The notes under the pieces were generated by a model. That model did not search any database and was not told the DNA's origin. It worked only from the letters and a program-made list of their open reading frames with translations. The position numbers and the translations under genes are program-made. From IMG/VR virus record IMGVR_UViG_3300037067_002687, positions 6,734-70,733 of that record: a stretch of 64,000 nucleotides of DNA; one strand, 5' to 3'. How positions within the stretch are numbered: the stretch's first letter is position 1; every line of letters begins with the position of its first letter. Origin of the DNA: a virus. Lineage: Duplodnaviria; Caudoviricetes. This document shows positions 1-64,000 of the stretch, piece after piece.

Positions 1-143
1 CCCATGCGGCCGTCTGGGTAACGTGCAACGACGTTTGTCGCAAGCGCAACGAGGACATTGAAAGCCTATTGGCATACTTTAGTGTGTGTGCCGACATCAT
101 TCGCAAACGATTCCCCCAATACCCACAACTCGATAGGTAAACC

Positions 144-419
144 ATGAAGACCATCGTTTCACGTTACCTTGCCTCGTCCGTAACTAAGCCGGCCCGAATG
201 GTGGCCACCGACAACGATGGGAATAAGGTCACGTCGAGTTACGACGACTCTAAATCGAACGCCTGGAACCATGACGCCATCGTTCGGAAGCTATGCCGCA
301 AGTTTCATTGGAGCGGTTCCTTGCAATCAGGTCCACTCCTGAAAAATGGAACACTCATCGGAACCGTCTGGGTCTGGATAGACGGGGACCAGATTCAAAC
401 CATCCAGTCATGGGACTAA
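144..419 (+). CDS. hypothetical protein (91 aa)
   Basis: ORF at the head of a tightly packed + strand run; no motif recognised. Confidence 0.55.
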   Translation: MKTIVSRYLASSVTKPARMVATDNDGNKVTSSYDDSKSNAWNHDAIVRKLCRKFHWSGSLQSGPLLKNGTLIGTVWVWIDGDQIQTIQSWD

Positions 420-424
420 GCATC

Positions 425-658
425 ATGCCAGAGAAAAACAAGGCCATTGACCTATCGACGGTTATCCTAAACCAGATGTGCGAATCCTGGAGTAGCTACG
501 GCGGGGTCATGGAACCCTTCACGGAGAAGGCGGCAATCGAGATTGCCATCAATGAGCTACTCGACGCGGCCGATTCACTCGGCTTAATGGTGTCGGTGAC
601 GGGCTACGCGAATGACGTGCAAGGCGTAGTGATTCACAATAGGGAGTGGAAGAAATGA
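425..658 (+). CDS. hypothetical protein (77 aa)
   Basis: ATG at 425 just after the previous stop; its stop overlaps the next ATG (ATGA). Confidence 0.5.
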   Translation: MPEKNKAIDLSTVILNQMCESWSSYGGVMEPFTEKAAIEIAINELLDAADSLGLMVSVTGYANDVQGVVIHNREWKK

Positions 659-1278
659 AGCTAGACTTACTAAACTTCCGTGACCTAGTAGCGTCCATTG
701 CTTCCCACCTTGGCGAAGGCTGGCGTCTCGACCCGAAAACCACCAACGGATGGGGCCGAATCAACCACGACGGAGGGAGAGGTCTTGACCTCTATCTGTC
801 CACCTACAATCACAAGATTGAGATTACAGGCACATGGCCTAAGACGGAGCGGGGAGAGGCTATCCACTTCGGCGACAACAACATCTACGTCTCGTCCACG
901 AGAGCAGGCAAGGCAATCGCCGGGGACATAACACGACGGTTCCTGCCAGAGTACAATGCGAAGTTTGCAATGGCCCAAGACAAGGTACAACGGGTAAACC
1001 AAGCAGTACGAAACCAGGCTAGCGCCCTCGGTGAACTCATCGAAGAGATTCACCTAGGTGGCATGTTCTCAGAGGGACACCAGCAGCCGGGGGAATACAA
1101 CGACCATTGCCTGAGCGTGAGGGTGTCGTTCGACGAGAAACCCGAAGAGATTCGCGTTCGACTCAAGATTGCCGACCTGACCGTGGACGTCGCCAGAAAG
1201 CTACTGGCCGTCTGGTGCGCCTGGCAACGATTTAATCAAGTTACCCAAGAAGAAGACCGAGAGGAAGACAATGCCTAA
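655..1278 (+). CDS. hypothetical protein
   Basis: ATGA-coupled start at 655; ~207 aa ORF overlapping the next start. Confidence 0.7.
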   Translation: MKLDLLNFRDLVASIASHLGEGWRLDPKTTNGWGRINHDGGRGLDLYLSTYNHKIEITGTWPKTERGEAIHFGDNNIYVSSTRAGKAIAGDITRRFLPEYNAKFAMAQDKVQRVNQAVRNQASALGELIEEIHLGGMFSEGHQQPGEYNDHCLSVRVSFDEKPEEIRVRLKIADLTVDVARKLLAVWCAWQRFNQVTQEEDREEDNA

Positions 1279-2170
1279 AATCTGTTACGTTCCCAAGAAG
1301 TTTGGCGACAAGTCCCTAGAGCGCATCAAGCAGGCCAACGTCATCATCCTGGAGTACATGGCGGCAGGCTACAAGCTGACGCTGCGGCAACTCTACTACC
1401 AATTTGTGGCAAGGGACCTCCTGGAAAACACCATGAGGAGCTACAAGGGGCTGGGTGACACCATCAATGACGGGCGCCTTGCCGGCCTTATCGACTGGAA
1501 TGCGATTGAGGACCGAACGCGCAACCTTAAATCCCTCGGTTTTTGGGGTAGCCCCGCCGACATCATTGAAGCCTGCGCGAGCCAATACCGCATCGACCAC
1601 TGGGCGAGTCAGGACAACTACGTCGAAGTCTGGATTGAGAAGGAAGCCTTGGCGGGGGTTATCGAGCCGGTTTGCAATCGCAATTATGTTTCCTTCTTTG
1701 CTTGCCGTGGCTACACGTCCCAGAGTGAAATGTGGGGAGCGGCTATGCGGCTGAAGGAGCGGGAGGACTCCGGGAAAGACGTGTTCGTGATTCACTTAGG
1801 CGACCACGACCCCAGCGGCATCGACATGACTAGGGACATCCAAGACCGGTTTGCGGTGTTTGGATGCAAGGCCCTCGTCCGGCGCGTGGCATTGAACTTC
1901 GACCAAGTGAAGCGCTACGCCCCTCCACCTAATCCCGCTAAGGTGACGGACTCCCGCTACGCCGAATACGAAAAGGAGTACGGGGAGGAGTCATGGGAGC
2001 TTGACGCCTTAACCCCGGAGATTATCACCAACCTAATTGAGAGGGAGATTGATGGGTTGCGGGATGAGGACGAATGGGCCCACTCTCTAGCCAAGCAGGA
2101 TGCAGGGCGAAAGCAGCTACGCGCGATTACGGACCGATGGGGCGAGGTTGTTGACTACTTAGGGGAATAG
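1271..2170 (+). CDS. Topo VI-A/Spo11-like (Mini-A type) winged-helix + TOPRIM protein
   Basis: TLRQLYY resembles the Spo11/Top6A catalytic-Tyr motif; VEVWIEKEAL (TOPRIM Glu) and LGDHDPSG (DxD); GAGG RBS. Confidence 0.75.
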   Translation: MPKICYVPKKFGDKSLERIKQANVIILEYMAAGYKLTLRQLYYQFVARDLLENTMRSYKGLGDTINDGRLAGLIDWNAIEDRTRNLKSLGFWGSPADIIEACASQYRIDHWASQDNYVEVWIEKEALAGVIEPVCNRNYVSFFACRGYTSQSEMWGAAMRLKEREDSGKDVFVIHLGDHDPSGIDMTRDIQDRFAVFGCKALVRRVALNFDQVKRYAPPPNPAKVTDSRYAEYEKEYGEESWELDALTPEIITNLIEREIDGLRDEDEWAHSLAKQDAGRKQLRAITDRWGEVVDYLGE

Positions 2171-2174
2171 CAAA

Positions 2175-2525
2175 ATGGAATATCAGGAACCATGGGTATG
2201 GTTGGGAGAGAACGAGGAGACCGGCAAGGCTGACTCAGGGGATTGCCTCCTGATTGCTTCCCATAACGGGGGCGGACCGGCCGTGTTCCTTGGATGGGAT
2301 GAGCGCAACGCTGCCACGCTCACAAGGATGCTTACGACCATCCGCACCATCTTGGACATACGCCAAGCTGGCCGGGTGGAAATTGCCGTCGATACGTGGG
2401 ATGCCTTGCATCATGCCGTCCATAAGCTATTGGCCTGCAAGGAGAAAGACGCAGATTTACCGGCCTTGCCCGAGGGGATTGCTGGATTCGTGAGTCTTGC
2501 CAATTTTCCTGTTGACAAGATTTAA
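2175..2525 (+). CDS. hypothetical protein
   Basis: 116-aa ORF starting 5 nt after the previous stop. Confidence 0.6.
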   Translation: MEYQEPWVWLGENEETGKADSGDCLLIASHNGGGPAVFLGWDERNAATLTRMLTTIRTILDIRQAGRVEIAVDTWDALHHAVHKLLACKEKDADLPALPEGIAGFVSLANFPVDKI

Positions 2526-2540
2526 GAGAATCGCTATTCT
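2512..2540 (+). promoter_or_regulatory. sigma70-type promoter
   Basis: TTGACA (2512-2517), 17 bp, TATTCT (2535-2540). Confidence 0.7.
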
Positions 2541-2582
2541 ATCCGGACATCGTTTATTTTCCAAGTTTTCAAGGAGGTTGAC

Positions 2583-2663
2583 ATGCCAAAGGACAATGTT
2601 CCCAGCGAAGAACTCGACGACGAACTCGACGACGAAGAAGAAGACGAAGATGAGGAGGAGTAG
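2583..2663 (+). CDS. 26-aa highly acidic micro-protein MPKDNVPSEELDDELDDEEEDEDEEE
   Basis: AAGGAGG RBS at 2571-2577, ATG 2583, TAG 2661; own promoter and terminator; below the ORF-track cutoff. Confidence 0.65.
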   Translation: MPKDNVPSEELDDELDDEEEDEDEEE

Positions 2664-2685
2664 CCTCCGTCCGGCTTAATTGCTC

Positions 2686-2736
2686 CCCGGCCGGCCGTTG
2701 CTACAAGTCACGGAGCGGTCGGCCGGGTTTTCTTCT
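2686..2736 (+). terminator. intrinsic terminator
   Basis: CCCGGCCG (2686-2693) / CGGCCGGG (2720-2727) stem followed by TTTTCTTCT. Confidence 0.7.
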
Positions 2737-2757
2737 AACCCATGAAAGAACACTACA

Positions 2758-3303
2758 ATGTCCGAAGAGATGTGCCCCTGCGGAAAGCCGTTGCATTACA
2801 CCGACGAGGCGGAGAAGGCGTTTGTCGATTCAATGGTCGATTCACTCGGGCTTGAGGTCGAGATTGAGGTAAGGGGCGTCGGGGTCTTCTCCGTCAATCG
2901 ACACTACATTGCCCTGCATGGGTTTAAGGGAGAGGACCTAGAGGAGTTGGCCGCTAAGGGAATCGTCAGGAAGATTCGCGGAGTAGAGCGGGAGCCCACG
3001 AACATATCGGACTCGGAATCCCTTATCGTCCTGGTCAACCGTTTGAAAAACGGAAGCGAAAACATCATCGCCGTACCAGACCGTGAAGGCGGGTGGCTGC
3101 CGCTCTTGGCGCTGGGTGATATGATAGAGAACACCAATAAGCTATCCGTGGTCATTGAGGCCGGGATGCGGGCCTGCGATGATACGGGCGAGTTGGTGGT
3201 GTATAGATTCACGAATCGCGAGAACATCACGGAGGAGTGCTATGAACGGCTTGCAAACATGGGAAGCCATGAGCCCAAGGATACGGTTCGACCGAGAGCG
3301 TAG
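2758..3303 (+). CDS. hypothetical protein
   Basis: 181-aa ORF; N-terminal CPCGKPLHY motif. Confidence 0.65.
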   Translation: MSEEMCPCGKPLHYTDEAEKAFVDSMVDSLGLEVEIEVRGVGVFSVNRHYIALHGFKGEDLEELAAKGIVRKIRGVEREPTNISDSESLIVLVNRLKNGSENIIAVPDREGGWLPLLALGDMIENTNKLSVVIEAGMRACDDTGELVVYRFTNRENITEECYERLANMGSHEPKDTVRPRA

Positions 3304-3496
3304 GGCTATCATCTCGGAGAATTACCCGGTTGCTGTCCTAGAGGATGGCCGCTGGACGGTATCGACGGCGGCCGAGTGCCCCGTCCCTATGGAAACACTA
3401 AACCAAGCTATCGACATTTTCAACAGCCTCTACGACGGGTCCGACCCTGACGAGTTGGCGCGGTTCCTTGAGGCATCTATCTGGGGAGTAGAATAG
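3269..3496 (+). CDS. hypothetical protein
   Basis: 3' part of ORF 3155-3496 from ATG 3269; stop abuts the next start. Confidence 0.45.
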   Translation: MSPRIRFDRERRAIISENYPVAVLEDGRWTVSTAAECPVPMETLNQAIDIFNSLYDGSDPDELARFLEASIWGVE

Positions 3497-3897
3497 TGTC
3501 CGAAAAGAAGAAACGAAAAAAACAGCGGATGCGTGGCGTGGAGCGAATCGCCCTTGAACGCAATCGTCAAGTATCTGAAGAAAACTACTCCACCCTGTCC
3601 GACATCGAACACAACAGCCACGGGGAGTTGGGCAACGCGGCAGCCTGCTATGCCTCGGGTCGGTTCGTCTTCAAGCTGGGCATCCAGCCCGCAACAACCG
3701 TAGGACCGAACGGAAAATCCGACATCGGTCAGGTGATATTCTCGGAGATGTGGCCCTGGGATAGAGTCTACGACAAACGCGAGAAGCATAGCCGAATCCG
3801 TCAACTCGAAATCGCAGGCGCCCTATGCGCCGCCGAGATTGACCGGCTTCTGGCGATAAAGAAAGGAGAAAGGGAACATGAACCTGACGGCGGATGA
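3496..3897 (+). CDS. conserved phage hypothetical protein
   Basis: ER-RQ...GEL..AAACYA...WPW...R.RQL..AGAL..AEIDRL pattern recognised from a widespread small phage family of unknown function. Confidence 0.7.
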   Translation: MSEKKKRKKQRMRGVERIALERNRQVSEENYSTLSDIEHNSHGELGNAAACYASGRFVFKLGIQPATTVGPNGKSDIGQVIFSEMWPWDRVYDKREKHSRIRQLEIAGALCAAEIDRLLAIKKGEREHEPDGG

Positions 3898-4066
3898 GAT
3901 TTTGGTAATCCTGGACGCATTGAGGCATGAGTACGGTTTCGGTTACAGTGAGGCCACGAAATGCGGTGTTAGCGTGGGACAACTGCAATCCAAGTTGTCT
4001 GTCTGGCTGGAAGTGCAATCCATGCGTGAATCTAAGGTTGCACCTAAAAAAGAAGGTGCGGCATGA
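3878..4066 (+). CDS. hypothetical protein (62 aa)
   Basis: AGGAGAAGGG upstream; ATGA overlap with the next gene. Confidence 0.55.
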   Translation: MNLTADEILVILDALRHEYGFGYSEATKCGVSVGQLQSKLSVWLEVQSMRESKVAPKKEGAA

Positions 4067-4323
4067 GCCAAGTGATGAAAGACGGAATGGAGGCGTCGTT
4101 TCTGAAGGCCCGCGTCTCGACATTGGGAAAATCGGCAGCAGGCAGGAATGCCTTGCGGTTTCTCTTGTCCATGACGTCGGCAGATACGGCCTTCCGTCTT
4201 GATTTCCATAACCACCTTGCCGTCATCGACCTAATGCAGGCATGTTTCGGTGGGCACGTTTCGGAAACGAGACACGCAATCTTGGACGAACTATTATGCG
4301 TCGAGGACGGTACGGACGCATAG
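4063..4323 (+). CDS. hypothetical protein (86 aa)
   Basis: ATGA-coupled start. Confidence 0.55.
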   Translation: MSQVMKDGMEASFLKARVSTLGKSAAGRNALRFLLSMTSADTAFRLDFHNHLAVIDLMQACFGGHVSETRHAILDELLCVEDGTDA

Positions 4324-4365
4324 GGCGCAATCCTGGGGCTGCCGTTTTGGCAGATTAGGCTGAAA

Positions 4366-4572
4366 ATGATGGAATTGAAGGTCGAATGTCGATTTTGCAA
4401 GTACGGCCAGACTTACGAGCCAAGAGACGCAGTCCATTGTCACCGCTTCCCACCAACGATACTAAAGGTCAATCCCTATGGTGGTACGCACACGGATTTC
4501 ACGGTTGTTAAGCCCTCTGATTGGTGCGGTGAGTTTGCCTTAGCGTCCGACAGGATTAAACCGAAACAATGA
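4366..4572 (+). CDS. small Cys-rich (Zn-binding?) phage protein
   Basis: CRFC...CHRFPP...DWCGEF pattern typical of small phage proteins. Confidence 0.6.
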   Translation: MMELKVECRFCKYGQTYEPRDAVHCHRFPPTILKVNPYGGTHTDFTVVKPSDWCGEFALASDRIKPKQ

Positions 4573-4574
4573 GC

Positions 4575-4900
4575 GTCATTCATACCCCATCGGCCCTCGT
4601 GGGGAACCGGCGGTAAGGGCGGGTCTAGTTTGTGGTGAACAGGGGACTCGTCCACCGTATCGGTATTGAGCGTATGGAACGGGGGTGGAAGGCGACCCGA
4701 GCCTGCGACCGGGAAGTACAACCGGACGGGTTTTTGAATCAGCGAGGAAGAAAGCCGACTCCATTAGCCCTACGGGCGAATCCTCGGGGGATGCGGCTTC
4801 AGGCAGGCCGATGGGACCGTCAACAAAAAGACGGAGAGCCTGCTGCGAGGAACGTGACCAAAACTAAGGAGCAACCGCAATCCCACATCACGGCAGCGGT
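4575..4900 (+). ncRNA. candidate structured RNA/leader
   Basis: No credible ORF; nested perfect helices TCCTCG/CGAGGA (4781/4846), GCAGGC/GCCTGC (4803/4838), CCGTC/GACGG (4817/4830), AAGCCG/CGGCTT (4752/4794); family not identified, strand assumed. Confidence 0.3.
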
Positions 4901-4953
4901 GACAGCCGGCAGAGATTCCGGCAATTTTGAATCTAGCATCATGCAGAGCATCC

Positions 4954-5175
4954 ATGAGCATCCATGACCAACTTGTCCCGCTGATTCGTAAGGCCGGCGT
5001 CCGGCACGTCGCGGCCAAGGCTGGCGTCTCGCTGGGCGCACTCTCGGAATGGCTAAACGAACTCAACCACCGACGGCTGGGAGATAAGCAGGTGGACGCC
5101 ATCGCCGACGTCCTAGCGGTTGACGTCCATTTCGTCCAGAGACGTGCCGCTAGGCCGGCGCGCACCTTGCCTTAA
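4954..5175 (+). CDS. XRE/Cro-like helix-turn-helix protein
   Basis: VRHVAAKAGVSLGALSEWLN...VDAIADVL is a typical HTH_XRE pattern; ~73 aa. Confidence 0.7.
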   Translation: MSIHDQLVPLIRKAGVRHVAAKAGVSLGALSEWLNELNHRRLGDKQVDAIADVLAVDVHFVQRRAARPARTLP

Positions 5176-5179
5176 GCCG

Positions 5180-5712
5180 CGCCTTATCGTAGCACACTCT
5201 ATCGTAGTGCTGCGCCCGTAGAGTTACGCCGCGCTGCTACCCATAGCGCTGCGCTACTCCCGAACGTGAGACTTGCTTCCCAGTGGAGGGACATAACGTC
5301 GTAATCCCTACTGCTGGGAAGCAACGTACTTTGCGCGCGTCAGAGTAGCGCGCGTCAGAGCGGAGCGCGGCGCGGCGTGGACGCGCGGCTCGTAGTAGCA
5401 TGGTCGCGCGGTGAAGCGTAGCGCCATGAGCGCATAAGAATCCTTGGTCCCGGCACATTGTTTTAACGTCGGAGCCAATGCCGTCCGGGTTCGCATCATA
5501 TTTCAGATGCACTTCCCCGCACGACCCAACGGCATCTATAGCCGTTTCCTTCGCCGACGAATCCCTCTTTGGGATTGACATGCTTTCGCGTCTACGGGAG
5601 CTTTATTCCCTCGGCACGGCACATGCTAGTTTAGCCGTTTTGCCCAGCCTGGGGCTATGTCTCGTTGGGGGTCCGCTGCTTATCCTGGACATGCCCAACG
5701 CAATCCTGACAG
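5180..5712 (-). ncRNA. candidate ~500-nt structured ncRNA
   Basis: Downstream of - strand promoter 5719-5747; ORFs lack an RBS; at least seven helices including 11-bp TTGCTTCCCAG/CTGGGAAGCAA (5273/5314) and 7-bp CGTTGGG/CCCAACG (5663/5694); 3' end unknown. Confidence 0.4.
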
Positions 5713-5720
5713 CTTGTCAG
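5706..5720. promoter_or_regulatory. operator copy 1 (CTGACAGCTTGTCAG)
   Basis: 15-bp near-palindrome overlapping the -10 of promoter 5719-5747. Confidence 0.8.
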
Positions 5721-5747
5721 TATACTACATTTCGAGGCAAAAGTCAA
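5719..5747 (-). promoter_or_regulatory. sigma70-type promoter (leftward)
   Basis: On - strand: TTGACT (5747-5742), 17 bp, TATACT (5724-5719). Confidence 0.75.
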
Positions 5748-5778
5748 GCCCAATAATTCCGGATTTTTGGTTTATCCC

Positions 5779-5807
5779 TTGACAGCCGACCTAATTGGTT
5801 GTAGAAT
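5779..5807 (+). promoter_or_regulatory. sigma70-type promoter (rightward)
   Basis: TTGACA (5779-5784), 17 bp, TAGAAT (5802-5807); back-to-back with the leftward promoter. Confidence 0.8.
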
Positions 5808-5892
5808 CGACAGTTAAGCATGGTTAGAAAAAGCCAAGAACCGCCAAAACTGAAGCCAAAGAAGCAAATTAAATCGAAGGACCAACCCCCCA

Positions 5893-6165
5893 ATGGCACG
5901 GCCTAAACTAGAAGGTGTTGTCGTCACGTATGAGGAAATCGCCTCCCTCTGCAAGTGTTCCATCAATCAGGTGCAGCAGGCCGCTACACGCTACAAGCAC
6001 GACCTGAGCGTCCAGCCGTGCGACATTTCGTCCTTGCGGTCGGTGTGCCTCTACATCGCCGCCAAGGCGGAGCCAGAGCTTCGGGAGAAGATAGCCGCCC
6101 TGTCGGTCCCGGTCATCTTCGACCGTGGCGTCTCGGGCCCTGGGAAGCTCCCAAGGACCTATTGA
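5893..6165 (+). CDS. putative HTH DNA-binding regulator (90 aa)
   Basis: VTYEEIASLCKCSINQVQQA is HTH-like; lone + strand gene with its own strong promoter; AAGGA RBS. Confidence 0.55.
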   Translation: MARPKLEGVVVTYEEIASLCKCSINQVQQAATRYKHDLSVQPCDISSLRSVCLYIAAKAEPELREKIAALSVPVIFDRGVSGPGKLPRTY

Positions 6166-6485
6166 ATCCAGAACTCAATCCCGAGGGGCTTGTCGGACGC
6201 CGGGGGATAATTCCTAGCGTCGTCGAACATCCTTTGAATCTCCCGGACAAGCTCCTCGCGCTTTGCTTCGCTGTAATTGGCGTAGTTTGCCGTGAAGTTT
6301 CTCCAGTTTGCGTATCCTTCCCCGTTATCCCTTGGGGTGCTGACGAAATTGAGACGAGAACGGCTTAGCTCCCTGGAGGGGTCTAGGCCCACCAGGGCGC
6401 CTCCGCTAGTCCTCGTCGTTGCGAGCCAAGCGGCCGGCACGGCCAAGGCCGACAACATCCGGCCGATGAATCCTCTTCGGTTCAT
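6159..6485 (-). CDS. twin-arginine signal peptide protein
   Basis: MNRRGFIGRMLSALAVPAAWLA (RRxFL-type Tat motif plus hydrophobic stretch); AAGGAG RBS. Confidence 0.7.
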   Translation of the reverse strand: MNRRGFIGRMLSALAVPAAWLATTRTSGGALVGLDPSRELSRSRLNFVSTPRDNGEGYANWRNFTANYANYSEAKREELVREIQRMFDDARNYPPASDKPLGIEFWIQ

Positions 6486-6756
6486 AGGGTCTCCTTTCGG
6501 GATATTCAAGTGACAGGGCGTCGGCTTCGCTGGCGATTTTCTCTAGGTGTGACTTGATGCCGGACGGAAGCCCGAGTATCGCATCGACAGCCGTCCCGAG
6601 ACGAGTTAGCGCCCAGACGGGCCAAGCAATCAACAACTCCGCAAAGTCGGATACCGATTCCGCCTCCTGTTCATGGATTCCCACCACAACCGTCTTCAGG
6701 CGATTTTTGACGCCGACTACGGGCGTGGATAGGGACACTTCCATTGCTTCCGACAT
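6406..6756 (-). CDS. hypothetical protein
   Basis: GGAGG RBS, downstream of promoter 6820-6848; 3' end overlaps the next gene. Confidence 0.55.
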   Translation of the reverse strand: MSEAMEVSLSTPVVGVKNRLKTVVVGIHEQEAESVSDFAELLIAWPVWALTRLGTAVDAILGLPSGIKSHLEKIASEADALSLEYPERRPYEPKRIHRPDVVGLGRAGRLARNDED

Positions 6757-6819
6757 GACAGACCTCCGTGCTGTTAGGGATTTTGATGAGTGGGCAATCA
6801 GGGATTTCCTGATGGCGGG

Positions 6820-6848
6820 ATTATAGCACTTCGCTCCTTTTCATGCAA
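6820..6848 (-). promoter_or_regulatory. sigma70-type extended -10 promoter
   Basis: On - strand: TTGCAT, 17 bp, TATAAT, preceded by TGC. Confidence 0.75.
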
Positions 6849-6851
6849 TAT

Positions 6852-7379
6852 CTATTTTCTCGTAATCGACCGGCGCAGACGAGCGTTGTCAAACAAGATG
6901 CACGACGCAATGTCTTTCGTGACGTCCTGGTTGCCTGCTACGTTAATCCATGGGCCGCGGCCGATGTTTTCTCTCCAGGGGACTAGCCTCTCGACGTAAA
7001 CCAGCCGGCGGAAGCCATGGCCAGAGAACCGACCGTCCGGGTACGGGACGTTGGTATTGAACCTCTCGCGGACGTCGTAATCCCCAACAAGGAAGACTGG
7101 CGAGGTTCCGTACAAAGCCGGGTGGATTCTCACAACAAACCGCTCGACGCCATGTTGGTGCATACTGACAAGAAGGGCGCAATCCTGCCGGTTCCAGGGG
7201 GAAAGCTCCAGGAACCTTGATTCGTAGTCTGGGTAGCATCGTTCAATGATGGAGTAGCGTTCAACACGCGCCGTCCAAGAGGGCTTTACGGCGATGGGTT
7301 CCGGCATCTTCTGGACCATCGGGATAAATGGGACCAAGCCGGCGATAGACGACTTTTTCAGGAAGTCCCTTCGGTTCAT
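6852..7379 (-). CDS. twin-arginine signal peptide protein
   Basis: MNRRDFLKKSSIAGLVPFIP (RRDFLK Tat consensus); AGGAGG RBS. Confidence 0.75.
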   Translation of the reverse strand: MNRRDFLKKSSIAGLVPFIPMVQKMPEPIAVKPSWTARVERYSIIERCYPDYESRFLELSPWNRQDCALLVSMHQHGVERFVVRIHPALYGTSPVFLVGDYDVRERFNTNVPYPDGRFSGHGFRRLVYVERLVPWRENIGRGPWINVAGNQDVTKDIASCILFDNARLRRSITRK

Positions 7380-7391
7380 AACTAATCCTCC

Positions 7392-7544
7392 TTAGAAAGT
7401 TTTTGCGACCTTCACCATACGAAACTCCGGACAGCCGCACGTCTCGCAGTGTCCGGGGTGCTTGTTTTGTTCCGGCGCTACCGTGTTGCATAGGTTGCAG
7501 ATAAACACGACCAGTTCTGGTTCTTTTTCGCTATTCTTCGCCAT
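7392..7544 (-). CDS. 50-aa zinc-ribbon protein
   Basis: Hand-translated MAKNSEKEPELVVFICNLCNTVAPEQNKHPGHCETCGCPEFRMVKVAKTF; two CxxC pairs; below ORF cutoff. Confidence 0.6.
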   Translation of the reverse strand: MAKNSEKEPELVVFICNLCNTVAPEQNKHPGHCETCGCPEFRMVKVAKTF

Positions 7545-7719
7545 CTATCGCGTCCTCAAGTTCCTGTATCCGCATATCCCATCCATCAACCTCCGGACTA
7601 AAGGCACCAACAAACGCCTTCATAACTTCAAGCTCTCCGAACGCGGATGTTTGTGCTAATTCTTCACGGACTAATTGAACGCACGCATCGGCCGCCTTTT
7701 GTGGGCTATCGTACTTCAT
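7531..7719 (-). CDS. hypothetical acidic protein (62 aa)
   Basis: AAGGAAG upstream of ATG 7719. Confidence 0.55.
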   Translation of the reverse strand: MKYDSPQKAADACVQLVREELAQTSAFGELEVMKAFVGAFSPEVDGWDMRIQELEDAIDGEE

Positions 7720-7737
7720 TCTTCTTCCTTTACTATA

Positions 7738-7858
7738 TGGCGGGGTGTGCGCACTCCCGGCAGTGGTATACCGCTTTTTCACTCAACTCCAAATAAGCCG
7801 GTTGCAAGCTATCGCGAATTGCTTGGCCGGTTCTTCTTTGTCAATCCGAGAACACCCC
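7738..7858 (-). ncRNA. candidate 121-nt RNA with tRNA-like acceptor stem and 3' CCA
   Basis: 5' GGGGTGT pairs with 3' ACACCCC, followed by G-CCA; inner helices TCTCGG/CCGGGA and CAAGC/GCTTG; no canonical T-arm. Confidence 0.35.
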
Positions 7859-8019
7859 ATATTTTGTAGCCGGGTAACTGACCCGCTCAACCCATAGTCG
7901 CATTACCCGGCGAGCCTCGTTACGAACGAGGTTATAGCAAAGAGGGGCGGGCGACGTCCACGTAGGGTTGGGACGTAAAGTCCACGGAGACGGGTAGGCT
8001 CGCCACGCCCCAGGATGAT

Positions 8020-9444
8020 TCATGCTGACAGAGCCTCCACGATTCCCTCTTCCTCGATTCCGATGCGGGGCATGGTGTAAGTCCGGTCGCAAACCAGGGA
8101 TAAATCCCCCGGTCGCTGGCCGATAATCAAGCCGATGCACCTTGCCTTTTCGGACTTTCTCCAGGAATTGAATTGTTGTACCATGTCGGACGGTAGGCTG
8201 CAAATGGCATCGGTCAGAAAAATGACGTCAGTCTTTCCTTTCGGGCATCCCAGGGATGGCCATATCTCGGGAAGCTCCTTAATCGGCACGTCCCGGCAAC
8301 TTCCACCGCTGTAGAAGTGTTCCAGCCATTCAATGAGTAGTTCCTGGTCCCAGGAGCCGGGTGCCATGACGGCCGTCGTCGGCGGGCATCCCCCGGAGTA
8401 GCCTATCAATGCCACCCAGCGGGATTGGTGTCGGGCAATCCATGACATGGCTAGGGCAAACGCCTTGGCATTGGCAATCGGCTCGCCTCCCATGGAGCCG
8501 GATTCGTCCACGACCACGACGATGGGACCTCTGGCCACCCGTTCGATGCCGTGGTACTCCCGGCACATGCAGGAGTTTTCGGCTATCCGGCGAAGCAGGT
8601 CGTCCTCTAGGTCCGGGTCCCCGAGAAGCGCCAGTTCGCTGGGAAGCAACCGGCCGGGGTCGCCGTCCAGGACCACGCCTACCATGTCGTCCATGCCGTG
8701 TAGGGTTTTCCTTCTCTGGAGAGCCGCACCGCATCGCCTGTAGCGTCCCGCTAGCTCCATGATACGTCGAAGCGTCTCATTGTTCCGGACGCTCTTAAAT
8801 AGCTCCTGGAGCTTCCCAGCGTTAAACGACTTGCCGGCCACGGCGCCATCCCCGCCCATTCCCAAGGCGCTCATGGCGTCTTCGGCGCTTTTGACACTTT
8901 CCTCGGCGTCTGTGATGGCATCCCCAGCGGCCGCCATGACTTCCAGGGGGTCCGGGTTAGACTTGCTCGTCGCCAGCTTCATCCAGCGGGACGAGAGGTC
9001 TACGGTCGCAATCCTTGCCGTCAACTCGTTCATTACCGTGTGCGTCCGTAGCGCCTGGAACTCGGGTGTCTCTAGGAGTTGCCGCACAAACTCGCCCCTT
9101 TCCTTACTGGCGCAGTTTTCGGCTAGCCTCGGGCTTGTCTGAAAGGCTGCGTTAAATAAGTCGGAAACAGTCAAGGACTCCGGGGACTCGGGAGACAGGG
9201 ACGGTTGGCCGGCGGCCACTATGAAAGTCAAGCCTTCCTGGTGAACGGTGGGAACCCCAAATAGCTCTCGCAGCCGTTCGGTCTCGTGCAGGACCTCATT
9301 TCCTTTACGGATTCCCCAGGAATCCAGGCGCAGGGCCGTGGGGCTTTCCGGCATGGAGGGGTCAACGAACTCCTCGGGCTCGACCTCTACGGCCGGTGGA
9401 GCTACGCCAAGCTCGTCAAGTAGTGAAGCAATCTCAGGGCTCAT
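8020..9444 (-). CDS. vWA (ViaA/YehP-like) domain protein
   Basis: C-terminal MIDAS VVVDESGSMGG...GGS...DVIFLTD; helical N-terminus; MoxR AAA in the same operon. Confidence 0.85.
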   Translation of the reverse strand: MSPEIASLLDELGVAPPAVEVEPEEFVDPSMPESPTALRLDSWGIRKGNEVLHETERLRELFGVPTVHQEGLTFIVAAGQPSLSPESPESLTVSDLFNAAFQTSPRLAENCASKERGEFVRQLLETPEFQALRTHTVMNELTARIATVDLSSRWMKLATSKSNPDPLEVMAAAGDAITDAEESVKSAEDAMSALGMGGDGAVAGKSFNAGKLQELFKSVRNNETLRRIMELAGRYRRCGAALQRRKTLHGMDDMVGVVLDGDPGRLLPSELALLGDPDLEDDLLRRIAENSCMCREYHGIERVARGPIVVVVDESGSMGGEPIANAKAFALAMSWIARHQSRWVALIGYSGGCPPTTAVMAPGSWDQELLIEWLEHFYSGGSCRDVPIKELPEIWPSLGCPKGKTDVIFLTDAICSLPSDMVQQFNSWRKSEKARCIGLIIGQRPGDLSLVCDRTYTMPRIGIEEEGIVEALSA

Positions 9445-9613
9445 GGTCGTGATGGTGCAGGTCGTGCTTCAGGTCGGCTATCTGACGCTGAAGGCGATTG
9501 AGTGTCAAGTGGAAACAAACCCACGACACGACGTTCGCCACGGTGACGAAAAGCAGGACGGTGTCCAATAGTAGTAGGTGGTCGTTTTGTGGAATCATTG
9601 TGGGTTTATCCAT
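9434..9613 (-). CDS. 59-aa membrane protein with His-rich tail
   Basis: Hand-translated MDKPTMIPQNDHLLLLDTVLLFVTVANVVSWVCFHLTLNRLQRQIADLKHDLHHHDHEP; overlaps both neighbours. Confidence 0.55.
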   Translation of the reverse strand: MDKPTMIPQNDHLLLLDTVLLFVTVANVVSWVCFHLTLNRLQRQIADLKHDLHHHDHEP

Positions 9614-10692
9614 TCCGCTAGTCTCTGAAGGGCCCCGTCGATTCTGGACTTCAGGCCGTCGCGTTGCTCCCGGCAGACGGCGAGGTCCGCGCGAAACTCC
9701 GCGCGGTCTTGAAGTAGCTCGTTAATTACGATGACCGGATTCACTCCTTCGCGTTGTCCTCCGCAGGAGTAGCAGGGGCACGGATTTTCGCCGTGCGCCA
9801 CGGTTGAGATGATTTCGCATTTACGGCAGAACATGAACCTCTTGCCGTTCTCCATGCTGCCATCACAAGCAAGGACCGTTCCGCGAAGCGAGGCGACTTC
9901 ATCCCGAAGGGCTGAGTTTGATGCCGAGAGCGTTGCGATGGTCTCGTTGAGTTTCCTGGACGTGGACTCTAGGGATTTAATCCTAGCGTCCTTGGAGGCA
10001 TTGTCGTTGAGTAGTTCCTTCTTTTTATTGAACATCTCACGCACCATGCCCCTCACGTTCACTACGGCGCGCGCGGCGCCGCATTTCTGGCACGGCGCGT
10101 ATTGGTTTCCCGGTGATATAGATTCTCTTGAGAGAGTGCCACAGTTTCCGCAATGCAGGTCAACCGCGTAGAACGTCGAGGAAAGAATAGCTTTATTGCG
10201 AAGTGATTCCACTTCAGCCCTGCTTTGACGCAACTGTACGGCCATGCTGTCGCGGTCTTCGGTCAGCGAGGAAACCAGAGTTTGCTCAGTCTTCAATAAC
10301 GCAATTAGATTCTGCTTTTCCTTAGCGAAATCGCGCTTCAGGTAATCGGAATAGTTTTTGGCGTTCCCTAGTTCGTCGCGGCAGACTTGCAGCTTCTCGC
10401 GCATCCGGTCACGCTCGAAAGCCATTCGCGCAACGGACTTGTATTTCTCGTTGACGTCTTCATGGTCAAATAACTTCTCCAGCGATTCCACGCGACACTC
10501 GATAAGACACTTCTCGACGGACTCACCCAGCGACTTTGCTACCTCAACAACAGTGGGCGTCCATGAACTTGGCGCGATGGCGGCAATGGACTCCAAGACC
10601 GACGGGCATATCCTGCCCCAGTCGGGATGACTCATGCTCGCCAGCATATACTGCGCCACTTTTACTGCGTTGTTCTTAGTTGTTTCATCCAT
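9595..10692 (-). CDS. coiled-coil protein with two zinc ribbons
   Basis: Heptad-rich segments alternating with CGNC...CQKC and CRKC...CYSC. Confidence 0.7.
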   Translation of the reverse strand: MDETTKNNAVKVAQYMLASMSHPDWGRICPSVLESIAAIAPSSWTPTVVEVAKSLGESVEKCLIECRVESLEKLFDHEDVNEKYKSVARMAFERDRMREKLQVCRDELGNAKNYSDYLKRDFAKEKQNLIALLKTEQTLVSSLTEDRDSMAVQLRQSRAEVESLRNKAILSSTFYAVDLHCGNCGTLSRESISPGNQYAPCQKCGAARAVVNVRGMVREMFNKKKELLNDNASKDARIKSLESTSRKLNETIATLSASNSALRDEVASLRGTVLACDGSMENGKRFMFCRKCEIISTVAHGENPCPCYSCGGQREGVNPVIVINELLQDRAEFRADLAVCREQRDGLKSRIDGALQRLAEWINPQ

Positions 10693-10696
10693 GATA

Positions 10697-10942
10697 TTAG
10701 CGAATCGCCTCCTCGGGTACGGGTTTGCGCATGAAACGTTGCACAATGGCCGATGATACTCCGCTGCCGTGATTTGTCAAGAGGCTAATCTGACTCCAGA
10801 CCGGGCCTCTTTGTTGATGCAGCCGGTGCATCCCGTCCAAGATTTTCATTAGTATTTCCTCGGGGTCCATGGCTCCCACGTACAACTCGCACCATACCTC
10901 GTTGGCTTGTCGCTGCCTCTCCGGTTTGCTCTGTTCCGCCAT
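10697..10942 (-). CDS. hypothetical protein
   Basis: GAGG RBS; fills the gap between the AAA and coiled-coil genes. Confidence 0.5.
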   Translation of the reverse strand: MAEQSKPERQRQANEVWCELYVGAMDPEEILMKILDGMHRLHQQRGPVWSQISLLTNHGSGVSSAIVQRFMRKPVPEEAIR

Positions 10943-10943
10943 G

Positions 10944-12086
10944 TTACACCTCAGTTCGCTTGACGATGGACTCCGCCACCTTCCCAATCATGTCCTTAAC
11001 GTGGACGGCTCCCCGCGTGGCGCGAACCCCCTTGACCTTGGAGAGCTTCTTGTGGATTTCCTTCAGCTTATTGAGGTCTTCACAGATTTTCGGAATGTCC
11101 GCACGGTGAAGGTCGAGGTTGCGGATAATCTCCTGACTCTCCAGGATGTAGCTGTTCACCTTCATGGAGGAGGGGTTCGCAATCTTCCCGACTATCTCGA
11201 ACAGCTTTTTTGCCTGTTCTTTCGGGTCCATCCACAAGGTGTGCGAGAGAACGGCAAGGTGTTCTGGTTTAACCTCGTCGTCCCCCTCCAGGAAGGCAAA
11301 CGCCTGCGCCGCCTTTTTTGACTTGCAAAGTCGCCGGTCCCCTGGTACAATTCCTTCCTCCCGAGACTCCTTCAGGATTGAGTTAAGGCAATCTTTCGCG
11401 TCCTGGGTCCAAGGGATACCGGCGACGGCTTCCATGCCAACATTGATGTCGGATTCCGTAATGTACGTCGTAAGGACCGGTCGATGGTCTCCGCCCCAGA
11501 GGAGCAAGTCAAGGCCATCGTCCGTGGAAATCGGATTGACGTTCTTGCGGAAGGTGAATCGGTCGAAGAAGGCGCCTAGCTCCCTACTGTCCTCGCGTTC
11601 GTGCGGCCATAGGTTACTGGCCGCAATGCACAGACGCAAGGGGCACTTCACTTCAACACCGTCGTTGAGGAAGGTGCGTTCATTGAGAATCTTTAGGGTC
11701 GTGTTCTGGATAGAGCTAGACCCGTTGAATATCTCGTCAATGAAGGCGATATGGGCCTCGGGCAGCTTCCCCTTGGTGATTCGTCGGTAGACGTCCGCGC
11801 GAAGTCCGCTGACGCTCACGGGGCCGCACACTTCCTCGGGGGTTGTGTACTTTGTGAGAAGGATGGAAAATATCTGGCCACCCTTCAACCAAGAAACGAA
11901 ACTGTCCGCCAAGAGGCTTTTGGCCGTTCCTGGAGGCCCAACCAGGAGGACATGCTCCCCAGACAGAAGACCGAGGAGGCATAAGTCAATCTCCTCGGAC
12001 CTCTGAATAAGGGATTCGTTTAGGTCAGTGCGCATCGAAGCGTACTTGCCTCGAACGATGTCGATTACGCCGTCTTCCGTCGCCAT
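10944..12086 (-). CDS. MoxR-family (RavA-like) AAA+ ATPase
   Basis: Walker A GPPGTAKS, Walker B IAFIDEIF, sensor AASN, Arg finger FFDRF, PEEVCGP motif. Confidence 0.9.
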   Translation of the reverse strand: MATEDGVIDIVRGKYASMRTDLNESLIQRSEEIDLCLLGLLSGEHVLLVGPPGTAKSLLADSFVSWLKGGQIFSILLTKYTTPEEVCGPVSVSGLRADVYRRITKGKLPEAHIAFIDEIFNGSSSIQNTTLKILNERTFLNDGVEVKCPLRLCIAASNLWPHEREDSRELGAFFDRFTFRKNVNPISTDDGLDLLLWGGDHRPVLTTYITESDINVGMEAVAGIPWTQDAKDCLNSILKESREEGIVPGDRRLCKSKKAAQAFAFLEGDDEVKPEHLAVLSHTLWMDPKEQAKKLFEIVGKIANPSSMKVNSYILESQEIIRNLDLHRADIPKICEDLNKLKEIHKKLSKVKGVRATRGAVHVKDMIGKVAESIVKRTEV

Positions 12087-12358
12087 CGCTTAGCCTTTCT
12101 CGATTCGTTGATGGTTTCGATAACGGTCTTGGCGTGATGCTTCGAGAGGATGGAGTTGCAATTCCTCCAGTCGCGCAGCTTCACGTCCGACCGTTTCAGG
12201 AAGGCTCGGATGCTATGCCGCAGGGCAATGGCCTCTTCACTCTCCTCGGTGATGGAAATGCCGTAGACCCGGTCCGCGATGCCGCGAACAGAAAACCCTC
12301 CATTGCGGGCCATGGCAAGGATGCGCATCTTGCGGATGTCGTTAAGCATCGTCTTCAC
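12065..12358 (-). CDS. hypothetical basic protein
   Basis: 97-aa ORF overlapping both neighbours. Confidence 0.55.
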   Translation of the reverse strand: MKTMLNDIRKMRILAMARNGGFSVRGIADRVYGISITEESEEAIALRHSIRAFLKRSDVKLRDWRNCNSILSKHHAKTVIETINESRKAKRWRRKTA

Positions 12359-12726
12359 GGCTTATCTCCTAGGCTAAGGGCGAGTTTCAGCATATAGAAC
12401 GCTTGCTCAGAAAGGTATCCCCTTACGTCGGCGCGTTGCTCTCGCAATCGCTCCACTTCCGTCAACTCCGGCTTGATGGGCTCTTGTGATTCCATGAGGA
12501 GAGGCGCCGTTCGTGGCACCTTCCGTTTTCTGCCGGCCTTGACTGCCTTACTCCGTTTCGGCTTGGCCAATCTTCCTCGGGTCCGATACACAACATTCCC
12601 CACGGAACGCATCGTCGCCTCCGGAAACCGCTTCTGCACAATGGGAAGCAGCTTCGAGGGTACGGCTGTTGGGTCCTTCTCGACCAGCTTGATGGTCATT
12701 TCCGTTTGGGGCGTAAACTTCGACAT
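12355..12726 (-). CDS. hypothetical basic protein
   Basis: AGGAG RBS; Lys/Arg-rich centre. Confidence 0.6.
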   Translation of the reverse strand: MSKFTPQTEMTIKLVEKDPTAVPSKLLPIVQKRFPEATMRSVGNVVYRTRGRLAKPKRSKAVKAGRKRKVPRTAPLLMESQEPIKPELTEVERLREQRADVRGYLSEQAFYMLKLALSLGDKP

Positions 12727-12737
12727 GGCTTTAACTC

Positions 12738-13598
12738 CTAGGCTGCGCTATCTTCTGAAACGCCGTCTTCCGGGCGCAGTTCCGTAATGCGGCGGTACAA
12801 CTCGTCTTTGGCTTTATCGAGTGCATCCTGCAACGAACGCTTCTCCGCTCCTAAATACTCACTGTAGGCGTCCACCTTGTTATAGATGGTCGTCCATCGG
12901 TTCTTAGCGCGTTCCATGGTCGAACCGCGCGTCGTGTCGTCCCATTCGGACACCGCGCCGTTAAGTTCATCCACGAGGGTAGCGATGCCGGCCTTAATAG
13001 CGCCGCGAACGCTCTCTTCGCCCTTCTCGTCACCCCTTGGAACCGGGAAACGGCAAATCTCACCACCCAGGGAGGACATGAACGCCTCAACCTTTGCGGT
13101 GAACTCCCGATGCTCAATAGGTACAAAGTACGCAACACCCTTACGCGGATTGATAGGGAACAGGTCAGCGTTGTCGTTGAATAGCTTCTGGACAAGGCGC
13201 GTGATGTCCTGTCCGGTTCTGGTTTCTTTGGCGAAGTCTACGAGCTTCTGGGTCTGTTCCTCTAGGACTCCATCTTCCTGACAGGAGACGCTTCCCGTCT
13301 CCGCGTCCAATTCCATCTGACACTCGTAATCGAACTCCAGCTTGCCGTCCTCCAGTTCCTTGCGGGTGAATTGGTAGATGACGGGTCCGCCTTTTTTCTT
13401 CCCGCTCTGATTCAGCCGGTCGATGCTCCGGTTTTCCTTAAGTGTCTTACAGGCGCGCTTGAAAGCGCTCTTGGGAGACAACTCGGAAGCCGCATCTGGG
13501 TCAAGGCCGGCCTCACGCAGCGCGTCGATGACGTCATGGTACGGGATGTCCTGGGTCGCGATGTCCCACGTAACGACTTCGCCTAACAATGGACTCAT
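12738..13598 (-). CDS. conserved protein of the MoxR/vWA cluster (recalled as DUF6744-like)
   Basis: GEVVTW...DALREAGLD...FKRAC...YFVP..H..F pattern matches my recollection of planctomycete proteins beside AAA/vWA genes; needs HMM confirmation; GAGGAG RBS before ATG 13598. Confidence 0.6.
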   Translation of the reverse strand: MSPLLGEVVTWDIATQDIPYHDVIDALREAGLDPDAASELSPKSAFKRACKTLKENRSIDRLNQSGKKKGGPVIYQFTRKELEDGKLEFDYECQMELDAETGSVSCQEDGVLEEQTQKLVDFAKETRTGQDITRLVQKLFNDNADLFPINPRKGVAYFVPIEHREFTAKVEAFMSSLGGEICRFPVPRGDEKGEESVRGAIKAGIATLVDELNGAVSEWDDTTRGSTMERAKNRWTTIYNKVDAYSEYLGAEKRSLQDALDKAKDELYRRITELRPEDGVSEDSAA

Positions 13599-14247
13599 GG
13601 CTTTGCTCCTCGGGAAATAGGTCGGGTAATTCGCCATTGGGCGGAAGGGAATGCAGGTACTCGCTGGTTTGTCCGATGTTGCTATGGCCGGCCCAATCGC
13701 GGACTTGCACGAGACTATAGCCTCGCTCGATAGCATACGAACAGAAGTTGTGGCGCAGGCTGTGGGTGTGTAGCTGACTCCCACGCTCCGGACCTAGGAC
13801 GGCGACGAATATCTTCTTCCAGCGATTGCTCAGCGTCCTTGGGATAATCTCACGTCCGTAGTTGTCCCCATGCCCGCAGGTGCAGAGAAACGGGTCCGTA
13901 TCGGCTGCCCCTCGGTTTCTCCGTGACTCCGCCCATGCCTGAAGGTCCAGGAAGGCCGACTTATCCATGAAGGGAACGAATCGGCTAGAACGCTTGCCTT
14001 TCGTGGTGCATCGCTTGGCGGTGATGCCGGGCTTCGCGCCGACTAAGACGACGTCGCACATGCGTAGCTGGCACATTTCGGAACGCCGATACCCGAAACA
14101 GGTGGAGATGCGGAAGCTGACGAGGTCGCGATGGGCGCGAACGCCAACGATGTTCTGGCCTAGATTCCACTGCTTCGCCATCTGCTTCCGCAGGTAGGAC
14201 AAGATGAGGTGGATTTCATGCTTTTCTAGTAGCTCGCAAGACTTCAT
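13534..14247 (-). CDS. tyrosine recombinase, catalytic domain only
   Basis: R (FGYRRSE), K (TTKGK), HSLRH, GHSNIGQTSEY; 237 aa, no N-terminal core-binding domain. Confidence 0.85.
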   Translation of the reverse strand: MKSCELLEKHEIHLILSYLRKQMAKQWNLGQNIVGVRAHRDLVSFRISTCFGYRRSEMCQLRMCDVVLVGAKPGITAKRCTTKGKRSSRFVPFMDKSAFLDLQAWAESRRNRGAADTDPFLCTCGHGDNYGREIIPRTLSNRWKKIFVAVLGPERGSQLHTHSLRHNFCSYAIERGYSLVQVRDWAGHSNIGQTSEYLHSLPPNGELPDLFPEEQSHESIVRRSRYVGHRDPGHPVP

Positions 14248-14289
14248 CGCCGGGTTGAGCGTTTGGTGTTGGGTTGTCTGAATAGCCCA

Positions 14290-14318
14290 ACTCTACCATG
14301 GGCGATGATTTTTCGCAA
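14290..14318 (-). promoter_or_regulatory. sigma70-type promoter of the recombinase-MoxR-vWA operon
   Basis: On - strand: TTGCGA, 17 bp, TAGAGT with upstream TG. Confidence 0.6.
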
Positions 14319-14403
14319 GAGGGTTTAGAAAAGATTTTCGAGAGCCCCCTGCCGAAGGGGGAACGATGTCGAGTAGGCACGATTGCCCCGAACGAATTGA
14401 CAG

Positions 14404-14781
14404 TTACGTCTCGCATGGTTCCCTCCAGGAATCGACTTCCTCTTGTGTAATCCGGTTGGGGGCGTTCGGGTTGACAAGATAATTGAAGGCTGATAAGTCG
14501 TAGTCCTCGGGTGCCTTGCTTCCCAGGACGGCAAGCTGTCGAGACTGGGGCCACGCCGCCTTGTCTTCGACCCTCTGTCCATTGCAGTAGGCGCATAAAA
14601 CGAGAATAGCGAAGGGCTTGTCGAGCGCCTTATCCCGGCAAGGCCCGTTCGCTATCTCGTGACAGCACAACTCAGACAACTCTCTACCGAACCGGGAAGG
14701 CTCTTTGGGGCTTGCCCCGCAAATCATGCACCTTCCCGCTTTCCGTATGAGAGCCGTGCGAATCGGCTTGACCTCGCTCAT
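14404..14781 (-). CDS. HNH/His-Me finger-like nuclease
   Basis: CMICG...CCHEI...VLCAYCN spacing typical of small phage HNH/NinG-like proteins. Confidence 0.55.
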   Translation of the reverse strand: MSEVKPIRTALIRKAGRCMICGASPKEPSRFGRELSELCCHEIANGPCRDKALDKPFAILVLCAYCNGQRVEDKAAWPQSRQLAVLGSKAPEDYDLSAFNYLVNPNAPNRITQEEVDSWREPCET

Positions 14782-14998
14782 GCGCTTTCTCCGCTTGGCG
14801 GAAACGCTTCTGAGGTGGTTCATAGGGGACAATCTCCGCGTTCTTGTATCCGCGGTCTATCGCGTACTGTTTCCAGAACTCAGCTTCGCTCTTTTCGAGC
14901 GGGCTGTTCGTCCAGGGGTCTCGCCAGGGTCGATTACCAAAAGTGACGAGGACGCGAAATAGGGGCCTGTTTTCCGAACTCACGGTTCTTTCTCCCAT
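14684..14998 (-). CDS. hypothetical protein
   Basis: Protein-like 3' part of ORF 14684-15238; ~100-nt overlap with the next gene lowers confidence. Confidence 0.4.
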   Translation of the reverse strand: MGERTVSSENRPLFRVLVTFGNRPWRDPWTNSPLEKSEAEFWKQYAIDRGYKNAEIVPYEPPQKRFRQAEKAHERGQADSHGSHTESGKVHDLRGKPQRAFPVR

Positions 14999-15056
14999 GG
15001 TTCCAGGGACCGTAGCCAATAAAGGCACCACACCGACTACAAGTCGTGCGTACCAT
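14934..15056 (-). CDS. 40-aa CxxC peptide (MVRTTCSRCGAFIGYGPW...)
   Basis: AAGGAG 7 nt upstream of ATG 15056; could instead be the tail of a frameshifted SSB (see findings). Confidence 0.35.
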   Translation of the reverse strand: MVRTTCSRCGAFIGYGPWNHGRKNREFGKQAPISRPRHFW

Positions 15057-15120
15057 GCCGGGTCTCCTTGCATCGGGCCTATCGGTCCAGGTGGAAGGAT
15101 TCCAGTAGCAGTCGCAGCGA

Positions 15121-15363
15121 CTAAAAGTCGATGTCGCTCTTGGCGGCCTCCTTGGCAGGCGCCTTCTGCCCTTGCCCCTGGTCGGCCGTGAGGGAAAGGG
15201 ACAGGAACTTCTTCCCGGTCTGGCTGTCGCGCTTCCATCCGGAAATGCGGTACTCCTGCCCATCAACTTGGCATTTTCCTGAATAGTCCGGCTGGTTGTC
15301 CGTCGTCTTTCGGTCATTGACGAAAAGAACGCCGTGCAGTTCGTCGTCGAATTGCTTAGCCAT
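15121..15363 (-). CDS. small phage ssDNA-binding (OB-fold-like) protein
   Basis: GVLFVNDRK...QPDYSG...VDGQEYRISGWK...GKKFLSLS pattern; SSB-like acidic/Phe C-terminus SDIDF. Confidence 0.65.
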   Translation of the reverse strand: MAKQFDDELHGVLFVNDRKTTDNQPDYSGKCQVDGQEYRISGWKRDSQTGKKFLSLSLTADQGQGQKAPAKEAAKSDIDF

Positions 15364-15369
15364 GCGTAA

Positions 15370-15765
15370 TCACTCCTGATAGGTGAATGTGATAGTAAGC
15401 GATGGGGAGTCTCCCCATAGCTTTTCCAAAGAGCCACGAGCAATCCCCGAATCCGACTTCGGGTAAAGCGTATCTAGGATTGCTTTGTCGATGTTGTCGC
15501 GGTCCGGCTTGCTCCGATGGAGTTGCCCGCGTTCGGCGTCCCGCCGTTTCTTGCTCCAGGATTTCGGCATCGGAAACACAGCCTGCCACGACAAGGAAGA
15601 CACAGAATCAGCCGGCGGAACCTCACCAACGGCGCACCGGACGGCATCAGACCATAGATGATACTTGACAACGCAGGGGCGTTTCGCCCATTTGTCGCGT
15701 TGCGTCATCCTAGGCTTTCCGATAGCGGCAAATGGCATCACTGCCGTCCGTGTGCGTCCCTCCAT
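15370..15765 (-). CDS. rusA: RusA-like Holliday junction resolvase
   Basis: IGKPRMT...KPDRDNIDKAILD...D...KLWG motifs. Confidence 0.85.
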   Translation of the reverse strand: MEGRTRTAVMPFAAIGKPRMTQRDKWAKRPCVVKYHLWSDAVRCAVGEVPPADSVSSLSWQAVFPMPKSWSKKRRDAERGQLHRSKPDRDNIDKAILDTLYPKSDSGIARGSLEKLWGDSPSLTITFTYQE

Positions 15766-15781
15766 GGTGTGTGTCGGCTCC

Positions 15782-16420
15782 TTAGCGTTTGGTCCTGCGC
15801 TTCGTCGTCTTCTTGGCGGTCTTCTTGACCGCCTTCTTCCTGGTGCCGCGAAGAATCGAGCGCGCCGGCTTGCGCTTCTTCTTGGTGGGCTTGCGAACGT
15901 CCGGGATGACTTTCGGCATCCGCTCAACGCCGCAGCACTCAGGGCCGCAGCCGACGCCGCATACCACGGGTTCGTCGTCTTCGTCAACGGTCGTGATGCA
16001 GCAGGGCTTGCAGGTATCGACGTAGTTGTCCTGGAGCCGGTTCAATGGGGTCATAAACGGGCTGGTCTGCATCGCATCGCCGAAGGAGACTTGCGGCGGA
16101 ACCCCAAAGACAGGAGACTCAGGCGTCACGACGACGCGGAACTCTCGCCCCGACGGCAAACCGTTCTCCATCTGCTTGGCGACCGCGCGCGTATCTTCGT
16201 TGAGGAGAATCTCGGAAAGCACGCCCAGGCCGAGAATGGCAAGGTTGGGCAGCAAGGCTCTCATTCGGTCGCCTTGCGCCTCATACCGTGTCGCCATCTC
16301 GTAGAGAGTGTCGCCAACGGTCGCAACCTCGGCGGGGCTCAGCAGCACGTTGCACACCGAGTCTCCCGTCTGGAAGTCCACTAGGACATCCTGGATGGTC
16401 TGGATGGTGTTGAATAACAT
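15782..16420 (-). CDS. hypothetical protein with Cys cluster and histone-H1-like basic tail
   Basis: CKPCC...CGVGCGPECC then KPTKKKRK...KKAVKKTAKKTTKRRTKR; AAGGAG RBS. Confidence 0.7.
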   Translation of the reverse strand: MLFNTIQTIQDVLVDFQTGDSVCNVLLSPAEVATVGDTLYEMATRYEAQGDRMRALLPNLAILGLGVLSEILLNEDTRAVAKQMENGLPSGREFRVVVTPESPVFGVPPQVSFGDAMQTSPFMTPLNRLQDNYVDTCKPCCITTVDEDDEPVVCGVGCGPECCGVERMPKVIPDVRKPTKKKRKPARSILRGTRKKAVKKTAKKTTKRRTKR

Positions 16421-16481
16421 ATCGACTCCTTTCGAGTCAAGTGCTTGGATAGTTGCACATCCGGTACGGCCCGGCGGTGCG

Positions 16482-17057
16482 TCAGCCTTTCGTCGTTTCT
16501 TGACAAGTTGTCAGTATACCATTTTTTTCAAAGGAACGCAATAGCAATTCCAGGCGAGCCAAGGCATTCCAGGCGTGGTGGGCGGCGTGCAGCAACCCAG
16601 ACTCGGGGTCTGTCGCCTCGCTCCCTTCGGCCAGGATATGACGCAGCCCGGCAGCGGTGTACCGCTCGAATCCTTCAGGAACCGACTCCCATCCGTTGCG
16701 GGTGTACTTGGCGGCGCCATAGGTCGAGACTTCGCCGACCTTACTCAAGGCACGTCCGAATCCGATAAGAAGACTGAGGTCCGGCTTCCCATGGTCGAGC
16801 TTTGCGCCGGGTTCATGCTGGGCAATTCCATTGGGGTCCACCGCCGGCCAGACATGCTCCTTGTCGCCTTGGCGTTTCACGAACTCGTCGTAAGCCTTGG
16901 ACAACAGCGAATCGCCTGAGCCCGAGGGGACCCAGCGTCCTTTCTCGACATCGTACTCAGCGAGTGGCAAATACGTACCCGGAGGCTGCATTGTTTCGGT
17001 CGGTGCCTTGTCGCCCGGCAAATACCCGGACACCTTAGTTAGTGACGTATGCTCCAT
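16482..17057 (-). CDS. dATP/dGTP diphosphohydrolase-like (DUF5664-type) protein
   Basis: GAKLDHGKPDLSLL...YGAAKY..NGW...RH...DPESGLLHAAH.AWNAL motifs. Confidence 0.85.
   Translation of the reverse strand: MEHTSLTKVSGYLPGDKAPTETMQPPGTYLPLAEYDVEKGRWVPSGSGDSLLSKAYDEFVKRQGDKEHVWPAVDPNGIAQHEPGAKLDHGKPDLSLLIGFGRALSKVGEVSTYGAAKYTRNGWESVPEGFERYTAAGLRHILAEGSEATDPESGLLHAAHHAWNALARLELLLRSFEKNGILTTCQETTKG
16500..16541 (-). promoter_or_regulatory. operator copy 2 (TTGACAAGTTGTCAG, 16500-16514) + sigma70 promoter
   Basis: - strand TTGCGT (16541-16536), 17 bp, TATACT (16518-16513); lies inside the last codons of 16482-17057. Confidence 0.8.
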
Positions 17058-17059
17058 GA

Positions 17060-17617
17060 TTATTCAGTGGCCTCCATGATGGCGGTACGGACGTCGTCAA
17101 TCCATGAACTCACGGACCGAGCGTGCAATTTATTCCAGGGGCGAGGAACCAGGACGCCGACCCCGCCGGATTCACGCCATCGGTCGATATTGACGTCGCA
17201 GTCATCAACCAAGACGTATCCAGGACGGGCGAGGACATGCTTACAGTTGCATTGAATCATCCGCCCCTGCATCGACGGCAGGAACTCCTGGACCCACTGG
17301 ACCTTGCCTTTCCAGGATTCGGGGGAATGACTCGGGGAAGTCAGCAGGTAGACGTCGTCTCTCCCTACGGCCTTGCAGCAGGTCTTGAGGATTTCGTACC
17401 CGTCTACCGTCCAGGGGAGATTGGCCCAGAACTCCGCGCTGTTGCAGGGTTCCCAGAAGGCTTCGCCCGACATGCCAAAGATTTTGGCAATGTCCCACTC
17501 GCCCCCATTGAGCCCGTTGGCGTAGGGACTCGCCAGACCCTTGGCGGAACACCAGCCAAGCACGAAATCGGCCAGTACCCCGTCCATGTCCAGGAAGATT
17601 TTGAAGTTGTTCTTCAC
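17060..17617 (-). CDS. HAD-family 5'(3')-deoxyribonucleotidase
   Basis: IFLDMDGVLADF, LLTSP, K, LVDD motifs; GTG start with AGGAG RBS. Confidence 0.85.
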   Translation of the reverse strand: MKNNFKIFLDMDGVLADFVLGWCSAKGLASPYANGLNGGEWDIAKIFGMSGEAFWEPCNSAEFWANLPWTVDGYEILKTCCKAVGRDDVYLLTSPSHSPESWKGKVQWVQEFLPSMQGRMIQCNCKHVLARPGYVLVDDCDVNIDRWRESGGVGVLVPRPWNKLHARSVSSWIDDVRTAIMEATE

Positions 17618-17627
17618 GTCGTCGCTC

Positions 17628-18395
17628 CTATTGGTAAACGTCTCGGATTTTGTGTAAGAGGTCTTTTTCGGACCAGGGGGGGTCCGCATTCGTTCGGTTC
17701 CAGGACAATATGGCAAGCAACGCCTCCGCTTCCGACATCCCGGAATCGTAAAGGCAGGCAACCGCCCGGTATGTGTCGTCATGTCCGCCGCTCCCTGCAA
17801 TGGCTCGTATTCGTGAGATGTAGGCAATCCCGTCAGTGATTCGCTTGTCGCTCTCGTAATCGACGGCCGTCCGTTCAGGTCTCCATGCCGGGTCGAACGG
17901 AGGAAGCAGGTGCGTCTCAATGAGCGGCCGGCGCCAAGAGTATTCCCCTAGCGAATGTTCCGATGGGGGGCAAAGCACATAGCCGCCCTCCGCGCGGACG
18001 TCGTACCGAGACACTCCGTCCCACTCGACGTGCGTAGCGTTGCGAATCTCCCCTTCATCAGGACACCGGAAGTAGAAATGAAAGCCGCGTTTCGTTTGCA
18101 CAATCGAGGGCGTCTGTCCTTTGTTGTTCCAGAACCAAGTGGCGTCTTCCGGCGTGTCGCAATCCACAACCACAAGGTTGGAAATCCGACCCGTGATGAT
18201 GCCGAGGTTCTCCTTCTTCCAGGACAGTATCTCTTTAATGGACGGGAGGCGGGTCTGGAACTCTTTCCAGGTGACAAGAGGGCGCTTGTCCTCGCCCATA
18301 GCTAGGACCGCGAGCCTGTAACGCTCACGGTAGAGCATCGCGTATGCTACCCATCGCTCAGACCTAGTAGATTCCATGTGACACCCGCCTCCCAA
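17628..18395 (-). CDS. bifunctional primase-polymerase (Prim-Pol) with PriCT-like C-terminus
   Basis: KRPLV.WK...NLGIITG...LVVVDCD...TKRGFHFYF...DVRAEGGYVLCPPS. Confidence 0.88.
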   Translation of the reverse strand: MGGGCHMESTRSERWVAYAMLYRERYRLAVLAMGEDKRPLVTWKEFQTRLPSIKEILSWKKENLGIITGRISNLVVVDCDTPEDATWFWNNKGQTPSIVQTKRGFHFYFRCPDEGEIRNATHVEWDGVSRYDVRAEGGYVLCPPSEHSLGEYSWRRPLIETHLLPPFDPAWRPERTAVDYESDKRITDGIAYISRIRAIAGSGGHDDTYRAVACLYDSGMSEAEALLAILSWNRTNADPPWSEKDLLHKIRDVYQ

Positions 18396-18581
18396 TCCAA
18401 GAGAGAAAAAACAACTCTAGCAATCTTTCGTTAGGTTCGCAGGGTAGGCGCTAAGCAAACCCTGTTGGATACCGGCCTATCAGGTACAGCGGAATCAGCC
18501 GGTCCTTTCCTTTCGCTTGCCGTCGAGAATCCGTCATGCAATAGACGAAAAACTCGAACGTTGGACGTCCTTTCACCATCG

Positions 18582-18956
18582 TCATTGTGCGCTTTGCTCC
18601 AATACTTCGCGTTCGGCCGGCAAGTTGCGGTTCATCGCTGCCGATTTGGAGAACTTGCCTTTCTTGTAACGCTTGTGGAGCTTGTTGATGTTGGTCTCCA
18701 TAACCATCTCGAACGTGACGTCAAGCTCGTCGCAGAGGATGGCCATGTACCATAAGACATCGCCGATTTCCTCGACAAGATTCACCGCATCGAGCGGGGC
18801 CCCGTAGAACATCCGCTTCTTGGCGGCATCCAGCAACTCACCGGCCTCTGTGGCGATTCCGACGATGCCATGAAGCATCCGAGTGCTGATGGGTAATTGT
18901 TCGTAGGTCGTTCGCTCTAGTGCCGTGGCGGCCTTGATGTAGTCGTCGGTTGTCAT
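18582..18956 (-). CDS. MazG-like nucleotide pyrophosphohydrolase
   Basis: GIATEAGELLD..KK...EEIGDVLWY...NINKL.KRY; ATGA-coupled to the helicase. Confidence 0.88.
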   Translation of the reverse strand: MTTDDYIKAATALERTTYEQLPISTRMLHGIVGIATEAGELLDAAKKRMFYGAPLDAVNLVEEIGDVLWYMAILCDELDVTFEMVMETNINKLHKRYKKGKFSKSAAMNRNLPAEREVLEQSAQ

Positions 18957-20521
18957 GCTGCGTCCTTTTTGATTAAGTGTTCCTTGGGCACCGACGATAA
19001 TGGACGAAACCAGTCCGAAGCTGATTCCGGCATAAACGGGAGTGTCCTTGGAGGGTGGTAGTGATAGATATGGGCAAAGAATCCTTCGAGTGAATTGAAG
19101 CTCTTGTTCTTGGTTCGTGGCGAATGGCTCCAGGCAAAATACATATTCGTCCATAATTCGCTCGTGTCGTCCTTGCACTTCACGTACTTCGGTTTGATAA
19201 GATGCCCGTCCTTTACGACCATGCGACCGTCTTCCATGATGACGTTGCGTCTACTCTTCTCGCACTCGTACCCGCAATGCGGACACTTCGACCCTCGACT
19301 GCGTTCGCCCTCGCACTCCGGGCAGCGAATTGGTTCGACCGCTTTCCGGTCGCGGATGTCGTTGACGTGAATCTCGCTGATAGCATGTTCCGGCAGGGTC
19401 CACCAGGATTCCCAGGGACGGTCGTAGTTCGGTGAACCGTGCCTCAGATAATTCCCGCCATGGTCGGTACAGAGGACGCTATCAGGGGTCTCCGGAGAAT
19501 ATCGAAGAGCGCGTCCGATAGTCTGCAAAAACGACGCCAGAGAGCCGATAGGCGTTGCAAGGATGCAATGGTAGGTGAAGGGAACGTCCAGGCCCTCCCT
19601 ACACTTAAAGCGCGAGCTAATCCCCTTGATGTCATTTTTCCGATACCTTTCTAAAATCTCCGCCCATAGGGAGCGGGTCAGCGAAGCGCGCTTCCCGTCA
19701 ATAAACGCCTCGGTCGCATCGACGTGACACCATGGCACGCCGGCTTTAAGGAATTGCTCCGTCAACCAAACGGACTCCGGCTTCCCAGGGGCGTACATCA
19801 TCGTGGGTCGCGCGTCCGGGTTGTATTGCTTCCACTTGGCAATCACATTGCCCACGATGCTCTGGGTGTAGACCTGACGGGCCTTGCCGTCCACGACGTA
19901 TTCGCCCGTCCTGTTTCGTTGGACCTTACTCATGTCCGGCTGTTCAATGGACCGGAACACACACGGCACTAGCGACTTGCACTCCCGGTACTCCTGCATC
20001 GTGCCAGAAACGACAAGCTCGTCGGCCCAGGAGGAAAGACCGATGGGAGTTGCCGTCAAAAGGACAACCCGCGCGTGTCGTTTCTTTTTGAGGTCCTTGA
20101 CAATCCGGTGCATGATGGCCGTCTTCTGGATGTGGGCCTCGTCAATGACAATGAGGTCCGCATCGTGCAGTGTCCATATCTTCTTGTCGTAGACGCGCGA
20201 CTTCTCGGTATCCGCCGAACAGATTTGAAAGGGGGCGGTGGGGTCGTAGTAATCATCGTACTCCGCGGCCCGGATGGCGACCGGTAGCATCGCGGCACGG
20301 AAGCGCTCTAGCGTTTGCGGTATGAGCAACTTCCGATTGAGATAAAACGAACCCCGCCACCCCTTCGTGAGCGCCCAGTGAAACAATTCGGCCGCTTGCC
20401 GGGTTTTGCCGGAACCGGTTGGTCCGTAGAGGCAGACTGACTTCCCGCTCTCTAATAATTCCATCGTGCGGGATAAACCGCGACGCTGGGGCAGCCAAAG
20501 GTCTTCTGGGAACTCGTACAT
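18953..20521 (-). CDS. superfamily 2 (DEAH) DNA helicase with C-terminal zinc ribbon
   Basis: GPTGSGKT, IDEAH, LTATP, REGLD, QTIGRALR, DHGGN; CPEC...CPHC. Confidence 0.9.
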   Translation of the reverse strand: MYEFPEDLWLPQRRGLSRTMELLESGKSVCLYGPTGSGKTRQAAELFHWALTKGWRGSFYLNRKLLIPQTLERFRAAMLPVAIRAAEYDDYYDPTAPFQICSADTEKSRVYDKKIWTLHDADLIVIDEAHIQKTAIMHRIVKDLKKKRHARVVLLTATPIGLSSWADELVVSGTMQEYRECKSLVPCVFRSIEQPDMSKVQRNRTGEYVVDGKARQVYTQSIVGNVIAKWKQYNPDARPTMMYAPGKPESVWLTEQFLKAGVPWCHVDATEAFIDGKRASLTRSLWAEILERYRKNDIKGISSRFKCREGLDVPFTYHCILATPIGSLASFLQTIGRALRYSPETPDSVLCTDHGGNYLRHGSPNYDRPWESWWTLPEHAISEIHVNDIRDRKAVEPIRCPECEGERSRGSKCPHCGYECEKSRRNVIMEDGRMVVKDGHLIKPKYVKCKDDTSELWTNMYFAWSHSPRTKNKSFNSLEGFFAHIYHYHPPRTLPFMPESASDWFRPLSSVPKEHLIKKDAA

Positions 20522-20524
20522 TGG

Positions 20525-20977
20525 TTATCCAATAAAAAGCACGTCAACGTCATTGTCGCAAAGCAGCCAAGCACGAACAGCGTCATAGACCTGCTCGACG
20601 TCCAGTCCTCCAAGTCCACAACCGAGAGCCGGGATGGCGACCGAATCCACCCCACGGTCATTGATAATCTCCCGAAGCCCCACTAGGCCGCATTGAATCC
20701 AGGCGATGTCGCTTGCATTGCGCCAGTGGTGCTTGGTCGGGAAGTTGACAACGTAGCGCGGCGTTTCGTCGGACCCACGGTCGTAGACGGTAGGCTCCCC
20801 AATGGCGAGGATGCCACGCTTGCAGTCCTGCTTGTACTTAGGGACCATGGCCGGGAAGTGTTCAGAGAATGCCTTCGCAAGTCCGGCGCCCATGACTCCG
20901 ACGCAATTGACGGGATTGACAATCATGTCCACGTCAAGGCGAAAGATGTTGGCGTTCTTGTCTCGGATGACGGTCAT
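20525..20977 (-). CDS. DarG/TARG1-like macrodomain ADP-ribosylglycohydrolase
   Basis: IVNPVNCVGVMGAGLA, VVNFPTKHHWR, SVAIPALGCGLGGL; start at ATG 20977. Confidence 0.85.
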   Translation of the reverse strand: MTVIRDKNANIFRLDVDMIVNPVNCVGVMGAGLAKAFSEHFPAMVPKYKQDCKRGILAIGEPTVYDRGSDETPRYVVNFPTKHHWRNASDIAWIQCGLVGLREIINDRGVDSVAIPALGCGLGGLDVEQVYDAVRAWLLCDNDVDVLFIG

Positions 20978-21198
20978 TGCGGGCCCCCTCTCAGGAACGC
21001 CGACGTATCGCGAATCAAGGAACCGACCTTTTCCTCGAAGATGTCCAGGGCGTTCATGTCTCCTTGCGGATGGCCGGTCTGCTCTAGGTACACCTTGCGT
21101 CCCAGGCATTGAATCTTCGTTTGCACGATAGACACTTCGCCGGGGGTGGCTACGTGTTCGACGATTCGTGCGCGTCCTACGGGTTTGTAGTCTATCAC
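20974..21198 (-). CDS. hypothetical protein (74 aa)
   Basis: GTGA/ATGA overlaps on both sides. Confidence 0.55.
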   Translation of the reverse strand: MIDYKPVGRARIVEHVATPGEVSIVQTKIQCLGRKVYLEQTGHPQGDMNALDIFEEKVGSLIRDTSAFLRGGPQ

Positions 21199-21968
21199 GC
21201 GGCTTCCTCCTCGGCGGCTGCCATGACCTCGCCGGCGGGAACCGCGGCATCGTAGACATGGATGTCAATTGACGGGTCAACCTCACGTAAAAGGCCGAGG
21301 ATAACAGTCTGCAACCAATCGTCAGACGAGCCGGCCTTTTCCCAGTCAATCTTGCTGCAAAGCCGGTCGATGACGCTCGCAAAGGACGGAAGCGTGATGC
21401 GGTACCCCTTGGCGTAATACTTCAGCACGCGAAGGAGAGAACCGCCGGGCTCCTCGTCACGGAAGGGGGCCATGTACTGGAGACGCTTGGACGCCAAATC
21501 GTCGTAGAATTGGTCGTGGCAGCAGGACTTCCAGGACTTCGAGGCGACATCGTACCAAAGCGCCGCGGAACAGATGGTGAAGTCGAACGATTCGCAGACG
21601 TCCTCGGGGCGTGAGTAGTCCCACCGATGGATGAATTGAACCGGCGGTTTCAGGAGAACCGTCACGGCATTATCGGTCTCGATGATTTTCCGCTTATCGG
21701 CGACAAGTCCATTGATTAAGTTTGCGGACGCCAAGGCTGATGTTCTCCTTTGTTCCGAGAACTCCTTGCAAGTCGCAAAAACACAAGAGACTCCAGTTGG
21801 CAACGGGAATACCTCGAAACAGTCGATGTCGTTGATGTCCTCCCGTGCGATGCAGGCGCGGATGTAGCCGCCCGCAACGACGATGGGTTTCTCCTTCATT
21901 ATCGACAGCAACGGCGCCGGAAGTCGGCGAACGCACCATTGCACATCAAGTTCGTTGAGTGGTCTCAT
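21195..21968 (-). CDS. Pol-beta-superfamily nucleotidyltransferase (polyA polymerase/CCA-type head)
   Basis: VVAGGYIR...DINDIDCF...QFI...FDFTIC signature. Confidence 0.75.
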   Translation of the reverse strand: MRPLNELDVQWCVRRLPAPLLSIMKEKPIVVAGGYIRACIAREDINDIDCFEVFPLPTGVSCVFATCKEFSEQRRTSALASANLINGLVADKRKIIETDNAVTVLLKPPVQFIHRWDYSRPEDVCESFDFTICSAALWYDVASKSWKSCCHDQFYDDLASKRLQYMAPFRDEEPGGSLLRVLKYYAKGYRITLPSFASVIDRLCSKIDWEKAGSSDDWLQTVILGLLREVDPSIDIHVYDAAVPAGEVMAAAEEEAA

Positions 21969-22159
21969 AACTTCTCAATCTCCCTCCAGGAATTAAGGTA
22001 TCGGTCCACTTTATTCAGACACGTCATAATCAGCTTGTAGTAGCCTGCGGGGCTCTCTTTAGCCAGCAGGTCGAGGGCCCTTTTCGTCATCCCCAGTTGC
22101 CGGTCCACATCGTTGTGTTTGGCGTCCAGTTTCGATACTGAGGATTTCGGATTCTCCAT
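21965..22159 (-). CDS. hypothetical protein (64 aa)
   Basis: AAGGAG upstream; ATGA overlap with the NTase. Confidence 0.55.
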   Translation of the reverse strand: MENPKSSVSKLDAKHNDVDRQLGMTKRALDLLAKESPAGYYKLIMTCLNKVDRYLNSWREIEKL

Positions 22160-22367
22160 CGTCTGTTCCTTCTGTCTCCTTGGGTGGCAGTTTCATCTTG
22201 ATGAGTACGTCATGCCTTGGGCAGACGAGATTCTGTCCGACCCATCGCCACTCCGCATTGGGCAGCATCGTCTTCTGCACGACGTTGAACATCGGCAACT
22301 CTCCGCTATGCAGTGATTCCTGGGCGCCGCAGATGTCGCAGGTGAATAATTGAATGACGTTTAGCAT
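22059..22367 (-). CDS. hypothetical protein with CxxC
   Basis: FTCDICG...LVCPRH; overlaps neighbours. Confidence 0.45.
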   Translation of the reverse strand: MLNVIQLFTCDICGAQESLHSGELPMFNVVQKTMLPNAEWRWVGQNLVCPRHDVLIKMKLPPKETEGTDDGESEILSIETGRQTQRCGPATGDDEKGPRPAG

Positions 22368-22690
22368 TTACGAATCTCTCCCGTGGGAATCACCTCTACC
22401 TTGAAGTGGCTCTCTAGTAATCTCATGGTAGTGTCAGCGTCCGACAGGCACGTGTAGACTAGGGTTTGCAGTCCGATGCGATAAAGGAGCCGGTAGTCAA
22501 CAACCTCTGCTGAATCCTTAACGGGCGTTGCCTCGGGCTTGAACGTCGCACAGCTAGGCTCACGGGACTTCCACAACTGGACGTAGGTTATTGGGTATCT
22601 CAGCAACATGGACCCTCCGTCCTTGGGCCCACCAATGAAAAAGGCTCGGTAGTCGGTCGGTTCGTGCATGATAAAACATCCTTTACTCAA
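22361..22690 (-). CDS. hypothetical protein
   Basis: FIGGPKDG motif; likely start ATG 22669 after AAGGA. Confidence 0.6.
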   Translation of the reverse strand: MSKGCFIMHEPTDYRAFFIGGPKDGGSMLLRYPITYVQLWKSREPSCATFKPEATPVKDSAEVVDYRLLYRIGLQTLVYTCLSDADTTMRLLESHFKVEVIPTGEIRKC

Positions 22691-22692
22691 GT

Positions 22693-22814
22693 ACCGCCCA
22701 CGGAGTTAAACCGTGCTAAAGCCCACACCGTTTCCTGGTGTTGCTAGGCGGCATAGGGCCCGCAATCTACCGGCCATTTCTGGCCCCTCACCACGCCACT
22801 CCTTGATTGCGGGC
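22693..22814 (-). ncRNA. candidate structured 5' leader/sRNA
   Basis: 10-bp GCCCGCAATC/GATTGCGGGC (22758/22805) plus three-way junction (22693-22752) directly downstream of promoter 22837-22865. Confidence 0.4.
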
Positions 22815-22823
22815 GTGTCATTA

Positions 22824-22865
22824 CTGACGAGTTGTCAGTTTACTCTTTTTCTCCGTTCGTGTCAA
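22824..22865 (-). promoter_or_regulatory. operator copy 3 (CTGACGAGTTGTCAG, 22824-22838) + sigma70 promoter
   Basis: - strand TTGACA (22865-22860), 17 bp, TAAACT (22842-22837), embedded in the 3' end of the SMC-like gene. Confidence 0.8.
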
Positions 22866-24234
22866 TAGCAGATTCGGGATTTTTCTCCTTATTTTTCCCG
22901 TTCTCGATAATGACCGCGCACCGCTTTTCGTCGTCGTCGTTGCGCGTGACCAATTCGAGAATCATCTGGTAATCGCTGTCGCGGAGAAGTTTCTCCAGTG
23001 AATCCAGGGACTCATTGTCGAGGTCGTTCCCGTCTTGGCAGACCATCAAGCGAAGGCGCGGGTTGAGCGCCATACCAATCTTAGCCGACGTGGCAATACG
23101 CGCCGACTTGGAGGCTTGCGAGAACGGAAGCCCGTTGAACAGAACGCCTTCCGAATCAAGAGACAGTCCAGGTAGAGGCCACGTGGCGCTGGTTAAGACG
23201 TCCTCCTGCTTCTTCTTGTTGGCCTCCAGGGTCTCGTTGAGCTTGTCGGCCTCGGTCTCGATGGCGTGAAGGTCTCCGAAGAGTGCGGACTTGGCCAAGT
23301 TGTCGCGGACCTTCGCGTTGATGCTGTCGGCGTCCTTGATTTGCTGGTGGACCTCATCCAGGGACGGGTCAACCAGGGCGTCAACGAATTGCTTCTGATT
23401 CTCGGCGTTCGCCAAAGTCTCGTCGATTTCCCGCTCCAGGAAGTCGCGTTGCTTCCTGGCGTTGGCGAGTTGCTCCTCGAACGCGGCAATCTGCTGGTCC
23501 GTCTCGGTCTTGGTAGTCCGTAACGCGCCGCAGTCGTTGATGTACTTATGCAGGACTTCGCGATGGCTCGCGTTGGTCTTGAGAACCTCCTGCCGTCGGT
23601 TCAACTCCTCCAGGAGGGAGTTGGCGGAAACAGGCTGCTCCGGTACGCCGGGATGCTTCGGCATGGCTTCGTACCGTGCCCGCATGTTCTTGGCGTCCCT
23701 GTTGACCAAGGCTCTTTGCTTGTAGAGCCGTTCGTACTCCTCGCGAAGGCCAGATAAGTCAACGCCCGTGACCTTCTCGATAAGCGCCTTCTGTTCCTTC
23801 GGCGCCATCCGCTCGAAAGCCAAAGGGTCGAAGCCGCGAAGCTCGAAGAGGCGTTGCAGCAACTTCCGTGGGCTGGGAAGTTCCTCTCCATCCTTGTCGG
23901 TGACGCGGATTTGCTCCACGACCGCACCGTCACGCCGACGTTTAAGGTACAACTCGACATTGAACCCGTCGGATAGCTTCCCATCGGTAGCATCATCCGA
24001 CACGGACGGCTCGATGTCCACCTTGACCCAGCCTTCGTCTTCTCCGTCCTTGAGTGCAACCTCGGGCCAGTCGCATCCGGACCGTCCGCAAAGGGCCATA
24101 CCGACGGCCGTCAAGGCAGACGTCTTGCCGTGGCCGTTCTTTCCTCCGAAGAGGCATAGGTAATGTCCGTCAAGTAGGCAGTCGATGTCCTCGATGCGCA
24201 TGACGTTATGAGCGCGTAATCTCGATACCCTCAT
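22840..24234 (-). CDS. SMC/Rad50-like coiled-coil ATPase
   Basis: Walker A GGKNGHGKT, long coiled coil, signature-like FSQAS and degenerate Walker B MVCQDG. Confidence 0.8.
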   Translation of the reverse strand: MRVSRLRAHNVMRIEDIDCLLDGHYLCLFGGKNGHGKTSALTAVGMALCGRSGCDWPEVALKDGEDEGWVKVDIEPSVSDDATDGKLSDGFNVELYLKRRRDGAVVEQIRVTDKDGEELPSPRKLLQRLFELRGFDPLAFERMAPKEQKALIEKVTGVDLSGLREEYERLYKQRALVNRDAKNMRARYEAMPKHPGVPEQPVSANSLLEELNRRQEVLKTNASHREVLHKYINDCGALRTTKTETDQQIAAFEEQLANARKQRDFLEREIDETLANAENQKQFVDALVDPSLDEVHQQIKDADSINAKVRDNLAKSALFGDLHAIETEADKLNETLEANKKKQEDVLTSATWPLPGLSLDSEGVLFNGLPFSQASKSARIATSAKIGMALNPRLRLMVCQDGNDLDNESLDSLEKLLRDSDYQMILELVTRNDDDEKRCAVIIENGKNKEKNPESAIDTNGEKE

Positions 24235-24273
24235 TGGGATTCCTCCATGTGTGTGTGGAAATACCTAAACTAA

Positions 24274-24738
24274 CTATTTCGCCCAAACGCAATCAGGCGA
24301 GTTTTTCAGGATAACGTAATCTCGAAACTCCTCCTCCATCTCATTGGCGGTTGTCGGCTTACTGGGAGTCTGCCGCTCACCGCAATTCCTCCAAAACGCG
24401 ACGACCTCGCACGTGCGCAGTATCACGTCACGGTCCGCTGGGACGTCGTGTGTAACCAGCATAACGAGGGTCTCCTTGCCTGCTGCCCTTGCATCAGCGG
24501 CAATCCTGGAAATGCAAAGCGACTGTCCAACGCCCATCTCCTTCCTGCCGAGCTTAACTTCCGTAATGGCCAAACCTTTGTTTCCAACGTCGCTGACCTT
24601 ATCTAGGTCCGTGCCGCGTAGAGCCATGCCGGAAAAGTCGATAAGCTGCCTAGCGCGCTCCTTGTTCTGGATTGGAAGGAAATCCGGGCCTGTCGCGTTA
24701 GTTCCGTCTGGATTCAAAATGCTCGTCTCGATGCTCAT
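24274..24738 (-). CDS. PD-(D/E)xK-like protein
   Basis: RARQLIDFSG...TDLD...ITEVK...GQ pattern. Confidence 0.55.
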   Translation of the reverse strand: MSIETSILNPDGTNATGPDFLPIQNKERARQLIDFSGMALRGTDLDKVSDVGNKGLAITEVKLGRKEMGVGQSLCISRIAADARAAGKETLVMLVTHDVPADRDVILRTCEVVAFWRNCGERQTPSKPTTANEMEEEFRDYVILKNSPDCVWAK

Positions 24739-25136
24739 GTAATCTCCCTTACTCGGATTCCCCAGGTTTTCTCCCCGGCCACGCCGGGTTTATCGACGTT
24801 GTAATCCACGTAGAGCGTTATCGTCTTGCCCTTCCATTCACTGGCCACGGTGCCATAAGCAATGACGATGGGCCGTCGTTTCTTGGCCCCTAGAATCAAC
24901 TCCTTGGCGAACTCCTTATCGCCGTGTTTGAGTACCAAAGTAAACAGGTCGGTCTTGTTCTTTTTGCCATCCTGAAACGTCACCGTGCCGATAGCGTACC
25001 GCTTGCATTTGACAATCTCGACCGCCAAGTCGCCCAGGCCGGCAATGTCTTCGGCGCCCAACCAGCGGTTGTCTGCCCGCATGGCCGAGGTTCGCCCATT
25101 AAACTCCTCGCCGTCCGTTGCTTTCGCCATCATCAA
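24735..25136 (-). CDS. putative ssDNA-binding/annealing protein
   Basis: WLGAEDI...WKGKTITLY...GIRV pattern; directly downstream of the RecE-like nuclease. Confidence 0.45.
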   Translation of the reverse strand: MMMAKATDGEEFNGRTSAMRADNRWLGAEDIAGLGDLAVEIVKCKRYAIGTVTFQDGKKNKTDLFTLVLKHGDKEFAKELILGAKKRRPIVIAYGTVASEWKGKTITLYVDYNVDKPGVAGEKTWGIRVREIT

Positions 25137-25150
25137 TCCTCCGTGTTGTT

Positions 25151-26050
25151 TTAGTCCGCGTCGTCCGCTCCTTCGATGTCGTCCTCGTCGTCCATTTCCC
25201 AGTTAGGAGTCTCCAAGACCCCAAGGTCGTCGCCGACGGTTCCGGGCCATGACTTCGCGTCGAGGCAATGGCGGAGTTGGGCAAAGACCGGCATGATTTT
25301 ATTGACGCCACGCTCTAGGACGGGGTCCGGGACGGGCATAATGACAATGTCGTGCGGCTCCGTCTTTTCGAGCCAGATAATCTCGACGGGGCACGGAGCG
25401 CTAATGCCGCGCTTCTTCATGGCGGCGCGCAACCAGCGCTGGTAGAGGCCCAGCTTGATGTCGTAGTGGTACTTGTAGAAGTCCCTGGAGTAGGCCCGCT
25501 TGTCGATGTCCTTGCAGGTCTTCAGGTCGATGATGCGCATACCGCCCGGCGCATCAAAGGGCGTGACCCAATCCATGCGTCCGCGGCATTGGATGTCCCC
25601 CTCGTGCCCAAAGACGGTGACTTCGGGCTGCCCAGCAGAAATAATCGACTGAACGCCCGGATGCGTCACAAAGCGTTGTGCGGCCTTCAGGGCGGAAGCG
25701 TACTTCTTCTCTTCCAGGATTTCAAACCCGGACTCGATGCACTCGGCATGGAAGTCGTCATAGGCTCGACCGGCGCGCCGGCCATTCCAGGTGGTGTACC
25801 GGCAGGCAAAGTCCTTGTGTTCAAAGAGAAGGCAATGGACGGCTCTACCCCAGAGGAAATCGTCGGTGTCGGGCCTGCTGTAGTTCCAGGAGTGGAGCAA
25901 GTGCAGCATGGACTTGCACCCGGAGACGATGGTGCTGGGGTTCATGGCCACCTGTTTCAGGTAGTCTTTCCAGGATACCGTCTCGAAGACGTCCACGATG
26001 GGCGCCTTGCCCTCGGGGATGATTATCTCGGATATGTCGGGCCTGTCCAC
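25151..26050 (-). CDS. RecE/exonuclease VIII-like PD-(D/E)xK nuclease
   Basis: WGRAVHCLLFE...CRGRMDWV...IIDLKT...Y.Y...LY; GTG start after GGAGG. Confidence 0.85.
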   Translation of the reverse strand: MDRPDISEIIIPEGKAPIVDVFETVSWKDYLKQVAMNPSTIVSGCKSMLHLLHSWNYSRPDTDDFLWGRAVHCLLFEHKDFACRYTTWNGRRAGRAYDDFHAECIESGFEILEEKKYASALKAAQRFVTHPGVQSIISAGQPEVTVFGHEGDIQCRGRMDWVTPFDAPGGMRIIDLKTCKDIDKRAYSRDFYKYHYDIKLGLYQRWLRAAMKKRGISAPCPVEIIWLEKTEPHDIVIMPVPDPVLERGVNKIMPVFAQLRHCLDAKSWPGTVGDDLGVLETPNWEMDDEDDIEGADDAD

Positions 26051-26081
26051 GCGAAATCCTCCATTTTGTCGCTGGGTCAAA

Positions 26082-26096
26082 CTGACAAGTTGTCAG
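26082..26096. promoter_or_regulatory. operator copy 4 (CTGACAAGTTGTCAG)
   Basis: Perfect 7-1-7 palindrome upstream of the recombination operon; no clear -35/-10 found. Confidence 0.75.
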
Positions 26097-26103
26097 CTAA
26101 TGG

Positions 26104-26280
26104 TTAGTGCTTAAAGCCGCGCGCGTTCTTGGCGAAGTTCGCTTCCTTTCGTAAAGCGGGCGGGTACTTCCCCTTGGGTGCCGCCATGATGCGGTCGGCG
26201 TATCCGGACACCGTCGAGCCGGCTCTCTTGGCCGCGGCGGTGAACTTCCCCTTATTCTCGGCTTTGATGTGAATCGCCAT
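26104..26280 (-). CDS. 58-aa basic phage protein MAIHIKAENKGKFTAAAKRAG...RKEANFAKNARGFKH
   Basis: Hand-translated, below ORF cutoff; IHIK.EN.GKFT...ANFA.NA pattern recalled from other phage proteins. Confidence 0.7.
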   Translation of the reverse strand: MAIHIKAENKGKFTAAAKRAGSTVSGYADRIMAAPKGKYPPALRKEANFAKNARGFKH

Positions 26281-26283
26281 GAA

Positions 26284-26523
26284 TTACCCCTTATTGTCGT
26301 CAGGCGCAGCCAGCTTAGCGGCGCAGTGCATACGCAATCCCGTGATGGCGTCCGTCAACTTGTCGATGGCGGAGCCGAACCTCCAGACCATGAGGGCGGC
26401 GAGGCCGATGCCCGTGATGTTCGAGACCCAATTCATCGGCCCCTCGGGGACCGCTTGTCCGAACAGGACGCACGATACCGCCGACACTCCCAGTAAACCA
26501 TCCATGGTCATAATTAGCTCCAA
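26284..26523 (-). CDS. holin-like small membrane protein
   Basis: 79 aa, hydrophobic segment(s) followed by an amphipathic helix. Confidence 0.5.
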   Translation of the reverse strand: MELIMTMDGLLGVSAVSCVLFGQAVPEGPMNWVSNITGIGLAALMVWRFGSAIDKLTDAITGLRMHCAAKLAAPDDNKG

Positions 26524-26530
26524 AGGTTGA

Positions 26531-26545
26531 GTGACAAGTTGTCAG
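26531..26545. promoter_or_regulatory. operator copy 5 (GTGACAAGTTGTCAG)
   Basis: Intergenic, between terminator and holin-like gene. Confidence 0.75.
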
Positions 26546-26557
26546 TAAATGTGTTTT

Positions 26558-26599
26558 AAGAAAACCCGCCCGTGGCAGTGTGTCTGCACCACGGGCGGG
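26558..26599 (-). terminator. intrinsic terminator
   Basis: 11-bp CCCGCCCGTGG/CCACGGGCGGG stem followed on - strand by TTTTCTT. Confidence 0.85.
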
Positions 26600-26631
26600 C
26601 ACCGTTGCAAAGGGAGAAGTCCGTTACGCCC

Positions 26632-27018
26632 TTAACGACGTAGGCTTACAACACGAGCGGCCTTAATGGCAACCCGCCCCGTTAGCCGTAGCGCGCGCTG
26701 TCCAACCTTCAAAGGGAGTTTCATCACCGCCTTGGCACACTTCAACAGGGGTCGCTTGGCGGCCTTCTCTTTCTCGGGACTATTGCAAGTAGCATCCACG
26801 GGCGCACAAGCTGAGGGAATCGTAACCTCGCTGCAAGCCGGAGGAATGGTCGTATCGACCGACGGCGCCGGAGGCGGTGTCTTGTCTTTGGCGACCAGGA
26901 TGCACGGGCACACGTCCGCCTTGGCGTCTGTGCCGTAACAAGAGCCAATCAGGAAGATGCCTCCCAGGGCGACGGTAGCCACGAGAAACACAAGCAGAAC
27001 TCGATTCAAGCCACGCAT
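26632..27018 (-). CDS. exported/membrane-anchored Cys- and Pro-rich protein with basic tail
   Basis: N-terminal signal/TM helix; AGGAGG RBS. Confidence 0.65.
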   Translation of the reverse strand: MRGLNRVLLVFLVATVALGGIFLIGSCYGTDAKADVCPCILVAKDKTPPPAPSVDTTIPPACSEVTIPSACAPVDATCNSPEKEKAAKRPLLKCAKAVMKLPLKVGQRALRLTGRVAIKAARVVSLRR

Positions 27019-27059
27019 TGGAAACCTCCTACTGTGAAAGGCCGGCTCAGCCGGCGGAC

Positions 27060-27374
27060 CTATTTCTCCCCGGCTCTCTTGCTGGGGACCATAATGCGAA
27101 TCTCAATGTACCCCTGAAACCGTGCGTCCTCTAGCATTTCCTTGATGGCTTCCACGACCTTTCCGATGTCCATGATGCCGCCAAGTTCTGTGTCAGGCGA
27201 ACGCTTGTACTCCAATCTCAAGGGAACGCTCTTAGCGAACGTTGGCTTCCTTTTCGATTCCGGGAAAAGTTTCCACCCGGCAACACGAAAGAAAACCGGA
27301 CCAAACAGGACAATGGCCATGGTCACAATGATGATTGTGATGCCGCCGGCCAGCTTCATCGACGCATAGTCCAT
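27060..27374 (-). CDS. membrane protein
   Basis: N-terminal TM helix ITIIIVTMAIVLFGPVFF. Confidence 0.6.
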   Translation of the reverse strand: MDYASMKLAGGITIIIVTMAIVLFGPVFFRVAGWKLFPESKRKPTFAKSVPLRLEYKRSPDTELGGIMDIGKVVEAIKEMLEDARFQGYIEIRIMVPSKRAGEK

Positions 27375-27376
27375 GA

Positions 27377-28210
27377 TTACAACTCCTTCGGTGGTGCCGG
27401 GTCATCGCCACCAGCCACCACAAATCGGCACGCCCAACCGTCCGTGAAGTCGGCTGGAGCAAAATAAGCCTCGGGAATGACGTAGTAACCGAAGTACCCG
27501 AACGAGGAGGACCAGGAACCGTGGGTCAGCAGGCCCCACTCGCCATTGACGTAGCAAACGCCGCAAGGGACGGAACACTGCGCGTGTCCACCGGACGAGC
27601 CACGCGGTCGGCCAATCCATAGACCCGTATCGTCCACGTCGTAGTTCCTTCCGCAATTCAATCCGTGCTGGACGGCCCAACCTCGGTCGAGTGCCGTCAG
27701 CATGGAATCGAAATCGGGGCAGTCGCAGGCTGCCAGGATTTTCCCGGTCTTGGCGGTGAGCTTCTCGTGCTCCGTCCAGGGGGACTGGTAGTCCATTTCC
27801 TGCTCACGGCTTTCCTTGACGGGTATGCCGTACTGCACGGCGTACTTGAGGTTGTCGGATAGCGTCGAGCCGTTGTCCTCTCCGTGACCTGAGTAGAGAT
27901 AGAGGCGGCCAGCAGCGCGGGGCTCAACTAATCCGCCGGCGTAGTGGTCGCATTGATGAACCGTTTCGGCCGCCGAGAAGGCACCACAAGCGCCAGCGCC
28001 GTTCTGGTCAAGGTCAAAAGACCAGGCGCGTTGGCGGTCCACGTAATCGCGAATCTGCGCGTTGGTCGTCATCGGTCGCAGTTGGTCGCGCTTCAGCACG
28101 GGAAACTGGTCCGCGAACACCTTAAACAACTGCCCTACGCCCACCGTCCGTGGGAGGCAAGCCAGTATCCGCTCCTCGCCGCCGCGGTGAATCGTATCAA
28201 AACTCGCCAT
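27377..28210 (-). CDS. papain-like (C1) cysteine peptidase
   Basis: QNGAGACGAFS (Gln/Cys), GGHAQ (His), HGSW..SFGYFGY (normally NSWG..WG..GY). Confidence 0.8.
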   Translation of the reverse strand: MASFDTIHRGGEERILACLPRTVGVGQLFKVFADQFPVLKRDQLRPMTTNAQIRDYVDRQRAWSFDLDQNGAGACGAFSAAETVHQCDHYAGGLVEPRAAGRLYLYSGHGEDNGSTLSDNLKYAVQYGIPVKESREQEMDYQSPWTEHEKLTAKTGKILAACDCPDFDSMLTALDRGWAVQHGLNCGRNYDVDDTGLWIGRPRGSSGGHAQCSVPCGVCYVNGEWGLLTHGSWSSSFGYFGYYVIPEAYFAPADFTDGWACRFVVAGGDDPAPPKEL

Positions 28211-28211
28211 G

Positions 28212-28997
28212 CTAGCCTCCATACTTCTTGACAAGGGTGATGATGGATTCGACGGTGTCGGAATCCGAAATCGCGTGGGTCTCCAGGGTCTTGCCGTCTT
28301 CGCCGACAATGGACAAGACGGGCCTATTGTCGCCTCCCTTGTTCCAGGAGTCAATGAACCGCTCGAAACCCTTCGGCTTTGCGCCGCTCTGGTCGGTCTG
28401 CGACCTGTCGAGACGCTTGTACCTGCCATCCTGGAAAGCGTTGGCGTACTCCTGCACGGCGGACTCCAGCGATGTGATGGAGGAGGTTCGCGTTAAGCTG
28501 TTCTCCACAATGACCAACCAGACCTTTTGGACAGTAGGCGTGGGTCCTGGGTCTGGCGGTGGAGGATTAGGGCCCGGAGGAACGTCCCCCACGGTGATTT
28601 CTGTTTCGGTCTTAACGACGGAATCCTTACCGGGAGAGTAGATGCCTATCATGTACCGTCCGGGATTCTTCGCCATGAAGAAAACGACAAGCTCGTTTTT
28701 CCAGGTGGTTGCCGGAAGGAACATGGCGCCATCGCGAGGGTAGTACGTCGTGGCCGACTTCTGGACTTGGTCAAGCGTTAGTCCGCTAATCGACAGGGTC
28801 AGTAGCTCCCCAGCGTTGATTTTGGCGGAATCGTTCGTAACCCTCGAATGGACCTGCACGCTACGGTGTGCGGTCAAGCTGGGCGTTGCCGCGTCCTTGG
28901 CGAACAAGGGAAGGGCGATATTGGTGATGCCGGCCGCAATCACACTCAACGCAACGACCGTGCCACATAGAACCGAGAATGTTGTCTTGCGAGCCAT
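28212..28997 (-). CDS. exported protein: signal/TM, beta-domain, Pro linker, thioredoxin-like C-domain
   Basis: Hydrophobic N-terminus, PPGPNPPPPDPGPTP linker; AAGGAGG RBS; fold assignment is a guess. Confidence 0.65.
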   Translation of the reverse strand: MARKTTFSVLCGTVVALSVIAAGITNIALPLFAKDAATPSLTAHRSVQVHSRVTNDSAKINAGELLTLSISGLTLDQVQKSATTYYPRDGAMFLPATTWKNELVVFFMAKNPGRYMIGIYSPGKDSVVKTETEITVGDVPPGPNPPPPDPGPTPTVQKVWLVIVENSLTRTSSITSLESAVQEYANAFQDGRYKRLDRSQTDQSGAKPKGFERFIDSWNKGGDNRPVLSIVGEDGKTLETHAISDSDTVESIITLVKKYGG

Positions 28998-29088
28998 GAG
29001 ATAACGCCTCCTTACGTTTGTGAGAAATGACTCCGGACGGCCCGCCTAAAGCCAAAAAGGGAGCCGGTCCGGAGTGACCCAATGCCAA

Positions 29089-29328
29089 CTAGCTAATCGT
29101 CGGCTCCGGCGCCGGGTCCACCTTCGGGGTGAGAAGGGAAAGGAAGAACGGCGCATACTTAATGAACAACTCAATCGCGGCCGGCGCCTTGGACATCAGC
29201 CATGCAAAGAACTGATTGTCGCCGATAGCTTCGACGGGAATGCCGGTTTCCTCCGACATCTTAGCCAACAGCATCGCGTGATTCTCGGGCTCTCGTTCCT
29301 TGGCAGCAGCCAATAGGGCTAAACTCAT
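29089..29328 (-). CDS. hypothetical protein (79 aa)
   Basis: AAGGAGG RBS; first gene after promoter 29398-29426. Confidence 0.65.
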   Translation of the reverse strand: MSLALLAAAKEREPENHAMLLAKMSEETGIPVEAIGDNQFFAWLMSKAPAAIELFIKYAPFFLSLLTPKVDPAPEPTIS

Positions 29329-29397
29329 GTTCGTAACCTCCTTGAAGTATTGTTACTTTCCGGACGGAATCAAGTGCCATCCGGCGTCATGGGCGGC

Positions 29398-29450
29398 ATT
29401 ATAGCACTAAGGCGATTCGATGTCAATACCGTTTTTTGACAATTTGTCAG
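29398..29450 (-). promoter_or_regulatory. consensus sigma70 promoter + operator copy 6 (TTGACAATTTGTCAG, 29436-29450)
   Basis: - strand TTGACA (29426-29421), 17 bp, TATAAT (29403-29398) with TG; operator ~10 bp upstream of -35, inside the last codons of the giant gene. Confidence 0.85.
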
Positions 29451-32400
29451 ATTTCGGATTATTTCCTGTTTTGAGGCTATTCGCCATGTCAATCAGGGCC
29501 TTTCGGTCTTCCGGCTTCTGCTTGCGGACTATGCGCGACCTCACCAGAGGACGTAGCGATAAACGCTCCTCCTGGGTGGCTTCTTTCCAGACGAGCTTCA
29601 ATTCCTGCGTCGATAGGTTCCGCGCCCTCCATTGCAGGTCCGTCATTTGCCCCTTCTTACGGAGATTCACGGCTTCACGATGCGAAATGTCGCCGGACTT
29701 CAAAAGCCCGCTCACCGCCTCAGTGCCAGCCTTGACGTCGCCCTTGCGGAAGGCCGCGAGGGCCGGCTGCTTAGCCTCAATCTTATGGCGTTCGTCCTCG
29801 GTGATACCGGACCCTAGTTTATTCGTCAGCAGCGTCTTGGCAAGCTCCCCAGCGGCCGTGGTGGGCTGTGCCATGGTCGTAACACCATAGCTGCGAACGG
29901 CTTGCTCTAAAATGGCCTTATCGGCGTCCTCCTTGGGTGTTCCTGATACCTCGACCCCAAACAGGCGCGCGAGGGACTTGCCGACACCGTACATGAGCGG
30001 GTTTTGTGCCTCCATGGCGGCGCGGGTGTTTTCGACCTTCTGGGCCATCCCGCCCTCGGGGATTCGTTCCGCTTCCATCTGGCCCCGCATGTCCATGAAT
30101 TGACTTCCAGTCAGGGCTTTCGATAGGAACCCAATCCCAGGACCCGTGAAGGGGTGCATGACGGTCTGTATCGTCTCCGTCAGCATGTCTCCCATGACTT
30201 GATTGGCGTTCCTGCCCTGTTGGACGTCCCGCATCAAGGAACGCAACCCAAGCGACCGTAGGCCGCGTGACAGGCCCTCCACCTGGAAGATGTCCAGGAT
30301 TTTCCGGCGGCCCTTTTCGTCGTCGCCGAGGTCGATAGAGCCTAGCGGTGTTCCGGGTCGTCCAAAGGGGCTTCCGCTGTTCATGTAGTTGGCGATAGCG
30401 GCCATGGTGGGTATTAGCGCCAGCTTGGAAAGCTGCACTAGGCGTGCCTCGGTGGCGGCGGCCTTTGATGCTGCCTCGAATCCCGGATTTCCTAAGACGG
30501 CGCGCCGCGCAACGCGATTCATGGTCTTGCCGGCCACAATGAAAGGCGAGAGGCCGTAATCGCGCAAGTTCTGTTCAACCTTCCCCATGACGCGCCGGTT
30601 GTAGACGCCAAGCTGATTGATGAAGTCGCGGCGATTGCCTGGAGTGTCCTTGGCGGAACCGCGCTTCACGAGGTTCGTGAAGAAGTCGTCAAGCACAAGA
30701 CGGCTGGCGGTGTCGATGGCATGGATGGCCTTGGCACCCGGCCACTTCGTTTGATAGGCGGGGCGGATGGCGCCAATCTTCGCAAGCTCGGCGGTGCGGG
30801 CCACAACGTCCGGAGTCTGATTGACAACGTCCGACATCTTCCGGACGATGCGTACCGCGGAGTCGGCTCCGGAAAGGAACGGAATCTTCCGGAGAACGTC
30901 ACTCAAGGTGGACTCTGCGCCTTGCGAGTTGGTGATGGTTCGCCAGAGGTTGAGACTATGGCTGACGGCGTCGGCCTGACTGAGGAGTTGCACCTTCGTC
31001 AGGATGTCGGCCCACCATAATGGATTTCCCTTCATGTCCGTGTTGAGGATGCGTTTCGTTTCCCCGACCAAGTCGTTCCGCACCCAGATAGCCCCGCGCT
31101 CATTGATGTGCGTCTGAAGCGTCTCGGGGTCCGTCACTGGCAGGTCAACCGGGATTCGCTCGTATCCCTCGGGTCCCTTGAACTCGAATCTCCTACCCGC
31201 TTGGCGCGGAGGCTCCAGGACCGCGACACGTGAATCCACCAAGGATTGGTAGAACCGTACTTTCGTTGCTTGATTGTACCGTGGGCCGACCACCGCCATG
31301 AGGTTGGTCTCCAGGTCGTTCGAGTATTCCCCGGTTCCCTTGGCTCTCCGCATGTAGGAGTCTCGACGAACGTCTGGATTTCGGTGGGCCCCTGCGCCAG
31401 CGCCGGACCCTTGCGGCATGGGATTGGTGTTATTCTCTCTGAACTCGCCCCACTTGGCCGCGCGGTCTAAGGTCAGCAGGTTGATTCTAGCGTCCGTATG
31501 CCTCCCACGACCGTCCTGCGGCGTGTCCTTATCGAGCATCTTCACTTCATTGTAAAGCTCGTTTAGGTATGGGTTTACGTGCGTTTTCCATAGCTCAACC
31601 TGCTCGGTAATTTTCGGGTCATTCAGCTTCTCCTGGACGAACGCATCTAAGGCGTCCAGGTCGTGAGTTTCCTTAATGTCCTCGGCCCACTTCATGTGGC
31701 CGGACGAGAGGGAGGCGTCGTAAATCCCGAGAATGTTGTCGGCATTTAAGACGTCAGCCACGTCGGCCATTTCCTTTTTGGAAGGCTTGTTGCCGAACAC
31801 CTTTTGCAACAGGTCAGCCACGATGGGTCTTGCCGCCTGGGAAGCATAGGCATGACTGAACGCCGCATCACGAACTGACGAGGTAGTCCGGGATAGTTTC
31901 GGAAGGTGCGAGTTGCCGAACAGGTCCCGAATCTGGTCGGCGTGGTTCTTGAAGGCACCGCCAAGCTCAACACTGGGAAGCATAGCCGGCATGACGGACC
32001 CGTAGACGCGCGTGGAATCTTCGCCGTTGTCGTCCGGTGGAGGCGACGTGTACTTCGGCGGTTTGGGTGGACCCTTCCCGCTGCCTCCAGCATCAGACCA
32101 GTCGCGCACTTGCGGACCCTCGGGTTTCGGCGCCTCGGCGGTTGGTATCGTCTCGCCGACAATCTTCCGGGCGGTCTCGCGGTTGGACTCTGCCTGTAGG
32201 GAGGTAATCCGCATCAGAGCATCAATCGCCGCCTGTTGCCGGTCGGGCTCTGTGACGTAAAGTTCCATCTTGATGCCGCCACGACTGACAAACTCATTGT
32301 TGGCTGCTTCCTGAAGCGGCTTGTTGAGGAAGTAGGCTCCACCAGTCCTCTTGGAGATAGGAACCCGCACGACAAGGATACCGTTGGACTTCATCACGGA

Positions 32401-35400
32401 AACAACATGGTCTGGGCTGGTGAGCGTAATCCCTGCCTCGACAGCTTCCATGGAGTGCGAAGACTTCGACATGACAATCGGCTTGTTCTTGGCCCACTGC
32501 TGGACGTCGAAGTTCTTGGGTAGAAGCAATCCCCTCTGGATGTTCCCCTTATTGTCGGTGAAGAAGGTGGGCTGAGCGCGGACGCCCTCCAGCTTCCCAG
32601 CGGCGGCAATGACGTTCCCGGTGGCGATGTAACGCTTCTCGCGGGACGTTGTTCGGGCATCGTCGAATTGCTTCAGGACTCCGTCGAAGTCGGAGTAGCT
32701 AGGACGTAGGGCTGGGTCCGCCACGGCAATCTGTGATACGGGTATCTTGACAACGCGGGTCGAATCGGCGAGGGCCACCTCGACCGTCCAGGCGGAAGGC
32801 GCCGATGGGTTCTTGGCCTTCCCTGTTCGAGAGAACCCCAGGACGATGCCGTCAATCCCTCCGTCCATGGTGTCGTAGGTGATAGTCGTGCCCGGCGCAA
32901 GCTGACGCATCGCACCCGTTACCTTGTCGAAGTAGGTGGACATCGACTGTCGGCGGGCATTCCTTGTGTCCGGGTCCACAACACCCTCTAACTGTGAATC
33001 CAGGTACTCGATTGTCGATTTCCTGAGCGTCTCGTAGGATTCCTTCGTCCAGGACTTACGATTATCGGGGTCCGACATATCCCCCTGCTTCCCACCAGAA
33101 GCCTTTAGCCTCTTCTTGATTTCCTTGGACGACATCGACTGTCCAACCTTCTTGGCGTCCACCTCATCGACATAGGCGGAATGCTCGAAGGGATTATCCG
33201 ATTCGTCGTTCCCGTCCGCAATCTTGAAACGTGACGTCGTCTTCGCTTCGAGCGGTAGCGTTTTCGCTTCCAAGGGGTTCTGCCCGGACTGCTCAAGCTC
33301 CTCGATTTTGGAGTTAAACATGGCCGTGACGTCGTCCCAGAAGGCTTGCTGCATCTCGACCGGAAGAAGCGCCACGCGACCACTGAGCTTACGGGCTACG
33401 GCGCCAGGGTCGCCAGCCGATACCTGCTTGCGTAGGACATCGTCCGAAAGGGGGCTGCCTATCATGTGATGCGCGTCGGAGTTTTCAGAGAACCAGCGAA
33501 TGATGGCCTCGTCACCAATCTTATTGATGATGTCCGGCACGTTGAAGTTGATGGCGCTTTCCGCATTGGCGGTTACGTTGGCGTTGAGGTTCCTGAGCTT
33601 CTTGGTTAGCGTTGCGGCCGGGCGAAGTTCCGCGGGCACGTCCGTCATGGGAAGCACGTACATCGGCATGTTGGTCTGGCCGTTGACTTCGCGAATCTGT
33701 CCTGTCCGGTTGATGCGCCCGAGAATCTGCATGAACTCGTCAATGTTCTTAGCGGCCTGCGCCACCAGCATGACGCGGCGTTTCTGTCCGGCTACCGGGT
33801 TCTTTTCGCTGGCGTGGGCGCTAATGCCTTCGGCCGACGAACGGTTTCCTATGATGACGTCCACGGTTCCATCGTTGAATCCGGCAACACTGGCAAGTTT
33901 TCCTTGACTCCCGACTTCAGTATCGGGCCTGTTCGTCAGGATGGCGCTCCCGTCCGCTCTGTAGTCTATGACCATCTGACGGCCGGTGATTTCTTTGACG
34001 TTCATGCCGGCTTGGCGCATCTTGTAAATCATGCGGTCAATCGGAGAGGCCGTAACGCCCTTCTCGAACTTGTTGATAAGCCCTTGCGTCTTCTCAAATA
34101 GCTGCAAGGCGACTGGACCTAACTCCTCATCGGTCAATTGCCGACGCTCCCAAGTGGACTTGTCGTCCTTGTCGCCCTTGAGCGTGATTCGGCGGCTACG
34201 GTCTAGGTACTTCTGCAACAGGTCGCGGAAGTCGATGTCAATCTTGTCTCCGGCGTTCAACTCGTTCTGGTCGGCGTACCCTTGAAGGACCGATTCTAAA
34301 GTGTTGTCCACCGCTACAAAAACCGCCTTGCCTTCCTTCCAGTGCTGAATCGCTTCGTCGGCGACGACATCCGCCTTGGAGGCAAAAATCATCTGGTCCA
34401 CCAGATTCCATAGGATAGAGGAGAATTGCGTACTCTCCACCCCGGCGTTTCCCACCGCATTGTCGGCGGATAGCATTCCGCCTTGGCTGACAATCGTGGA
34501 TTCCACCGCTTCCATGGACTCCTCTTTCGCACGGTCGAAGTCGTTGATGGAGCGGAAAATCTCCGTCATGCTGTCGATTTTGGAGAGGTCGGTCGGAATT
34601 ACCTTTTGGTGGAAGTCAATTCCATCCCAGGACTGCTCCAGGCGTGTTAGGTATCCGCCCTCGGTCATCATTTCCGAGGCCATTTGCTGTCCAGGGATTC
34701 CGAGCTTATGGAAGATTTCCGGCAGCTTCTTCGGGTCATCGACGGCGGCGCCCAGTCCGGACCGGAAGTAGAGGTCAAGCACTCCAGGATGCTTCGCCCA
34801 GGTCGCCGTGGAGTAGGCTACGCCGGCCGCATCGCCCACGAGGGTACGCGCGAACTCAGCGCGATTCTCCAGGTGGTTTTTGGCGGCGCGGTCGTTTGTG
34901 CCACCACCGCCAGCGTTATGGGCTTCGTCCGAAATCACGAACGAGTTTGACGCTAGGGAGCGCAGGAAGTTCCTTCGCCAGGGTTCGGACTTTGCGACGG
35001 TCTGAATCTGAGGGTAGGTCGTGAAAATCGCGTCGAACGTAACGGACTTCCCGTTCACCTTGGCGGTCAGACCCTTGCCTTTCAGGTAGTTCTTGGCGGC
35101 CTCTTGACAGATACGCTTCGCCTCTTCGCCGGTCTGACTGATAACGCGGCCATCACTTAGCTTGACTTTAGACCGGCCAGAGAAATCGCCAGTGGCAAGG
35201 AACGTGAACGGCTTCTCGGGAGTGTTCAGCCCGACCTCCGTCATGGCGTCAATTTGTGACGAAAGCAAGTCCGGGGACTTCGTCAGGAACAGAGGAATCA
35301 GAGACTTACGCTTGGCGTATTCCATGATTCCGGCAATGATGCGTCCCTTGCCAAAGCCTGTCTGGTGTCCAATGACGGTGGCTAACCCTTTTTCATGGTT

Positions 35401-38400
35401 GTCAAAGACAAGCCCGAGAGTGTCCACTTGCTGGGCAGAAAATGCCGCCTTCGCTTGCTCTGGAGTGAATCCAAGCCGCTCCTGGACAAACTGGTCCATC
35501 GGTCCCTGTCGTTCCTGGACCCGTTCAAGAGCTTTCGCGTAGGCTTGAGACTGACCACGCGGAATGCACGCATCCATGGCAGGATTCGTCGATGCAACCG
35601 GCGAGGCGACTTGGAAAGCATTCTCTCCGGCACTAGATACACCCAAATCCGGCGGTGCAGCAGCAATATCCTTAGCCGCCGGCATCTTGCCTTCCGCACT
35701 AGGACCTGGGGGGCCATCATCTTCTACCGCTCCTCGTCCGGCAGGAACGTCACCAGCCAATCCCACAGGCTGTTCAGTTCCAGAATCTCGTTCACGCAAT
35801 CCTTCTGGCTCTCCACCGGTTGCGGGAAGCTCCCCTGACTCAGGCCGTACCGGCTCATTAGGATGCTCTGGAACGCTGGGTGCTGGGGAAACCTCGACAG
35901 GTCCTTCGGTAGGTCCAGGAAGTCGCCCAGCTTCTCCTCCCATAGTTCCGCCACGGTCAGCGACGGGTTGTCCTGCTGTTCCGCCATCCAGGCGATTCTC
36001 TGCCCCAGACGATTCAGGAACTTCTCCCACGTCATGTCCTGGTCGGTCGGCTTCAGCGGGACCGCCAGCGGGCCCGGTACGTTCGGGGCCCACGCTAGGA
36101 GCTTCGACTGCCCCGCGATTGGCCAATTTGTCATTGTAAAGGTCCTCCCAACTGCTGTACCATTTCGGGATTCCGTTCTCATTGATGTTGTAGGGCTTCG
36201 GCCGACTGCTTGGGTAATGCCCCTTGATAACGATAACGTCAACAGGGAACGACGCCCCCTGCTTGGAGTATAAGTCTCCATCCACCGTAAAATGGTCAAC
36301 TACATTATACTCGTTGTAGAGCTTGTCGTAAAACGGTTTTCTGTTGCGGTATGCCTTTCCCCTTACGAGCGGGGTGCTTCCCTCTTTCCCCTTGGCGCCG
36401 AGAATCAAGACGGCCGACCCGTCAGACTTCATGTGCGAAAGAGCTTCTAATGCAATAGCGTGGTCCACTTGGTCGGTCTTGACGCCGTCGATGTCCCAGG
36501 CAACCTTCTTGCCGTCCGGGGTGTGAACGGTCCCGAAAGGCGGATTCGCGATAACCACGTCCTTCTGGAAAGCACCCGCCGGCTTGGAGGCATCGTTCTC
36601 GGTGGTGCTGAATCCAAGCGCCCTGAGCATGGCGGCACGGCCGGGGTCAAGCTCATTGGCGTAGGTGTGGTCCGGGTCCGCATCCATTAAGAGCATCCCG
36701 TTACCGGCAGTAGGTTCGTAGACTGACTTAGTTTTGTCGATTCCTGCTAAGCTGGACGCGACCTTCGCCAGTGGTGCCGGGGTGCAGTAGGCTTGCTTCT
36801 CGACGGAGCCGGACGTTCGGCTCGCGAGATTCGGTTGACGCTCGTAGAGGTCAAGGAGGGACTCCCAGGGGGTCTTTCCGGCGGCGGCGTTCCTCGCAGC
36901 CCTGACGACACCCTGTTCGACCGCTTCGTCAATCTCTTTGTTTAGCTTGGGATTGGTCCGGACGTCCGTACCGAGAAGCTCGCCGGCCTCTTTTCGGGCC
37001 TCAAGGATGGTTCCGTAGGACTTTCCTTTGTCGAATTGTTCCCCAAAGTGTTCGCCGAGTGCAATGCGGTTTGGTGCTTCAGGGCTTCCAAAATCTCTTG
37101 GAGTGGCTGCCGGTTCTGGTGCATTTTCGGCCTCACCTTTGACGGAAGGCTCCCCAGCGGGGGGTTCTCCGAATCGCTTATCGGCCCACATAACCGCGGA
37201 TTTCGGGACGTCCACCACCCGGCCGTCTTCTGCGCGAACGCTTAGGCTGGGGTCGTCCGGCGTGGCGTCGTACCGGACTGTCCCGACGATGTCCTCTCCC
37301 TTTGCCTTAACGCGGACCTTCTCGCCTTCAGAGTAGCCGCGCTTCCCGGTGATTCCCTCCTCTAGGTCCGAACGCAACTTCGACCGGCGCTCATCGTAGG
37401 TCGGCTGTTCGGCCGAATACTTCTCGAATCCCTCCCTGGTCCCGAGAACGGCAAAGCGCGGTTTCTCCTCCCCAACCTCGCGCAAGTCAGCCTCTCCCGG
37501 CTTCGGCAGGCCGCCCATGGTATCGACCACCACATCGCCGCCGTACTGGGCAGCAATGCGACGGGCGGTATCCTTGGACGGGATGCCTTTATCGAGAATC
37601 GTTCGACCATCCTGGACAACATCACCCGAGCGTGCGGAATCCCATTGGGGAGTCTCGCTGTTTATCGCATCTGGGGCCCGCCTGTTGGAAGCTGCATCGG
37701 CTGTCGCTGCGGCATCCCCTGGGGTGGCATTTGTGGCCTCTGGCCTTGGGGCGGCATTCCCTGTTGGGCCATTCTCTGGGGCGGGGGCACTCTCGATGCT
37801 CCTGCTCCCGGTATCGGGACTGGGCTCCCGCAATTCGGGCACTTCACCACCGACGGGCGCGGGGCTGGGCCCGACCCTGGGCGGGGTCCGAACCGACCCG
37901 GCATCCCCTGGTTCGCCGGGACTGGGACCACCACGATTGTCTTCCCGGACTTGGACTTCTTTTTGCGTATTGCCATTCTGCTCTCCTTCTTGGTTGACGG
38001 GTTGCGTGACTTGATTTTCAGCCCGCTCGACAGGCTGCCGCTCTTGTAGAGTAACAAGCCCGGCCGGCGGCGTTGGCAGGGAATTGATTCGTGCGGTCAG
38101 GTCTCCAGCCTTCAGAGCGCCAGGGGCCGACATTATCATCATGGGTCCTACGGCATGGGCAGCGGACTTCAATCCGGCCGCTCCGATGGCCATAGCGTCC
38201 GGATAGTCGGTCTGACCGGCTAACCAGCGGCCAAACTCATGGGAGGCGGCGTCGATAGCGCCGGCGCTGGCCATGATGGCGGAACCTTTCGCAGTGTGCT
38301 TTATCAGGTGGCTCGCCATGACCTCAACGGCCTTCTTTCCGACAAGGGCGTTGATTTCCTGTTGTGAGGCACCCGCACCCCAGGCGGCCTTTGACCAGAC

Positions 38401-39291
38401 GGCCCCCGGCAAGCCACCGAATAGGATAGATTGGCCTACCATGCTTCCCAGGGCGACGTAGTGGGCCGTTTCGGGGTCTAGCCCCTCCTGGATTCCTTGC
38501 GAGTAGCTGGCGTCGTAGGTGGGCTTCCCGAACACGGCTGCGGCGGCACCCGTTTGGCCCGTGAGGCTTGCGGCCAGCTTGGGCACTCCAGCCCCAATCG
38601 CTCCGGCTGTCATCTTGGTTCCGAGAGCCTCCACCGCGCGAACGGACGGGTACATAGCGGCAGCGCCGACAGCCCATTCCCTCGGGTCCAGTAGCGAAGC
38701 CTCGGGCGAAACCTCGGGGCTTATGGTGTCCCGCGTGTTGCGAATCTGGTTGAGGAATTGCTCCTGGTCGGGCTCGAAGTTTCCTACGTAACGCTCGATG
38801 GGCTTGTATACCATTTCGCCAAGAGAGCCGATGCCGGAAGCCACGGCACCGATTGACCGGTCCACGAAATTGCGTTCGTAGTATTTCGGTTCCTGGGACG
38901 CGATATGTGAAACCGCCGACAAGACATCCTTCCGCAATTCCGGAGGAGTTTGCTGCGCTACGTCAATGTCGCCCTTCAACTCACGGCCGATGTCGCTAAC
39001 CGCATTGGCGGCAAGGCCGAACACCTTGTTGGTCTTGGCGATTTCCTCCGGGGTAGCAATCGGGTCATTCATCCAGGAATCTTCGTTTCCTGGGTCCTTG
39101 GTGTAGTCGTGCGATTCGTACACTAAATTGCCATTGACCAATTTCGGAAAGAAGGTGTCCGGAAGCGGCTCCTTGGACGCCCATGGGGGCTGGACCTTCG
39201 GCGCACCCGGAAGTGGCCCCTTGTAGTCCCGCGAGTACCCAACAATCGGGTCGTCTTCCCAATTCTCAGGAACGGATTCCATTGACTCCAT
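29407..39291 (-). CDS. giant DarB-like ejection polyprotein: N6-adenine MTase + strawberry-notch SF2 helicase (3294 aa)
   Basis: MTase motif I VYEPTAGNG (~36700) and IV NPPF (36535-36546); helicase GHQTGFGKGR (~35350), SDEAH (~34925), QILGRINRTGQ (~33715); last gene of the internal-virion block. Confidence 0.85.
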   Translation of the reverse strand: MESMESVPENWEDDPIVGYSRDYKGPLPGAPKVQPPWASKEPLPDTFFPKLVNGNLVYESHDYTKDPGNEDSWMNDPIATPEEIAKTNKVFGLAANAVSDIGRELKGDIDVAQQTPPELRKDVLSAVSHIASQEPKYYERNFVDRSIGAVASGIGSLGEMVYKPIERYVGNFEPDQEQFLNQIRNTRDTISPEVSPEASLLDPREWAVGAAAMYPSVRAVEALGTKMTAGAIGAGVPKLAASLTGQTGAAAAVFGKPTYDASYSQGIQEGLDPETAHYVALGSMVGQSILFGGLPGAVWSKAAWGAGASQQEINALVGKKAVEVMASHLIKHTAKGSAIMASAGAIDAASHEFGRWLAGQTDYPDAMAIGAAGLKSAAHAVGPMMIMSAPGALKAGDLTARINSLPTPPAGLVTLQERQPVERAENQVTQPVNQEGEQNGNTQKEVQVREDNRGGPSPGEPGDAGSVRTPPRVGPSPAPVGGEVPELREPSPDTGSRSIESAPAPENGPTGNAAPRPEATNATPGDAAATADAASNRRAPDAINSETPQWDSARSGDVVQDGRTILDKGIPSKDTARRIAAQYGGDVVVDTMGGLPKPGEADLREVGEEKPRFAVLGTREGFEKYSAEQPTYDERRSKLRSDLEEGITGKRGYSEGEKVRVKAKGEDIVGTVRYDATPDDPSLSVRAEDGRVVDVPKSAVMWADKRFGEPPAGEPSVKGEAENAPEPAATPRDFGSPEAPNRIALGEHFGEQFDKGKSYGTILEARKEAGELLGTDVRTNPKLNKEIDEAVEQGVVRAARNAAAGKTPWESLLDLYERQPNLASRTSGSVEKQAYCTPAPLAKVASSLAGIDKTKSVYEPTAGNGMLLMDADPDHTYANELDPGRAAMLRALGFSTTENDASKPAGAFQKDVVIANPPFGTVHTPDGKKVAWDIDGVKTDQVDHAIALEALSHMKSDGSAVLILGAKGKEGSTPLVRGKAYRNRKPFYDKLYNEYNVVDHFTVDGDLYSKQGASFPVDVIVIKGHYPSSRPKPYNINENGIPKWYSSWEDLYNDKLANRGAVEAPSVGPERTGPAGGPAEADRPGHDVGEVPESSGAENRLDGGTAGQPVADRGGTMGGEAGRLPGPTEGPVEVSPAPSVPEHPNEPVRPESGELPATGGEPEGLRERDSGTEQPVGLAGDVPAGRGAVEDDGPPGPSAEGKMPAAKDIAAAPPDLGVSSAGENAFQVASPVASTNPAMDACIPRGQSQAYAKALERVQERQGPMDQFVQERLGFTPEQAKAAFSAQQVDTLGLVFDNHEKGLATVIGHQTGFGKGRIIAGIMEYAKRKSLIPLFLTKSPDLLSSQIDAMTEVGLNTPEKPFTFLATGDFSGRSKVKLSDGRVISQTGEEAKRICQEAAKNYLKGKGLTAKVNGKSVTFDAIFTTYPQIQTVAKSEPWRRNFLRSLASNSFVISDEAHNAGGGGTNDRAAKNHLENRAEFARTLVGDAAGVAYSTATWAKHPGVLDLYFRSGLGAAVDDPKKLPEIFHKLGIPGQQMASEMMTEGGYLTRLEQSWDGIDFHQKVIPTDLSKIDSMTEIFRSINDFDRAKEESMEAVESTIVSQGGMLSADNAVGNAGVESTQFSSILWNLVDQMIFASKADVVADEAIQHWKEGKAVFVAVDNTLESVLQGYADQNELNAGDKIDIDFRDLLQKYLDRSRRITLKGDKDDKSTWERRQLTDEELGPVALQLFEKTQGLINKFEKGVTASPIDRMIYKMRQAGMNVKEITGRQMVIDYRADGSAILTNRPDTEVGSQGKLASVAGFNDGTVDVIIGNRSSAEGISAHASEKNPVAGQKRRVMLVAQAAKNIDEFMQILGRINRTGQIREVNGQTNMPMYVLPMTDVPAELRPAATLTKKLRNLNANVTANAESAINFNVPDIINKIGDEAIIRWFSENSDAHHMIGSPLSDDVLRKQVSAGDPGAVARKLSGRVALLPVEMQQAFWDDVTAMFNSKIEELEQSGQNPLEAKTLPLEAKTTSRFKIADGNDESDNPFEHSAYVDEVDAKKVGQSMSSKEIKKRLKASGGKQGDMSDPDNRKSWTKESYETLRKSTIEYLDSQLEGVVDPDTRNARRQSMSTYFDKVTGAMRQLAPGTTITYDTMDGGIDGIVLGFSRTGKAKNPSAPSAWTVEVALADSTRVVKIPVSQIAVADPALRPSYSDFDGVLKQFDDARTTSREKRYIATGNVIAAAGKLEGVRAQPTFFTDNKGNIQRGLLLPKNFDVQQWAKNKPIVMSKSSHSMEAVEAGITLTSPDHVVSVMKSNGILVVRVPISKRTGGAYFLNKPLQEAANNEFVSRGGIKMELYVTEPDRQQAAIDALMRITSLQAESNRETARKIVGETIPTAEAPKPEGPQVRDWSDAGGSGKGPPKPPKYTSPPPDDNGEDSTRVYGSVMPAMLPSVELGGAFKNHADQIRDLFGNSHLPKLSRTTSSVRDAAFSHAYASQAARPIVADLLQKVFGNKPSKKEMADVADVLNADNILGIYDASLSSGHMKWAEDIKETHDLDALDAFVQEKLNDPKITEQVELWKTHVNPYLNELYNEVKMLDKDTPQDGRGRHTDARINLLTLDRAAKWGEFRENNTNPMPQGSGAGAGAHRNPDVRRDSYMRRAKGTGEYSNDLETNLMAVVGPRYNQATKVRFYQSLVDSRVAVLEPPRQAGRRFEFKGPEGYERIPVDLPVTDPETLQTHINERGAIWVRNDLVGETKRILNTDMKGNPLWWADILTKVQLLSQADAVSHSLNLWRTITNSQGAESTLSDVLRKIPFLSGADSAVRIVRKMSDVVNQTPDVVARTAELAKIGAIRPAYQTKWPGAKAIHAIDTASRLVLDDFFTNLVKRGSAKDTPGNRRDFINQLGVYNRRVMGKVEQNLRDYGLSPFIVAGKTMNRVARRAVLGNPGFEAASKAAATEARLVQLSKLALIPTMAAIANYMNSGSPFGRPGTPLGSIDLGDDEKGRRKILDIFQVEGLSRGLRSLGLRSLMRDVQQGRNANQVMGDMLTETIQTVMHPFTGPGIGFLSKALTGSQFMDMRGQMEAERIPEGGMAQKVENTRAAMEAQNPLMYGVGKSLARLFGVEVSGTPKEDADKAILEQAVRSYGVTTMAQPTTAAGELAKTLLTNKLGSGITEDERHKIEAKQPALAAFRKGDVKAGTEAVSGLLKSGDISHREAVNLRKKGQMTDLQWRARNLSTQELKLVWKEATQEERLSLRPLVRSRIVRKQKPEDRKALIDMANSLKTGNNPKSDKLSKNGIDIESP

Positions 39292-39294
39292 GTT

Positions 39295-41007
39295 TTACTT
39301 CCCCCTCTTGGTTCGGTAGGTTCCGTCCGGAGCTAGGTAGGTCGTTCCTTGCGTTGTCTTTGGTTTCCAGTCCGGGATATTTTCGGTCCCCGCGGAACCG
39401 GGTGATGGCTGCGGCGCGGCCGGACGCTTGGGTGCAACACTCACCGGAGGCGCTGGCGGGGGATTGCTTACCGCTTTTTGCGACGACTGCGGGATTTCGC
39501 CGCCCGACGAGCCGGCCCAGCGGTAGAACTGCATGTACTGCTCATAATTCTCTCCTGGATGCGTTTGACGAAACTCCTGGCGGGTGAACGGACGGCCCGC
39601 CTTGATATGCTCAAGGTACTCCTGAAGTTTTTCCGGAGGAGCGCCTTTAATCTTATCAATCCAGCCGACGGGAACCGGTTCCGATTCGGGCTTCTCCCAA
39701 TCGACTGGAGCTAAAATGCGACCTGTTTTCCGTCGCTGAAGTTCCGCGTTCGCCTCTTCGCTCTCTTGCCCACCGTAAGCGCTGGAGTAATCGCCAATCT
39801 GCTTGGCCGTAGTTCCGACGAACTTCCTCTTCAGGTAATCGGAATAGTCGGACGAACGCTGGCGCGCGGACGAGCCGAAATTGCGCTCCTGAAAATCCAT
39901 CTGGTCCATGGCGAACTGTCGGGCTTGTTCGTAGTCCTTGGGCTCAAGTGGAATAACCAGACCGGAGTCAGGGTCCTTGACGGTACGCCGGCGAAGCTCG
40001 GCATCCACAAGGCCATTGAAGGTCTTTAGCCGCTCCGCATCTTGACTCGCCTGCGCTGCCTCCACCTTTGCCTGAAGGGCGGCCTGCTTCTCTTGCTGCT
40101 GCTGCTGCTGCTTCAGCATCTCGAATTGGTTTTCAAGAGGCTTTGGGCGGCCGTGCTGGTCGTAGGTCATCCACATTCCCGTTGAGGGCGACTTCCACAT
40201 GCGGGATTCGCCCTGGGCCTCAATGGGAGAAACTACGTTACCGCCAGACGCTGACGGCGACAGGCTAGAACGCGGGGCATATCCGCTATTCGTTGCCGTA
40301 ATCGTCCCGGCAGGCCCCTTACTCCAGCCAGTACCAGGACCAGAAGGAAGGTTCTCGTCATCGCCCACTTGGTTAGCAAGGTAAGTGGGCCCATTGAATT
40401 GAGCGTGTTCTGGGACATTCTGACCTCCATTTTCGATGCCTTGGTATTGCCCGCCCGGCAGTTCGGCTTGATTCCTGCCGTAATCGGGCTGGTTGTTCGG
40501 CGCGTTCTGGGAAACATCCCACGATTTCGTCTTGGGGTCGAATATCCACGTTGCCCCAGGGCTTCCGAACGCGCCATCACGGTCCACATAGACCATCTTG
40601 GAAATCTGCTGCTCCGGCGGAGGCGGTAGTTTCCATGAAGGAGTCGGTATCGGGACAAGACTACTTTCCGCGACGTCGCACTCGTCGAGTGCCGTCTTGC
40701 GTGATTCCTCGGGAAGGTCTGCCCCGTTAATCCAGGCACGGGCTGAATTGATTCGGCTGAGTTGCTGTTCCTGCTGCGGCGTAAATCGCAAGGTCCCGGC
40801 CTTGAGGCCCTGCTCCATTTCGGCACGCTTCTGCTGCTTCTCCTGCTCGCGCATCTGGTCCATGACTTGCATGGTCTGGATGGCCTCTTGCTGTCGGTAC
40901 AGGTCGGCCGCGGCAGCGTGCAGTCCCAGTGACTCGTTAGGGTCGGTTTCGGTGTCTGCCGAATCCTGGGGCTCCTCTTCGGAGTCAAGGTAATCGTACT
41001 CTCCCAT
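39295..41007 (-). CDS. putative internal virion (ejection) protein
   Basis: 570 aa, Q/E/P-rich helical; position between tail and giant protein. Confidence 0.65.
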   Translation of the reverse strand: MGEYDYLDSEEEPQDSADTETDPNESLGLHAAAADLYRQQEAIQTMQVMDQMREQEKQQKRAEMEQGLKAGTLRFTPQQEQQLSRINSARAWINGADLPEESRKTALDECDVAESSLVPIPTPSWKLPPPPEQQISKMVYVDRDGAFGSPGATWIFDPKTKSWDVSQNAPNNQPDYGRNQAELPGGQYQGIENGGQNVPEHAQFNGPTYLANQVGDDENLPSGPGTGWSKGPAGTITATNSGYAPRSSLSPSASGGNVVSPIEAQGESRMWKSPSTGMWMTYDQHGRPKPLENQFEMLKQQQQQQEKQAALQAKVEAAQASQDAERLKTFNGLVDAELRRRTVKDPDSGLVIPLEPKDYEQARQFAMDQMDFQERNFGSSARQRSSDYSDYLKRKFVGTTAKQIGDYSSAYGGQESEEANAELQRRKTGRILAPVDWEKPESEPVPVGWIDKIKGAPPEKLQEYLEHIKAGRPFTRQEFRQTHPGENYEQYMQFYRWAGSSGGEIPQSSQKAVSNPPPAPPVSVAPKRPAAPQPSPGSAGTENIPDWKPKTTQGTTYLAPDGTYRTKRGK

Positions 41008-41021
41008 TGCCGTTGCTCCCC

Positions 41022-41789
41022 TTATGCGTAGTAGTCGTCGTAGGAATAGTCGCTCGTGTCGTCGTAGTACGGGTCGTAGTACGAGTCGGAGTAATCGTCA
41101 TAGCTCGTTCCGTCGTAGTAATCGCCATAGCTCGTGTCGCCATAGTCGTAATAGCTGCCCCAGTCGTCCGCGTAGTTGGAGTCGGTCCCAGTTAGGGCAT
41201 CCACCGCCCAATCGCCATAATTGGCGCGGATGGTGTCAAGGTCGGACTGTGAGTAATCGGAGTATTGGTCCGGGAAGAAGTCGTTCAAGCTCACGCCGCC
41301 CGAGTTACGTAAAAACTGGTCGTACTGACTCTGGACGCCCGACGTCGTAAGCTCCGATGCGTCCCAGGGGAGGCCCGACGTGTTGGAAGCAACACTCCCC
41401 GAGGAGGCTTGACCGGGTGTGGTTTGCTGAGTAGGATACACCGACTGATTTCGAGAATCGGCGATTTGCGTTCTGGCGGCCAATTGCTTGTCGAGCAACG
41501 CCTGCTGCTGCGCATAGGCCGCGTCCCGCTGCTGTTGTTGCGATAGCTGATTGGCCGACTGCAACCACTGGTCGCGTTGCGTCTGGTACTCCTGCTGGGA
41601 AGCAAGTTGGTCCTTGGCGGCTTGCAGGGACGTCAGACGGTCCCAATACTGATACGTCAACTTGTCAGCATTGGATTGCTTTTGATAGGCGAGGTTGGCG
41701 TCGTATTCGGCCGACTTACGCTGACCTCCGGCAAAGCCCGCACCGGCAATGACACCCATAGCCGGCTGATTCTGTACTGTGATGCCCAT
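41022..41789 (-). CDS. putative internal virion protein with Tyr/Asp-rich C-terminus
   Basis: GVIAGAGFAGG N-terminus, Q-rich helix, low-complexity YD tail. Confidence 0.7.
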   Translation of the reverse strand: MGITVQNQPAMGVIAGAGFAGGQRKSAEYDANLAYQKQSNADKLTYQYWDRLTSLQAAKDQLASQQEYQTQRDQWLQSANQLSQQQQRDAAYAQQQALLDKQLAARTQIADSRNQSVYPTQQTTPGQASSGSVASNTSGLPWDASELTTSGVQSQYDQFLRNSGGVSLNDFFPDQYSDYSQSDLDTIRANYGDWAVDALTGTDSNYADDWGSYYDYGDTSYGDYYDGTSYDDYSDSYYDPYYDDTSDYSYDDYYA

Positions 41790-41804
41790 AATAGCTCTCC
41801 AGAG

Positions 41805-43328
41805 TTAGACGTATCCCCAAGGAAGAAGGTCAGAGGGAATCGTACTATTCCCCATTGCGCTGTTCGAGCCGATGTTGGCCGTCGGCGTGCTGCTATCGAC
41901 AAGCCCCATGTCGGTGACACCGTCCGGAAGTGTCGGATAGATGAAGATTCCGCTACCGCCAGTGGCAGACCCTTGGCCTGTTCCGTCGTCCTTTGACGCC
42001 ATGGATGTACCGCGATTAACACCCGAGGAACCGCTCCCACCACCACCTCCTCCGCCTCCGCTGCTTGGGTATCCGCCGCCACCGCCCCCTCCCACAATGC
42101 CGCCAGTGCCAGTCATCGTCCCGGCCTTTTTGGCGGTGGTCGCCACGGTCGAAGTGTACGAATTACCAGTATTGGTCGATGATGGAGTGTTGGTTATCGT
42201 GGAAGCTGGAGTCGTGTCGGGTATCGTGGAGTCGGTTCCGATGTTTTGGGCCATAGCCGCCAGCAAGCTCATGTCGGGGTACTCGTCCGTTCGCCGCTCC
42301 ATGGCACCAAGCTGATTCGTGAGCGTTTGGCTCTGGTAGCCTAGCTTCTGTTGAGCGAGGTAGTTCTCCAGGTTGTTGAGTGAGTATTGCTTTTGCTTCT
42401 CATAAGCACTCCCAACCCCGGCGCCGATAGTGGTATTCGAGAGGCCGGACGACACGAGCTTTTGCTGCCCAGCGGAGGCGGCATTGCGAAACTCGTCCTG
42501 GATGTCCGTTCTTTGCTGCCCACCCATCTGGTCCACCGTGGCCATCTGTTGGGCGTAGAGGTCGTTGTAGCCGGTCATCATCTGATTGTACCGGCTCTCA
42601 TTCGACGCCTTCGCGGTATCGTAGCTGCTCTGGTACTGATTCGCCAAGTCCGTCAACATCGCCTGCTGATTCAGCTTCCCGTCGGTAAACCAGGAGGTCG
42701 GATTCAGGCCGGTTGACGCGGACGTGGTGGTGGCGGTCTGCTGACTCCCCGGAACCTGGATTCCCCCGGTTCCGGTCGTTACCGTCGAGTTTCCGTTCGC
42801 GTCGTCCGGCATACCAAGGCCGGAGGCAGTGGAGGAAGTCGTTCCGGTTGCAATTCCTTGCTGCTGTTTGAGCTTCTCGACCAAGGAGGAGCCGTCGTAT
42901 CCGGTCGGCTGTGGCAGGCCTGTAAAGGGATTGGTCGCCACGCTTCCAGTTGCGGACGCCTGCTGGCTGTGGGCTTGCTCATACGCAACACGAGCCGGGC
43001 TTCCCGGCGGAAGACTCCTCGGGTCAACACCTAGCTGCGCCGCGGACGCCGACGCCTGATTGGTGGATTGTGTGCCAGCGGGTGCCAGATAACCAGCCTG
43101 CGATAGGGCATCCCTTAGCTGGGACGCATCGGGCGTCAGGGTACGTCCGGCATTCTCGGCATCCCCGATGGATTTCCCGACCTTATTGAGGTTGCCCTCG
43201 ACGACGTTGTAGGCCACGTCCGGGTGTTGTTGACTGGCCTGCCAGACCCTAGCATCCGCCAAGGTTCCGTAGTTCCCAGCGCCAATGTACTGTTGATATA
43301 AGGCCCGGTCTTCGGCGACACCCATCAT
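41805..43328 (-). CDS. putative internal virion/pilot protein
   Basis: 507 aa, T/S/G/Q-rich with poly-Gly tract; first gene after promoter 43356-43384. Confidence 0.65.
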   Translation of the reverse strand: MMGVAEDRALYQQYIGAGNYGTLADARVWQASQQHPDVAYNVVEGNLNKVGKSIGDAENAGRTLTPDASQLRDALSQAGYLAPAGTQSTNQASASAAQLGVDPRSLPPGSPARVAYEQAHSQQASATGSVATNPFTGLPQPTGYDGSSLVEKLKQQQGIATGTTSSTASGLGMPDDANGNSTVTTGTGGIQVPGSQQTATTTSASTGLNPTSWFTDGKLNQQAMLTDLANQYQSSYDTAKASNESRYNQMMTGYNDLYAQQMATVDQMGGQQRTDIQDEFRNAASAGQQKLVSSGLSNTTIGAGVGSAYEKQKQYSLNNLENYLAQQKLGYQSQTLTNQLGAMERRTDEYPDMSLLAAMAQNIGTDSTIPDTTPASTITNTPSSTNTGNSYTSTVATTAKKAGTMTGTGGIVGGGGGGGYPSSGGGGGGGGSGSSGVNRGTSMASKDDGTGQGSATGGSGIFIYPTLPDGVTDMGLVDSSTPTANIGSNSAMGNSTIPSDLLPWGYV

Positions 43329-43342
43329 TCACCCCCAATCGA

Positions 43343-43384
43343 CTGACAGCTTGTCAGTATACCACGTAACGAAATGGAATGCAA
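43343..43384 (-). promoter_or_regulatory. operator copy 7 (CTGACAGCTTGTCAG, 43343-43357) + sigma70 promoter
   Basis: - strand TTGCAT (43384-43379), 17 bp, TATACT (43361-43356). Confidence 0.8.
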
Positions 43385-43394
43385 TACCAGTTTT

Positions 43395-44150
43395 TTATTC
43401 CGTGACAAAAACAGCAATCACGGTCAGGTTTTGCGCGTCACCGGTCGAGCCGGCTGTGACCTTTACTTCAAGGGATGTCCCCCTTGCAAGTATCTGCTGA
43501 GCCGCCACAATGGTTGCCCCCGCGTTGGCACCTGGAGTGCCGGCGGCTGGCACGATAGGCCCGTTGTTGGTGTTCTCGCTGCACGCCTCGGTCCCGGCGT
43601 TCATTAGATTCACATTCGGCTGGTTCGCACCGCCATCCGAAATGGACTGGTAAACGTAAAACTGGCACAAGGCGACCGAACGCCAGAGGTTTTTCCAGAA
43701 GGTCTTACCAATCGACGCCAGCTTCGTGCTGGTGGACGAGGCCGCGTAGAGGCCCGGCAGCGACAGCGTCACCGTATGAACATGGTCAGCCTGCCCAACG
43801 TAAAGGGACGTCAGGTCAGCCGAAAGCGACACACCGGCGACGTCAATGTAGGAGTTGGCGGACAAGGCCGATATGACGCCATACCGCACCGTTGCCGAGC
43901 CGGTGATGGTGTAGCGAAGCGGAAGACCGACGGCCACCACGGACGTATCCGACATCGCCAGCCTTGTGGTTGATGTTGGTGTCGCCGTGTACTTCGCCGC
44001 CGAAACGAGCCTCCAGGAGGATTGCGTGGACACGTAATCGTAGAGCGAACCCACCGTCACCTTGTTGGTGGTGGTAGACTGCACGATGGGCAAGACATCG
44101 GCATCCGAGATTGCGCCGGACGACGGAAGGGCGGATATTTTGGTACTCAT
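43395..44150 (-). CDS. tail fibre/appendage-like protein
   Basis: KISALP...DADVLPIVQ..TT.KVTV N-terminus typical of fibre anchors; T/S/A-rich beta composition. Confidence 0.6.
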   Translation of the reverse strand: MSTKISALPSSGAISDADVLPIVQSTTTNKVTVGSLYDYVSTQSSWRLVSAAKYTATPTSTTRLAMSDTSVVAVGLPLRYTITGSATVRYGVISALSANSYIDVAGVSLSADLTSLYVGQADHVHTVTLSLPGLYAASSTSTKLASIGKTFWKNLWRSVALCQFYVYQSISDGGANQPNVNLMNAGTEACSENTNNGPIVPAAGTPGANAGATIVAAQQILARGTSLEVKVTAGSTGDAQNLTVIAVFVTE

Positions 44151-44161
44151 GGCGTTCCCTC

Positions 44162-44452
44162 TTACGTGTCAAAAAGAGTCAGGTCAATAAGCCCCTGCCT
44201 GAGCGAAGTCAGGAGCGTAAACACGCTGCCGATGTCGTCTCTGGCAAGATTGAGGTTTTCGATAATCGTGGCCGTGCTGGCATCGCCGGCGGTGATTGGC
44301 TGGGTCTGGGCGGAAAGGGCCCCGCTTGACGTGGACTTCTCAAGGGCAGCTAGTTGCTTGCTGATGGAGTTGAGGTTCAGTATCGCACGACGCACCGCTT
44401 CCGGACTGGCGGCATTAGGAATCGACATCGGTATGGCAAACACTCCAGCCAT
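44162..44452 (-). CDS. small structural protein (helical)
   Basis: 96-aa ORF in the tail operon. Confidence 0.55.
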   Translation of the reverse strand: MAGVFAIPMSIPNAASPEAVRRAILNLNSISKQLAALEKSTSSGALSAQTQPITAGDASTATIIENLNLARDDIGSVFTLLTSLRQGLIDLTLFDT

Positions 44453-44455
44453 GTG

Positions 44456-46258
44456 TTACTGCCTCTGCTTCCCACGGGGGAGAACGTTCAATGTTATCTG
44501 TTCAAGGGCCCATCGGTGCGCGGACGACAATCGCAAGGACGCCGCGCCAGAGTCAACCCTGGGATGGAAGCTACGGGACCGGCCGCCCGGAATCACGCCG
44601 GTCGCCCTCGGCTTGACCGTGGATTCAATTTCGGAACAACTACGCGACGTGTAAAGCGCCCAATTCACCGGACCGGAACCCGCGGCGGTGGTGCCGATGA
44701 TTTCGGAAATGATTCCATGATTGTAGTCGTCGCCACCCGGTCGGAAGGGACCGAGGAAGACAAAGGAATCGAACGCAATACCATCGTCCTCTTCGGTGGC
44801 ATCGTCGTATTCGCGGATGTAACCGTCCGTGCATCCCAGGAAGACGCGGTTCTCTGAGGATGGGTCTGCCGCATAGGACAACATGGACGTTGGCTGGTGG
44901 GCATCCGCTAGGACGACCGGCCAGTACCCCTTCGTTTCTCCGGTAACTTGCACCCACCAATGGGTTCCAGTAGTACCATCCGAAGGTGTTATGTTGATGT
45001 GGACTCCGCCATGGTGCCCATCGTAGCACATGACCACTGTGTTTTCGGCGGTGTCGATGTCAATCAAGTCTTCTGGGATGGCATTCCTGGATATTGGCGT
45101 CGGGTAGGTTCCTGAGCCGGGGGAAATCGAATAAAGGCCGTCCCTGGCCAAGAAGAACAGCGAGGAATCCGGCAGGCGACACCAGGAAGAAGCACCGGCC
45201 ACGCCGACACCGCGCGACAGGCAATCAAGCTGGCCGCCGGACGCCGGGTCGCCACGGAAAATCCAAAGGCTGTTTTCGCATCCCAGTAGGAGATAGTCGT
45301 CCGAGTAGGGTATCAGGGCACGAATCGGCTCTCCGGGGGTTCCAGCGGATGAGGCGGTTCCAGCGACGGCCGTTGCTGGGTCGGTAACGTCAGCGCCGTA
45401 GTCCCAGTTGGTCGGGTCCCCTTGGCGACTCATGTACCAGATATGGTCCGGCCCGGCGAGGACAAGCCTATCACGGTAAAGCGCCATCAACGGGCATCCC
45501 AAGGGGGTATTGCCAGCCGTGGGAAGCAGCATGTCCATAATTCCGGTCTTTGGGTCGAGTACCACGGGGCATCGACGAATCTCATAAGCTACCGTGCTTG
45601 TTCCGTTCGGGCAATCGAGAGTGATAGACCCGACGCCGATGGCAATGATGGCGTAGGTCCCGGTCGTGGCAGAACCGTCCTTAATGACAATCTGACAGGC
45701 CGACGAATCCATGGAAATCCCGCGTGCCGAAAAGTCCGGTATCGACGCATCCGTCAAGACGCCGTCCGTGAGAGTACCCGACAGTCCGGACGCTTCAATC
45801 GGCCCGTGGTCCGCAATGTAGAGGTTCTGCGCCCGTTCGGCAACCTGAAGACTATCCACGCTCCCATTGAGCGTTGACGTACCTAGGGCTAACTCGGAAA
45901 TCGACTCGGTCGTTATCGCTTCACCTGCCTCCGTCAATAGAAACCCAACCCCGTAGGAGATTAGGTTTCCGTCCGAAACATGATGCACCAGACCGCCGGC
46001 CGACGCCACAAACACACGACTCAGGGCACCGGCCGCATCAACCACCGACACGCCGGCCATGAATTGAACGGGCTGGGCGTTTTCGGCGGCTTGGTCGTAA
46101 ACCTTGCGTAATCCGGGGCGGCTGCCACCACGCAGCCGACGGTCGAACGTGCAGGTAGCCCGCATGTTCTGGCACGAATACGTCGTGGTCTTGTCCTGCT
46201 TTGACAAGGCACTACGGCGATTCAGTCCTGCAACCGGAAAGTCTAGGCTTGAGGCCAT
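44456..46258 (-). CDS. tail nozzle/tubular protein B (P22 gp10/T7 gp12-like)
   Basis: 600 aa; YRDRLVL...IWYMSRQGDP.NW, YSDDYLLL, LFFLARDG beta-propeller pattern. Confidence 0.75.
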   Translation of the reverse strand: MASSLDFPVAGLNRRSALSKQDKTTTYSCQNMRATCTFDRRLRGGSRPGLRKVYDQAAENAQPVQFMAGVSVVDAAGALSRVFVASAGGLVHHVSDGNLISYGVGFLLTEAGEAITTESISELALGTSTLNGSVDSLQVAERAQNLYIADHGPIEASGLSGTLTDGVLTDASIPDFSARGISMDSSACQIVIKDGSATTGTYAIIAIGVGSITLDCPNGTSTVAYEIRRCPVVLDPKTGIMDMLLPTAGNTPLGCPLMALYRDRLVLAGPDHIWYMSRQGDPTNWDYGADVTDPATAVAGTASSAGTPGEPIRALIPYSDDYLLLGCENSLWIFRGDPASGGQLDCLSRGVGVAGASSWCRLPDSSLFFLARDGLYSISPGSGTYPTPISRNAIPEDLIDIDTAENTVVMCYDGHHGGVHINITPSDGTTGTHWWVQVTGETKGYWPVVLADAHQPTSMLSYAADPSSENRVFLGCTDGYIREYDDATEEDDGIAFDSFVFLGPFRPGGDDYNHGIISEIIGTTAAGSGPVNWALYTSRSCSEIESTVKPRATGVIPGGRSRSFHPRVDSGAASLRLSSAHRWALEQITLNVLPRGKQRQ

Positions 46259-46278
46259 TGGTTCACTTCAGGGGTGAT

Positions 46279-46326
46279 AAAAAGCGACACACCCCGGCGG
46301 ACGCAGTGCATAGGTCCGCCAGGGTG
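46279..46326 (-). terminator. probable intrinsic terminator
   Basis: - strand CACCCTGGCGGAC/GTCCGCCGGGGTG stem, then TGTCGCTTTTT. Confidence 0.6.
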
Positions 46327-46341
46327 CGCCAGGGATACGAA

Positions 46342-47538
46342 TTACGCCGCGTCGTCAAGACTGTTCGCGGCAAGGTACACCACGCGAACACGGACAAGTT
46401 GGGTGGCACCACCCGTGAACTTCTCCGTGGCAGCCGTGGAGCCGTCAGCCTTGACGGCATACAGGGCGAGAGTCTCGCCCGCATTCACCGCCCAGTCGGG
46501 AACGGTGTCAATCTTGGCGTTCTTGGTCAGAGCGCTCGTGACGCCATACTTGACCACCGAGCCGGTGATTCCAAGGCCAATCTTCGCGAGCAGGTCGTCT
46601 CCGGAGGCGTCACCAGTGATGGTTGCCTGGAGGTTTGCCTGAGCCGACAAGACAACAGCACCCGCGGGAACCGCAAGGGTCGTGTTGGTGGTGACGGCGT
46701 TCGTCAATTCGACAATCTCGTCGTAGACCTTGACCTCCAGGCCCTCAGTGGCTGTCTTGCCGAAGCGTGCGACAACGGCGGGGGTTGCGGCACCAGCTAT
46801 GGCCGTCAACGCCCCCTCGTATCCGACGTTCCGGAAATTGGAGACGTCCTTGCCTGCACTGGCGACAACCGCCTTGCTGGCAACGACCGTTCCGATAATG
46901 GCAGCATCGAGAACATTCGCCTCGGCCACCGAGATGGCCGCCGTGGACTGCAACAGATACGACGCAGCAATGCCAGGGTCGGCAAGATGGACTGCGGTGG
47001 CTTGGCCCATGGCGTCCGCATTCACCGTTACTGCCGTATTGCCGGTCTGGTCGGTGCAGGACAGTACCAGCTTTCCGCTGGCGGTCGTAGTGGGAAACAC
47101 CTGCACGGTGCCAGCGGTGGCATCCGCGCCGGCATTCACGGTCGTACCGGTCAACTCGGTCGCTGAGTACGAGGTTGCTGACACACCCGCAACGTTCGTC
47201 CCTTCGCCGGCCGCGACGCGCCAGCGATTGCCCGAGGCCGTCGGAATCGAGTGCAGCAGCACCCAGTCTCCCGCCGTGTTGAAGGTAATCGTCGTATTGC
47301 CGCCCTGGTCGTACCCGGAGGTGACAGTAAGGACGGTGTCGCCTCCATCGGTGTACATGGCGATGAGGCAGTTGAGGCCGGGACGCACCGGAACGGGCAG
47401 GACGCGAGTCTCAATGCCTGCGCTTACGAGAGGCACGACAATGAAGTCTCGGTCCACCGAAATCGACCCTGCATTGCCGGGGTCGTTTCCGACGTACTCG
47501 GACATGGACAAATCTTGCAAAAGCCTGTGGGCGCTCAT
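46342..47538 (-). CDS. virion structural protein (fibre/decoration-like)
   Basis: A/T/G/V-rich, ~398 aa from ATG 47538. Confidence 0.65.
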   Translation of the reverse strand: MSAHRLLQDLSMSEYVGNDPGNAGSISVDRDFIVVPLVSAGIETRVLPVPVRPGLNCLIAMYTDGGDTVLTVTSGYDQGGNTTITFNTAGDWVLLHSIPTASGNRWRVAAGEGTNVAGVSATSYSATELTGTTVNAGADATAGTVQVFPTTTASGKLVLSCTDQTGNTAVTVNADAMGQATAVHLADPGIAASYLLQSTAAISVAEANVLDAAIIGTVVASKAVVASAGKDVSNFRNVGYEGALTAIAGAATPAVVARFGKTATEGLEVKVYDEIVELTNAVTTNTTLAVPAGAVVLSAQANLQATITGDASGDDLLAKIGLGITGSVVKYGVTSALTKNAKIDTVPDWAVNAGETLALYAVKADGSTAATEKFTGGATQLVRVRVVYLAANSLDDAA

Positions 47539-47584
47539 ATTGTAAACCCTTTCGTTTTGGTTGCTGCGGAAGCATCCGCATTCA

Positions 47585-47902
47585 TTATTTGATTTCCGAA
47601 ATCGACGTGTAAACGGTCCCGGCGGCGTTGCCCACCATCTTGATGAAGCGAGCCCCAAGGATTGTGGACGGAAGCGCGTAACACTTACCGGCAGCCACTG
47701 TCAACGCTACTGCCGCTTCTCCGCTGTAGACCGGCAGGAATGTTCCGTCGGAGCAAGGCGCGGCATGGAACGTCAGCGTATTGATTGAACTCCCGCTAGG
47801 TACGTAGACCATCCCGTAGTTGGCGGCACCGTAAGCAAGCTCTGCGGTGGTCGTCGCGCTGTTGGTTATGGCTAGTGTTTCGTAACGGCTGTACATGAAC
47901 AA
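47585..47902 (-). CDS. small structural protein
   Basis: AGGAG RBS; beta-rich 105 aa. Confidence 0.6.
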   Translation of the reverse strand: MFMYSRYETLAITNSATTTAELAYGAANYGMVYVPSGSSINTLTFHAAPCSDGTFLPVYSGEAAVALTVAAGKCYALPSTILGARFIKMVGNAAGTVYTSISEIK

Positions 47903-47906
47903 GCTC

Positions 47907-50480
47907 CTAGTAATAAACGCCGTTGTAGGACGTTAGGTTGTCGCATTCGCGATGGTAATTGAACGTGCCGAATCCAGGACGGTCGCTGGAGTCTCGGTTG
48001 TACCCAAGGTAGGCTGGCGCCGAAGCCTTGCGGTCCTGCCCGACGGAAGCAAACAGAAGCTCCTTGAACTTCCCCGCATGACCGCCGGAAGTGGAACCCA
48101 TCAACTCCTCAGCGGCCGACAGACACGCCTCGATAATCGTCTGCGCGTGCATTTGCGCACCGAGGGGGTACTGACGGTTCGAGTCAATCGCCATCGCATT
48201 GACGCGATAGCAGAAGTCCAGGACGTAATCCCCGTCGGGAACCGGAAAGAGCCACAACTCCCAACGCAACGGCCCCTGGCCGTCCGGCTTCTTACTTTTG
48301 GTGCAAGCGTACATCGGACGCGAAGCCGAGTGGTCGTTCGCTAATCTAGCCCGGATTTGATGCTCGCCAATGATTTCGATGGGAGAATAGACGACCGACT
48401 CATTCTGAGCAAACGTGATGGGTCCAATGATAGCCGAGTAGTCTTGGGGCAAGTCGTAAATGTACGTACCCGAAACGCACTCAATCGACCCCATTGGACG
48501 GAGGAACGACCAGTCGTGACCCGCTTGCTCGCCGGGAAGAGGCAGCGGATTGTAAAATTGTCTGAGCCCGTCCTGGATAGCCATATCGACACGACGTCGC
48601 TCCTCGGTACTCCAGGCTGCAACATCCCATCCGAACCCCATGAGATTCCCCACACGCTTCAGGAGCGTCCCGTAGGTGATGTCGAGGGTTGTTTCGCCCT
48701 TGTCGGCCAGAGGCCACGTCACGTCGCTTGGTGTCTTCCGCGAGTCTGTCGTAATGCTGGCGCCCAGCAGGGCGGTGTACCGCTCTTTGAATTGGGTCCC
48801 GCCCTTGATTCGCTCCTCCGCGGCCGACATGCAGGAGGCTAGGATGGTCTCGGCGTGGTCCACTCCGCCCATCGGGTAAGGGGCATCCACCGTCAATCGG
48901 TAAGGCACCGCGCGATAACGGAAGTTGATGCTATGAACAGCGGACGGCGCCGGGTAGAAGATTGCTTCCCAGCGTTGACGCGACTGACCGTCACTCTTCT
49001 TGGCACGAATGCAGACGTACTCCGGCGGACCCGATTCGTGATGGTCCGTTAGCATATCGCGGAGTCTGTCCTCGCTGATTTCCTGGACGTGGGTTTGCTC
49101 CTCTCCGGTGGAGAAGTGCATGTCGCCGATGATGTTTCCCGTGAAGCACTCCGGCATATCGTAAGCCGACGTGCCGGCGGACGTAACGAGGGCATCCGTG
49201 GTCAGCAGGAACGACCAAACATGAGGCGGTTGACCCTCCAGGGGCTTCGGTTGATAGAATTGGCGTAGGCCCGATTGAATCAACTCGTCCACCAGGAGAA
49301 CTTGGTCCCGCGACCACTTTGACCTGTCCCAGCCGTAATCCAGGACTTGGCCGACGTGCTTCTGGATGTCAAAATACGTCAAGTCGAGCGTGAGGGTCGC
49401 ATCATGCGTGATGGGCCATGTGTCTTTCGGGACGTCCGGGGCCATGCTGCCGTCAATCTTGGCGCTGTTGGCCATGTAGGCGGCAAACCGTTCACGATGC
49501 AGGCCCGACTTGTCCGAAGACCATTCCTCGGCAAGAGCTAGGCACGACTCGATAATCGTCTTGGCGTGCATCGCCCCGCCGAGAGGATACGGCGCCAATT
49601 CCGAAAGCATCGGCGGGACAATGTCGTACCTGTAAGTCAGGGTGTGCGCGGTACGGGGCGTCGGATAAAACACAATCTCCCAGGTCTGCACGGCCATCCC
49701 CGTAGAGGACTTCGGCCGGATGGCGAAATAGGACGGGCTGCCCCACTCGCCTTTCGAGGACCGCAACAGGCGGATTTGCTGTTCGGAGATTTCAGTGGGG
49801 GGCGGAATGGCGCTGTCCGCTTCGTAGGAAAACGAACGGGCATTCCCGCCGAAGTCGGCCGGCAACTGGTAGACGCTGTTGGCGTCGGCGAGAGTGATGG
49901 TCGCTTGCGGACTCAGGAACGACCAGCGGATGGTGTTTCCGTCCTGGAGCGGTCCGGGCCAATAAAACTGGCGAAGACCATTACGAATCAAGTCCTCAAT
50001 CGTCGCCGATTCCTCGGTGGTCCATTCCGTGAAGTCTCGGGTCCAGCCAAGGTATCTGGCAATCTCTGACCGAAGCTGACCGTAGGTGACGCCCAGGTCG
50101 GCCTCTTGCTCATACAAGGCGCGGACCGGCAAGACTTGAAGCTCGAACGCTGCCGTAGCGGTGGTGGTGTCGGTCAGGGTGAAGGTGAAAACGACCTGAT
50201 AAAACCTACCGGCAACCGGCATGTAGGACGGCGGAAGCTCGTAGCGGAAGTTGTAACCTTCGGCGTCCGGTTGGTCGCCCGGCCAGGGCTGCAAGGTGTC
50301 GAATATCGAAGAAGCGGCCGACACGGTGAACGTTGAAGACAGGTCGGTGTCCAGGTCCTTGACCTTGCAGGAAATCAAGGAAATATCCACCAGCTTGAGG
50401 TCGGCGCCAAGAGACGACGACACCCTCGCCATGAGGGAAGCCGTGGAGCCGAGATAAATCTGACCTGTAACTACGGACAT
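47907..50480 (-). CDS. head-tail adaptor/ring-like protein with three tandem ~235-aa repeats
   Basis: Repeats begin at ~50087, ~49379 and ~48677 (TY...GLRQFY.P...WSFL...YP.GG..HA.TI..SC...AEE); ~130-aa beta N-domain. Confidence 0.75.
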   Translation of the reverse strand: MSVVTGQIYLGSTASLMARVSSSLGADLKLVDISLISCKVKDLDTDLSSTFTVSAASSIFDTLQPWPGDQPDAEGYNFRYELPPSYMPVAGRFYQVVFTFTLTDTTTATAAFELQVLPVRALYEQEADLGVTYGQLRSEIARYLGWTRDFTEWTTEESATIEDLIRNGLRQFYWPGPLQDGNTIRWSFLSPQATITLADANSVYQLPADFGGNARSFSYEADSAIPPPTEISEQQIRLLRSSKGEWGSPSYFAIRPKSSTGMAVQTWEIVFYPTPRTAHTLTYRYDIVPPMLSELAPYPLGGAMHAKTIIESCLALAEEWSSDKSGLHRERFAAYMANSAKIDGSMAPDVPKDTWPITHDATLTLDLTYFDIQKHVGQVLDYGWDRSKWSRDQVLLVDELIQSGLRQFYQPKPLEGQPPHVWSFLLTTDALVTSAGTSAYDMPECFTGNIIGDMHFSTGEEQTHVQEISEDRLRDMLTDHHESGPPEYVCIRAKKSDGQSRQRWEAIFYPAPSAVHSINFRYRAVPYRLTVDAPYPMGGVDHAETILASCMSAAEERIKGGTQFKERYTALLGASITTDSRKTPSDVTWPLADKGETTLDITYGTLLKRVGNLMGFGWDVAAWSTEERRRVDMAIQDGLRQFYNPLPLPGEQAGHDWSFLRPMGSIECVSGTYIYDLPQDYSAIIGPITFAQNESVVYSPIEIIGEHQIRARLANDHSASRPMYACTKSKKPDGQGPLRWELWLFPVPDGDYVLDFCYRVNAMAIDSNRQYPLGAQMHAQTIIEACLSAAEELMGSTSGGHAGKFKELLFASVGQDRKASAPAYLGYNRDSSDRPGFGTFNYHRECDNLTSYNGVYY

Positions 50481-50481
50481 C

Positions 50482-50784
50482 CTAGATACCTCTAATTGAA
50501 CCGATTGTCGTCCTGCCGCTCGATGCTATCGCCGAAACCATTCCCGGTGAGGAAATAACCGTTACTGCACCGAGCCCTCCATTGATAACTCCCGTAATCG
50601 AAAGCCTAGAGTAGGAAATCCTCTGGACTGAACCAAGGCTTCCGCTAATAACCCCCGCTATGACCTCATATTCCGGTATTAAGGTGGTGACGCTTGTCTC
50701 AGCTAACCCGTGAAGGTCCGCTGAGCGGAAGGCCCAGGCTGCCAGTGCGTTACTGCGTAATGCGTAGCTTCCTGGACGGGCCAT
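50482..50784 (-). CDS. hypothetical structural protein
   Basis: ATG 50784 overlaps the stop of the upstream gene; I/G/S-rich. Confidence 0.5.
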   Translation of the reverse strand: MARPGSYALRSNALAAWAFRSADLHGLAETSVTTLIPEYEVIAGVISGSLGSVQRISYSRLSITGVINGGLGAVTVISSPGMVSAIASSGRTTIGSIRGI

Positions 50785-51356
50785 TATGTCACCGTGTAGG
50801 TTGTCGCGGTCCTGTTCCCTGACCCGTCGTCGGTGAACCTGACTCTGTCTGTTTCTCCTGTAATTGAGACGAAAGTCTCGGTTCCTGTCTGGCCGCCGTA
50901 CACCTTGCCAAGCAAGATGGCCGCCATCAGTCGAAGCACTTGACGCAACGTAAACCCCGTCTCCACGCCGTTTGGTTTGTCCAAGTGAGCATCCGCCCCT
51001 GCGGTGGCCGTCAGCCATGTGTCCGCATCCGCGGTCTTGATGACTTTCACGTCCGACGGGAAGTAGCCGGTTGCATCCGGAATCCCCGAAACCGTTTTGA
51101 TGACAAAGGACCTTGGCTGGCAATCCGTCAGCGAGAACTTCAAACCGATGGTGTTTCCGTTTAGGTCTGCCGCCGTCAGGTCAATCTTCCAGGCGCCGAA
51201 CGTCGAATCGTAGGAGGCGGCGTTGTCGCAAGCGGCTGGGGTGTCGTCGATGATTCTTTTGCAGGTTGGGGTGCCCGTGGTGATTTCGCTACCGTCGGAC
51301 GTCTTAATGAACGGTCCAATCACGAATCCCGGAACAGCGGTGTTCTTTTTGAACAT
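50784..51356 (-). CDS. virion structural protein
   Basis: 190 aa, T/D/G-rich, TAATG-coupled. Confidence 0.6.
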   Translation of the reverse strand: MFKKNTAVPGFVIGPFIKTSDGSEITTGTPTCKRIIDDTPAACDNAASYDSTFGAWKIDLTAADLNGNTIGLKFSLTDCQPRSFVIKTVSGIPDATGYFPSDVKVIKTADADTWLTATAGADAHLDKPNGVETGFTLRQVLRLMAAILLGKVYGGQTGTETFVSITGETDRVRFTDDGSGNRTATTYTVT

Positions 51357-52258
51357 TAGGCGGCTCCGTAGATGATGGTGGGTGAACTAAACCATGGGCG
51401 ATAGGCAACTATGGACGGAACGGACATGCAGCCGAAATTGGACGCCTTCTCGAAAATTGACATCGGACCGCGATGTCCACCGAATCGGTACAGGTCAAAG
51501 GCTAGCCGCGTATTCAGGTATTTCCGCCAAACAACGCAACCTTCAAACTGGGTTGGCGCGCCTCCCTCATGGATTCCACAAGAAAACGCAGTACCATTCG
51601 ACCCATAATAAACCTTTGCGGTAGGTAGCCCGGTCAGGTTGGACGAACTGATGACAGAGCCTACTCCGGTCTCGATTAGCGGAGAGCGAAACGTGCGAAA
51701 CCTAATGCTGTTTCCATCGTATGACGCTAGTATTAACGAGCTAGTTCCTATCACTGAGTTGGATGCAGTCAGTGTCCTGGTTGTCCCGGCCGCTGTGTAA
51801 ACAGTTATTCTTGGGCGCCCATCCGGAAGAATATCAATCACCCATCCGTAATTACCGCTTGCGTCGCATACTTGCGCATAGAAGAACTCGTCAAGAGGTC
51901 TGACCCAGCAGGCACACGAGAAAATATCCAACGGAAACGTCGATACACCAATTTCGGATAGCCTAGTCAAACACTGACTCCCGATTCCACCGAACGTAGC
52001 CGCCTTTGTCCCGAATCGTCCGTCAAATGAAGGAACATTCGAGAATCCGTCATCTGGATAACCGTACTGCTTAACAACGGGGGACCACCCATTGTTGAAG
52101 TTTGATGCCTTTTTCGCCCAAGCCAGTGGGTATCCGTTCAGGAACGGGAGACAAGCAAGACACATCCCGTCCCATAACTGCGGACGCGCAGCTTCACCTG
52201 CATTTTGTGCAATGCAGCCCGGACTAATAACGTCGGAGTATGTCTTTGTTCCAATCAT
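51356..52258 (-). CDS. LamG/ConA-like domain virion protein (candidate receptor binding)
   Basis: FSCACWVRP...GWVI...LILASYDG pattern; visibly more AT-rich than flanks. Confidence 0.6.
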   Translation of the reverse strand: MIGTKTYSDVISPGCIAQNAGEAARPQLWDGMCLACLPFLNGYPLAWAKKASNFNNGWSPVVKQYGYPDDGFSNVPSFDGRFGTKAATFGGIGSQCLTRLSEIGVSTFPLDIFSCACWVRPLDEFFYAQVCDASGNYGWVIDILPDGRPRITVYTAAGTTRTLTASNSVIGTSSLILASYDGNSIRFRTFRSPLIETGVGSVISSSNLTGLPTAKVYYGSNGTAFSCGIHEGGAPTQFEGCVVWRKYLNTRLAFDLYRFGGHRGPMSIFEKASNFGCMSVPSIVAYRPWFSSPTIIYGAA

Positions 52259-52767
52259 TAAGCGGCAGCCTGGACGTCGTCGGGGATTGGGGTAAGGATT
52301 AACTGGTGGTCGGCGTCGGTGTTGGTTAGGGCCTTGGCGGCCGCGTGCATATAAGCAGCGATGGCTACGTACCTTTCGTAGAGGTACAGTGTTCCGCTCG
52401 CGCCATACGCCTTGTCAACCGCCTCGGCGTAAACGCCGCCAAACTGCGACGTGTTATACAAAAGCGCCGTACTCGTCACTGCGCCGTCGCCGAACGTAAT
52501 GCCTCCATCCGTTAGTGCTGGAGTAGCAGAAGCGCTCGAACTCACCGCGAACAGGAAGACGTAGTCAAGACCGGTAGGCGTGGCAACCCACTTCGTCTTG
52601 AATCTCCAGAGATACCTACCTGGGAGAGAGCCTGCGCCACGGTCCCAAACATTGGAGATTCGCGCATTGCCGGATGCGAGGGCCTTGGGCGTCCAGAGAA
52701 TCGTATCGGAATTGCTTCCGAACGTCACCGGAGTACCTGGAGTGTAGTAGACTTTGTTCGACGACAT
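52258..52767 (-). CDS. virion structural protein
   Basis: 169-aa beta-rich ORF, AGGGG RBS. Confidence 0.6.
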   Translation of the reverse strand: MSSNKVYYTPGTPVTFGSNSDTILWTPKALASGNARISNVWDRGAGSLPGRYLWRFKTKWVATPTGLDYVFLFAVSSSASATPALTDGGITFGDGAVTSTALLYNTSQFGGVYAEAVDKAYGASGTLYLYERYVAIAAYMHAAAKALTNTDADHQLILTPIPDDVQAAA

Positions 52768-52769
52768 CG

Positions 52770-53447
52770 CTACACCCCTTTCACGAGAGAACAGAACCGA
52801 ACCTCGACCGAATGGACCTTTGCGGCCTTGCCTCTGCCGACGACGCTAAGCATGGTTGGCTTCCCAGACTTTTGGCCTATCGTGGAAACTCCCTTGAACG
52901 TCATCGGAACGACGTCGCCACCCTTCGGCTGGAACCAGACTTCCGTCTCCGGTGCCACTTGCGTCCAGTCAACTTCGGGTTTCTCGGGCTCCGGTTTCGC
53001 CTGCGGACCTCTCATGCCTGGAACAGAATCAACCGGAACGGGAGTAGTTTCTCCCGCAAGGATTCCATCATCGCCAATCAAGGCAACGCAGCATCGCGGA
53101 ACCTCAACGGTCTCCGTGGAGCAATCCGGCCGGATGGCGAGCGTGCCCGCCTCCACGAAACCACGAAAGACTCCATAGAAGACCCCGGAATCCGTGCGAA
53201 CTCCAACCCTCACGCTGCCGTCCTGGGACTGATGTCTCCAGTCGATGCGTTCAACCTTCTTCGGTCCCAAAGCGAGACAGAAACCGCACGCGCGAAGCAC
53301 CGAGATAATACCGATGGTTCCCAGCGGGCCGCTATGACCGTCGATGTGGTACATCTTCAGCCACGTCTCGTACTCCTTGGCGATTTCGCCCGAGACTTCC
53401 GTGATTCCGAAACGGGCAAAACTCTCCTCGTCTTGCGGGTGTATCAT
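52770..53447 (-). CDS. hypothetical protein
   Basis: 225-aa ORF in the head-tail operon. Confidence 0.6.
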   Translation of the reverse strand: MIHPQDEESFARFGITEVSGEIAKEYETWLKMYHIDGHSGPLGTIGIISVLRACGFCLALGPKKVERIDWRHQSQDGSVRVGVRTDSGVFYGVFRGFVEAGTLAIRPDCSTETVEVPRCCVALIGDDGILAGETTPVPVDSVPGMRGPQAKPEPEKPEVDWTQVAPETEVWFQPKGGDVVPMTFKGVSTIGQKSGKPTMLSVVGRGKAAKVHSVEVRFCSLVKGV

Positions 53448-53465
53448 GTCATTGCGCCTTTCTTG

Positions 53466-53825
53466 TTACGCCGAAATAATGATTCCTTCCACTTGGCACG
53501 GTGCCGTGTTCGCAATCGCGTAGGGTGCAGCCGCCGCGAAGCGGAACAGCGCGGGCTCTCCGGGAAGTAGTTTCACGACGTCGTCTCCAGTAGCCCCCTC
53601 CCGGATTTCGACGTAGTTGGTTGGGTCACGATTCACCAGGAGGCAGAAGCCGGGCGTGGCGACATCTCCTAGCTCCAGAACCCCAGCAGTGATGCCGACG
53701 GTCTGGGCGAATCGAACGTAGTTGGTCCCCGTCACGGAAAACGTGAGCGGTCCGAACGAAAACGAGGAGGCATAGGACGCCTTCGCGTAAGCGAGCGATG
53801 CGGAAAGTGTCAATTCATTTGCCAT
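53466..53825 (-). CDS. small structural protein
   Basis: AGGAG RBS before ATG 53825; beta-rich. Confidence 0.65.
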   Translation of the reverse strand: MANELTLSASLAYAKASYASSFSFGPLTFSVTGTNYVRFAQTVGITAGVLELGDVATPGFCLLVNRDPTNYVEIREGATGDDVVKLLPGEPALFRFAAAAPYAIANTAPCQVEGIIISA

Positions 53826-53841
53826 AAAACCGCTCCTGCTG

Positions 53842-53880
53842 AAAAAGGCCGGTCGGGACATGGAGGGAACCCGACCGGCC
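53842..53880 (-). terminator. intrinsic terminator
   Basis: 11-bp GGCCGGTCGGG/CCCGACCGGCC stem + TTTTT on - strand. Confidence 0.85.
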
Positions 53881-53906
53881 AGGCGCAACGACAACTGCGA
53901 TTGCGA

Positions 53907-54767
53907 TTAGCCGGCTTGGAAGAAGCCGTACCAATCAACGGAAACGGTCTTGATGGCGCCGGTCGCACTCTGCAACCCGGCAGTGAACACGAGACGCTTG
54001 TCGGGGAACGTCGCCAGCGCCATATCGGCCGCCGTGAGGTTCGTCGCGTTCTCGATGTTGTCCACGAACACCTTGATGCGATGGGAACTCGGGGCCGTCG
54101 GGTCGTAGACGAAACCTGCCTTGTAGTAGGTATCCGCCACGAGCGTCCCAGCGGAGGCAATCTTCGTGGCAATCGCCACGCCGTCGCCGGCGTTCTGCTG
54201 CACAAAGGTCAGCGTATTGCCGGCCGCCTCGTTGATGTAGAACCCCAAGAGGTCCTTGTCGGCGAGGTCGCCGGTGTCTCCGATGAAGGCAGACGCCGCA
54301 CAACCAGCCTCGGTCAGGCCAATGAAGGCGTTGTAGGTGTTGCCAATCTGGCCCACCTTGAACCGGGTCTCGAAGATGGTCAGCTTATCGCTGCCGGCCG
54401 TCGGACTGATGAGACCCCAGGCGCCCGCACCGGACGCACCCGTGAAGCTCATTTCGTCGTTGTCCGTGTCGTCGGTCGCGATGACCAGGACGCCGCCGGA
54501 CTCGGTAGCACTCTGAGCGATGCTTCCGCCCGTGTCCTCGTAGCTCTTGTAGTGGCCACCCTCGGATGCGTAGTAGCCGACATTCGCGGCCACGGCCATG
54601 GAGGGTCCGACGTTCAGGAAATCGTCCGAGATGGAAATCGCATTGGAGAATCCATCGGGCGACATGGCCTGCCCGTTGACGTAGCTCCAAAGTCGGGGCG
54701 AAATCCCTCGGCCACCCTTCTGGCCGACATGGGATGTAAACAGTGCATTGGGATGCAATCCAAGCAT
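53907..54767 (-). CDS. capsid decoration/minor capsid protein
   Basis: Immediately after the MCP, own terminator, beta-sandwich composition. Confidence 0.6.
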   Translation of the reverse strand: MLGLHPNALFTSHVGQKGGRGISPRLWSYVNGQAMSPDGFSNAISISDDFLNVGPSMAVAANVGYYASEGGHYKSYEDTGGSIAQSATESGGVLVIATDDTDNDEMSFTGASGAGAWGLISPTAGSDKLTIFETRFKVGQIGNTYNAFIGLTEAGCAASAFIGDTGDLADKDLLGFYINEAAGNTLTFVQQNAGDGVAIATKIASAGTLVADTYYKAGFVYDPTAPSSHRIKVFVDNIENATNLTAADMALATFPDKRLVFTAGLQSATGAIKTVSVDWYGFFQAG

Positions 54768-54799
54768 ATTCCTTATCTCCTCAATTCAAAGTGTTTCGT

Positions 54800-54836
54800 A
54801 AAAGGCCCGGCGGCCCGGTGAGCGCGGGCCGTCGGG
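54800..54836 (-). terminator. intrinsic terminator after MCP
   Basis: CCCGACGGCCC/GGGCCGCCGGG stem, then CCTTTT on - strand. Confidence 0.7.
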
Positions 54837-54859
54837 GTTCCTAGCGTGGCCGAACCACA

Positions 54860-55900
54860 TTAGGCGGAGGTGCTGCCAACCCAGCAATTACGCCGGTTGT
54901 AGCAGATGTAGTTCATCCAGTTGTCGATGTGGACTTCCCGGACGGTGTGCTGGCGGGCCCCAATCTTCGGCGGGTTACGCCGCATGGTGGCACCCTTCTT
55001 CACGAACGGACGGAATACCTTCCAGTTGATGCCGTACAGCGGGTTGGTCGAATCGTTCGCCGTGAGGTACGGCACCCAACGAATCGGCACGCCGCCGACG
55101 GTCACGCGGCCGATGAACCGGGCGACGTCGCTGCCAAGGTTGTCGTTGCGTGTCTCCGCAAGACGCTCCAGGGCTTCCTGCACCGCGTAGGTCGTGAAGA
55201 TGTTGTACTCCGCCTTGCCGAACCCAAGCTCCGGATGGGGCACGGGCGGCTTGAAGCTGGTGTAGGCCAGCGACTTTTTGATTTTCTTGACCAAGTCCTC
55301 GGCCGTGATGGATGTGTACTGGAACGCCCAGTTTTTCCATCGCGGGTACTCGGTCGCGTCGATGCCGGCGGCTCCGGCGGTAAACCCCGAAGGATTCCCA
55401 CCATTGAATCCGCCATCTGGGGTGGCGATACTCTTCTGCACCCAGAAGGGGATGCCCATGGGCCGCGTGTCGCTCGTGCCGGTGGGGGCCGTCCAGAGGT
55501 TCTCTTCGTTCAACTCAGCCAAGTCGCTCATGGCGGCGTGGTCGCGGAGAGTCAACTCCTTGATGATGGTCTCCCGGTCCGACTGGAACAGGTCCTCGTA
55601 GATGTCATACGAGAAGTTGGCGGTCTGCATCGCCCAAGGGACCTTCGCGGAAATCGTCAGGTCCTCGACCTTCGTGATGTCCTGCGCGTACATGCCAGTG
55701 TTGCGGGCCGTGCCGGTGTTCTTCGTCTTTACCTGGAACTTGATGGTCTCGCCGCCCTCTTCGACGACCTTCTTGTCGTCAATGAGGTCCGAAGAGATGT
55801 AGTCCTGGTATTCGAGCGCCAAATCCGTCCACTTCACCCGTTTCAGCAACGGAAGGGTCAGATTGACAAAATCATCAACAAGATTGGGTGTCAAAGCCAT
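54860..55900 (-). CDS. major capsid protein (HK97 fold)
   Basis: 346 aa after the scaffold; AAGGAGG RBS; GGETIKF, GIPFWV, Y.C.NRR pattern; followed by a terminator. Confidence 0.85.
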   Translation of the reverse strand: MALTPNLVDDFVNLTLPLLKRVKWTDLALEYQDYISSDLIDDKKVVEEGGETIKFQVKTKNTGTARNTGMYAQDITKVEDLTISAKVPWAMQTANFSYDIYEDLFQSDRETIIKELTLRDHAAMSDLAELNEENLWTAPTGTSDTRPMGIPFWVQKSIATPDGGFNGGNPSGFTAGAAGIDATEYPRWKNWAFQYTSITAEDLVKKIKKSLAYTSFKPPVPHPELGFGKAEYNIFTTYAVQEALERLAETRNDNLGSDVARFIGRVTVGGVPIRWVPYLTANDSTNPLYGINWKVFRPFVKKGATMRRNPPKIGARQHTVREVHIDNWMNYICYNRRNCWVGSTSA

Positions 55901-55969
55901 CCTATGGCCTCCTTATACGTCCTTGATTGTTACTATCGAATCCGGATTGCAGTCCGAATAGGCCACACT

Positions 55970-57097
55970 CTAGGCCCCGATTTCGTCTTGCGTCTTGTTC
56001 CACCAGTCTACGATGGCTGGATGGTTGGCAATGGCCGAAACCTCATCGACCTTATCGTGGGTCGCTAGTTTCGGGTCGAGTCTCCGGGCAGAGCCGGGCG
56101 CCGGGCGCCTACGTTTTGACTGCTCAGCGACTCGCCGCTGATACTCAGTCTTCTCTCGCTCACGAATCTCTTTTGCGAACACGACTTGTTCAGCGCGGCG
56201 CAGCAGTACACCAAGCGGAGGAACGCGAGGCTGAACATTAGCTTGGCGAGCGCGGCCAACAATTTCACGCAGCATGGAATCGGCAGCATTGTAAAGCCTC
56301 TCCCGTGCCGTGTTGTGTTGCTCATCCAGGGGCACCACTTCGCCGTTGTCGTTGACTGTTCGGCCGAACCGCTCTACGTCAAGCTCATCGACCGCATCGT
56401 GGAATCGTTCGAGCCGTTGCGTATGCTCCCGGACGGCCGACGCGCGCCGCTGTTCGGCCATGTAAGTCTTTACGCTCAGCAACTCATTCTGGAGCGAACG
56501 GTGGGACTCGACGATTTTGATGTACTCTTCGTCGTACCCAGCCTCTCGCAATTCCGCCTCGCTGGGAAGCTGCAAGGTCGAGGCCGGTTGTCCGTCCGGC
56601 GTCTCGGTGGCTTGCTTCCCAGGTTGGGGTTGTCCTTGTCGCGGCCGGGAAGCGGCCGACCCCAAAAGTCCTCGGTCGTACAGGCGTCCTACCCGACGGA
56701 AATCCGCTTCCGTCTTGAAGTCGGCCAAGTCATCTTCGTTCAGGCCGTAGCTCGCGGCCATTTCGAGGTGTTCGGGCGTGACCCAGGAGGCATCCGTGCC
56801 TCCCTCGGCCACCAAGCCCTCTGACGGGGAACTCTCTCCGGCGTCGGTGCCACCCGCGCCATCATCGGCAACATCGTCCCCTTCGTCCGTGCCGTCCTTG
56901 CCGATGTCCCCGTCCTTCGCGTCCGGTTCCTTTCCCGAAGGAACTACCGCGTCGGGATTGTCGCCGCGGGCGATGGCGATTTCTCGCTCCGTCAACGGCT
57001 CTAGGGTTTCTTTGGTTGAGACAACCGGTTCTACGGTCGGCTCAGTTTCGTTCTCCAGTGTCGTCGTGGCGTCTTTGCTCATATACTTTTTCTCCAT
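55970..57097 (-). CDS. capsid scaffolding protein
   Basis: Acidic disordered N-half, helical C-half; between portal and MCP. Confidence 0.7.
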   Translation of the reverse strand: MEKKYMSKDATTTLENETEPTVEPVVSTKETLEPLTEREIAIARGDNPDAVVPSGKEPDAKDGDIGKDGTDEGDDVADDGAGGTDAGESSPSEGLVAEGGTDASWVTPEHLEMAASYGLNEDDLADFKTEADFRRVGRLYDRGLLGSAASRPRQGQPQPGKQATETPDGQPASTLQLPSEAELREAGYDEEYIKIVESHRSLQNELLSVKTYMAEQRRASAVREHTQRLERFHDAVDELDVERFGRTVNDNGEVVPLDEQHNTARERLYNAADSMLREIVGRARQANVQPRVPPLGVLLRRAEQVVFAKEIREREKTEYQRRVAEQSKRRRPAPGSARRLDPKLATHDKVDEVSAIANHPAIVDWWNKTQDEIGA

Positions 57098-57100
57098 TTC

Positions 57101-57156
57101 CTGACAAGTTGTCAGTTTATACTATTACTTATACCCGATTTGAGACAAAAAATCAA
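57101..57156 (-). promoter_or_regulatory. operator copy 8 (CTGACAAGTTGTCAG, 57101-57115) + probable promoter
   Basis: Perfect palindrome just upstream of the scaffold start; - strand TTGATT (57156-57151), 17 bp, TATAAG (57133-57128). Confidence 0.7.
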
Positions 57157-57190
57157 TCCCATAAATCGAAGACCCTACACCCCGTTGGTA

Positions 57191-57373
57191 CTAATTCTCA
57201 AGTGAGCGTCGGTCAATGACGTCGAATGTCTCACTGGGTTCGTCGATGGGACCGTCGAAATCTTCATCGACCGGCTCGTCGGGGTGAGACTCATGCAACA
57301 TTCCGAATCCGGCGACGAGCCGCGCCGAAAAAGACTCGTCCATGGATTCCTTCTGGGAGCGTTTCCTTCTCAT
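57191..57373 (-). CDS. small acidic protein
   Basis: 60 aa, ATGA-coupled. Confidence 0.5.
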   Translation of the reverse strand: MRRKRSQKESMDESFSARLVAGFGMLHESHPDEPVDEDFDGPIDEPSETFDVIDRRSLEN

Positions 57374-57825
57374 CCGTGAACCCTCCGTACTAGCTCCTGC
57401 GCTGCCTCAAAGGCGCCGGGGCCAAAACTGAACCCGGTTCCCTTACTCAGATTAGTGAGCCCTCGGTGTTGTGTGTAACGGTCAAAGGCGGCCACGGAGC
57501 CGCAATGGACCTGATAAAACTCGGGAACCGACGGGTCTTGGCGGAACTCGATGTCCGTGAATCCGTGTTTGACGCGGTCCTCTTCCATGCCGGAAAGGTT
57601 CGTGCAGCCAAACCCCAGGGAATCGCTCACGATGGGGCGAGTCTCACGCGGGGCGGCTGTCATAGGCTTAGCGTCGTGCTTCTCCAGGTGAAGGCAGCGA
57701 CGCGCAGTCACTCCATCGGCCAACGTGAGGAAGCCTGCATTCTGCTCCATCATGGTGGCCCAATCGACATAAACCAGGGACCCGTCGTCCTCCCGTCGGA
57801 AAACGTAGCGTTTTTCGTCCTCCAT
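57370..57825 (-). CDS. hypothetical protein downstream of portal
   Basis: AGGAGAG RBS before ATG 57825. Confidence 0.65.
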   Translation of the reverse strand: MEDEKRYVFRREDDGSLVYVDWATMMEQNAGFLTLADGVTARRCLHLEKHDAKPMTAAPRETRPIVSDSLGFGCTNLSGMEEDRVKHGFTDIEFRQDPSVPEFYQVHCGSVAAFDRYTQHRGLTNLSKGTGFSFGPGAFEAAQELVRRVHG

Positions 57826-57839
57826 GCTATTCTCTCCTC

Positions 57840-59639
57840 CTAACTTCCTTGGATAGGTTGCATTCCGCCGGACTGTTGCGGCTGTCGAGCCATATCGAGC
57901 CACGCCTGCTGCTTCTCAATGGCGCGGTTCTCCGGCGTTCCCCCGGTGGCTACGGATTTACGGACGTACTCACGCGACGTCTGCGCGGGGGCGGACGGCG
58001 GGGTGGCCGGGCCTAGGTCGGGAGGCGAGCCAGCGTCCGGCGAGGAAAACTGAATCACGTCCCTGAGACGCGGAACACGGAGAAGCTCGGCAAGCATTTC
58101 CGTGAGCGACTGCATGTTAATCTGCCCGGACTGGGCCGCAAGCGTCTGGGCCATGGGCATGTAGAGCTTCTGGATAAGCGCCAGCACGGTCTGCACCTTC
58201 TGCTCTGGCGGCTGATAGGGCATCGAATGGACATCGACGGTCAGGTCGTAGTCAAAGAAGGTGCCCATGCGTCGTTCTGGCGTCCAGGTGGCATCAATGC
58301 TCATCCCTTCGGCGCCTGGTATTGGCATCCGGGCCGGGATAACCTTGACCGCGTCGTTCCAGAGGAGCCAGCCGAGATTGCGGACCACTTTCGTCGTGGA
58401 TTCGTGGGCCTGCATCCGCATGGACGCCTCCTTTTTCGAGGCACCGCTGGCGATAATCTGTTCCTGGCCCAGGGTGTCGCCCTGCTGCCCAAGACCAAGC
58501 AGGGAGGGGAGATTGCCGGCCATGCGGTCCAACAACTCGACCGATTGAATCAAGAAGGCGTGACCCGAGGCATCGGCCCCTCCCATCTTCAGGACTCCTA
58601 TGTCTTTCGTGTCGGCTACGCACACCCAGTTGCCATCGTCGGTTCTCTGGACCTTGGCAGCGTCGTCCGCGGCGGCCGGGGTGTAGGTGTAGACGTCCTT
58701 CTGCCGGCGAGCCTGACGCGATTGCTTGCGAATCAGGTTGTTGCACAACTGGCAAAGACTGCGCAGGTGGGAAGCGGGAGAGGCCGGCATAATGTTGTCC
58801 GGCACGTCATTGAACGAGAGCTTGTGATAGGGCCCAAGCTCCGGGCCGTCCCAACCGAAATCCGTCAGTACGCCGCCCTTCCCTTGGAATCGCATCTGCC
58901 CATCCATGGCAAACGTGTAGATTCGCTTCTCTCGGGGAATCCAGACGTCCATCAGGTCAATCATGGGCTCGACGTCGTCTTGGTCGGTCTGGTAGCCCTT
59001 GGAGAGCATTTCCGTGCGCATCGTCAACTCAGACATCGTCGCCTTATTGGTCGGCGCCAACTCCTCAACGACGCGCGGGTCGTAGATGGGGTCCTCCAGG
59101 GTGGAGAATGGCACACGATAGGCGTCGGCCGCATACATCATCTGGTCCCAGCGGGTCGCCGTCATGTCGTGGACCCAATCGTCGATGGACACGCACGACA
59201 CCGTCGGTGTTCCGGGGTCGATGCTCTTGCCCCACAACTCGACCTCTCCGATGTCGGACAAATGGACCTTGAGGATTCCGATGCAGAAGAAGGCGTTCTT
59301 CACCCACTGCCGCAAGACCTCTTCGATGCGAATCTCTTCGAGCATCTTATTGATGGCCACTGCGTACTGCTGCGAAAAGAACTTCAGATTCGAGTGGGGA
59401 GTCTCCACTGTGACCCAGGGACGATTCGCCACTAGGGACATGGTGTAAGCATCCACGGCTTGCCCCATGAGATTCAGGTACGTCTCGTAGCGCGGACGCT
59501 CCGATTCATGCCCGTACCCAGAACCGGCGTACTCTTCCACCAATGCTTGATTGATTCGCCGGAATGGTTCCAGCTTACGCCACGATGCGTTCATGGCCTT
59601 AAACAGTCTCCAGCGATGCTCCTCTTTATTCAGGTTCAT
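57840..59639 (-). CDS. portal protein
   Basis: 599 aa directly after TerL; helical, podovirus/P22-like size; Q/P-rich barrel-type C-terminus. Confidence 0.85.
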   Translation of the reverse strand: MNLNKEEHRWRLFKAMNASWRKLEPFRRINQALVEEYAGSGYGHESERPRYETYLNLMGQAVDAYTMSLVANRPWVTVETPHSNLKFFSQQYAVAINKMLEEIRIEEVLRQWVKNAFFCIGILKVHLSDIGEVELWGKSIDPGTPTVSCVSIDDWVHDMTATRWDQMMYAADAYRVPFSTLEDPIYDPRVVEELAPTNKATMSELTMRTEMLSKGYQTDQDDVEPMIDLMDVWIPREKRIYTFAMDGQMRFQGKGGVLTDFGWDGPELGPYHKLSFNDVPDNIMPASPASHLRSLCQLCNNLIRKQSRQARRQKDVYTYTPAAADDAAKVQRTDDGNWVCVADTKDIGVLKMGGADASGHAFLIQSVELLDRMAGNLPSLLGLGQQGDTLGQEQIIASGASKKEASMRMQAHESTTKVVRNLGWLLWNDAVKVIPARMPIPGAEGMSIDATWTPERRMGTFFDYDLTVDVHSMPYQPPEQKVQTVLALIQKLYMPMAQTLAAQSGQINMQSLTEMLAELLRVPRLRDVIQFSSPDAGSPPDLGPATPPSAPAQTSREYVRKSVATGGTPENRAIEKQQAWLDMARQPQQSGGMQPIQGS

Positions 59640-59646
59640 AATAGCC

Positions 59647-61584
59647 TCAATCTGTCCAGTCGGACTCTATGCCTTCCGCGCCTAACGTCTGAGCGATGTC
59701 CCATAGGGTTCTCTCATCCCATCCGTCTCCAGCCTTCTTGGCGTCGTCGTATTGTTTTTGCCTCCAGGCTAACGTGCCTTCCGGAGGGTCGGTTACATCA
59801 TTTCGCTTTTTGTCGTCGGCGTCTTTCCCCATTAAGGGTCTGTCTTTCATCGCTTGCAGACAGACGCACGCTGCAATGACCCTATCGCCGTGCGCCTTGC
59901 CTTTCGAGGAATCGTCTTTCGTGGTCGCCGCCGAAGAGTGAGCAATGAGACCATTCTGTCGGACGTACTGTGAGCATTCTTTCACGAGTGAGTCTGAGCG
60001 CACGGTAATCTCGTGAGACTTCACGGCAGACTGGAACTCAGAAAACATTTTCTCTTTCGTGGTTTCCGAAGTATGCCAACCAATTTCCTGTGTGCGCTTA
60101 CGACCTCGACGTGAGTACACTCCACGGAAGAAGATATTCACGTATCCGCGAGACTTGACTCTCGCCGTAAAGGCGGAACCGGGACCATTGATTTCCCAAG
60201 CCAAGTAAGCGTTATGGAACCACTTCGCCATCACAATTGCCATGTCAGCAAAGTCGTCGGGTAACATCGTGTTGGTTGCGAACGATGCCACCTCTTCCCC
60301 ACTACGCAGGTCGAATACTTCAATCGTCGAGTTGGACGACCAGGAACCACCCGAACCGGTCGCTACGTCACAGCCGATAACGTAGTGCCCCTTCTCTGGT
60401 TTGTTTCCTGGTCCTAGCGGTCGCCATATCTCGACGGGCCCACCGTTTTTGGTGCTGAAGTCGGGCTCTAGTGTCTCTTCGTTGTAGTCCATTTCGCCCA
60501 CAACGATGGGAGACATAACGTCCTTGCCAGCTTTCTCGAAAAACTCGTTGCCGAACACGCGGTAAGCAGAACCTCCATAGTCTCGGTCAAGCTCTTGGGC
60601 GATGGATTGCGTCGTAGCCCTGGGCCGGTCGCATTCATGGTCGTACCAGGGGGAGCGAGTAACGCCCTCAATCTTGAACCCCTTCTTCCGAAGCCGAGAA
60701 ATAAGGTCCTTGGATTTCTCCTCGTACTTCGCCGGCAGCGGGTTCTTGGGGTCAATGGACTTCATGTGACCATCGACAATGGTGTACAGCCCGCGGTTCT
60801 TGGTGGGGTTGTCTTTCCAGTCAATGGTGATGCGAATCATTGAACTCGGTTCGTGCATCAACTCGTAGTAAGCGCCCTCGGCACCCTTCGGAGTGGATAC
60901 CACAAGACGTGAGTTGGTGACGTGTTGCGTCGAGGCCATGGCTTCTTCATCGGGACCGCGCTTGAACTTGGCAAGCTCGTCCATGAGGAACCACTTCTTA
61001 CGGCCGCCGGACGCGACATCTCCCACTGCCGAGTATCCCGTAATCGTAGAGCCATTCGAGAGATTACGTAGCGTATGGTCGCCAAGGTTTCTACGGAAGT
61101 CGGGAACCATCCAGGCGGGCAGCTTAGTAAGCTCCCAGTCAATCTTCCAGAAGAGAGAATCCGGGTCCTCGGGGTTATCGACCGCTAACTCATTACGTGA
61201 GACAAGGCCAATGGCCGAAAGGGGATTGAACGTCCAGTCGTGAACGGCGAACAGGCAGGCAATCCAGGAGATGCCCTCACCGCGAGACTTCTCGGCGCCG
61301 ATGTCCTCGAACCCTAGATTCTTCGCAATCGTCTGGATGACGGGAATCTGATGCTCCCACGGAATAAAGGGCACGATGGGTGGAAGAGAGATGCCTCCCA
61401 CCTTGCGGGGCCTTGGTTCGTAGACCCAGCAGAAGGCAGTCATCCAGAAGAGAATATCCTCGCGACACGCCACTGTGAGCGCATTGCGAAACTCGACGTC
61501 CGTCAAGGCGCGTTCCCGCACCTCCAGACGATAGAGGAGATTCTTCTCAAGGTCCCGAGGGACCTGTTTGTAAAACTCGACCAT
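59647..61584 (-). CDS. terL: terminase large subunit
   Basis: Walker A KSRGEG.SW, Walker B FLMDE, VVSTP, nuclease IGCDVA...WEIN...HGDRV. Confidence 0.92.
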   Translation of the reverse strand: MVEFYKQVPRDLEKNLLYRLEVRERALTDVEFRNALTVACREDILFWMTAFCWVYEPRPRKVGGISLPPIVPFIPWEHQIPVIQTIAKNLGFEDIGAEKSRGEGISWIACLFAVHDWTFNPLSAIGLVSRNELAVDNPEDPDSLFWKIDWELTKLPAWMVPDFRRNLGDHTLRNLSNGSTITGYSAVGDVASGGRKKWFLMDELAKFKRGPDEEAMASTQHVTNSRLVVSTPKGAEGAYYELMHEPSSMIRITIDWKDNPTKNRGLYTIVDGHMKSIDPKNPLPAKYEEKSKDLISRLRKKGFKIEGVTRSPWYDHECDRPRATTQSIAQELDRDYGGSAYRVFGNEFFEKAGKDVMSPIVVGEMDYNEETLEPDFSTKNGGPVEIWRPLGPGNKPEKGHYVIGCDVATGSGGSWSSNSTIEVFDLRSGEEVASFATNTMLPDDFADMAIVMAKWFHNAYLAWEINGPGSAFTARVKSRGYVNIFFRGVYSRRGRKRTQEIGWHTSETTKEKMFSEFQSAVKSHEITVRSDSLVKECSQYVRQNGLIAHSSAATTKDDSSKGKAHGDRVIAACVCLQAMKDRPLMGKDADDKKRNDVTDPPEGTLAWRQKQYDDAKKAGDGWDERTLWDIAQTLGAEGIESDWTD

Positions 61585-61601
61585 CCGTGGTCCGGTTGCT
61601 A

Positions 61602-61994
61602 CTAATCGTTCCAGGACGAGTAATCGACTATCGTGTCGGGCTCGTTCTGTCGGAAATACTTATCCAGGGAATCTTCATCCTGGGTAAGCCGTTGGAACTT
61701 GGACGGAGCGAAGGTGCCTGCCTCTTCGTCCCAGTGGCCGCCCTCAATGGGCGTACCGTTGGCCATCTTCGACCCGTGATAAATCGACTCATCACTGAAG
61801 GTGGGATGGTTGGGCTTCTTGTACTTGTCGGTGAGGTGGCCCTCTTCAGGGTCGGCGCCGGCATTCGCCTTCCACCAACCACGCATGTCATAATCCGCTA
61901 AGTCTTTGCCGCGCTTGTGCGTCTTGGCCCAGTCACGAAAGGCAGACTCTTCGGACGCGGAAAGCGGTGTGTTGTAAAGGTCAAGCATATCCAT
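61602..61994 (-). CDS. conserved phage hypothetical protein
   Basis: DYDMRGWW...GHLTDKYKKPNHPTFSDESIY pattern; sits between TerS candidate and TerL. Confidence 0.7.
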   Translation of the reverse strand: MDMLDLYNTPLSASEESAFRDWAKTHKRGKDLADYDMRGWWKANAGADPEEGHLTDKYKKPNHPTFSDESIYHGSKMANGTPIEGGHWDEEAGTFAPSKFQRLTQDEDSLDKYFRQNEPDTIVDYSSWND

Positions 61995-62008
61995 TAGTGA
62001 GACTACTC

Positions 62009-62617
62009 CTATTCGACGTGTTCGCGGTGCTGGATTCCAGCAAGCAACTTTTTGACTTCTTTGATGGACAACTCCTCCTTGGTGTCCTGATTGGCGACCG
62101 AATCACTCTTTTTGTCCTGAGACAAGACCTGCTTGAAGAACTCATGTGGGTAGTTCGCCCAGTGTTGCAGGGAGAACACCGCCGACCGTGAGGGCGCCTT
62201 GCCGCACGGCGAGATAAGCACGTCTTCGGCCGTGATGACAACACCCTTCATCTTGTTCGGTTGTCGGGCGAGCCGCGTCATGGCGGGGTGAGAGCGTATC
62301 CAGTCCATTTCCACGGACGGTTGGGCCTTGTCGGGCAGGTCCGCTATGGCCGCGCGGAACTCATCCTCGGAAATGCCGGCCTTCTCCTCGTCGGTGAGTG
62401 GCGGAGGTGGGGCGGCCGAGGGCAAGAGGCCCGTCTTGACTGCGTTGCGCTCTAGGTCGGGTACGGGCTCCAGTCTCTCGACGGGTTTCACCACCATGGG
62501 AGGCAACGGAGGCATCCCGGCGCTAAAGCCGATAAGCCGCTGCGCTTCCTCAATGGAGACCTTCTCAGTCGCCGCGGCCGGAGGAGGAGGGTCCGCACAA
62601 AAAACCATCCCAGCCAT
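62009..62617 (-). CDS. putative terminase small subunit
   Basis: First gene of the packaging operon; helical; assigned by position only. Confidence 0.45.
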   Translation of the reverse strand: MAGMVFCADPPPPAAATEKVSIEEAQRLIGFSAGMPPLPPMVVKPVERLEPVPDLERNAVKTGLLPSAAPPPPLTDEEKAGISEDEFRAAIADLPDKAQPSVEMDWIRSHPAMTRLARQPNKMKGVVITAEDVLISPCGKAPSRSAVFSLQHWANYPHEFFKQVLSQDKKSDSVANQDTKEELSIKEVKKLLAGIQHREHVE

Positions 62618-62630
62618 AAAAAAATACCTC

Positions 62631-62723
62631 TTGACAGACTCAGCCCGACTTGCTATATTGACAAATTGTCAGTCAATTCCGTGCCATAAGAAAGAGTATA
62701 CCACAAAAAATCCGAAAAGTCAA
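62631..62723. promoter_or_regulatory. face-to-face sigma70 promoters with operator copy 9 (TTGACAAATTGTCAG, 62658-62672)
   Basis: + strand TTGACA (62631), 17 bp, TATATT (62654-62659); - strand TTGACT (62723-62718), 17 bp, TATACT (62700-62695). Confidence 0.8.
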
Positions 62724-62738
62724 TAGCGAAATCCAATT

Positions 62739-63278
62739 ATGCGTACTATGGCCTGCATCACCGACCGGATGAAGTGCAAACTTCTGACGGGTAGTTACCC
62801 ACCCTGCTTGAGGGGACGTCCTAGGCTGCCGGATGAGCTAAAAGTGCCTCATTTTAAGCCTTTTTCCGTTCGTCAGGAATCGAAGTGGACCCACCCAAGA
62901 TGCCCCGGATGTGGCTCTATCTGGTACGGCGGAGGAAATTGTTGGACTTGCGAAATCCGCAAAATCCATGTGCCTACCGCCGGTCCTTTTGAGCCGGAGA
63001 TTGAGTTTGGCAAAATCGGGTTTTCGCTCAAACCCAAGCAGGCAGAACGACTTACGACGATTTTGGAGCTTCGGCGGCAATTAGGCGAGCGCCGGCCGGA
63101 TTGGCCAGACAATGAGGTACGTCCCATGAAAATCAAACCTCTTCCGATGTCCTGTTTCAGTATCCCGGCACTACAGCGCCCCGACAAGGCGTCACGGTCC
63201 ATCCTGAAGGCACGACAACAACGAAAGGAGAAAGAAAATGCAGCCCGAGAAACCTTGCAGGCCACTAACGCCGCTTGA
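62739..63278 (+). CDS. hypothetical protein with CxxC..CxxC finger
   Basis: CPGCG...CWTC; start uncertain. Confidence 0.5.
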   Translation: MRTMACITDRMKCKLLTGSYPPCLRGRPRLPDELKVPHFKPFSVRQESKWTHPRCPGCGSIWYGGGNCWTCEIRKIHVPTAGPFEPEIEFGKIGFSLKPKQAERLTTILELRRQLGERRPDWPDNEVRPMKIKPLPMSCFSIPALQRPDKASRSILKARQQRKEKENAARETLQATNAA

Positions 63279-63344
63279 TGGACAGACCTCCCTCTTCGGG
63301 GACGTTTTTAAGGACGGTCTTTGGACACGACGAAAGGACGCGCC

Positions 63345-63818
63345 ATGCTCGAACTTTACTTTGACGGACTCTGCGAACCCAGAAACCCCGGAGGTGTTGC
63401 CTGTTGGGGATACGTCCTGCGAGAAAACGACAGCGACCCCCAGTGCGTCCTAGAGTCTCACTGGCGAACCGTTGCAGGCGCCCATGGTGTAGCGCGTGAG
63501 GGGCCCGAGGCCACTAACAATGTCGCGGAGTGGGTTGCTTTGGGGAAAGGGCTTCGGTATATTCTCGATAATTACCATGGGTGCCCGCACCTCACGATTT
63601 ACGGAGACAGTCAACTCGTCATTCGTCAACTGAATCAGGAGTGGAGATGCAACAAACCGCATTTGCAACAGTATTTGACACGCTGCCACGAAATCCTTTC
63701 CGGTTTGACACTGAACTGGCGCGCGTTACCCATTCCGAAGGAGGACAACCAGGAGGCCAGAGCGGAGTCAAGCGCAGCCTACTTGGAACTCACGGGGAGA
63801 GAGGCGCCTGCACGGTAA
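63345..63818 (+). CDS. rnhA: ribonuclease HI-like protein
   Basis: YFDG..EPRNPG, TNNVAEW.AL..GL, IYGDSQLVIRQL; AAGGA RBS. Confidence 0.88.
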   Translation: MLELYFDGLCEPRNPGGVACWGYVLRENDSDPQCVLESHWRTVAGAHGVAREGPEATNNVAEWVALGKGLRYILDNYHGCPHLTIYGDSQLVIRQLNQEWRCNKPHLQQYLTRCHEILSGLTLNWRALPIPKEDNQEARAESSAAYLELTGREAPAR

Positions 63819-63979
63819 TGGACCTGCGGCCGACGTTCACGTTCGCCCTAGAGCCCATCGTCCCCTGGGGCGAAATGCCTATCGCGCGCTATTATCCGCT
63901 CTCCGTGATTGTCGAGGAAGCATCGGCGCGCATCCTGCGTCAGATAGAACGCAACATCCTAAAAGACCCATCACCATAA
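63818..63979 (+). CDS. hypothetical protein (53 aa)
   Basis: TAATG-coupled to RNase H; another RBS+ATG (GGAGG..ATG 63998) follows at the window edge. Confidence 0.45.
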   Translation: MDLRPTFTFALEPIVPWGEMPIARYYPLSVIVEEASARILRQIERNILKDPSP

Positions 63980-64000
63980 TCTACCCGGAGGTCACACATG

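Follow-up and report, generated by a model that had tools for sequence, protein, structure and literature searches.

What does a well-built phage promoter transcribe when it points into half a kilobase of DNA that holds no gene? This question is raised by a leftward promoter, P_L, which a sequence-only reading had taken as the start of an undescribed large non-coding RNA. The DNA analysed, referred to below as the window, is a stretch of 64,000 nucleotides taken from an IMG/VR virus record (its bases 6734-70733), which is linear, 70.7 kb long and by estimate about 80% complete, and all coordinates are those of the window. The feature itself is real, as a regulon promoter, about 0.53 kb of gene-free DNA and the most stable hairpin of the genome are found together at the junction of two gene arms.

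The arm junction and its leftward promoter

The window carries the genes of a tailed phage, including those for the large terminase (59647-61584), the major head protein (54860-55900) and a helicase (18953-20521). The phage is present in public groundwater and landfill metagenome runs, and copies from groundwater (2022) and landfill (2018), recovered in several studies, are base-for-base identical, with no variant over positions 4000-8000. Three other assemblies (L003-L005) are 100% identical, which leaves them without comparative power, and four runs hold no variant. Homologues of a 474-aa protein (8020-9444), a vWA-domain protein by the JGI naming of those homologues, are carried by contigs that number in the hundreds, and many of these contigs are about 70 kb long. 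Other homologues lie in MAGs named Planctomycetaceae, Gemmataceae, Pirellulales and Isosphaera, which makes a planctomycete the probable host. More than 300 such homologues share 40-54% identity and always lie 3' of genes for a bpMoxR ATPase and a DUF6744 protein, with a small tyrosine recombinase before them.

From the start of the record to position 5175 every gene is on the + strand, and from 6159 to about 62.6 kb every gene is on the - strand. The region therefore sits where two gene arms converge. The cumulative GC skew has its maximum near 5 kb, where both GC and AT skew flip. The junction is broken only by one small + strand gene and a back-to-back pair of promoters. The features that delimit the interval (5176-5892) are as follows.

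4927..5175, + strand: last gene of the early arm, likely start 4954, encoding a small HTH protein (HTH_3, E 0.004) and convergent with P_L
5237..5581, - strand: longest open reading frame (ORF) of the interval, 114 codons, judged spurious
5706-5720, both strands: 15-bp operator palindrome CTGACAGCTTGTCAG, which has two bases in common with the -10 box of P_L and spans the predicted start
5747..5719, - strand: leftward promoter P_L, TTGACT-17-TATACT, found by promoter scan with 10 of 12 matches
5779..5807, + strand: divergent rightward promoter of the 90-aa gene, TTGACA-17-TAGAAT, found by promoter scan with 11 of 12 matches
5893..6165, + strand: lone 90-aa gene, divergent from P_L, with weak HTH-type Pfam matches

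At the 5' end of the HTH gene a perfect tandem GAGCATCCAT (4946-4967; 2.2 copies) gives rise to two in-frame ATG starts, and the public gene call begins at the ATG at 4954. About 7 nt downstream of the start predicted for the rightward promoter begins a very basic upstream ORF of 28 codons (MVRKSQEPPKLKPKKQIKSKDQPPNGTA; 5821-5907), which runs into the 5' end of the 90-aa gene.

The scan, which returned three sites in 3 kb where 1.2 were expected, recovered P_L just as the sequence-only reading had described it, and the operator that was said to lie on its -10 box does so. It was also proposed that P_L belongs to an operator regulon. The pattern CTGACAnnnTGTCAG, with at most two mismatches, was found at 11 sites in the window compared with 2.2 expected, a count reached in none of 100 shuffles, and the promoters at 5706, 16500, 22824 and 43343 are all built as TTGnnn-17-GTAtACTGACAA. 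As four sites in the window share this entire build, P_L is a credible member of the promoter class. The three sister promoters lead into protein genes, one of them by way of a leader of about 130 nt, and the leaders of the four like promoters did not align with each other outside the operator. P_L, on the - strand, opposes the + strand arm that ends at 5175, and its transcription would converge on the HTH gene, as had been suggested.

Further CTGACAnnnTGTCAG palindromes were seen in the window at 26082, 26531, 29436, 57101 and 62658. The palindrome is also found in the related phages L018, L021, L024 and L025, at 5-10 copies per locus of 15-21 kb, and is conserved across a whole group of Planctomycetota phages and prophages of about 70 kb. 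This conserved operator system is probably a more tractable discovery than the interval itself.

Coding potential and folding of the interval

The sequence-only reading held that P_L points at no credible ORF, and that codon periodicity in ORF 5237-5581 would count against a non-coding role. Codon use, ribosome-binding sites, homology, fold prediction and public gene calls were all negative for 5176-5892. In ORF 5237-5581 the GC content at codon positions 1, 2 and 3 is flat (0.61/0.57/0.58) and the codon score is -0.114 per codon, which is the median value for 99 shadow ORFs nested in long genes and is matched or undercut by just 1.3% of real 114-codon gene pieces. The ORF thus looks non-coding. 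No frame of 5140-5860 shows a sustained positive codon score, which both flanking genes do show, and no start codon of the interval has a Shine-Dalgarno sequence with a useful ORF behind it, that of ORF 5237-5581 included. Pfam and PHROG gave no match for any ORF in 5176-5892. A HMMER search with ORF 5237-5581 against 1.84 billion representatives returned repeat-inflated chance matches and junk only, and did not return the ORF itself. One match, to a Bacteroidota T9SS repeat protein of 1299 aa (E 1.9e-18), was rejected as the inflation by repeats of a likeness of about 30 bits over 43 residues. AlphaFold2 gave the ORF a mean pLDDT of 43, and its Atlas recognition of 1002 is a value that shuffled sequences also reach. 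Public gene calls leave the gap empty on three other contigs that cover it wholly or for the most part, and the only call reaching into it is a truncated ORF at the edge of a short contig, read in the same frame as a 92-codon + strand ORF (5478-5756). Reading TAG or TGA as sense opened nothing convincing.

It might nonetheless be proposed that P_L serves an orphan small protein, encoded by ORF 5237-5581 or by just its first 60 or so codons and translated after a 131-nt leader. Such a protein would be in keeping with the three sister promoters, all of which drive protein genes and one of which has a leader of about the same length; moreover, the N-terminal half of the ORF scores weakly positive (about 0.1 per codon, near the score of the HTH gene), and low scores are also seen for some of the phage's small early genes. 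However, the whole-ORF codon score, the flat GC, the missing ribosome-binding site, the low pLDDT and the empty homology search all argue against it, and we estimate that about 0.7 ORFs of such length would be expected by chance in GC-rich sequence of this size. We therefore consider a small protein improbable. On the reading that we prefer, 5176-5892 has no coding function at all and occupies the meeting point of the gene arms.

Like the promoter, the helices listed in the sequence-only reading were all found where it had placed them, and most are part of the minimum free energy (MFE) fold. Of its claim that three hairpins share a CGGC/GCCG core, the hairpin positions held, while the shared cores reduce to two copies of AACGGCTA. 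The structural features are listed below.

5663-5669/5694-5700, with inner pairs 5671-5674/5687-5690, - strand: first helix of the predicted P_L transcript, read in the sequence
5616/5634, 5528/5541, 5560/5571, 5493/5506 and 5451/5479, - strand: further short helices, read in the sequence
5391..5712, - strand: 5' two-thirds of the predicted P_L transcript, short local hairpins of moderate structure
about 5216..5388, both strands: long imperfect palindrome or hairpin of about 160 nt and about 63 bp, with a perfect 11-bp stem (5273-5283/5314-5324) as its core
5333..5366, both strands: tandem GCGCGCGTCAGAG repeat, a CGCG-rich patch inside the right arm of the palindrome
5582..5610, + strand: terminator-like hairpin followed by TTTATT, where the early-arm transcript might end, within the P_L unit (consensus match only)
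5079..5064, - strand: weak terminator-like site in the HTH gene, where the P_L transcript might end (consensus match only)

Comparison of the MFE with shuffled sequences, a check that the sequence-only reading had proposed, confirmed above-chance folding (z -4.5). For 5180-5712, the 533 nt from the predicted start, the MFE is -230.0 kcal/mol on the - strand (z -4.49) and -229.1 kcal/mol on the + strand (z -4.36), and on neither strand was any of 100 shuffles as good. After correction for GC the region ranks second of 528 genome windows of 533 nt each. It is outranked by a coding region (45936-46468), and because similar z-scores are thus reached inside coding regions, structure alone proves no function.

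Most of the folding signal sits in the long palindrome, which is separated from the stop codon of the HTH gene, the last of the early arm, by about 40 nt. Its + strand folds at -93.7 kcal/mol (z -5.05) and its - strand at -84.8 kcal/mol (z -3.61), a difference of about 9 kcal/mol in favour of the strand opposite to the P_L transcript, and it is the most stable + strand window of 170 nt in the genome (first of 1765). The palindrome has nine G-U pairs on the + strand and six on the - strand, counts that do not decide the strand. The region 5391-5712 is less structured, with the - strand reaching z -2.71 and the + strand z -2.32. No U-tract follows the long palindrome on either strand, so that it is not a canonical intrinsic terminator, a GC-rich stem with a U-tract. 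Terminator-like consensus matches were found seven times, compared with 2.7 expected. In the CGCG-rich patch, taken at 5225-5430, the word CGCGC is found 14 times where the rest of the genome would predict 1.6, which suggests that the genome otherwise avoids this word or that the patch is foreign.

These data bear directly on the proposal that P_L makes a free-standing, trans-acting structured RNA of about 0.5 kb within the operator regulon. In its favour, the promoter is dedicated and regulated, no ORF lies ahead of it, and the folding z-score ranks near the top of the genome. The strand-specific structure expected of such an RNA was not found, as the two strands fold equally well overall and the strongest helix prefers the opposite strand. 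Furthermore, the helices are for the most part perfect Watson-Crick palindromes, equally suited to an origin at the level of DNA, and no terminator marks the 3' end. A sponge for CsrA, of the CsrB/RsmY type, was also tried and set aside, being unlikely because GGA motifs are not enriched (13 against about 12 expected); the record has no CsrA gene.

Known RNA families and related phages

The sequence-only reading had suggested a search of Rfam. In Rfam 15 no match was found at the gathering score in the whole window, and over 4700-6300 only chance matches were seen (E at least 1.6). Because of this blank, an RNA made here would be undescribed; GOLLD and ROOL, for comparison, are both Rfam families. 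Covariation is the defining test of RNAs of the GOLLD and ROOL type. No relative that shares the sequence of the interval was found in IMG/VR, JGI metagenomes or INPHARED, whether by blastn against INPHARED phages, through the neighbouring HTH, 90-aa, 175-aa and 474-aa vWA genes as queries in IMG/VR, or with two-sequence alignments as queries against IMG/VR and JGI metagenomes. Word-indexed protein searches with the 90-aa and HTH proteins returned self matches only, relatives of the terminase are short contigs that end before this locus, and nhmmer found no likeness between the interval and the related loci. The sole public run labelled RNA covers just 7268-7667 and is probably DNA. The lack of any homologue, with other copies being 100% identical, also weighs against a trans-acting RNA.

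Contigs fetched through vWA homologues of 45-48% identity allowed a family map to be drawn, in which the replication and MoxR-vWA operon is followed by an integrase on the opposite strand, a gap of about 520 nt and the end of the early arm. The early arm of these relatives often carries a CsrA gene, and the arm junctions of this phage group are highly variable. The gaps of L024 (14158-14671) and L021 (12723-13246) adjoin the integrase and hold 3' fragments of tRNAs and arm repeats; that of L025 (13981-14529) also adjoins the integrase and carries GGTAGTAC repeats. The arm repeats of the three gaps are 7-9 nt long, with GGTGTTCG present about ten times, GGTGTAG three times and GGTAGTAC three times, and the L021 gap has a perfect inverted repeat of 15 bp and a z-score, taken whole, of -5.7. 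By these sequence features the integrase-side gaps of L021, L024 and L025 are identified as attP sites.

In three relatives the gap of about 520 nt found at this arm junction is attP, and the interval might itself be a DNA-level site. It could be an attP-like or recombinase site, still working or left as a relic, or a different array of protein-binding repeats. In agreement with this, the structure is equal on both strands. GTAG/CTAC is found 11 times in the interval, at 3.3-fold the density of the genome, and GCTAC six times (0.9 expected); these words are reminiscent of the arm repeats in the attP sites of the relatives. GTAGC-type words are enriched three- to sixfold overall, but they are short and of mixed orientation. 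Unlike its relatives, the record has no large integrase, and the excisionase-like HTH_17 gene that accompanies the integrase there was likewise missing from this record of about 80% completeness. Its sole PF00589 match is the small recombinase at about 13.6-14.1 kb, some 8 kb away. No tRNA was found, and the interval holds no tRNA fragment. In 401 genomes of Planctomycetota, the probable host phylum, no attB-like match to the interval was seen beyond GC-rich 45-mers. A partition site or plasmid-prophage centromere was rejected, as neither ParA nor ParB is encoded in the record, which likewise counts against a DNA-level site.

Contigs of three runs from different studies match the interval at 5485-5518 only, and in one run at 5449-5479 only. 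These matches span 31-34 bases at 80% likeness or more and have unlike flanks on both sides; in the case of 5485-5518 the flanks are the same in all three runs, and that flank is absent from genome_contigs and metagenome_contigs. While such sharing of short segments could speak for a DNA-level site, the matches may be due to chance at 80% likeness. Taken with the synteny of L018, described below, by which the interval is not the attP interval, a DNA-level site appears to us a rather remote prospect.

L018 is the only relative with homologues of both flanking genes, namely a 65-aa protein 48% identical to the HTH protein and an 85-aa protein 37% identical to the 90-aa protein. Between the two, six genes are called in L018 and none in our phage; they include a gene for a 194-aa protein, several small genes and CsrA, whereas no CsrA gene was found in our record (about 80% complete). 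A promoter region divergent from the 90-aa homologue leads to the 194-aa protein, which has two QSregVF_b-like motifs, and after it comes a gene-poor zone of 567 nt (19220-19786). This zone folds with a z-score of -4.55 in the direction that corresponds to P_L and of -3.43 on the other strand, is 18.6 kcal/mol more stable in the P_L-like direction, and has a centroid close to the MFE structure. At its far edge lie a canonical early-arm terminator and an extended operator palindrome of 21 bp. The zone shows no sequence likeness to our interval except for the operator, has no match in Rfam, and its variants differ at three sites only.

Six genes in L018 against none here, together with the variable arm junctions of the group and the orphan sequence of the interval, whose composition is odd for the genome (as with CGCGC), raise the possibility of evolutionary debris, in which the junction once carried an accessory module, since replaced or lost, and the surviving old promoter now faces sequence with no selected function. 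However, tblastn with 31 proteins of L018, L020 and L021, at E up to 1, detected no remnant inside 5176-5892 in any frame. The promoter and operator are intact and fit the class consensus, folding is above chance, and the sequence is 100% identical in assemblies of several studies. We regard debris as unlikely, though it deserves some weight.

For a trans-acting RNA the L018 zone cuts both ways. An analogous structured, gene-poor zone in the same direction, more stable in that direction, slightly raises our estimate for such an RNA, because an unrelated and equally structured zone is found at the same place; apart from the operator, however, the two differ in sequence. That a discrete structured RNA of about 0.5 kb is the working product of the regulon, with the L018 zone as its positional counterpart despite the lack of sequence likeness, seems to us fairly unlikely, and the same holds for the free-standing trans-acting RNA. 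Of the claim of an undescribed large RNA in the regulon, the regulon promoter, the absence of an ORF, the above-chance fold and the Rfam blank stood; the structure did not favour the proposed strand.

A proposed transcript acting in cis and its likeness to known systems

The reading that we tentatively prefer, while giving it somewhat less than even weight, is that P_L makes a non-coding transcript under regulation and that this transcript works in cis, either as antisense RNA or as a barrier to the opposing transcription. A non-coding buffer or antisense zone at the arm junction is more likely than a new large RNA gene. Under the proposed mechanism, de-repression of the regulon would allow the operator-gated, sigma-70-type P_L to fire leftward into the non-coding zone. 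The RNA, of about 330-650 nt, would code for nothing and act in cis, running head-on to the end of the early arm and being complementary to its 3' end or 3' UTR. Transcription from P_L would meet the palindrome hairpin of about 160 nt, which may block polymerases from both sides or be a site of processing. Expression of the distal early genes could then be lowered by antisense pairing, by collision of the two transcriptions or by cleavage of the hairpin. The firing of P_L, the ends of its RNA and the lowered distal early expression are steps that we infer. Because the terminator-like sites at 5582-5610 (+) and 5079-5064 (-) face each other, the early-arm and P_L transcripts would overlap by about 550 nt.

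Several observations favour a cis-acting transcript. The promoter and operator are real and belong to the regulon, no coding signal lies ahead, and the arms converge. The strongest local + strand structure of the genome lies about 40 nt past the stop of the early arm and folds on both strands. In L018 the same place is occupied by the structured gene-poor zone of 567 nt with a canonical early-arm terminator at its edge, and in L021, L024 and L025 by other non-coding elements, the attP sites. On the other hand, the long hairpin has no U-tract, the terminator-like sites are consensus matches only (seven found, 2.7 expected), and comparable z-scores occur in coding regions. Furthermore, a cis-antisense role would need overlap alone, which leaves the many small hairpins in the 5' two-thirds of the transcript unaccounted for.

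The present main value of the locus is a clean negative, a well-built regulon promoter with 0.5 kb of gene-free DNA ahead of it. Should P_L indeed make an RNA that works against the early arm, phages of Planctomycetota, whose phage biology is, to our knowledge, almost unstudied, would offer a clear case of regulated convergent transcription. A stable structured RNA, were P_L to make one instead, would join the large phage non-coding RNAs from outside the few known classes, and if that reading is true, as one of a fast-evolving class invisible to discovery by sequence.

GOLLD and ROOL are large ornate RNAs that are frequent in phages and prophages (PMC5737381; PMC12286853). The P_L unit resembles them in its size class of about 0.5 kb, its phage setting, its lack of an ORF and its many helices, but differs in having no Rfam 15 match, no homologues, no neighbouring tRNAs and no strand preference in its structure. 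The attP regions of L021, L024 and L025 share its map position, its length of about 520 nt and its short repeated words, and that of L021 also shares a long inverted repeat with strong folding (z -5.7); in contrast to them, the interval has no adjacent integrase, no tRNA-derived core and no sequence likeness.

In phage lambda, the sib/tI retroregulation hairpin is an RNase III site past the last gene. Like sib/tI, the long palindrome is a large hairpin just 3' of the last gene of an arm, at the place where relatives have int and attP, although it has about 63 pairs and stands without an int gene, and RNase III cleavage or dependence on antitermination would be conjectural here.

Convergent, face-to-face transcription and cis-antisense RNAs are well established in phage switches, as in the pR-pL interference of coliphages 186 and P2, the OOP RNA of lambda and the sar RNA of P22. 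The P_L unit, at about 0.5 kb, is far longer than OOP and sar (60-80 nt), and P_L is placed at the distal end of the early arm and not at the switch, with overlap and effect inferred in our case. Nonetheless, the proposed cis-acting transcript resembles these systems in its parts, as a regulated promoter opposes an oncoming operon and would give rise to a non-coding RNA complementary to the opposing 3' part.

Follow-up and report, generated by a model that had tools for sequence, protein, structure and literature searches.

Nine dispersed copies of a 15-bp palindrome as candidate operators of a small HTH regulator in a deep-branching tailed phage

Nine copies of a 15-bp palindrome, CTGACAA-N-TTGTCAG, stand at the heads of most transcription units of an uncultured tailed phage and, on balance, appear to be the operators of one phage-encoded dimeric helix-turn-helix (HTH) regulator, most likely the 73-aa protein encoded at 4954-5175. 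All of them lie in the window (the whole stretch of DNA analysed, 64,000 nucleotides, to which the positions refer). The 70.7-kb genome is circularly closed through a terminal overlap and has no others, a search of the remaining 6.7 kb of the contig, beyond the window, having yielded no additional copy. From the arrangement of these sites and their neighbouring genes (Table 1) we infer binding by a dimer, the sign of its regulatory effect and the lifestyle of the phage. PHROGs recognise only a handful of the genes of this phage, which belongs to a deep-branching, ORFan-rich lineage.

Table 1. Candidate regulator genes, palindromic sites and predicted promoters, by position in the window
Feature	Position	Strand	Description
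Candidate regulator	4954..5175	+	73-aa HTH protein, modelled XRE/Cro fold; last gene of the rightward early block
Candidate operator	5706..5720	-	Shares 2 nt with the -10 of TTGACT-17-TATACT (5747-5719)
Second, weaker candidate	5893..6165	+	90-aa orphan with HTH-like helices
Candidate operator	16500..16514	-	Shares 2 nt with the -10 of TTGCGT-17-TATACT (16541-16513); within gene 16482-17057
Candidate operator	22824..22838	-	Shares 2 nt with the -10 of TTGACA-17-TAAACT (22865-22837); this promoter within gene 22840-24234
Candidate operator	26082..26096	-	Perfect; no recognisable promoter
Candidate operator	26531..26545	-	Promoter not recognisable; ATG of a 75-aa gene lies 19 nt downstream
Predicted promoter	29426-29398	-	Perfect TTGACA-17-TATAAT; downstream of operator 29436
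Candidate operator	29436..29450	-	Within the final codons of the gene for the 3294-aa protein; -35 lies 9 bp downstream
Candidate operator	43343..43357	-	Shares 2 nt with the -10 of TTGCAT-17-TATACT (43384-43356)
Candidate operator	57101..57115	-	Perfect; ATG of the gene for the 370-aa protein lies 18 nt downstream
Predicted promoter P_R	62631..62659	+	TTGACA-17-TATATT; 18.5 bits (PWM scan)
Candidate operator	62658..62672		Switch region; covers the last 2 nt of the P_R -10 and +1; about +17 to +31 of P_L
Predicted promoter P_L	62695..62723	-	TTGACT-17-TATACT with TGg extended -10; face-to-face with P_R

A first-pass annotation of the sequence had listed these nine copies and described the + strand TTGTCAG half as invariant, and both observations hold: two copies are perfect, seven carry one mismatch and the half in question is unchanged in nine of nine. 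With at most one mismatch allowed, the nine copies compare with a mean of 0.007 (maximum 1) obtained by shuffling the entire 70.7-kb genome 300 times with dinucleotides preserved, so that the motif is far from being as frequent in shuffled sequence, an outcome that the same annotation had named as fatal to its proposal. The set is crisp and has no intermediates, because the count stays at nine when two mismatches are allowed (0.18 in the shuffles). At up to three mismatches there are 12 matches against 1.85 expected, nine of which are the set itself; the remaining three, with 3 mismatches each, fall within genes, at a number expected by chance. Neither is the motif a mid-gene one, the other outcome named there, since every copy is either intergenic or within the final ~45 nt of a gene, a class that makes up 19% of the genome by our gene calls (0.19^9, about 3e-7). 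The annotation was also correct in placing three promoters or operators within the final codons of the gene upstream, these being the sites at 16500 and 29436 and the 22865-22837 promoter. In all seven imperfect copies the transcription-proximal half is the perfect one (about 1 in 64 by chance), which in a palindrome is a bias in half-site quality only. Among the matches listed by a scan of IMG/VR with the exact 15-mer, most were single chance matches.

The placement of the sites relative to predicted promoters is as regular as their sequence. At five of the nine sites the offset to a -10 hexamer whose -35 lies at 17 bp is the same, -2 (promoter scores of 10.8-17.5 bits; 18.5 bits for P_R in the PWM scan), the predicted sigma-70-like promoters here and below being consensus matches to the -35 and -10 hexamers. 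A TA(T/A)ACT -10 that shares two bases with the site had been described at 5706, 16500, 22824 and 43343, and is borne out at all four; the fifth case, at 62658 on the -10/+1 of the rightward early promoter P_R and in the same register, had been missed. At these five sites the two-base overlap places the dyad centre at about +1, and it imposes a C (or T) at position 5 of the -10. All recognisable promoters are of the host sigma-70 type, and Pfam screens of the 66 predicted proteins and the giant 3294-aa protein found no RNA polymerase and no sigma factor.

This register bears on whether the sites have a role in transcription by the host enzyme at all. It is scarcely credible that they serve partition, packaging, replication or nucleoid docking, or that they are template-strand hairpin promoters for an N4-type virion RNA polymerase. 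The dispersal of the copies would suit such roles, but five of them keep an exact 2-nt register with the -10, which points to the host enzyme initiating transcription. A hairpin of 6 bp with a 3-nt loop could be extruded from the palindrome, and a G-T wobble is kept on the + (template) strand in six of the seven variants; however, this wobble pattern largely restates the half-site asymmetry. A 3294-aa virion-type protein is present, but it matches N6_Mtase, ResIII, AAA_34 and Helicase_C_4 (Strawberry notch) and no polymerase family, and the Pfam screens gave no family of the ParB or polymerase type. An N4-type hairpin promoter and parS were both rejected as candidates. The 3294-aa gene had no match among GenBank phages by megablast.

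That the sites head nearly every module, as first proposed, is true of most units but not of all. A site is missing from at least three strong promoters (5779-5807 (+), 6848-6820 (-) and 2512-2540 (+)) and from the weak integrase-operon promoter at 14318-14290, and two sites have no recognisable promoter. In the switch region, P_R heads a rightward early operon of ~14 kb that wraps round the contig ends and finishes near 5175, and P_L heads the packaging operon, which encodes a 202-aa protein, TerL (PHROG) and the portal (Pfam). The gene of the 370-aa protein is the head of the capsid-module operon, and weak -10 candidates are found 3 or 12 bp upstream of its site. The 43384-43356 promoter heads an operon that ends in the 3294-aa MTase/Sno-helicase protein; the site at 29436 is upstream of the -35 of its promoter and not on the promoter. 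Site 26082 lies 31 nt before the start of a PD-(D/E)XK (DUF3799) nuclease gene, the head of the recombination genes, and site 26531, which is directly preceded by a terminator-like hairpin (26566-26578), is a candidate roadblock-type site. The 22865-22837 promoter heads the replication block (helicase and Prim-Pol), the gene that contains site 16500 in its last codons encodes a 191-aa dGTP-diphosphohydrolase-like protein, and the 5747-5719 promoter points leftward into ~500 nt with no credible ORF, toward the 3' end of the HTH gene.

Related uncultured phages, with TerL identities of 50-56%, carry their own variants of the core TGACA-N3-TGTCA, of which a contig has up to 15 copies, in part at positions syntenic with the present sites. 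The variant of contig G001, which contains locus L124, is GTGACAC-N-GTGTCAC (13 copies in L124 and 2 elsewhere on the 28-kb contig), and core copies number six in L127, which is the same phage as L139, and four each in L130 and L126. At the heads of the packaging and capsid operons, the relatives have sites at syntenic positions, that of 57101 being shared with L124, L127 and L130. Relative to sigma-70-like promoters, the sites of the relatives stand at offsets of 0, +9, +26/+28 or -51/-53, or the site itself supplies the -35, and most sites of G001, L130 and L126 have no recognisable sigma-70 promoter. A hand tally of half-site orientation in G001 and L127/L139 found roughly six of eight in agreement with the direction of transcription. 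Alignment of the G001 sites in search of a longer repeat unit gave no convincing conservation beyond the 15-mer, and the structural genes covered by L128, L129 and L145 contain no motif and no repeated palindrome. Together, the motif is supported in silico as a functional, lineage-conserved element tied to sigma-70-like promoters.

An alternative is an element that acts in RNA, as a 5'-leader hairpin (6 bp, 3-nt loop) read by an RNA-binding protein or controlling mRNA stability, translation or antitermination, a reading that we consider improbable. Site orientation does follow transcription, and many sites of G001, L130 and L141 lie shortly before ribosome-binding sites with no visible promoter; however, at the five sites described above the predicted start falls in mid-palindrome, so that the RNA would be made without the 5' arm. 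Sites of the -51/-53 class (29436, G001 5352, and L127 3146 and 8561) lie upstream of the adjacent promoter, and a promoter pair in L127/L139 is flanked symmetrically by two sites. Three sites in the present genome are 17-19 nt before a start codon, but the distance from site to start codon varies from 12 to >150 nt. Between phages, C-G is replaced by G-C at positions 1/15 and A-T by C-G at 7/9, compensatory changes that the half-sites of a dimer predict equally, and the single mismatches in the seven imperfect copies would all be C-A or C-C in the leftward transcript rather than G-U. A CsrA gene adjoins the HTH gene in G001, but the GGA read by CsrA is absent from the motif, and Rfam contains no family that matches the element. 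As candidates in their own right, an RNase III site (stem too short), an intrinsic terminator (no T run) and, on the same absence of GGA, a CsrA site were rejected.

If the sites are operators in DNA, the question becomes which protein reads them. The 73-aa protein matches Pfam HTH_3 with E=0.003 and 18 bits, under the cut-off of 23, and a PDB profile search gave weak generic HTH matches only. Its AlphaFold2 model, built on a 60-sequence alignment, has a pLDDT of 94.6 and forms a single four-helix domain (helices 3-14, 16-23, 27-34 and 44-53), for which the top Foldseek matches are SinR, HipB, XRE regulators, P22 C2 and 434 Cro, with TM values of 0.56-0.65 and probability ~1 but E about 0.06. 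The protein is confidently modelled with an XRE/Cro-type fold. Homologues are found in G001 and L139, and this is the sole non-structural protein common to all motif-bearing contigs for which the early region is available. A profile search retrieved the HTH family, which has ~98 members; a single-protein scan of viral contigs gave no match and a word-index protein search returned only the protein itself. Contigs fetched through the HTH homologues are enriched for TGACA-N3-TGTCA (5, 6, 3 and 3 copies against shuffle means of at most 0.33), although, since they were selected for encoding the protein and come from related phages, the co-occurrence may reflect common descent and not recognition. 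Across 401 Planctomycetota genomes the family has two distant homologues, near which the motif was not found. In the predicted recognition helix, GAL in the 73-aa protein replaces the STL of its relatives, and the inner operator bases are AA/TT here versus AC/GT in G001 and L127/L139, a covariation based on three or four phages. A terminator-like hairpin lies ahead of the gene itself, which has neither its own recognisable promoter nor a strong ribosome-binding site.

The first-pass annotation had put forward two possible regulators, of which the 73-aa protein has gained comparative and structural support and the 90-aa protein of 5893-6165 proved to be without homologues. It is unlikely, though by no means negligible, that the sites are DNA operators read by this 90-aa orphan, by another unrecognised phage protein or by a host factor. 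In support of the orphan, its gene is driven by the strong operator-less promoter at 5779-5807 (16.4 bits), back-to-back with the 5706 promoter, which is the arrangement expected of an immunity repressor gene. The protein has weak matches to Sigma70_r4_2 and HTH_23 (E 0.03-0.05), and ESM Atlas leads to Cox-like and HTH families score <0.9. Its HTH-like helices belong to a low-confidence model, however, the single-sequence prediction being poor (pLDDT 53.5), and no homologue was found anywhere, including in the motif-keeping G001, L139 and L141. A host factor is disfavoured, given that the core is at chance level in a Planctomycetaceae MAG and that the flanking bases drift between related phages. 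This 5.3-Mb MAG, the one candidate host-clade genome covered and a weak host assignment, contains six exact cores where ~5 are expected, and the suggestion of a host LexA-type regulon found no support there; to our knowledge, CTGACAA-N-TTGTCAG does not match the LexA box of any phylum. Planctomycetes are the group indicated by the only host clue, and are possibly the hosts of these phages.

With the 73-aa protein as the preferred reader, a mechanism can be proposed from the position of each site. At the sites centred on +1 (P_R, 5706, 16500, 22824 and 43343), a bound dimer should block open-complex formation. Where the site lies from a few to ~30 bp downstream of the start (57101, and 62658 with respect to P_L), the dimer would act as a roadblock, as it would at the promoter-less intergenic sites 26082 and 26531. 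In this way the regulator would simultaneously shut down the early operon and most of the leftward units. It might act as the immunity repressor of a lysogen, an option suggested by the integrase encoded in the genome and by a relative flagged as provirus, or alternatively as a Cro-like shut-off protein. A repressor that is made from its own repressed operon and also sits on late promoters would need a further mechanism for late expression. A mechanism that releases the late genes was looked for and none was found. Most genes are ORFans, so that an unrecognised activator or antiterminator, and with it a cascade, may exist. The expression problem of the 73-aa protein would be solved by a repressor gene free of its own operators, such as that of the 90-aa orphan.

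The site that fits neither class, 29436, has counterparts in the relatives, where a site 7-9 bp upstream of the -35 recurs. Such an arrangement raises the option that the regulator serves entirely or in part as an activator, or has a dual function, repressing at +1 and helping polymerase from upstream of the -35, for which lambda CI at PRM is the model; we regard this as highly improbable. The arrangement is found at six promoters in four phages, all of which head late-type units (the lysis-position unit here, and packaging and capsid units in G001 and L127). These promoters, however, are near or at consensus (TTGACA-17-TATAAT in the present genome) and should need no activation, and in L127 the same sites are also downstream sites of the opposing promoter. 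Furthermore, the site centre at about -52 is, we presume, on the other face of the helix from that used at the class I and class II positions of CRP-type activation.

Repression by the 73-aa protein has parallels among known phages, and the analogy first drawn, with the dispersed oriented stoperators of cluster A mycobacteriophages, is apt, including the orientation bias in half-site quality. In cluster A phages (L5 gp71, the TipsytheTRex repressor), >20 short sites are distributed over promoters and short intergenic gaps, their orientation correlates with the direction of transcription and one repressor silences many units; the sites are asymmetric 13-mers read by a monomer of ~183 aa with an HTH and a stoperator domain (PMC9283540). 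Similarly, one short site is dispersed in the present genome, on promoters (five or more) and without a promoter (two), and in its seven imperfect copies the better half faces the oncoming polymerase. In contrast, the site here is a 15-bp 7-1-7 palindrome and its candidate reader a 73-aa, single-domain protein of XRE fold, presumably a dimer. The hosts are unrelated and the phages have no sequence relation, and nothing resembling gp71 came up when the proteins were screened against Pfam and PHROG. As with the 283-aa C1 repressor of P1, the operators are scattered over a large genome and not confined to one immunity region, although those of the present phage are palindromic and fewer. The P1 operators, 22 in number and dispersed at the promoters of many separate units, are asymmetric 17-mers (ATTGCTCTAATAAATTT), and C1 is assisted by Lxc and Coi (PMC8546580).

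The modelled fold is shared with the lambdoid Cro, CI and C2 proteins and other XRE dimers (434 Cro, P22 C2, SinR, HipB), which are small, bind inverted repeats of 14-18 bp and have operators that overlap the -10/+1 or the -35. In lambdoid phages, however, the operators are grouped in two control regions and antitermination governs the late genes, whereas the sites described here are dispersed at the heads of most units. A palindromic repressor site repeated beside phage promoters is also a feature of the Streptomyces phage phiC31, whose CIRs are 17-bp palindromic sites for the c repressor at many intergenic positions. The phiC31 repressor is a larger protein with several isoforms, and the early promoters of that phage are not known to match the sigma-70 consensus.

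The kind of system described here is therefore already known, and the present phage is a candidate addition, in a palindromic, small-dimer version, to the few phages in which one repressor directly governs most of the genome. A broader proposal, which is doubtful, is that a whole lineage of ~70-kb uncultured phages is switched by one 73-aa Cro-fold protein, which would occlude promoters and also serve as an orientation-sensitive dimeric roadblock at 'palindromic stoperators', with no temporal cascade and with co-evolution of operator and recognition helix giving rise to immunity groups. The natural half-site variants of the lineage (CTGACAA, GTGACAC and GTGACAG) are useful for studying how such groups diverge. 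For this lineage, the operator network provides a ready map of transcription units together with a testable regulator-operator pair.

A pattern search with CTGACAANTTGTCAG recovers the palindrome CTGACAA-N-TTGTCAG at the nine positions reported in the first-pass annotation (see table), twice perfectly and seven times with one mismatch, with TTGTCAG invariant on the + strand in all nine. By comparison, 300 dinucleotide shuffles of the genome yield a mean of 0.007 copies at one mismatch or fewer. Relaxing the search to two mismatches still returns nine, so half-decayed copies are absent, and the three matches with three mismatches all fall within genes, at chance level. The window spans bases 6734-70733 of a 70,733-bp IMG/VR virus contig, whose remaining bases add no copy. 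As the 149 nt at the contig start are repeated at its end with one indel, the assembly is closed and the nine copies make up the complete set. The contig record gives a linear, 80% complete sequence, yet window positions 63852-64000 equal contig bases 1-149 (locus L005, outside the window) bar this 1-nt indel; the genome is thus circularly closed or terminally redundant. In a self-trained gene call all nine sites are intergenic or lie in the final codons of a gene, classes that together make up 19% of the genome. The seven imperfect copies deviate solely at positions 9, 10 or 15, so that the half-site first met by RNA polymerase is perfect in every copy. This asymmetry of half-site quality is real, and a hand tally finds it in most imperfect copies of the related phages G001 and L127/L139.

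The genome is that of a novel tailed phage, with PHROGs matches limited to the terminase large subunit plus some fragments and no megablast match among GenBank phages. Leftward genes extend from 62617 down to about 6400, encoding packaging, capsid-module, tail and ejection functions (including a 3294-aa protein), next a lysis-position cassette, recombination and replication, and closing with an integrase/MoxR/vWA block. A rightward block of small ORFans, approximately 14 kb long, starts at 62739, crosses the contig junction and ends at 5175. Pfam screens of 29 early proteins, 37 middle proteins and the giant 3294-aa protein, which contains N6-methylase and Strawberry-notch helicase domains, found no RNA polymerase or sigma factor, leaving transcription by the host enzyme as the default. 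Sigma-70-type promoters were predicted with a position-weight scan and a second, built-in promoter scan. As originally observed, the first two bases of sites 5706, 16500, 22824 and 43343 are the last two of a TA(T/A)ACT -10, with a -35 17 bp upstream. Site 62658, whose promoter had been overlooked, stands in the same 2-base register with the + strand promoter TTGACA-17-TATATT (62631-62659), the strongest predicted rightward promoter of the genome, which heads the early block. These five shared registers place the dyad centre at the predicted start point in five of the nine sites. As 62658 also lies at about +17 to +31 of the leftward promoter 62723-62695, the early and packaging promoters are opposed across a single operator. 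Three strong promoters have no site, and their genes are candidates for expression while the remaining genome is silenced. Site-adjacent promoters also have in common a wider sequence around the -35, g(c/g)taTTGaca, present in L127 too, and, 10-20 bp further upstream, a cGGAAT box; these may reflect a promoter feature particular to the host or the site of a second factor.

Palindrome sites, promoters and associated features (window coordinates unless a locus is named)
Feature	Position	Strand	Description
Site	5706
Site	16500
Site	22824
Site	43343
Site	62658
Site	57101		weak -10 candidates 3-12 bp before site
Site	26082		no recognisable promoter (scan)
Site	26531		no recognisable promoter; preceded by terminator-like hairpin
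Site	29436		9 bp upstream of -35 of perfect TTGACA-17-TATAAT promoter
Leftward promoter	62723-62695	-	TTGACT-17-TATACT; site 62658 at about +17 to +31
Promoter without site	5779-5807	+	strong, sigma-70-like; drives 90-aa orphan
Promoter without site	6848-6820	-	strong; drives 116-aa protein (Tat-exported according to the first-pass annotation)
Promoter without site	2512-2540	+	strong; drives tiny acidic-peptide cassette
Promoter without site	14318-14290	-	weak
Extended -35/cGGAAT stretches	5742-5770, 16536-16560, 22860-22885, 43379-43405, 29426-29435, 62673-62685, 62723-62730
Relative motif	L124 (contig G001, flagged provirus)		GTGACAC-N-GTGTCAC; 13 copies, 2 more elsewhere on 28-kb contig
Relative motif	L127		cTGACAC-N-GTGTCAg; 6 copies
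Relative motif	L130		GTGACAG-NN-TGTCAC; 4 copies
Relative motif	L126		CTGACA-N3-yGTCAG; 4 copies
Bidirectional switch	L139:79-172 and L127:3146-3239		overlapping promoter sequence AGTATAAACT
G001 CsrA homologue	L134:1-216	-	contig IMGVR_UViG_3300048578_000341

The 15-mer itself is absent from all relatives fetched from IMG/VR by TerL (28-56% identity). Nevertheless, de novo searching for recurring palindromes found variants sharing the core TGACA-N3-TGTCA. L128, L129 and L145 lack the motif. Two positions are syntenic with the window: in G001 and L127 a site precedes the TerS-like gene, and in L124, L127 and L130 one separates the 151-aa gene from the 370-aa gene of the capsid module. Sites in G001 fall directly behind a -10 (offsets 0 and +9); other sites in relatives lie 26-41 bp downstream of a -10, precede a -35 by 7-9 bp (G001 5352; L127 3146 and 8561; L139 14738), or supply the -35 themselves (L139 11102, L141 5015). 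In the switch region of L127 and L139, which are the same phage, two sites symmetrically flank opposing consensus promoters whose -10 hexamers overlap, so that only one of the two promoters can be occupied at once. Judged from these sequences, the element is old in the lineage and tied to promoters, with outer and inner bases that drift, a pattern with the look of the operator-repressor pairs that define immunity groups. Compensatory differences between phages could also be read as pairing in a transcript, but a dimer that reads two half-sites predicts them just as well. That the palindrome acts mainly as an RNA hairpin is unlikely, as the predicted start lies inside it at five sites, the -51/-53 class sits upstream of its own promoter, all seven variant bases would create C-A or C-C mismatches in leftward RNA, and the following start codon lies anywhere from 12 to >150 nt away. 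Its role as a regulatory element is well supported.

Two regulators had been proposed from the sequence, and the 73-aa product of 4954-5175 has gained ground, with a putative HTH family, an XRE-like predicted model and co-occurrence with the core. Its Pfam HTH_3 match is sub-threshold, and a full HMMER search with this protein and its G001 homologue found ~98 relatives, mostly of 65-100 aa. AlphaFold, supplied with 60 of these, returned a confident four-helix model (pLDDT 94.6), whose closest structural neighbours are SinR, HipB, XRE regulators, P22 C2 and 434 Cro, all dimeric readers of inverted repeats. Homologues lie at the far end of the site-rich early region of G001 and in L139, and the protein is the sole non-structural one common to the window, G001, L139, L141 and L138. 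Eight metagenome contigs retrieved via this family, representing about three further phages, are all enriched in cores (5, 6, 3 and 3 matches vs ≤0.33 in shuffles), a co-occurrence that shared descent of related, HTH-selected contigs could also produce. The recognition helix starts with GAL in the window protein vs STL in relatives, and the inner operator bases are AA/TT in the window vs AC/GT in G001 and L127/L139; with few phages, this covariation is only suggestive. No promoter is visible for the gene, and a terminator-like hairpin precedes it. Just upstream, some 380 nt (4573-4953) lack a credible ORF; this GC-rich and helix-rich stretch ends in that type of hairpin (4905-4922) and matches no Rfam family. 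Together with 5180-5700, it places the HTH gene between two possible non-coding RNAs. In G001, a CsrA homologue (Pfam CsrA, E=3e-17) lies directly downstream of the HTH homologue, with a palindrome copy in between.

The other proposed regulator, the 90-aa protein at 5893-6165, has a strong site-free promoter of its own, back-to-back with that of 5706, an arrangement that might resemble an immunity gene's; its searches returned no homologue anywhere, its structure model is poor and its HTH or Cox-like leads are weak. A host regulator reading a LexA-type box, which the first-pass annotation named as a point to check, is not supported by the candidate host-clade genome: this 5.3-Mb MAG of an uncultured Planctomycetaceae contains six exact cores, about the chance expectation. 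No LexA box of any phylum is known to match the motif. This MAG was identified through a 62%-identical relative of the 346-aa probable capsid protein, on contig CALJUK010000405.1 (L145; 9.8 kb, without palindrome copies), which is the lineage's single pointer to a host. Separately, a Planctomycetota genome (G295, L150:24-1300) carries a 21-copy palindromic repeat, CCCCACACACGTGGGG, of 61-bp period and CRISPR-like look, which lies near a distant HTH homologue and has no relation to the operators.

Dispersed-operator control is already known as a kind of system from P1, cluster A mycobacteriophages and phiC31, whose CIRs are palindromic dispersed repressor sites. P1 has 22 dispersed asymmetric 17-mer operators (PMC8546580), and cluster A phages >20 dispersed asymmetric 13-mers, the stoperators, that act orientation-dependently (PMC9283540). 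The cluster A analogy of the first-pass annotation holds for the dispersed network, which works like those of P1 and cluster A. The half-site asymmetry recalls the orientation dependence of stoperators, although in a palindrome it amounts to a bias in half-site quality. The analogy fails in that the window site is a palindrome and its candidate reader a single-domain, Cro-sized protein, which sets this system outside both the P1 and cluster A classes.

We propose that the sites are read by a dimeric HTH repressor that the phage itself encodes, with the 73-aa protein as the likeliest candidate. Bound repressor would occlude five promoters at +1, and the remaining four sites would serve as roadblocks or auxiliary sites. 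The weak point of this model is the expression of the regulator itself and the escape of late genes; a Cro-like shut-off role for the regulator is an alternative. Under the repressor model, silencing would cover the early operon together with the majority of leftward units. The integrase and the provirus flag of G001 suggest that the phage is temperate and that this silencing is its immunity state, in which the operator-less promoters would drive the genes expressed by the prophage.

Follow-up and report, generated by a model that had tools for sequence, protein, structure and literature searches.

Pairs of a MoxR-family AAA+ ATPase and a vWA protein are common, and few have a known client. 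In E. coli, RavA–ViaA belongs to a chromosomal, respiration-linked operon, while in the metal-insertion or activase pairs NorQ–NorD, CbbQ–CbbO, and CoxD–CoxE a MoxR ring and a vWA/MIDAS adaptor act on one dedicated client. The MoxR–vWA ternary conflict systems, found in the genomes of multicellular bacteria, add a third component (VMAP, iSTAND, FtsH, or a beta-propeller), and their hallmark is the presence of variable effector domains C-terminal to the vWA (Kaur et al. 2020, PMC7159879). Pairs have also been noted on mobile elements, usually outside the structural genes. In the portions of the literature drawn on here, the viral examples are p618/p892 of the Acidianus two-tailed virus (ATV), jumbo-phage group 2.2, orf66/orf63 of 0305phi8-36, HVTV-1, and Hardycor1, and the plasmid examples are ORF101/103 of pCAR1 together with R478, Rts1, SXT, and R391; those portions mention no DUF6744-type partner for any of them. 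The locus described here has such a partner. It lies in a 64,000-nucleotide stretch of a planctomycete tailed phage (Caudoviricetes), referred to as the window, which forms part of the 70.7-kb IMG/VR record IMGVR_UViG_3300037067_002687.

The sequence-only reading from which we started had proposed a nine-gene operon headed by a recombinase. The string of overlapping genes was found just as described: nine ORFs on the minus strand, between 8020 and 14247, are tightly packed and coding-like according to the ORF list and their composition. Neighboring ORFs overlap by 4–65 nt or, in one case, are separated by an 11-nt gap, GC3 exceeds GC1 and GC1 exceeds GC2 in all nine, and AGGAG-type ribosome sites precede several of them. 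What did not survive was the idea that all nine form a conserved unit. The only conserved unit of the string is a DUF6744 protein (286 aa, 12738–13598), a RavA-like MoxR ATPase (380 aa, 10944–12086), and a ViaA-like vWA protein (474 aa, pI 4.8, 8020–9444), and for this window the “nine-gene system” is thus reduced to three core genes.

When the ORFs of approximately 32 related loci were clustered, DUF6744 was common to 28 loci, vWA to 27, and MoxR to 23, with the next cluster reaching only 8. By tblastn, all three genes were present in every locus retrieved with the DUF6744 query (L004–L030) that had enough flanking sequence. Their order is not fixed, with DUF6744–MoxR–vWA in 12 loci and MoxR–vWA–DUF6744 in 4. 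The pairwise distance matrices of the three proteins are correlated (r 0.81–0.92, Mantel p 0.0005), as would be expected for any linked genes with a common history. The three genes therefore do co-occur elsewhere and diverge in step. The carriers include planctomycete phage contigs and contigs of metagenome-assembled genomes, the Moorella jumbo phage MTATph1, and plasmids of Brevibacillus, Nocardia, and Pseudanabaena. An association of the 286-aa family with AAA and vWA genes in planctomycetes, which the sequence-only reading had put forward, proved to be true of DUF6744 and extends well beyond that phylum. Two phages already noted for their MoxR–vWA pairs, Bacillus phage 0305phi8-36 and the halovirus HVTV-1, also hold a DUF6744-type gene (orf46 in the former), which is a new observation; in neither is that gene adjacent to the pair, the three being approximately 10 kb apart in the former and dispersed in the latter. 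The trio is patchy and accessory, being found in 8 of 301 Planctomycetota genomes and in none of 14 control genomes. Since it travels together in so many phages and plasmids, the trio probably forms one machine.

The ATPase is a member of the MoxR family, with an AAA_5/MoxR module, an AAA lid, and the Walker A (GPPGTAKS) and Walker B (DEIF) motifs that can be read from its sequence. Its best Pfam match is bpMoxR (PF20030, E 2.5e-45, 154.5 bits against a cut-off of 27), followed by AAA_5 (PF07728, E 6.8e-23, 81.7 bits against 22) and AAA_lid_8 (PF17868, E 1.1e-8, 35.2 bits against 22.8), and it also matches phrog_19600 (E 5e-67). The vWA protein has an intact MIDAS, as had been claimed, in which D313, S315, and S317 of the DxSxS motif, T405, and D412 are invariant in an alignment of 18 relatives. 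Its VWA_2 score of 19.5 bits is below the cut-off of 27, so the assignment rests on the motif, on a match to phrog_24053 (E 4.6e-21), and on the VWA_CoxE and VWA_2 matches of the Moorella homologue. In the protein and 17 aligned relatives, about 60 residues follow the final aspartate of the MIDAS, and these contain no additional domain.

Both proteins can be aligned with RavA–ViaA, whose two genes are likewise neighbors. The ATPase aligns to the AAA+ module and lid of RavA (NF010054 positions 12–297, E 6.8e-47), and the vWA protein matches ViaA in the region where the MIDAS starts (NF008230, E 3e-12). However, neither is an equivalog, as the ATPase scores 160.6 bits against a cut-off of 681, and the vWA protein scores 46.5 against 500 over residues 248–346 only. 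The last 200 of the 498 positions of the RavA model, which we take to hold the LARA domain, are unmatched by the 380-residue ATPase. Moreover, RavA–ViaA has no counterpart of the constant DUF6744 partner, and the trio is carried by phages and plasmids and not by a chromosomal, respiration-linked operon. With the ternary conflict systems, the trio shares a MoxR ATPase that is closest to bpMoxR, a vWA protein, and one constant third protein. However, its third protein differs from all four that have been described, its vWA lacks C-terminal effector domains, none of the nine proteins of the string matches a VMAP, iSTAND, FtsH-type, or beta-propeller family, and its carriers are phages and plasmids.

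The third protein is acidic (pI 4.8) and belongs to DUF6744 (PF20529, 37.3 bits against a cut-off of 27), with residues 64–336 of the long ORF aligned to model positions 19–308 of 314. It has 137 close homologues, most of which carry PF20529 in their precomputed Pfam assignment, and at E<=0.001 the homologues form 1997 representative clusters. Among cultured phages, tblastn with the window's protein gave no match, and only the Moorella homologue found cultured relatives. Acidic residues that are conserved in DUF6744 include E7, D60, E92, D131, and D145. The AlphaFold2 model (pLDDT 90) predicts a ferredoxin-like core with a TBP-like insert and a C-terminal three-helix bundle. Against the PDB, neither the full-length protein nor its N-terminal 192 residues had a Foldseek match at E<=0.001, the N-terminal domain had no VIA match with Z of at least 8, and the helical bundle had generic helical matches only. 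No STAND or P-loop NTPase was among the listed best structural matches of the model. A profile search over PDB sequences returned nothing meaningful, a search of the ESM Atlas returned DUF6744 clusters only, and longer members of the family (400–672 aa) have no informative additional domain. Since the protein is acidic and the fold searches gave no recognizable DNA-binding or catalytic fold, its link to DNA is drawn from its neighbors only. DUF6744 is named in no paper found by our literature search, and PADLOC matches none of the three core proteins, in agreement with the earlier suspicion that the system is undescribed.

The remaining six genes, namely the recombinase and five small or medium genes, are local additions, inserted within or next to the module, and are not among its general components. 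The first of the string encodes a small tyrosine recombinase (237 aa, 13534–14247) that consists of the catalytic domain only (PF00589, E 5.6e-14, 52.7 bits against a cut-off of 27.1, residues 40–200), with the catalytic residues R54, K83, H162, R165, H188, and Y197 invariant in six sequences. It is not a classical phage integrase, as no SAM-like domain was matched, its catalytic match already begins at residue 40 (model position 23), and its relatives are of similar size (204–261 residues). While it is the sole PF00589 match in the 70.7-kb record, it adjoins DUF6744 only in the window and five other loci (L004, L005, L014, L035, and L036), all from one phage clade, and two of these six loci also carry a full-length integrase. 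Relatives were found elsewhere without the trio, and the recombinase was accordingly rejected as a component of the system that it had been thought to head. Repeats around it are short and imperfect, and none, direct or inverted, flanks the recombinase or the operon.

The five other genes encode two basic proteins (123 aa, pI 10.5, 12355–12726, with coding-like GC3 and an AGGAG site, and 97 aa, pI 11.1, 12065–12358, with coding-like composition), a small ORF of at most 96 aa for which an internal ATG may be the true start (10697–10987), a coiled-coil protein with two zinc ribbons, read from its two CxxC...CxxC pairs (9595–10746; 383 aa from a TTG or 365 aa from an ATG at 10692), and a 59-aa peptide whose sequence contains a single hydrophobic segment (9434–9613). 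Profile searches gave no family match for the basic proteins, the small ORF, or the peptide, and the zinc-ribbon protein had only weak coiled-coil matches (Rad50, E 4e-4; LmuB, E 3.7e-4). None of the five has a counterpart in the other loci, where the small ORFs that separate MoxR from vWA show no motif in common with the one here. The proposal that the small genes belong to the system was consequently abandoned, and all five are better described as variable filler. We likewise rejected the idea that a small fourth gene is conserved in the interval from MoxR to vWA; there is no room for one in 9 of 20 loci, and the small ORFs share no motif.

The regulation of the string had been read as that of a unit outside the lytic regulon, with its own promoter and perhaps expressed in lysogeny. 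The proposed promoter, TTGCGA-17-TAGAGT (about 14289–14318, minus strand), is a weak, promoter-like sequence within the 156-nt gap upstream of the recombinase. It agrees with the consensus at only 8 of 12 positions, and our promoter scan did not call it; in that scan, promoter-like sites in the region showed no excess over shuffled sequence. A site with 11 of 12 positions is found at 10780–10753, directly upstream of the zinc-ribbon gene. The reading was correct that the proposed promoter has no operator, as the repeated palindrome of this phage is absent between 5725 and 16495. However, an operator-bearing promoter at approximately 16519–16548 points in the same direction, with the operon 2.2 kb downstream and no terminator called in between. 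The operon is also contiguous with genes for nucleotide metabolism and recombination, and upstream in the window are genes for a PDDEXK nuclease, an AAA_23 protein, a Macro domain protein, a helicase, NT5C, and a MazZ-like hydrolase. (The MazZ-like gene hinted at a Z-genome pathway, which was dismissed when no PurZ-type adenylosuccinate synthetase was found.) Since the operon follows an operator-bearing promoter that points the same way and is located inside a replication and nucleotide-metabolism region, neither a place outside the lytic regulon nor a role as a defense system is supported, and we found no evidence of expression in lysogeny. The setting is similar in related loci, where a helicase, Prim-Pol, RusA, and YqaJ are found upstream of the trio. 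Across 27 loci, its commonest neighbor families are integrases (7), resolvases (4), and helicases.

Taken with this setting, we favor, with a probability of roughly 0.55, the interpretation that the trio is a mobile-element remodeling machine that serves the replication, recombination, or establishment of the element's own DNA, with MoxR as motor, the vWA protein as adaptor, and DUF6744 as specificity subunit or client. Its physical assembly, direction of action, and target we infer as follows. By analogy with characterized MoxR–vWA pairs, the MoxR ring would supply ATP-driven force, and the vWA protein would bridge the ring to its target, with the MIDAS metal binding an acidic residue. DUF6744 would either confer specificity as a dedicated subunit or itself be the dedicated client. 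The module would be part of the element's own program of DNA replication, recombination, and establishment, would serve the phage or plasmid rather than protect the host, and would most likely act on a protein complex that associates with the DNA of the element. A bolder version, which we offer tentatively and consider possible without holding it to be the probable one, is that the trio is a previously unrecognized, widespread machine of mobile DNA, common to plasmids and to tailed phages of bacteria and archaea, that remodels protein complexes on the element's own DNA as it enters the cell or replicates, such as those at nicks, at ends, or at intermediates of recombination, with DUF6744 as a new kind of MIDAS-engaged adaptor.

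Several other roles would fit parts of these data. The trio may instead dismantle or inactivate a host complex, such as a defense or nucleoid protein, soon after DNA entry. Phages and plasmids, both of which carry the trio, meet the same host barriers, and some neighbors are suggestive, including NAMPT and PRPP-synthetase genes adjoining the trio in L004, the Macro domain gene near it in the window, and the ssb and MPN/ThiF genes beside it on the Pseudanabaena plasmid. However, the proteins contain no known anti-defense domain, there is no target that we can name, and most of the neighboring genes serve replication and recombination of the element itself, so we consider counter-defense or host takeover unlikely. 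Protection of the host, by a defense or superinfection-exclusion system expressed from a prophage, was the alternative raised by the sequence-only reading. It would agree with a best Pfam match to a model built from MoxR–vWA conflict systems and with the frequent location of the trio near integrases at element borders. However, in PADLOC-DB 2.0 the recombinase, DUF6744, MoxR, and vWA proteins had no match and only the zinc-ribbon protein had one, the weak match to LmuB given above; the vWA has no fused effector, the third component is not one of the four known from conflict systems, and the trio is co-directional with the replication module. In addition, 0305phi8-36, which carries the trio, is described as lytic and shows a growth defect when the island that contains its MoxR and vWA genes is deleted (PMC3357382), a deletion that also took two tRNAs and six other genes. 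Loss of these genes harms the phage, and we regard a defense role as highly improbable.

The two remaining explanations come from characterized chaperones. The best-studied MoxR–vWA pairs insert metals (PMC7159879, PMC13036017), and the trio could, like NorQ/NorD, CoxD/CoxE, or CobS/CobT, insert a metal or cofactor into an enzyme of the element, such as ribonucleotide reductase (RNR). Consistent with this, the gene for the RNR large subunit is immediately followed by DUF6744 in Moorella phage MTATph1 and in HVTV-1. However, RNR is outside the 25 commonest neighbor families across 27 loci, the annotation of the three plasmid loci includes none, and, in a difference from the NorQ–NorD, CbbQ–CbbO, and CoxD–CoxE type of pair, the trio of this phage is accompanied by no gene for a metalloenzyme client. 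Since no RNR was found in the 70.7-kb record, this enzyme was rejected as a general client for this phage, and metal insertion is improbable, if slightly less so than defense. The least probable of the explanations considered is a chaperone for virion assembly. There is a viral precedent in p618/p892 of ATV (PMC7824862), and the ATV ATPase is a distant match (33% identity over 168 residues). However, the trio is also found on plasmids, once beside a conjugative-transfer (type IV secretion) gene, and in phages it is located in the replication module and not in the structural module.

A remodeling machine for the element's own DNA, our preferred reading, has implications beyond this phage. The constant third partner, with its 1997 representative clusters, marks a distinct form of the MoxR–vWA pair that is restricted to mobile elements and ranges from planctomycete phages and Firmicute jumbo phages to actinobacterial and cyanobacterial plasmids and a haloarchaeal virus. 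Cultured carriers exist, including Bacillus phage 0305phi8-36, Moorella phage MTATph1, and the Brevibacillus and Nocardia plasmids. Since elements this different have retained the trio, it probably answers a need shared by invading DNA, and identifying the client could uncover a new step of phage or plasmid establishment or a new route of counter-defense.

The sequence-only reading proposed a nine-gene MoxR/vWA system headed by a tyrosine recombinase. The gene string is real, but comparison across loci indicates a system of three genes, not nine. All nine minus-strand ORFs (8020-14247) were recovered, with junctions that overlap by 4-65 nt or leave a gap of 11 nt, a GC3>GC1>GC2 coding pattern in every one of the nine, and AGGAG-type ribosome-binding sites before several. 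Family searches identified the tyrosine recombinase (PF00589; 13534-14247), DUF6744 (PF20529; 12738-13598; the conserved 286-aa protein of the earlier reading), a MoxR AAA+ ATPase (10944-12086) and a vWA protein (8020-9444). The MoxR protein is RavA-like (bpMoxR, AAA_5 and AAA_lid_8), with both Walker A and Walker B motifs, and the vWA protein is ViaA-like, with an intact MIDAS as had been read (D313, S315, S317, T405 and D412 unvarying among 18 relatives). Two small proteins are basic (12355-12726 and 12065-12358; pI 10.5 and 11.1), the 383-aa zinc-ribbon protein (9595-10746) has coiled-coil character and two CxxC...CxxC ribbons, and the 59-aa peptide (9434-9613) has a single hydrophobic segment.

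To define the unit, we gathered 30-odd loci through DUF6744 homologues, comprising viral, genome and encoding contigs, cultured phages, and plasmids. All-against-all clustering returned three widely shared ORF clusters, DUF6744 (28 loci), vWA (27) and MoxR (23); the fourth-ranking cluster occurred in only 8 loci. With tblastn, the full trio was present in every locus found with the DUF6744 query (comparison loci L004-L030) that had enough flank. They occur in two orders, DUF-MoxR-vWA and MoxR-vWA-DUF, and their pairwise distance matrices are correlated (r 0.81-0.92, Mantel p 0.0005), which is consistent with the genes being inherited as a unit but alone is no demonstration of binding. MoxR and vWA abut with no space for a further gene in 9 of 20 loci, and the small ORFs between them elsewhere have no common motif. 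The clustering found no counterparts in other loci of the basic proteins, the small ORF (10697-10987), the zinc-ribbon protein or the TM peptide, which on this comparison are lineage-specific insertions. The region's best sigma-70-like site (10753-10780, minus strand; TTGACA-16-TATCAT, 11/12) lies within the operon, directly upstream of the zinc-ribbon protein's ATG; the insertion may carry a promoter of its own.

The recombinase is a frequent neighbor rather than the fixed head of the system. All six of its catalytic residues are present and unvarying in six relatives of 204-261 residues. It has no core-binding domain, its Pfam match beginning at residue 40, model position 23. Its position directly upstream of DUF6744 is limited to one phage clade, namely the window and five relatives (L004, L005, L014, L035 and L036). 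Two of these relatives (L005 and L036) additionally encode, downstream of vWA and on the other strand, a full-length integrase; in these two, then, the small recombinase is not merely the integrase of the phage. More remote relatives (36% identity) belong to other integrative elements that lack the trio, next to Wadjet genes or type I restriction and McrA-like genes, and the family may serve small integrative elements. For example, on a 701-kb contig (L037:7001-7657), a 218-aa catalytic-domain-only recombinase with 36% identity to the window's follows a DUF5906 primase-helicase-type gene near Wadjet JetD/JetC. In other loci, the recombinase near the trio is of another kind, either a serine resolvase or a full-length integrase; a recombinase often adjoins because the trio tends toward the recombination or integration end of the element. 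Directly upstream of the window's recombinase is a 142-aa Cys-rich protein (14404-14832) without a Pfam match, whose cluster (c8) is common to L004, L005 and L006.

The source record is a linear IMG/VR virus of 70.7 kb, estimated to be 80% complete, of which the window covers bases 6734-70733. It is a tailed phage, as it encodes a large terminase (59647-61584), a major head protein (54860-55900) and a tail protein (47907-50480), and the minus strand carries nearly all long genes in the window. The nearest relatives of its proteins are in uncultured phage contigs of approximately 70 kb and in contigs of Planctomycetota MAGs; thus, the host is probably a planctomycete. One 3294-aa ORF (29407-39291) separates the tail genes from the replication region.

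A dedicated promoter had been proposed at 14290-14318 (TTGCGA-17-TAGAGT). This is the weak element of the earlier reading: it matches 8/12 consensus positions and was not called by our promoter scan, in which promoter-like sites were no more frequent in the region than in shuffled sequence. A palindrome, TGACA-N3-TGTCA joined to GTATAC, is repeated at nine intergenic sites (5707, 16501, 22825, 26077/26532, 29437, 43344, 57102 and 62659), with 14 strand matches where 0.06 would be expected. Its minus-strand reading overlaps a TATACT -10 element (e.g., TTGCGT-17-TATACT at ~16519-16548), and the palindrome looks like the operator of one repressor on most leftward promoters. As had been noted, the proposed promoter has no operator: there are no copies between 5725 and 16495, which places the trio operon at the distal end of the leftward block headed by the operator-bearing 16.5-kb promoter. 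No terminators were called between that promoter and the operon. There is therefore no support for lysogenic expression or for autonomy from the lytic program. Upstream on the same strand are genes for a PDDEXK nuclease, an AAA_23 ATPase, a Macro domain protein, a helicase, an NT5C nucleotidase and a MazZ-like dNTP diphosphohydrolase; relatives have the same setting, with a helicase, Prim-Pol, RusA and YqaJ. The MazZ-like dATP/dGTP diphosphohydrolase (PF18909, E 9e-23) and the NT5C-type 5'-nucleotidase adjoin each other (16482-17057 and 17060-17920), a pair that suggests manipulation of the dNTP pool; the record has no PurZ-type adenylosuccinate synthetase and hence no sign of a Z-genome pathway. 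The Macro domain protein (20525-21382, E 3.5e-16), within the replication module, may bind or hydrolyze ADP-ribose.

The AF2 model of DUF6744 is confident (pLDDT 90; N-domain alone 92). The N-terminal 190 residues have a predicted ferredoxin-like core, closest to Cas2-type and similar small proteins (Z 6-6.7), with a TBP-like subdomain inserted at residues 40-126 that matches phosphoglucomutase domain 4, the RNase H3 N-domain and RnlA (Z 5-6.4), all under the level indicating kinship. The C-terminal 90 residues are modeled as a three-helix bundle whose matches are all generic. The protein is acidic (pI 4.8), has no catalytic-looking motif, and is better seen as a predicted client or binding subunit than as an enzyme.

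The trio is carried by diverse elements. It is together in Moorella jumbo phage MTATph1 (DUF6744 E 5.6e-61) and on large plasmids of Brevibacillus, Nocardia (adjoining a conjugative-transfer gene) and Pseudanabaena; additional DUF6744 matches are on plasmids of Alicyclobacillus, Streptomyces, Rubrobacter and Subdoligranulum. Bacillus phage 0305phi8-36 encodes MoxR (orf66) and vWA (orf63), with its DUF6744 homologue (ORF046) approximately 10 kb away. Its 310-aa gp71 (L002:1007-1939) has a WGR domain (E 9.5e-5) and lies beside a RecQ helicase, approximately 4 kb upstream of MoxR. Among predicted viral structures, DUF6744 had four clear matches, one of them in halovirus HVTV-1 (383 aa; E 1.6e-12, TM 0.56); this protein is most likely gp25, which is of equal length. 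HVTV-1 gp25 comes just after the gene for the RNR alpha subunit, and its alignment to the DUF6744 profile (E 0.0011) spans 229 columns. In both MTATph1 (L001:1798-5272) and HVTV-1 (L038:5957-10966), the RNR large subunit is followed by a few tiny ORFs and then the DUF6744-type gene; this adjacency could be chance or a hint of a client, and the window's record has no RNR. The profile search returned 1997 representative clusters at E<=0.001, and the Pfam model matched 8 of 301 sampled Planctomycetota genomes and none of 14 control genomes, a patchy distribution that is the pattern of accessory, mobile genes.

Characterized MoxR-vWA pairs include RavA-ViaA, NorQ-NorD, CbbQ-CbbO, Rea1/Midasin and ATV p618/p892. 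By analogy, the MoxR ring would supply force and the MIDAS of the vWA protein would grasp a partner by an acidic residue; DUF6744, because it is the constant partner, would be the client-selecting adaptor or the client itself. The working mode is like that of RavA-ViaA, but the trio does not qualify as an equivalog, since the two scores fall far short of their cut-offs and the C-terminal part of the RavA model falls outside the match. No trio protein matched in PADLOC, and the term "DUF6744" was not found in the literature searched. Viral and plasmid MoxR-vWA pairs were reported earlier, in passages that mention no third partner. Overall, the trio is an undescribed form of an already known type of machine.

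The MoxR-vWA conflict systems, as set out by Kaur et al. (2020; PMC7159879), have a similar three-part logic, but the trio lacks both of their defining features: DUF6744 is none of the four third components described there, and the trio's vWA has no fused effector. Counter-defense is the main rival, though an unlikely one, and metal insertion, defense and virion assembly each trail behind it. Position and neighbors point to action on the element's own DNA transactions. In the deletion account of PMC3357382, loss of orf63 and orf66 from 0305phi8-36 caused a growth defect, which fits a role in propagation, although the deletion also took other genes. We give a probability of roughly 55% to the reading, drawn by analogy, that the trio is a mobile-element remodeling machine that would serve the element's own DNA program.
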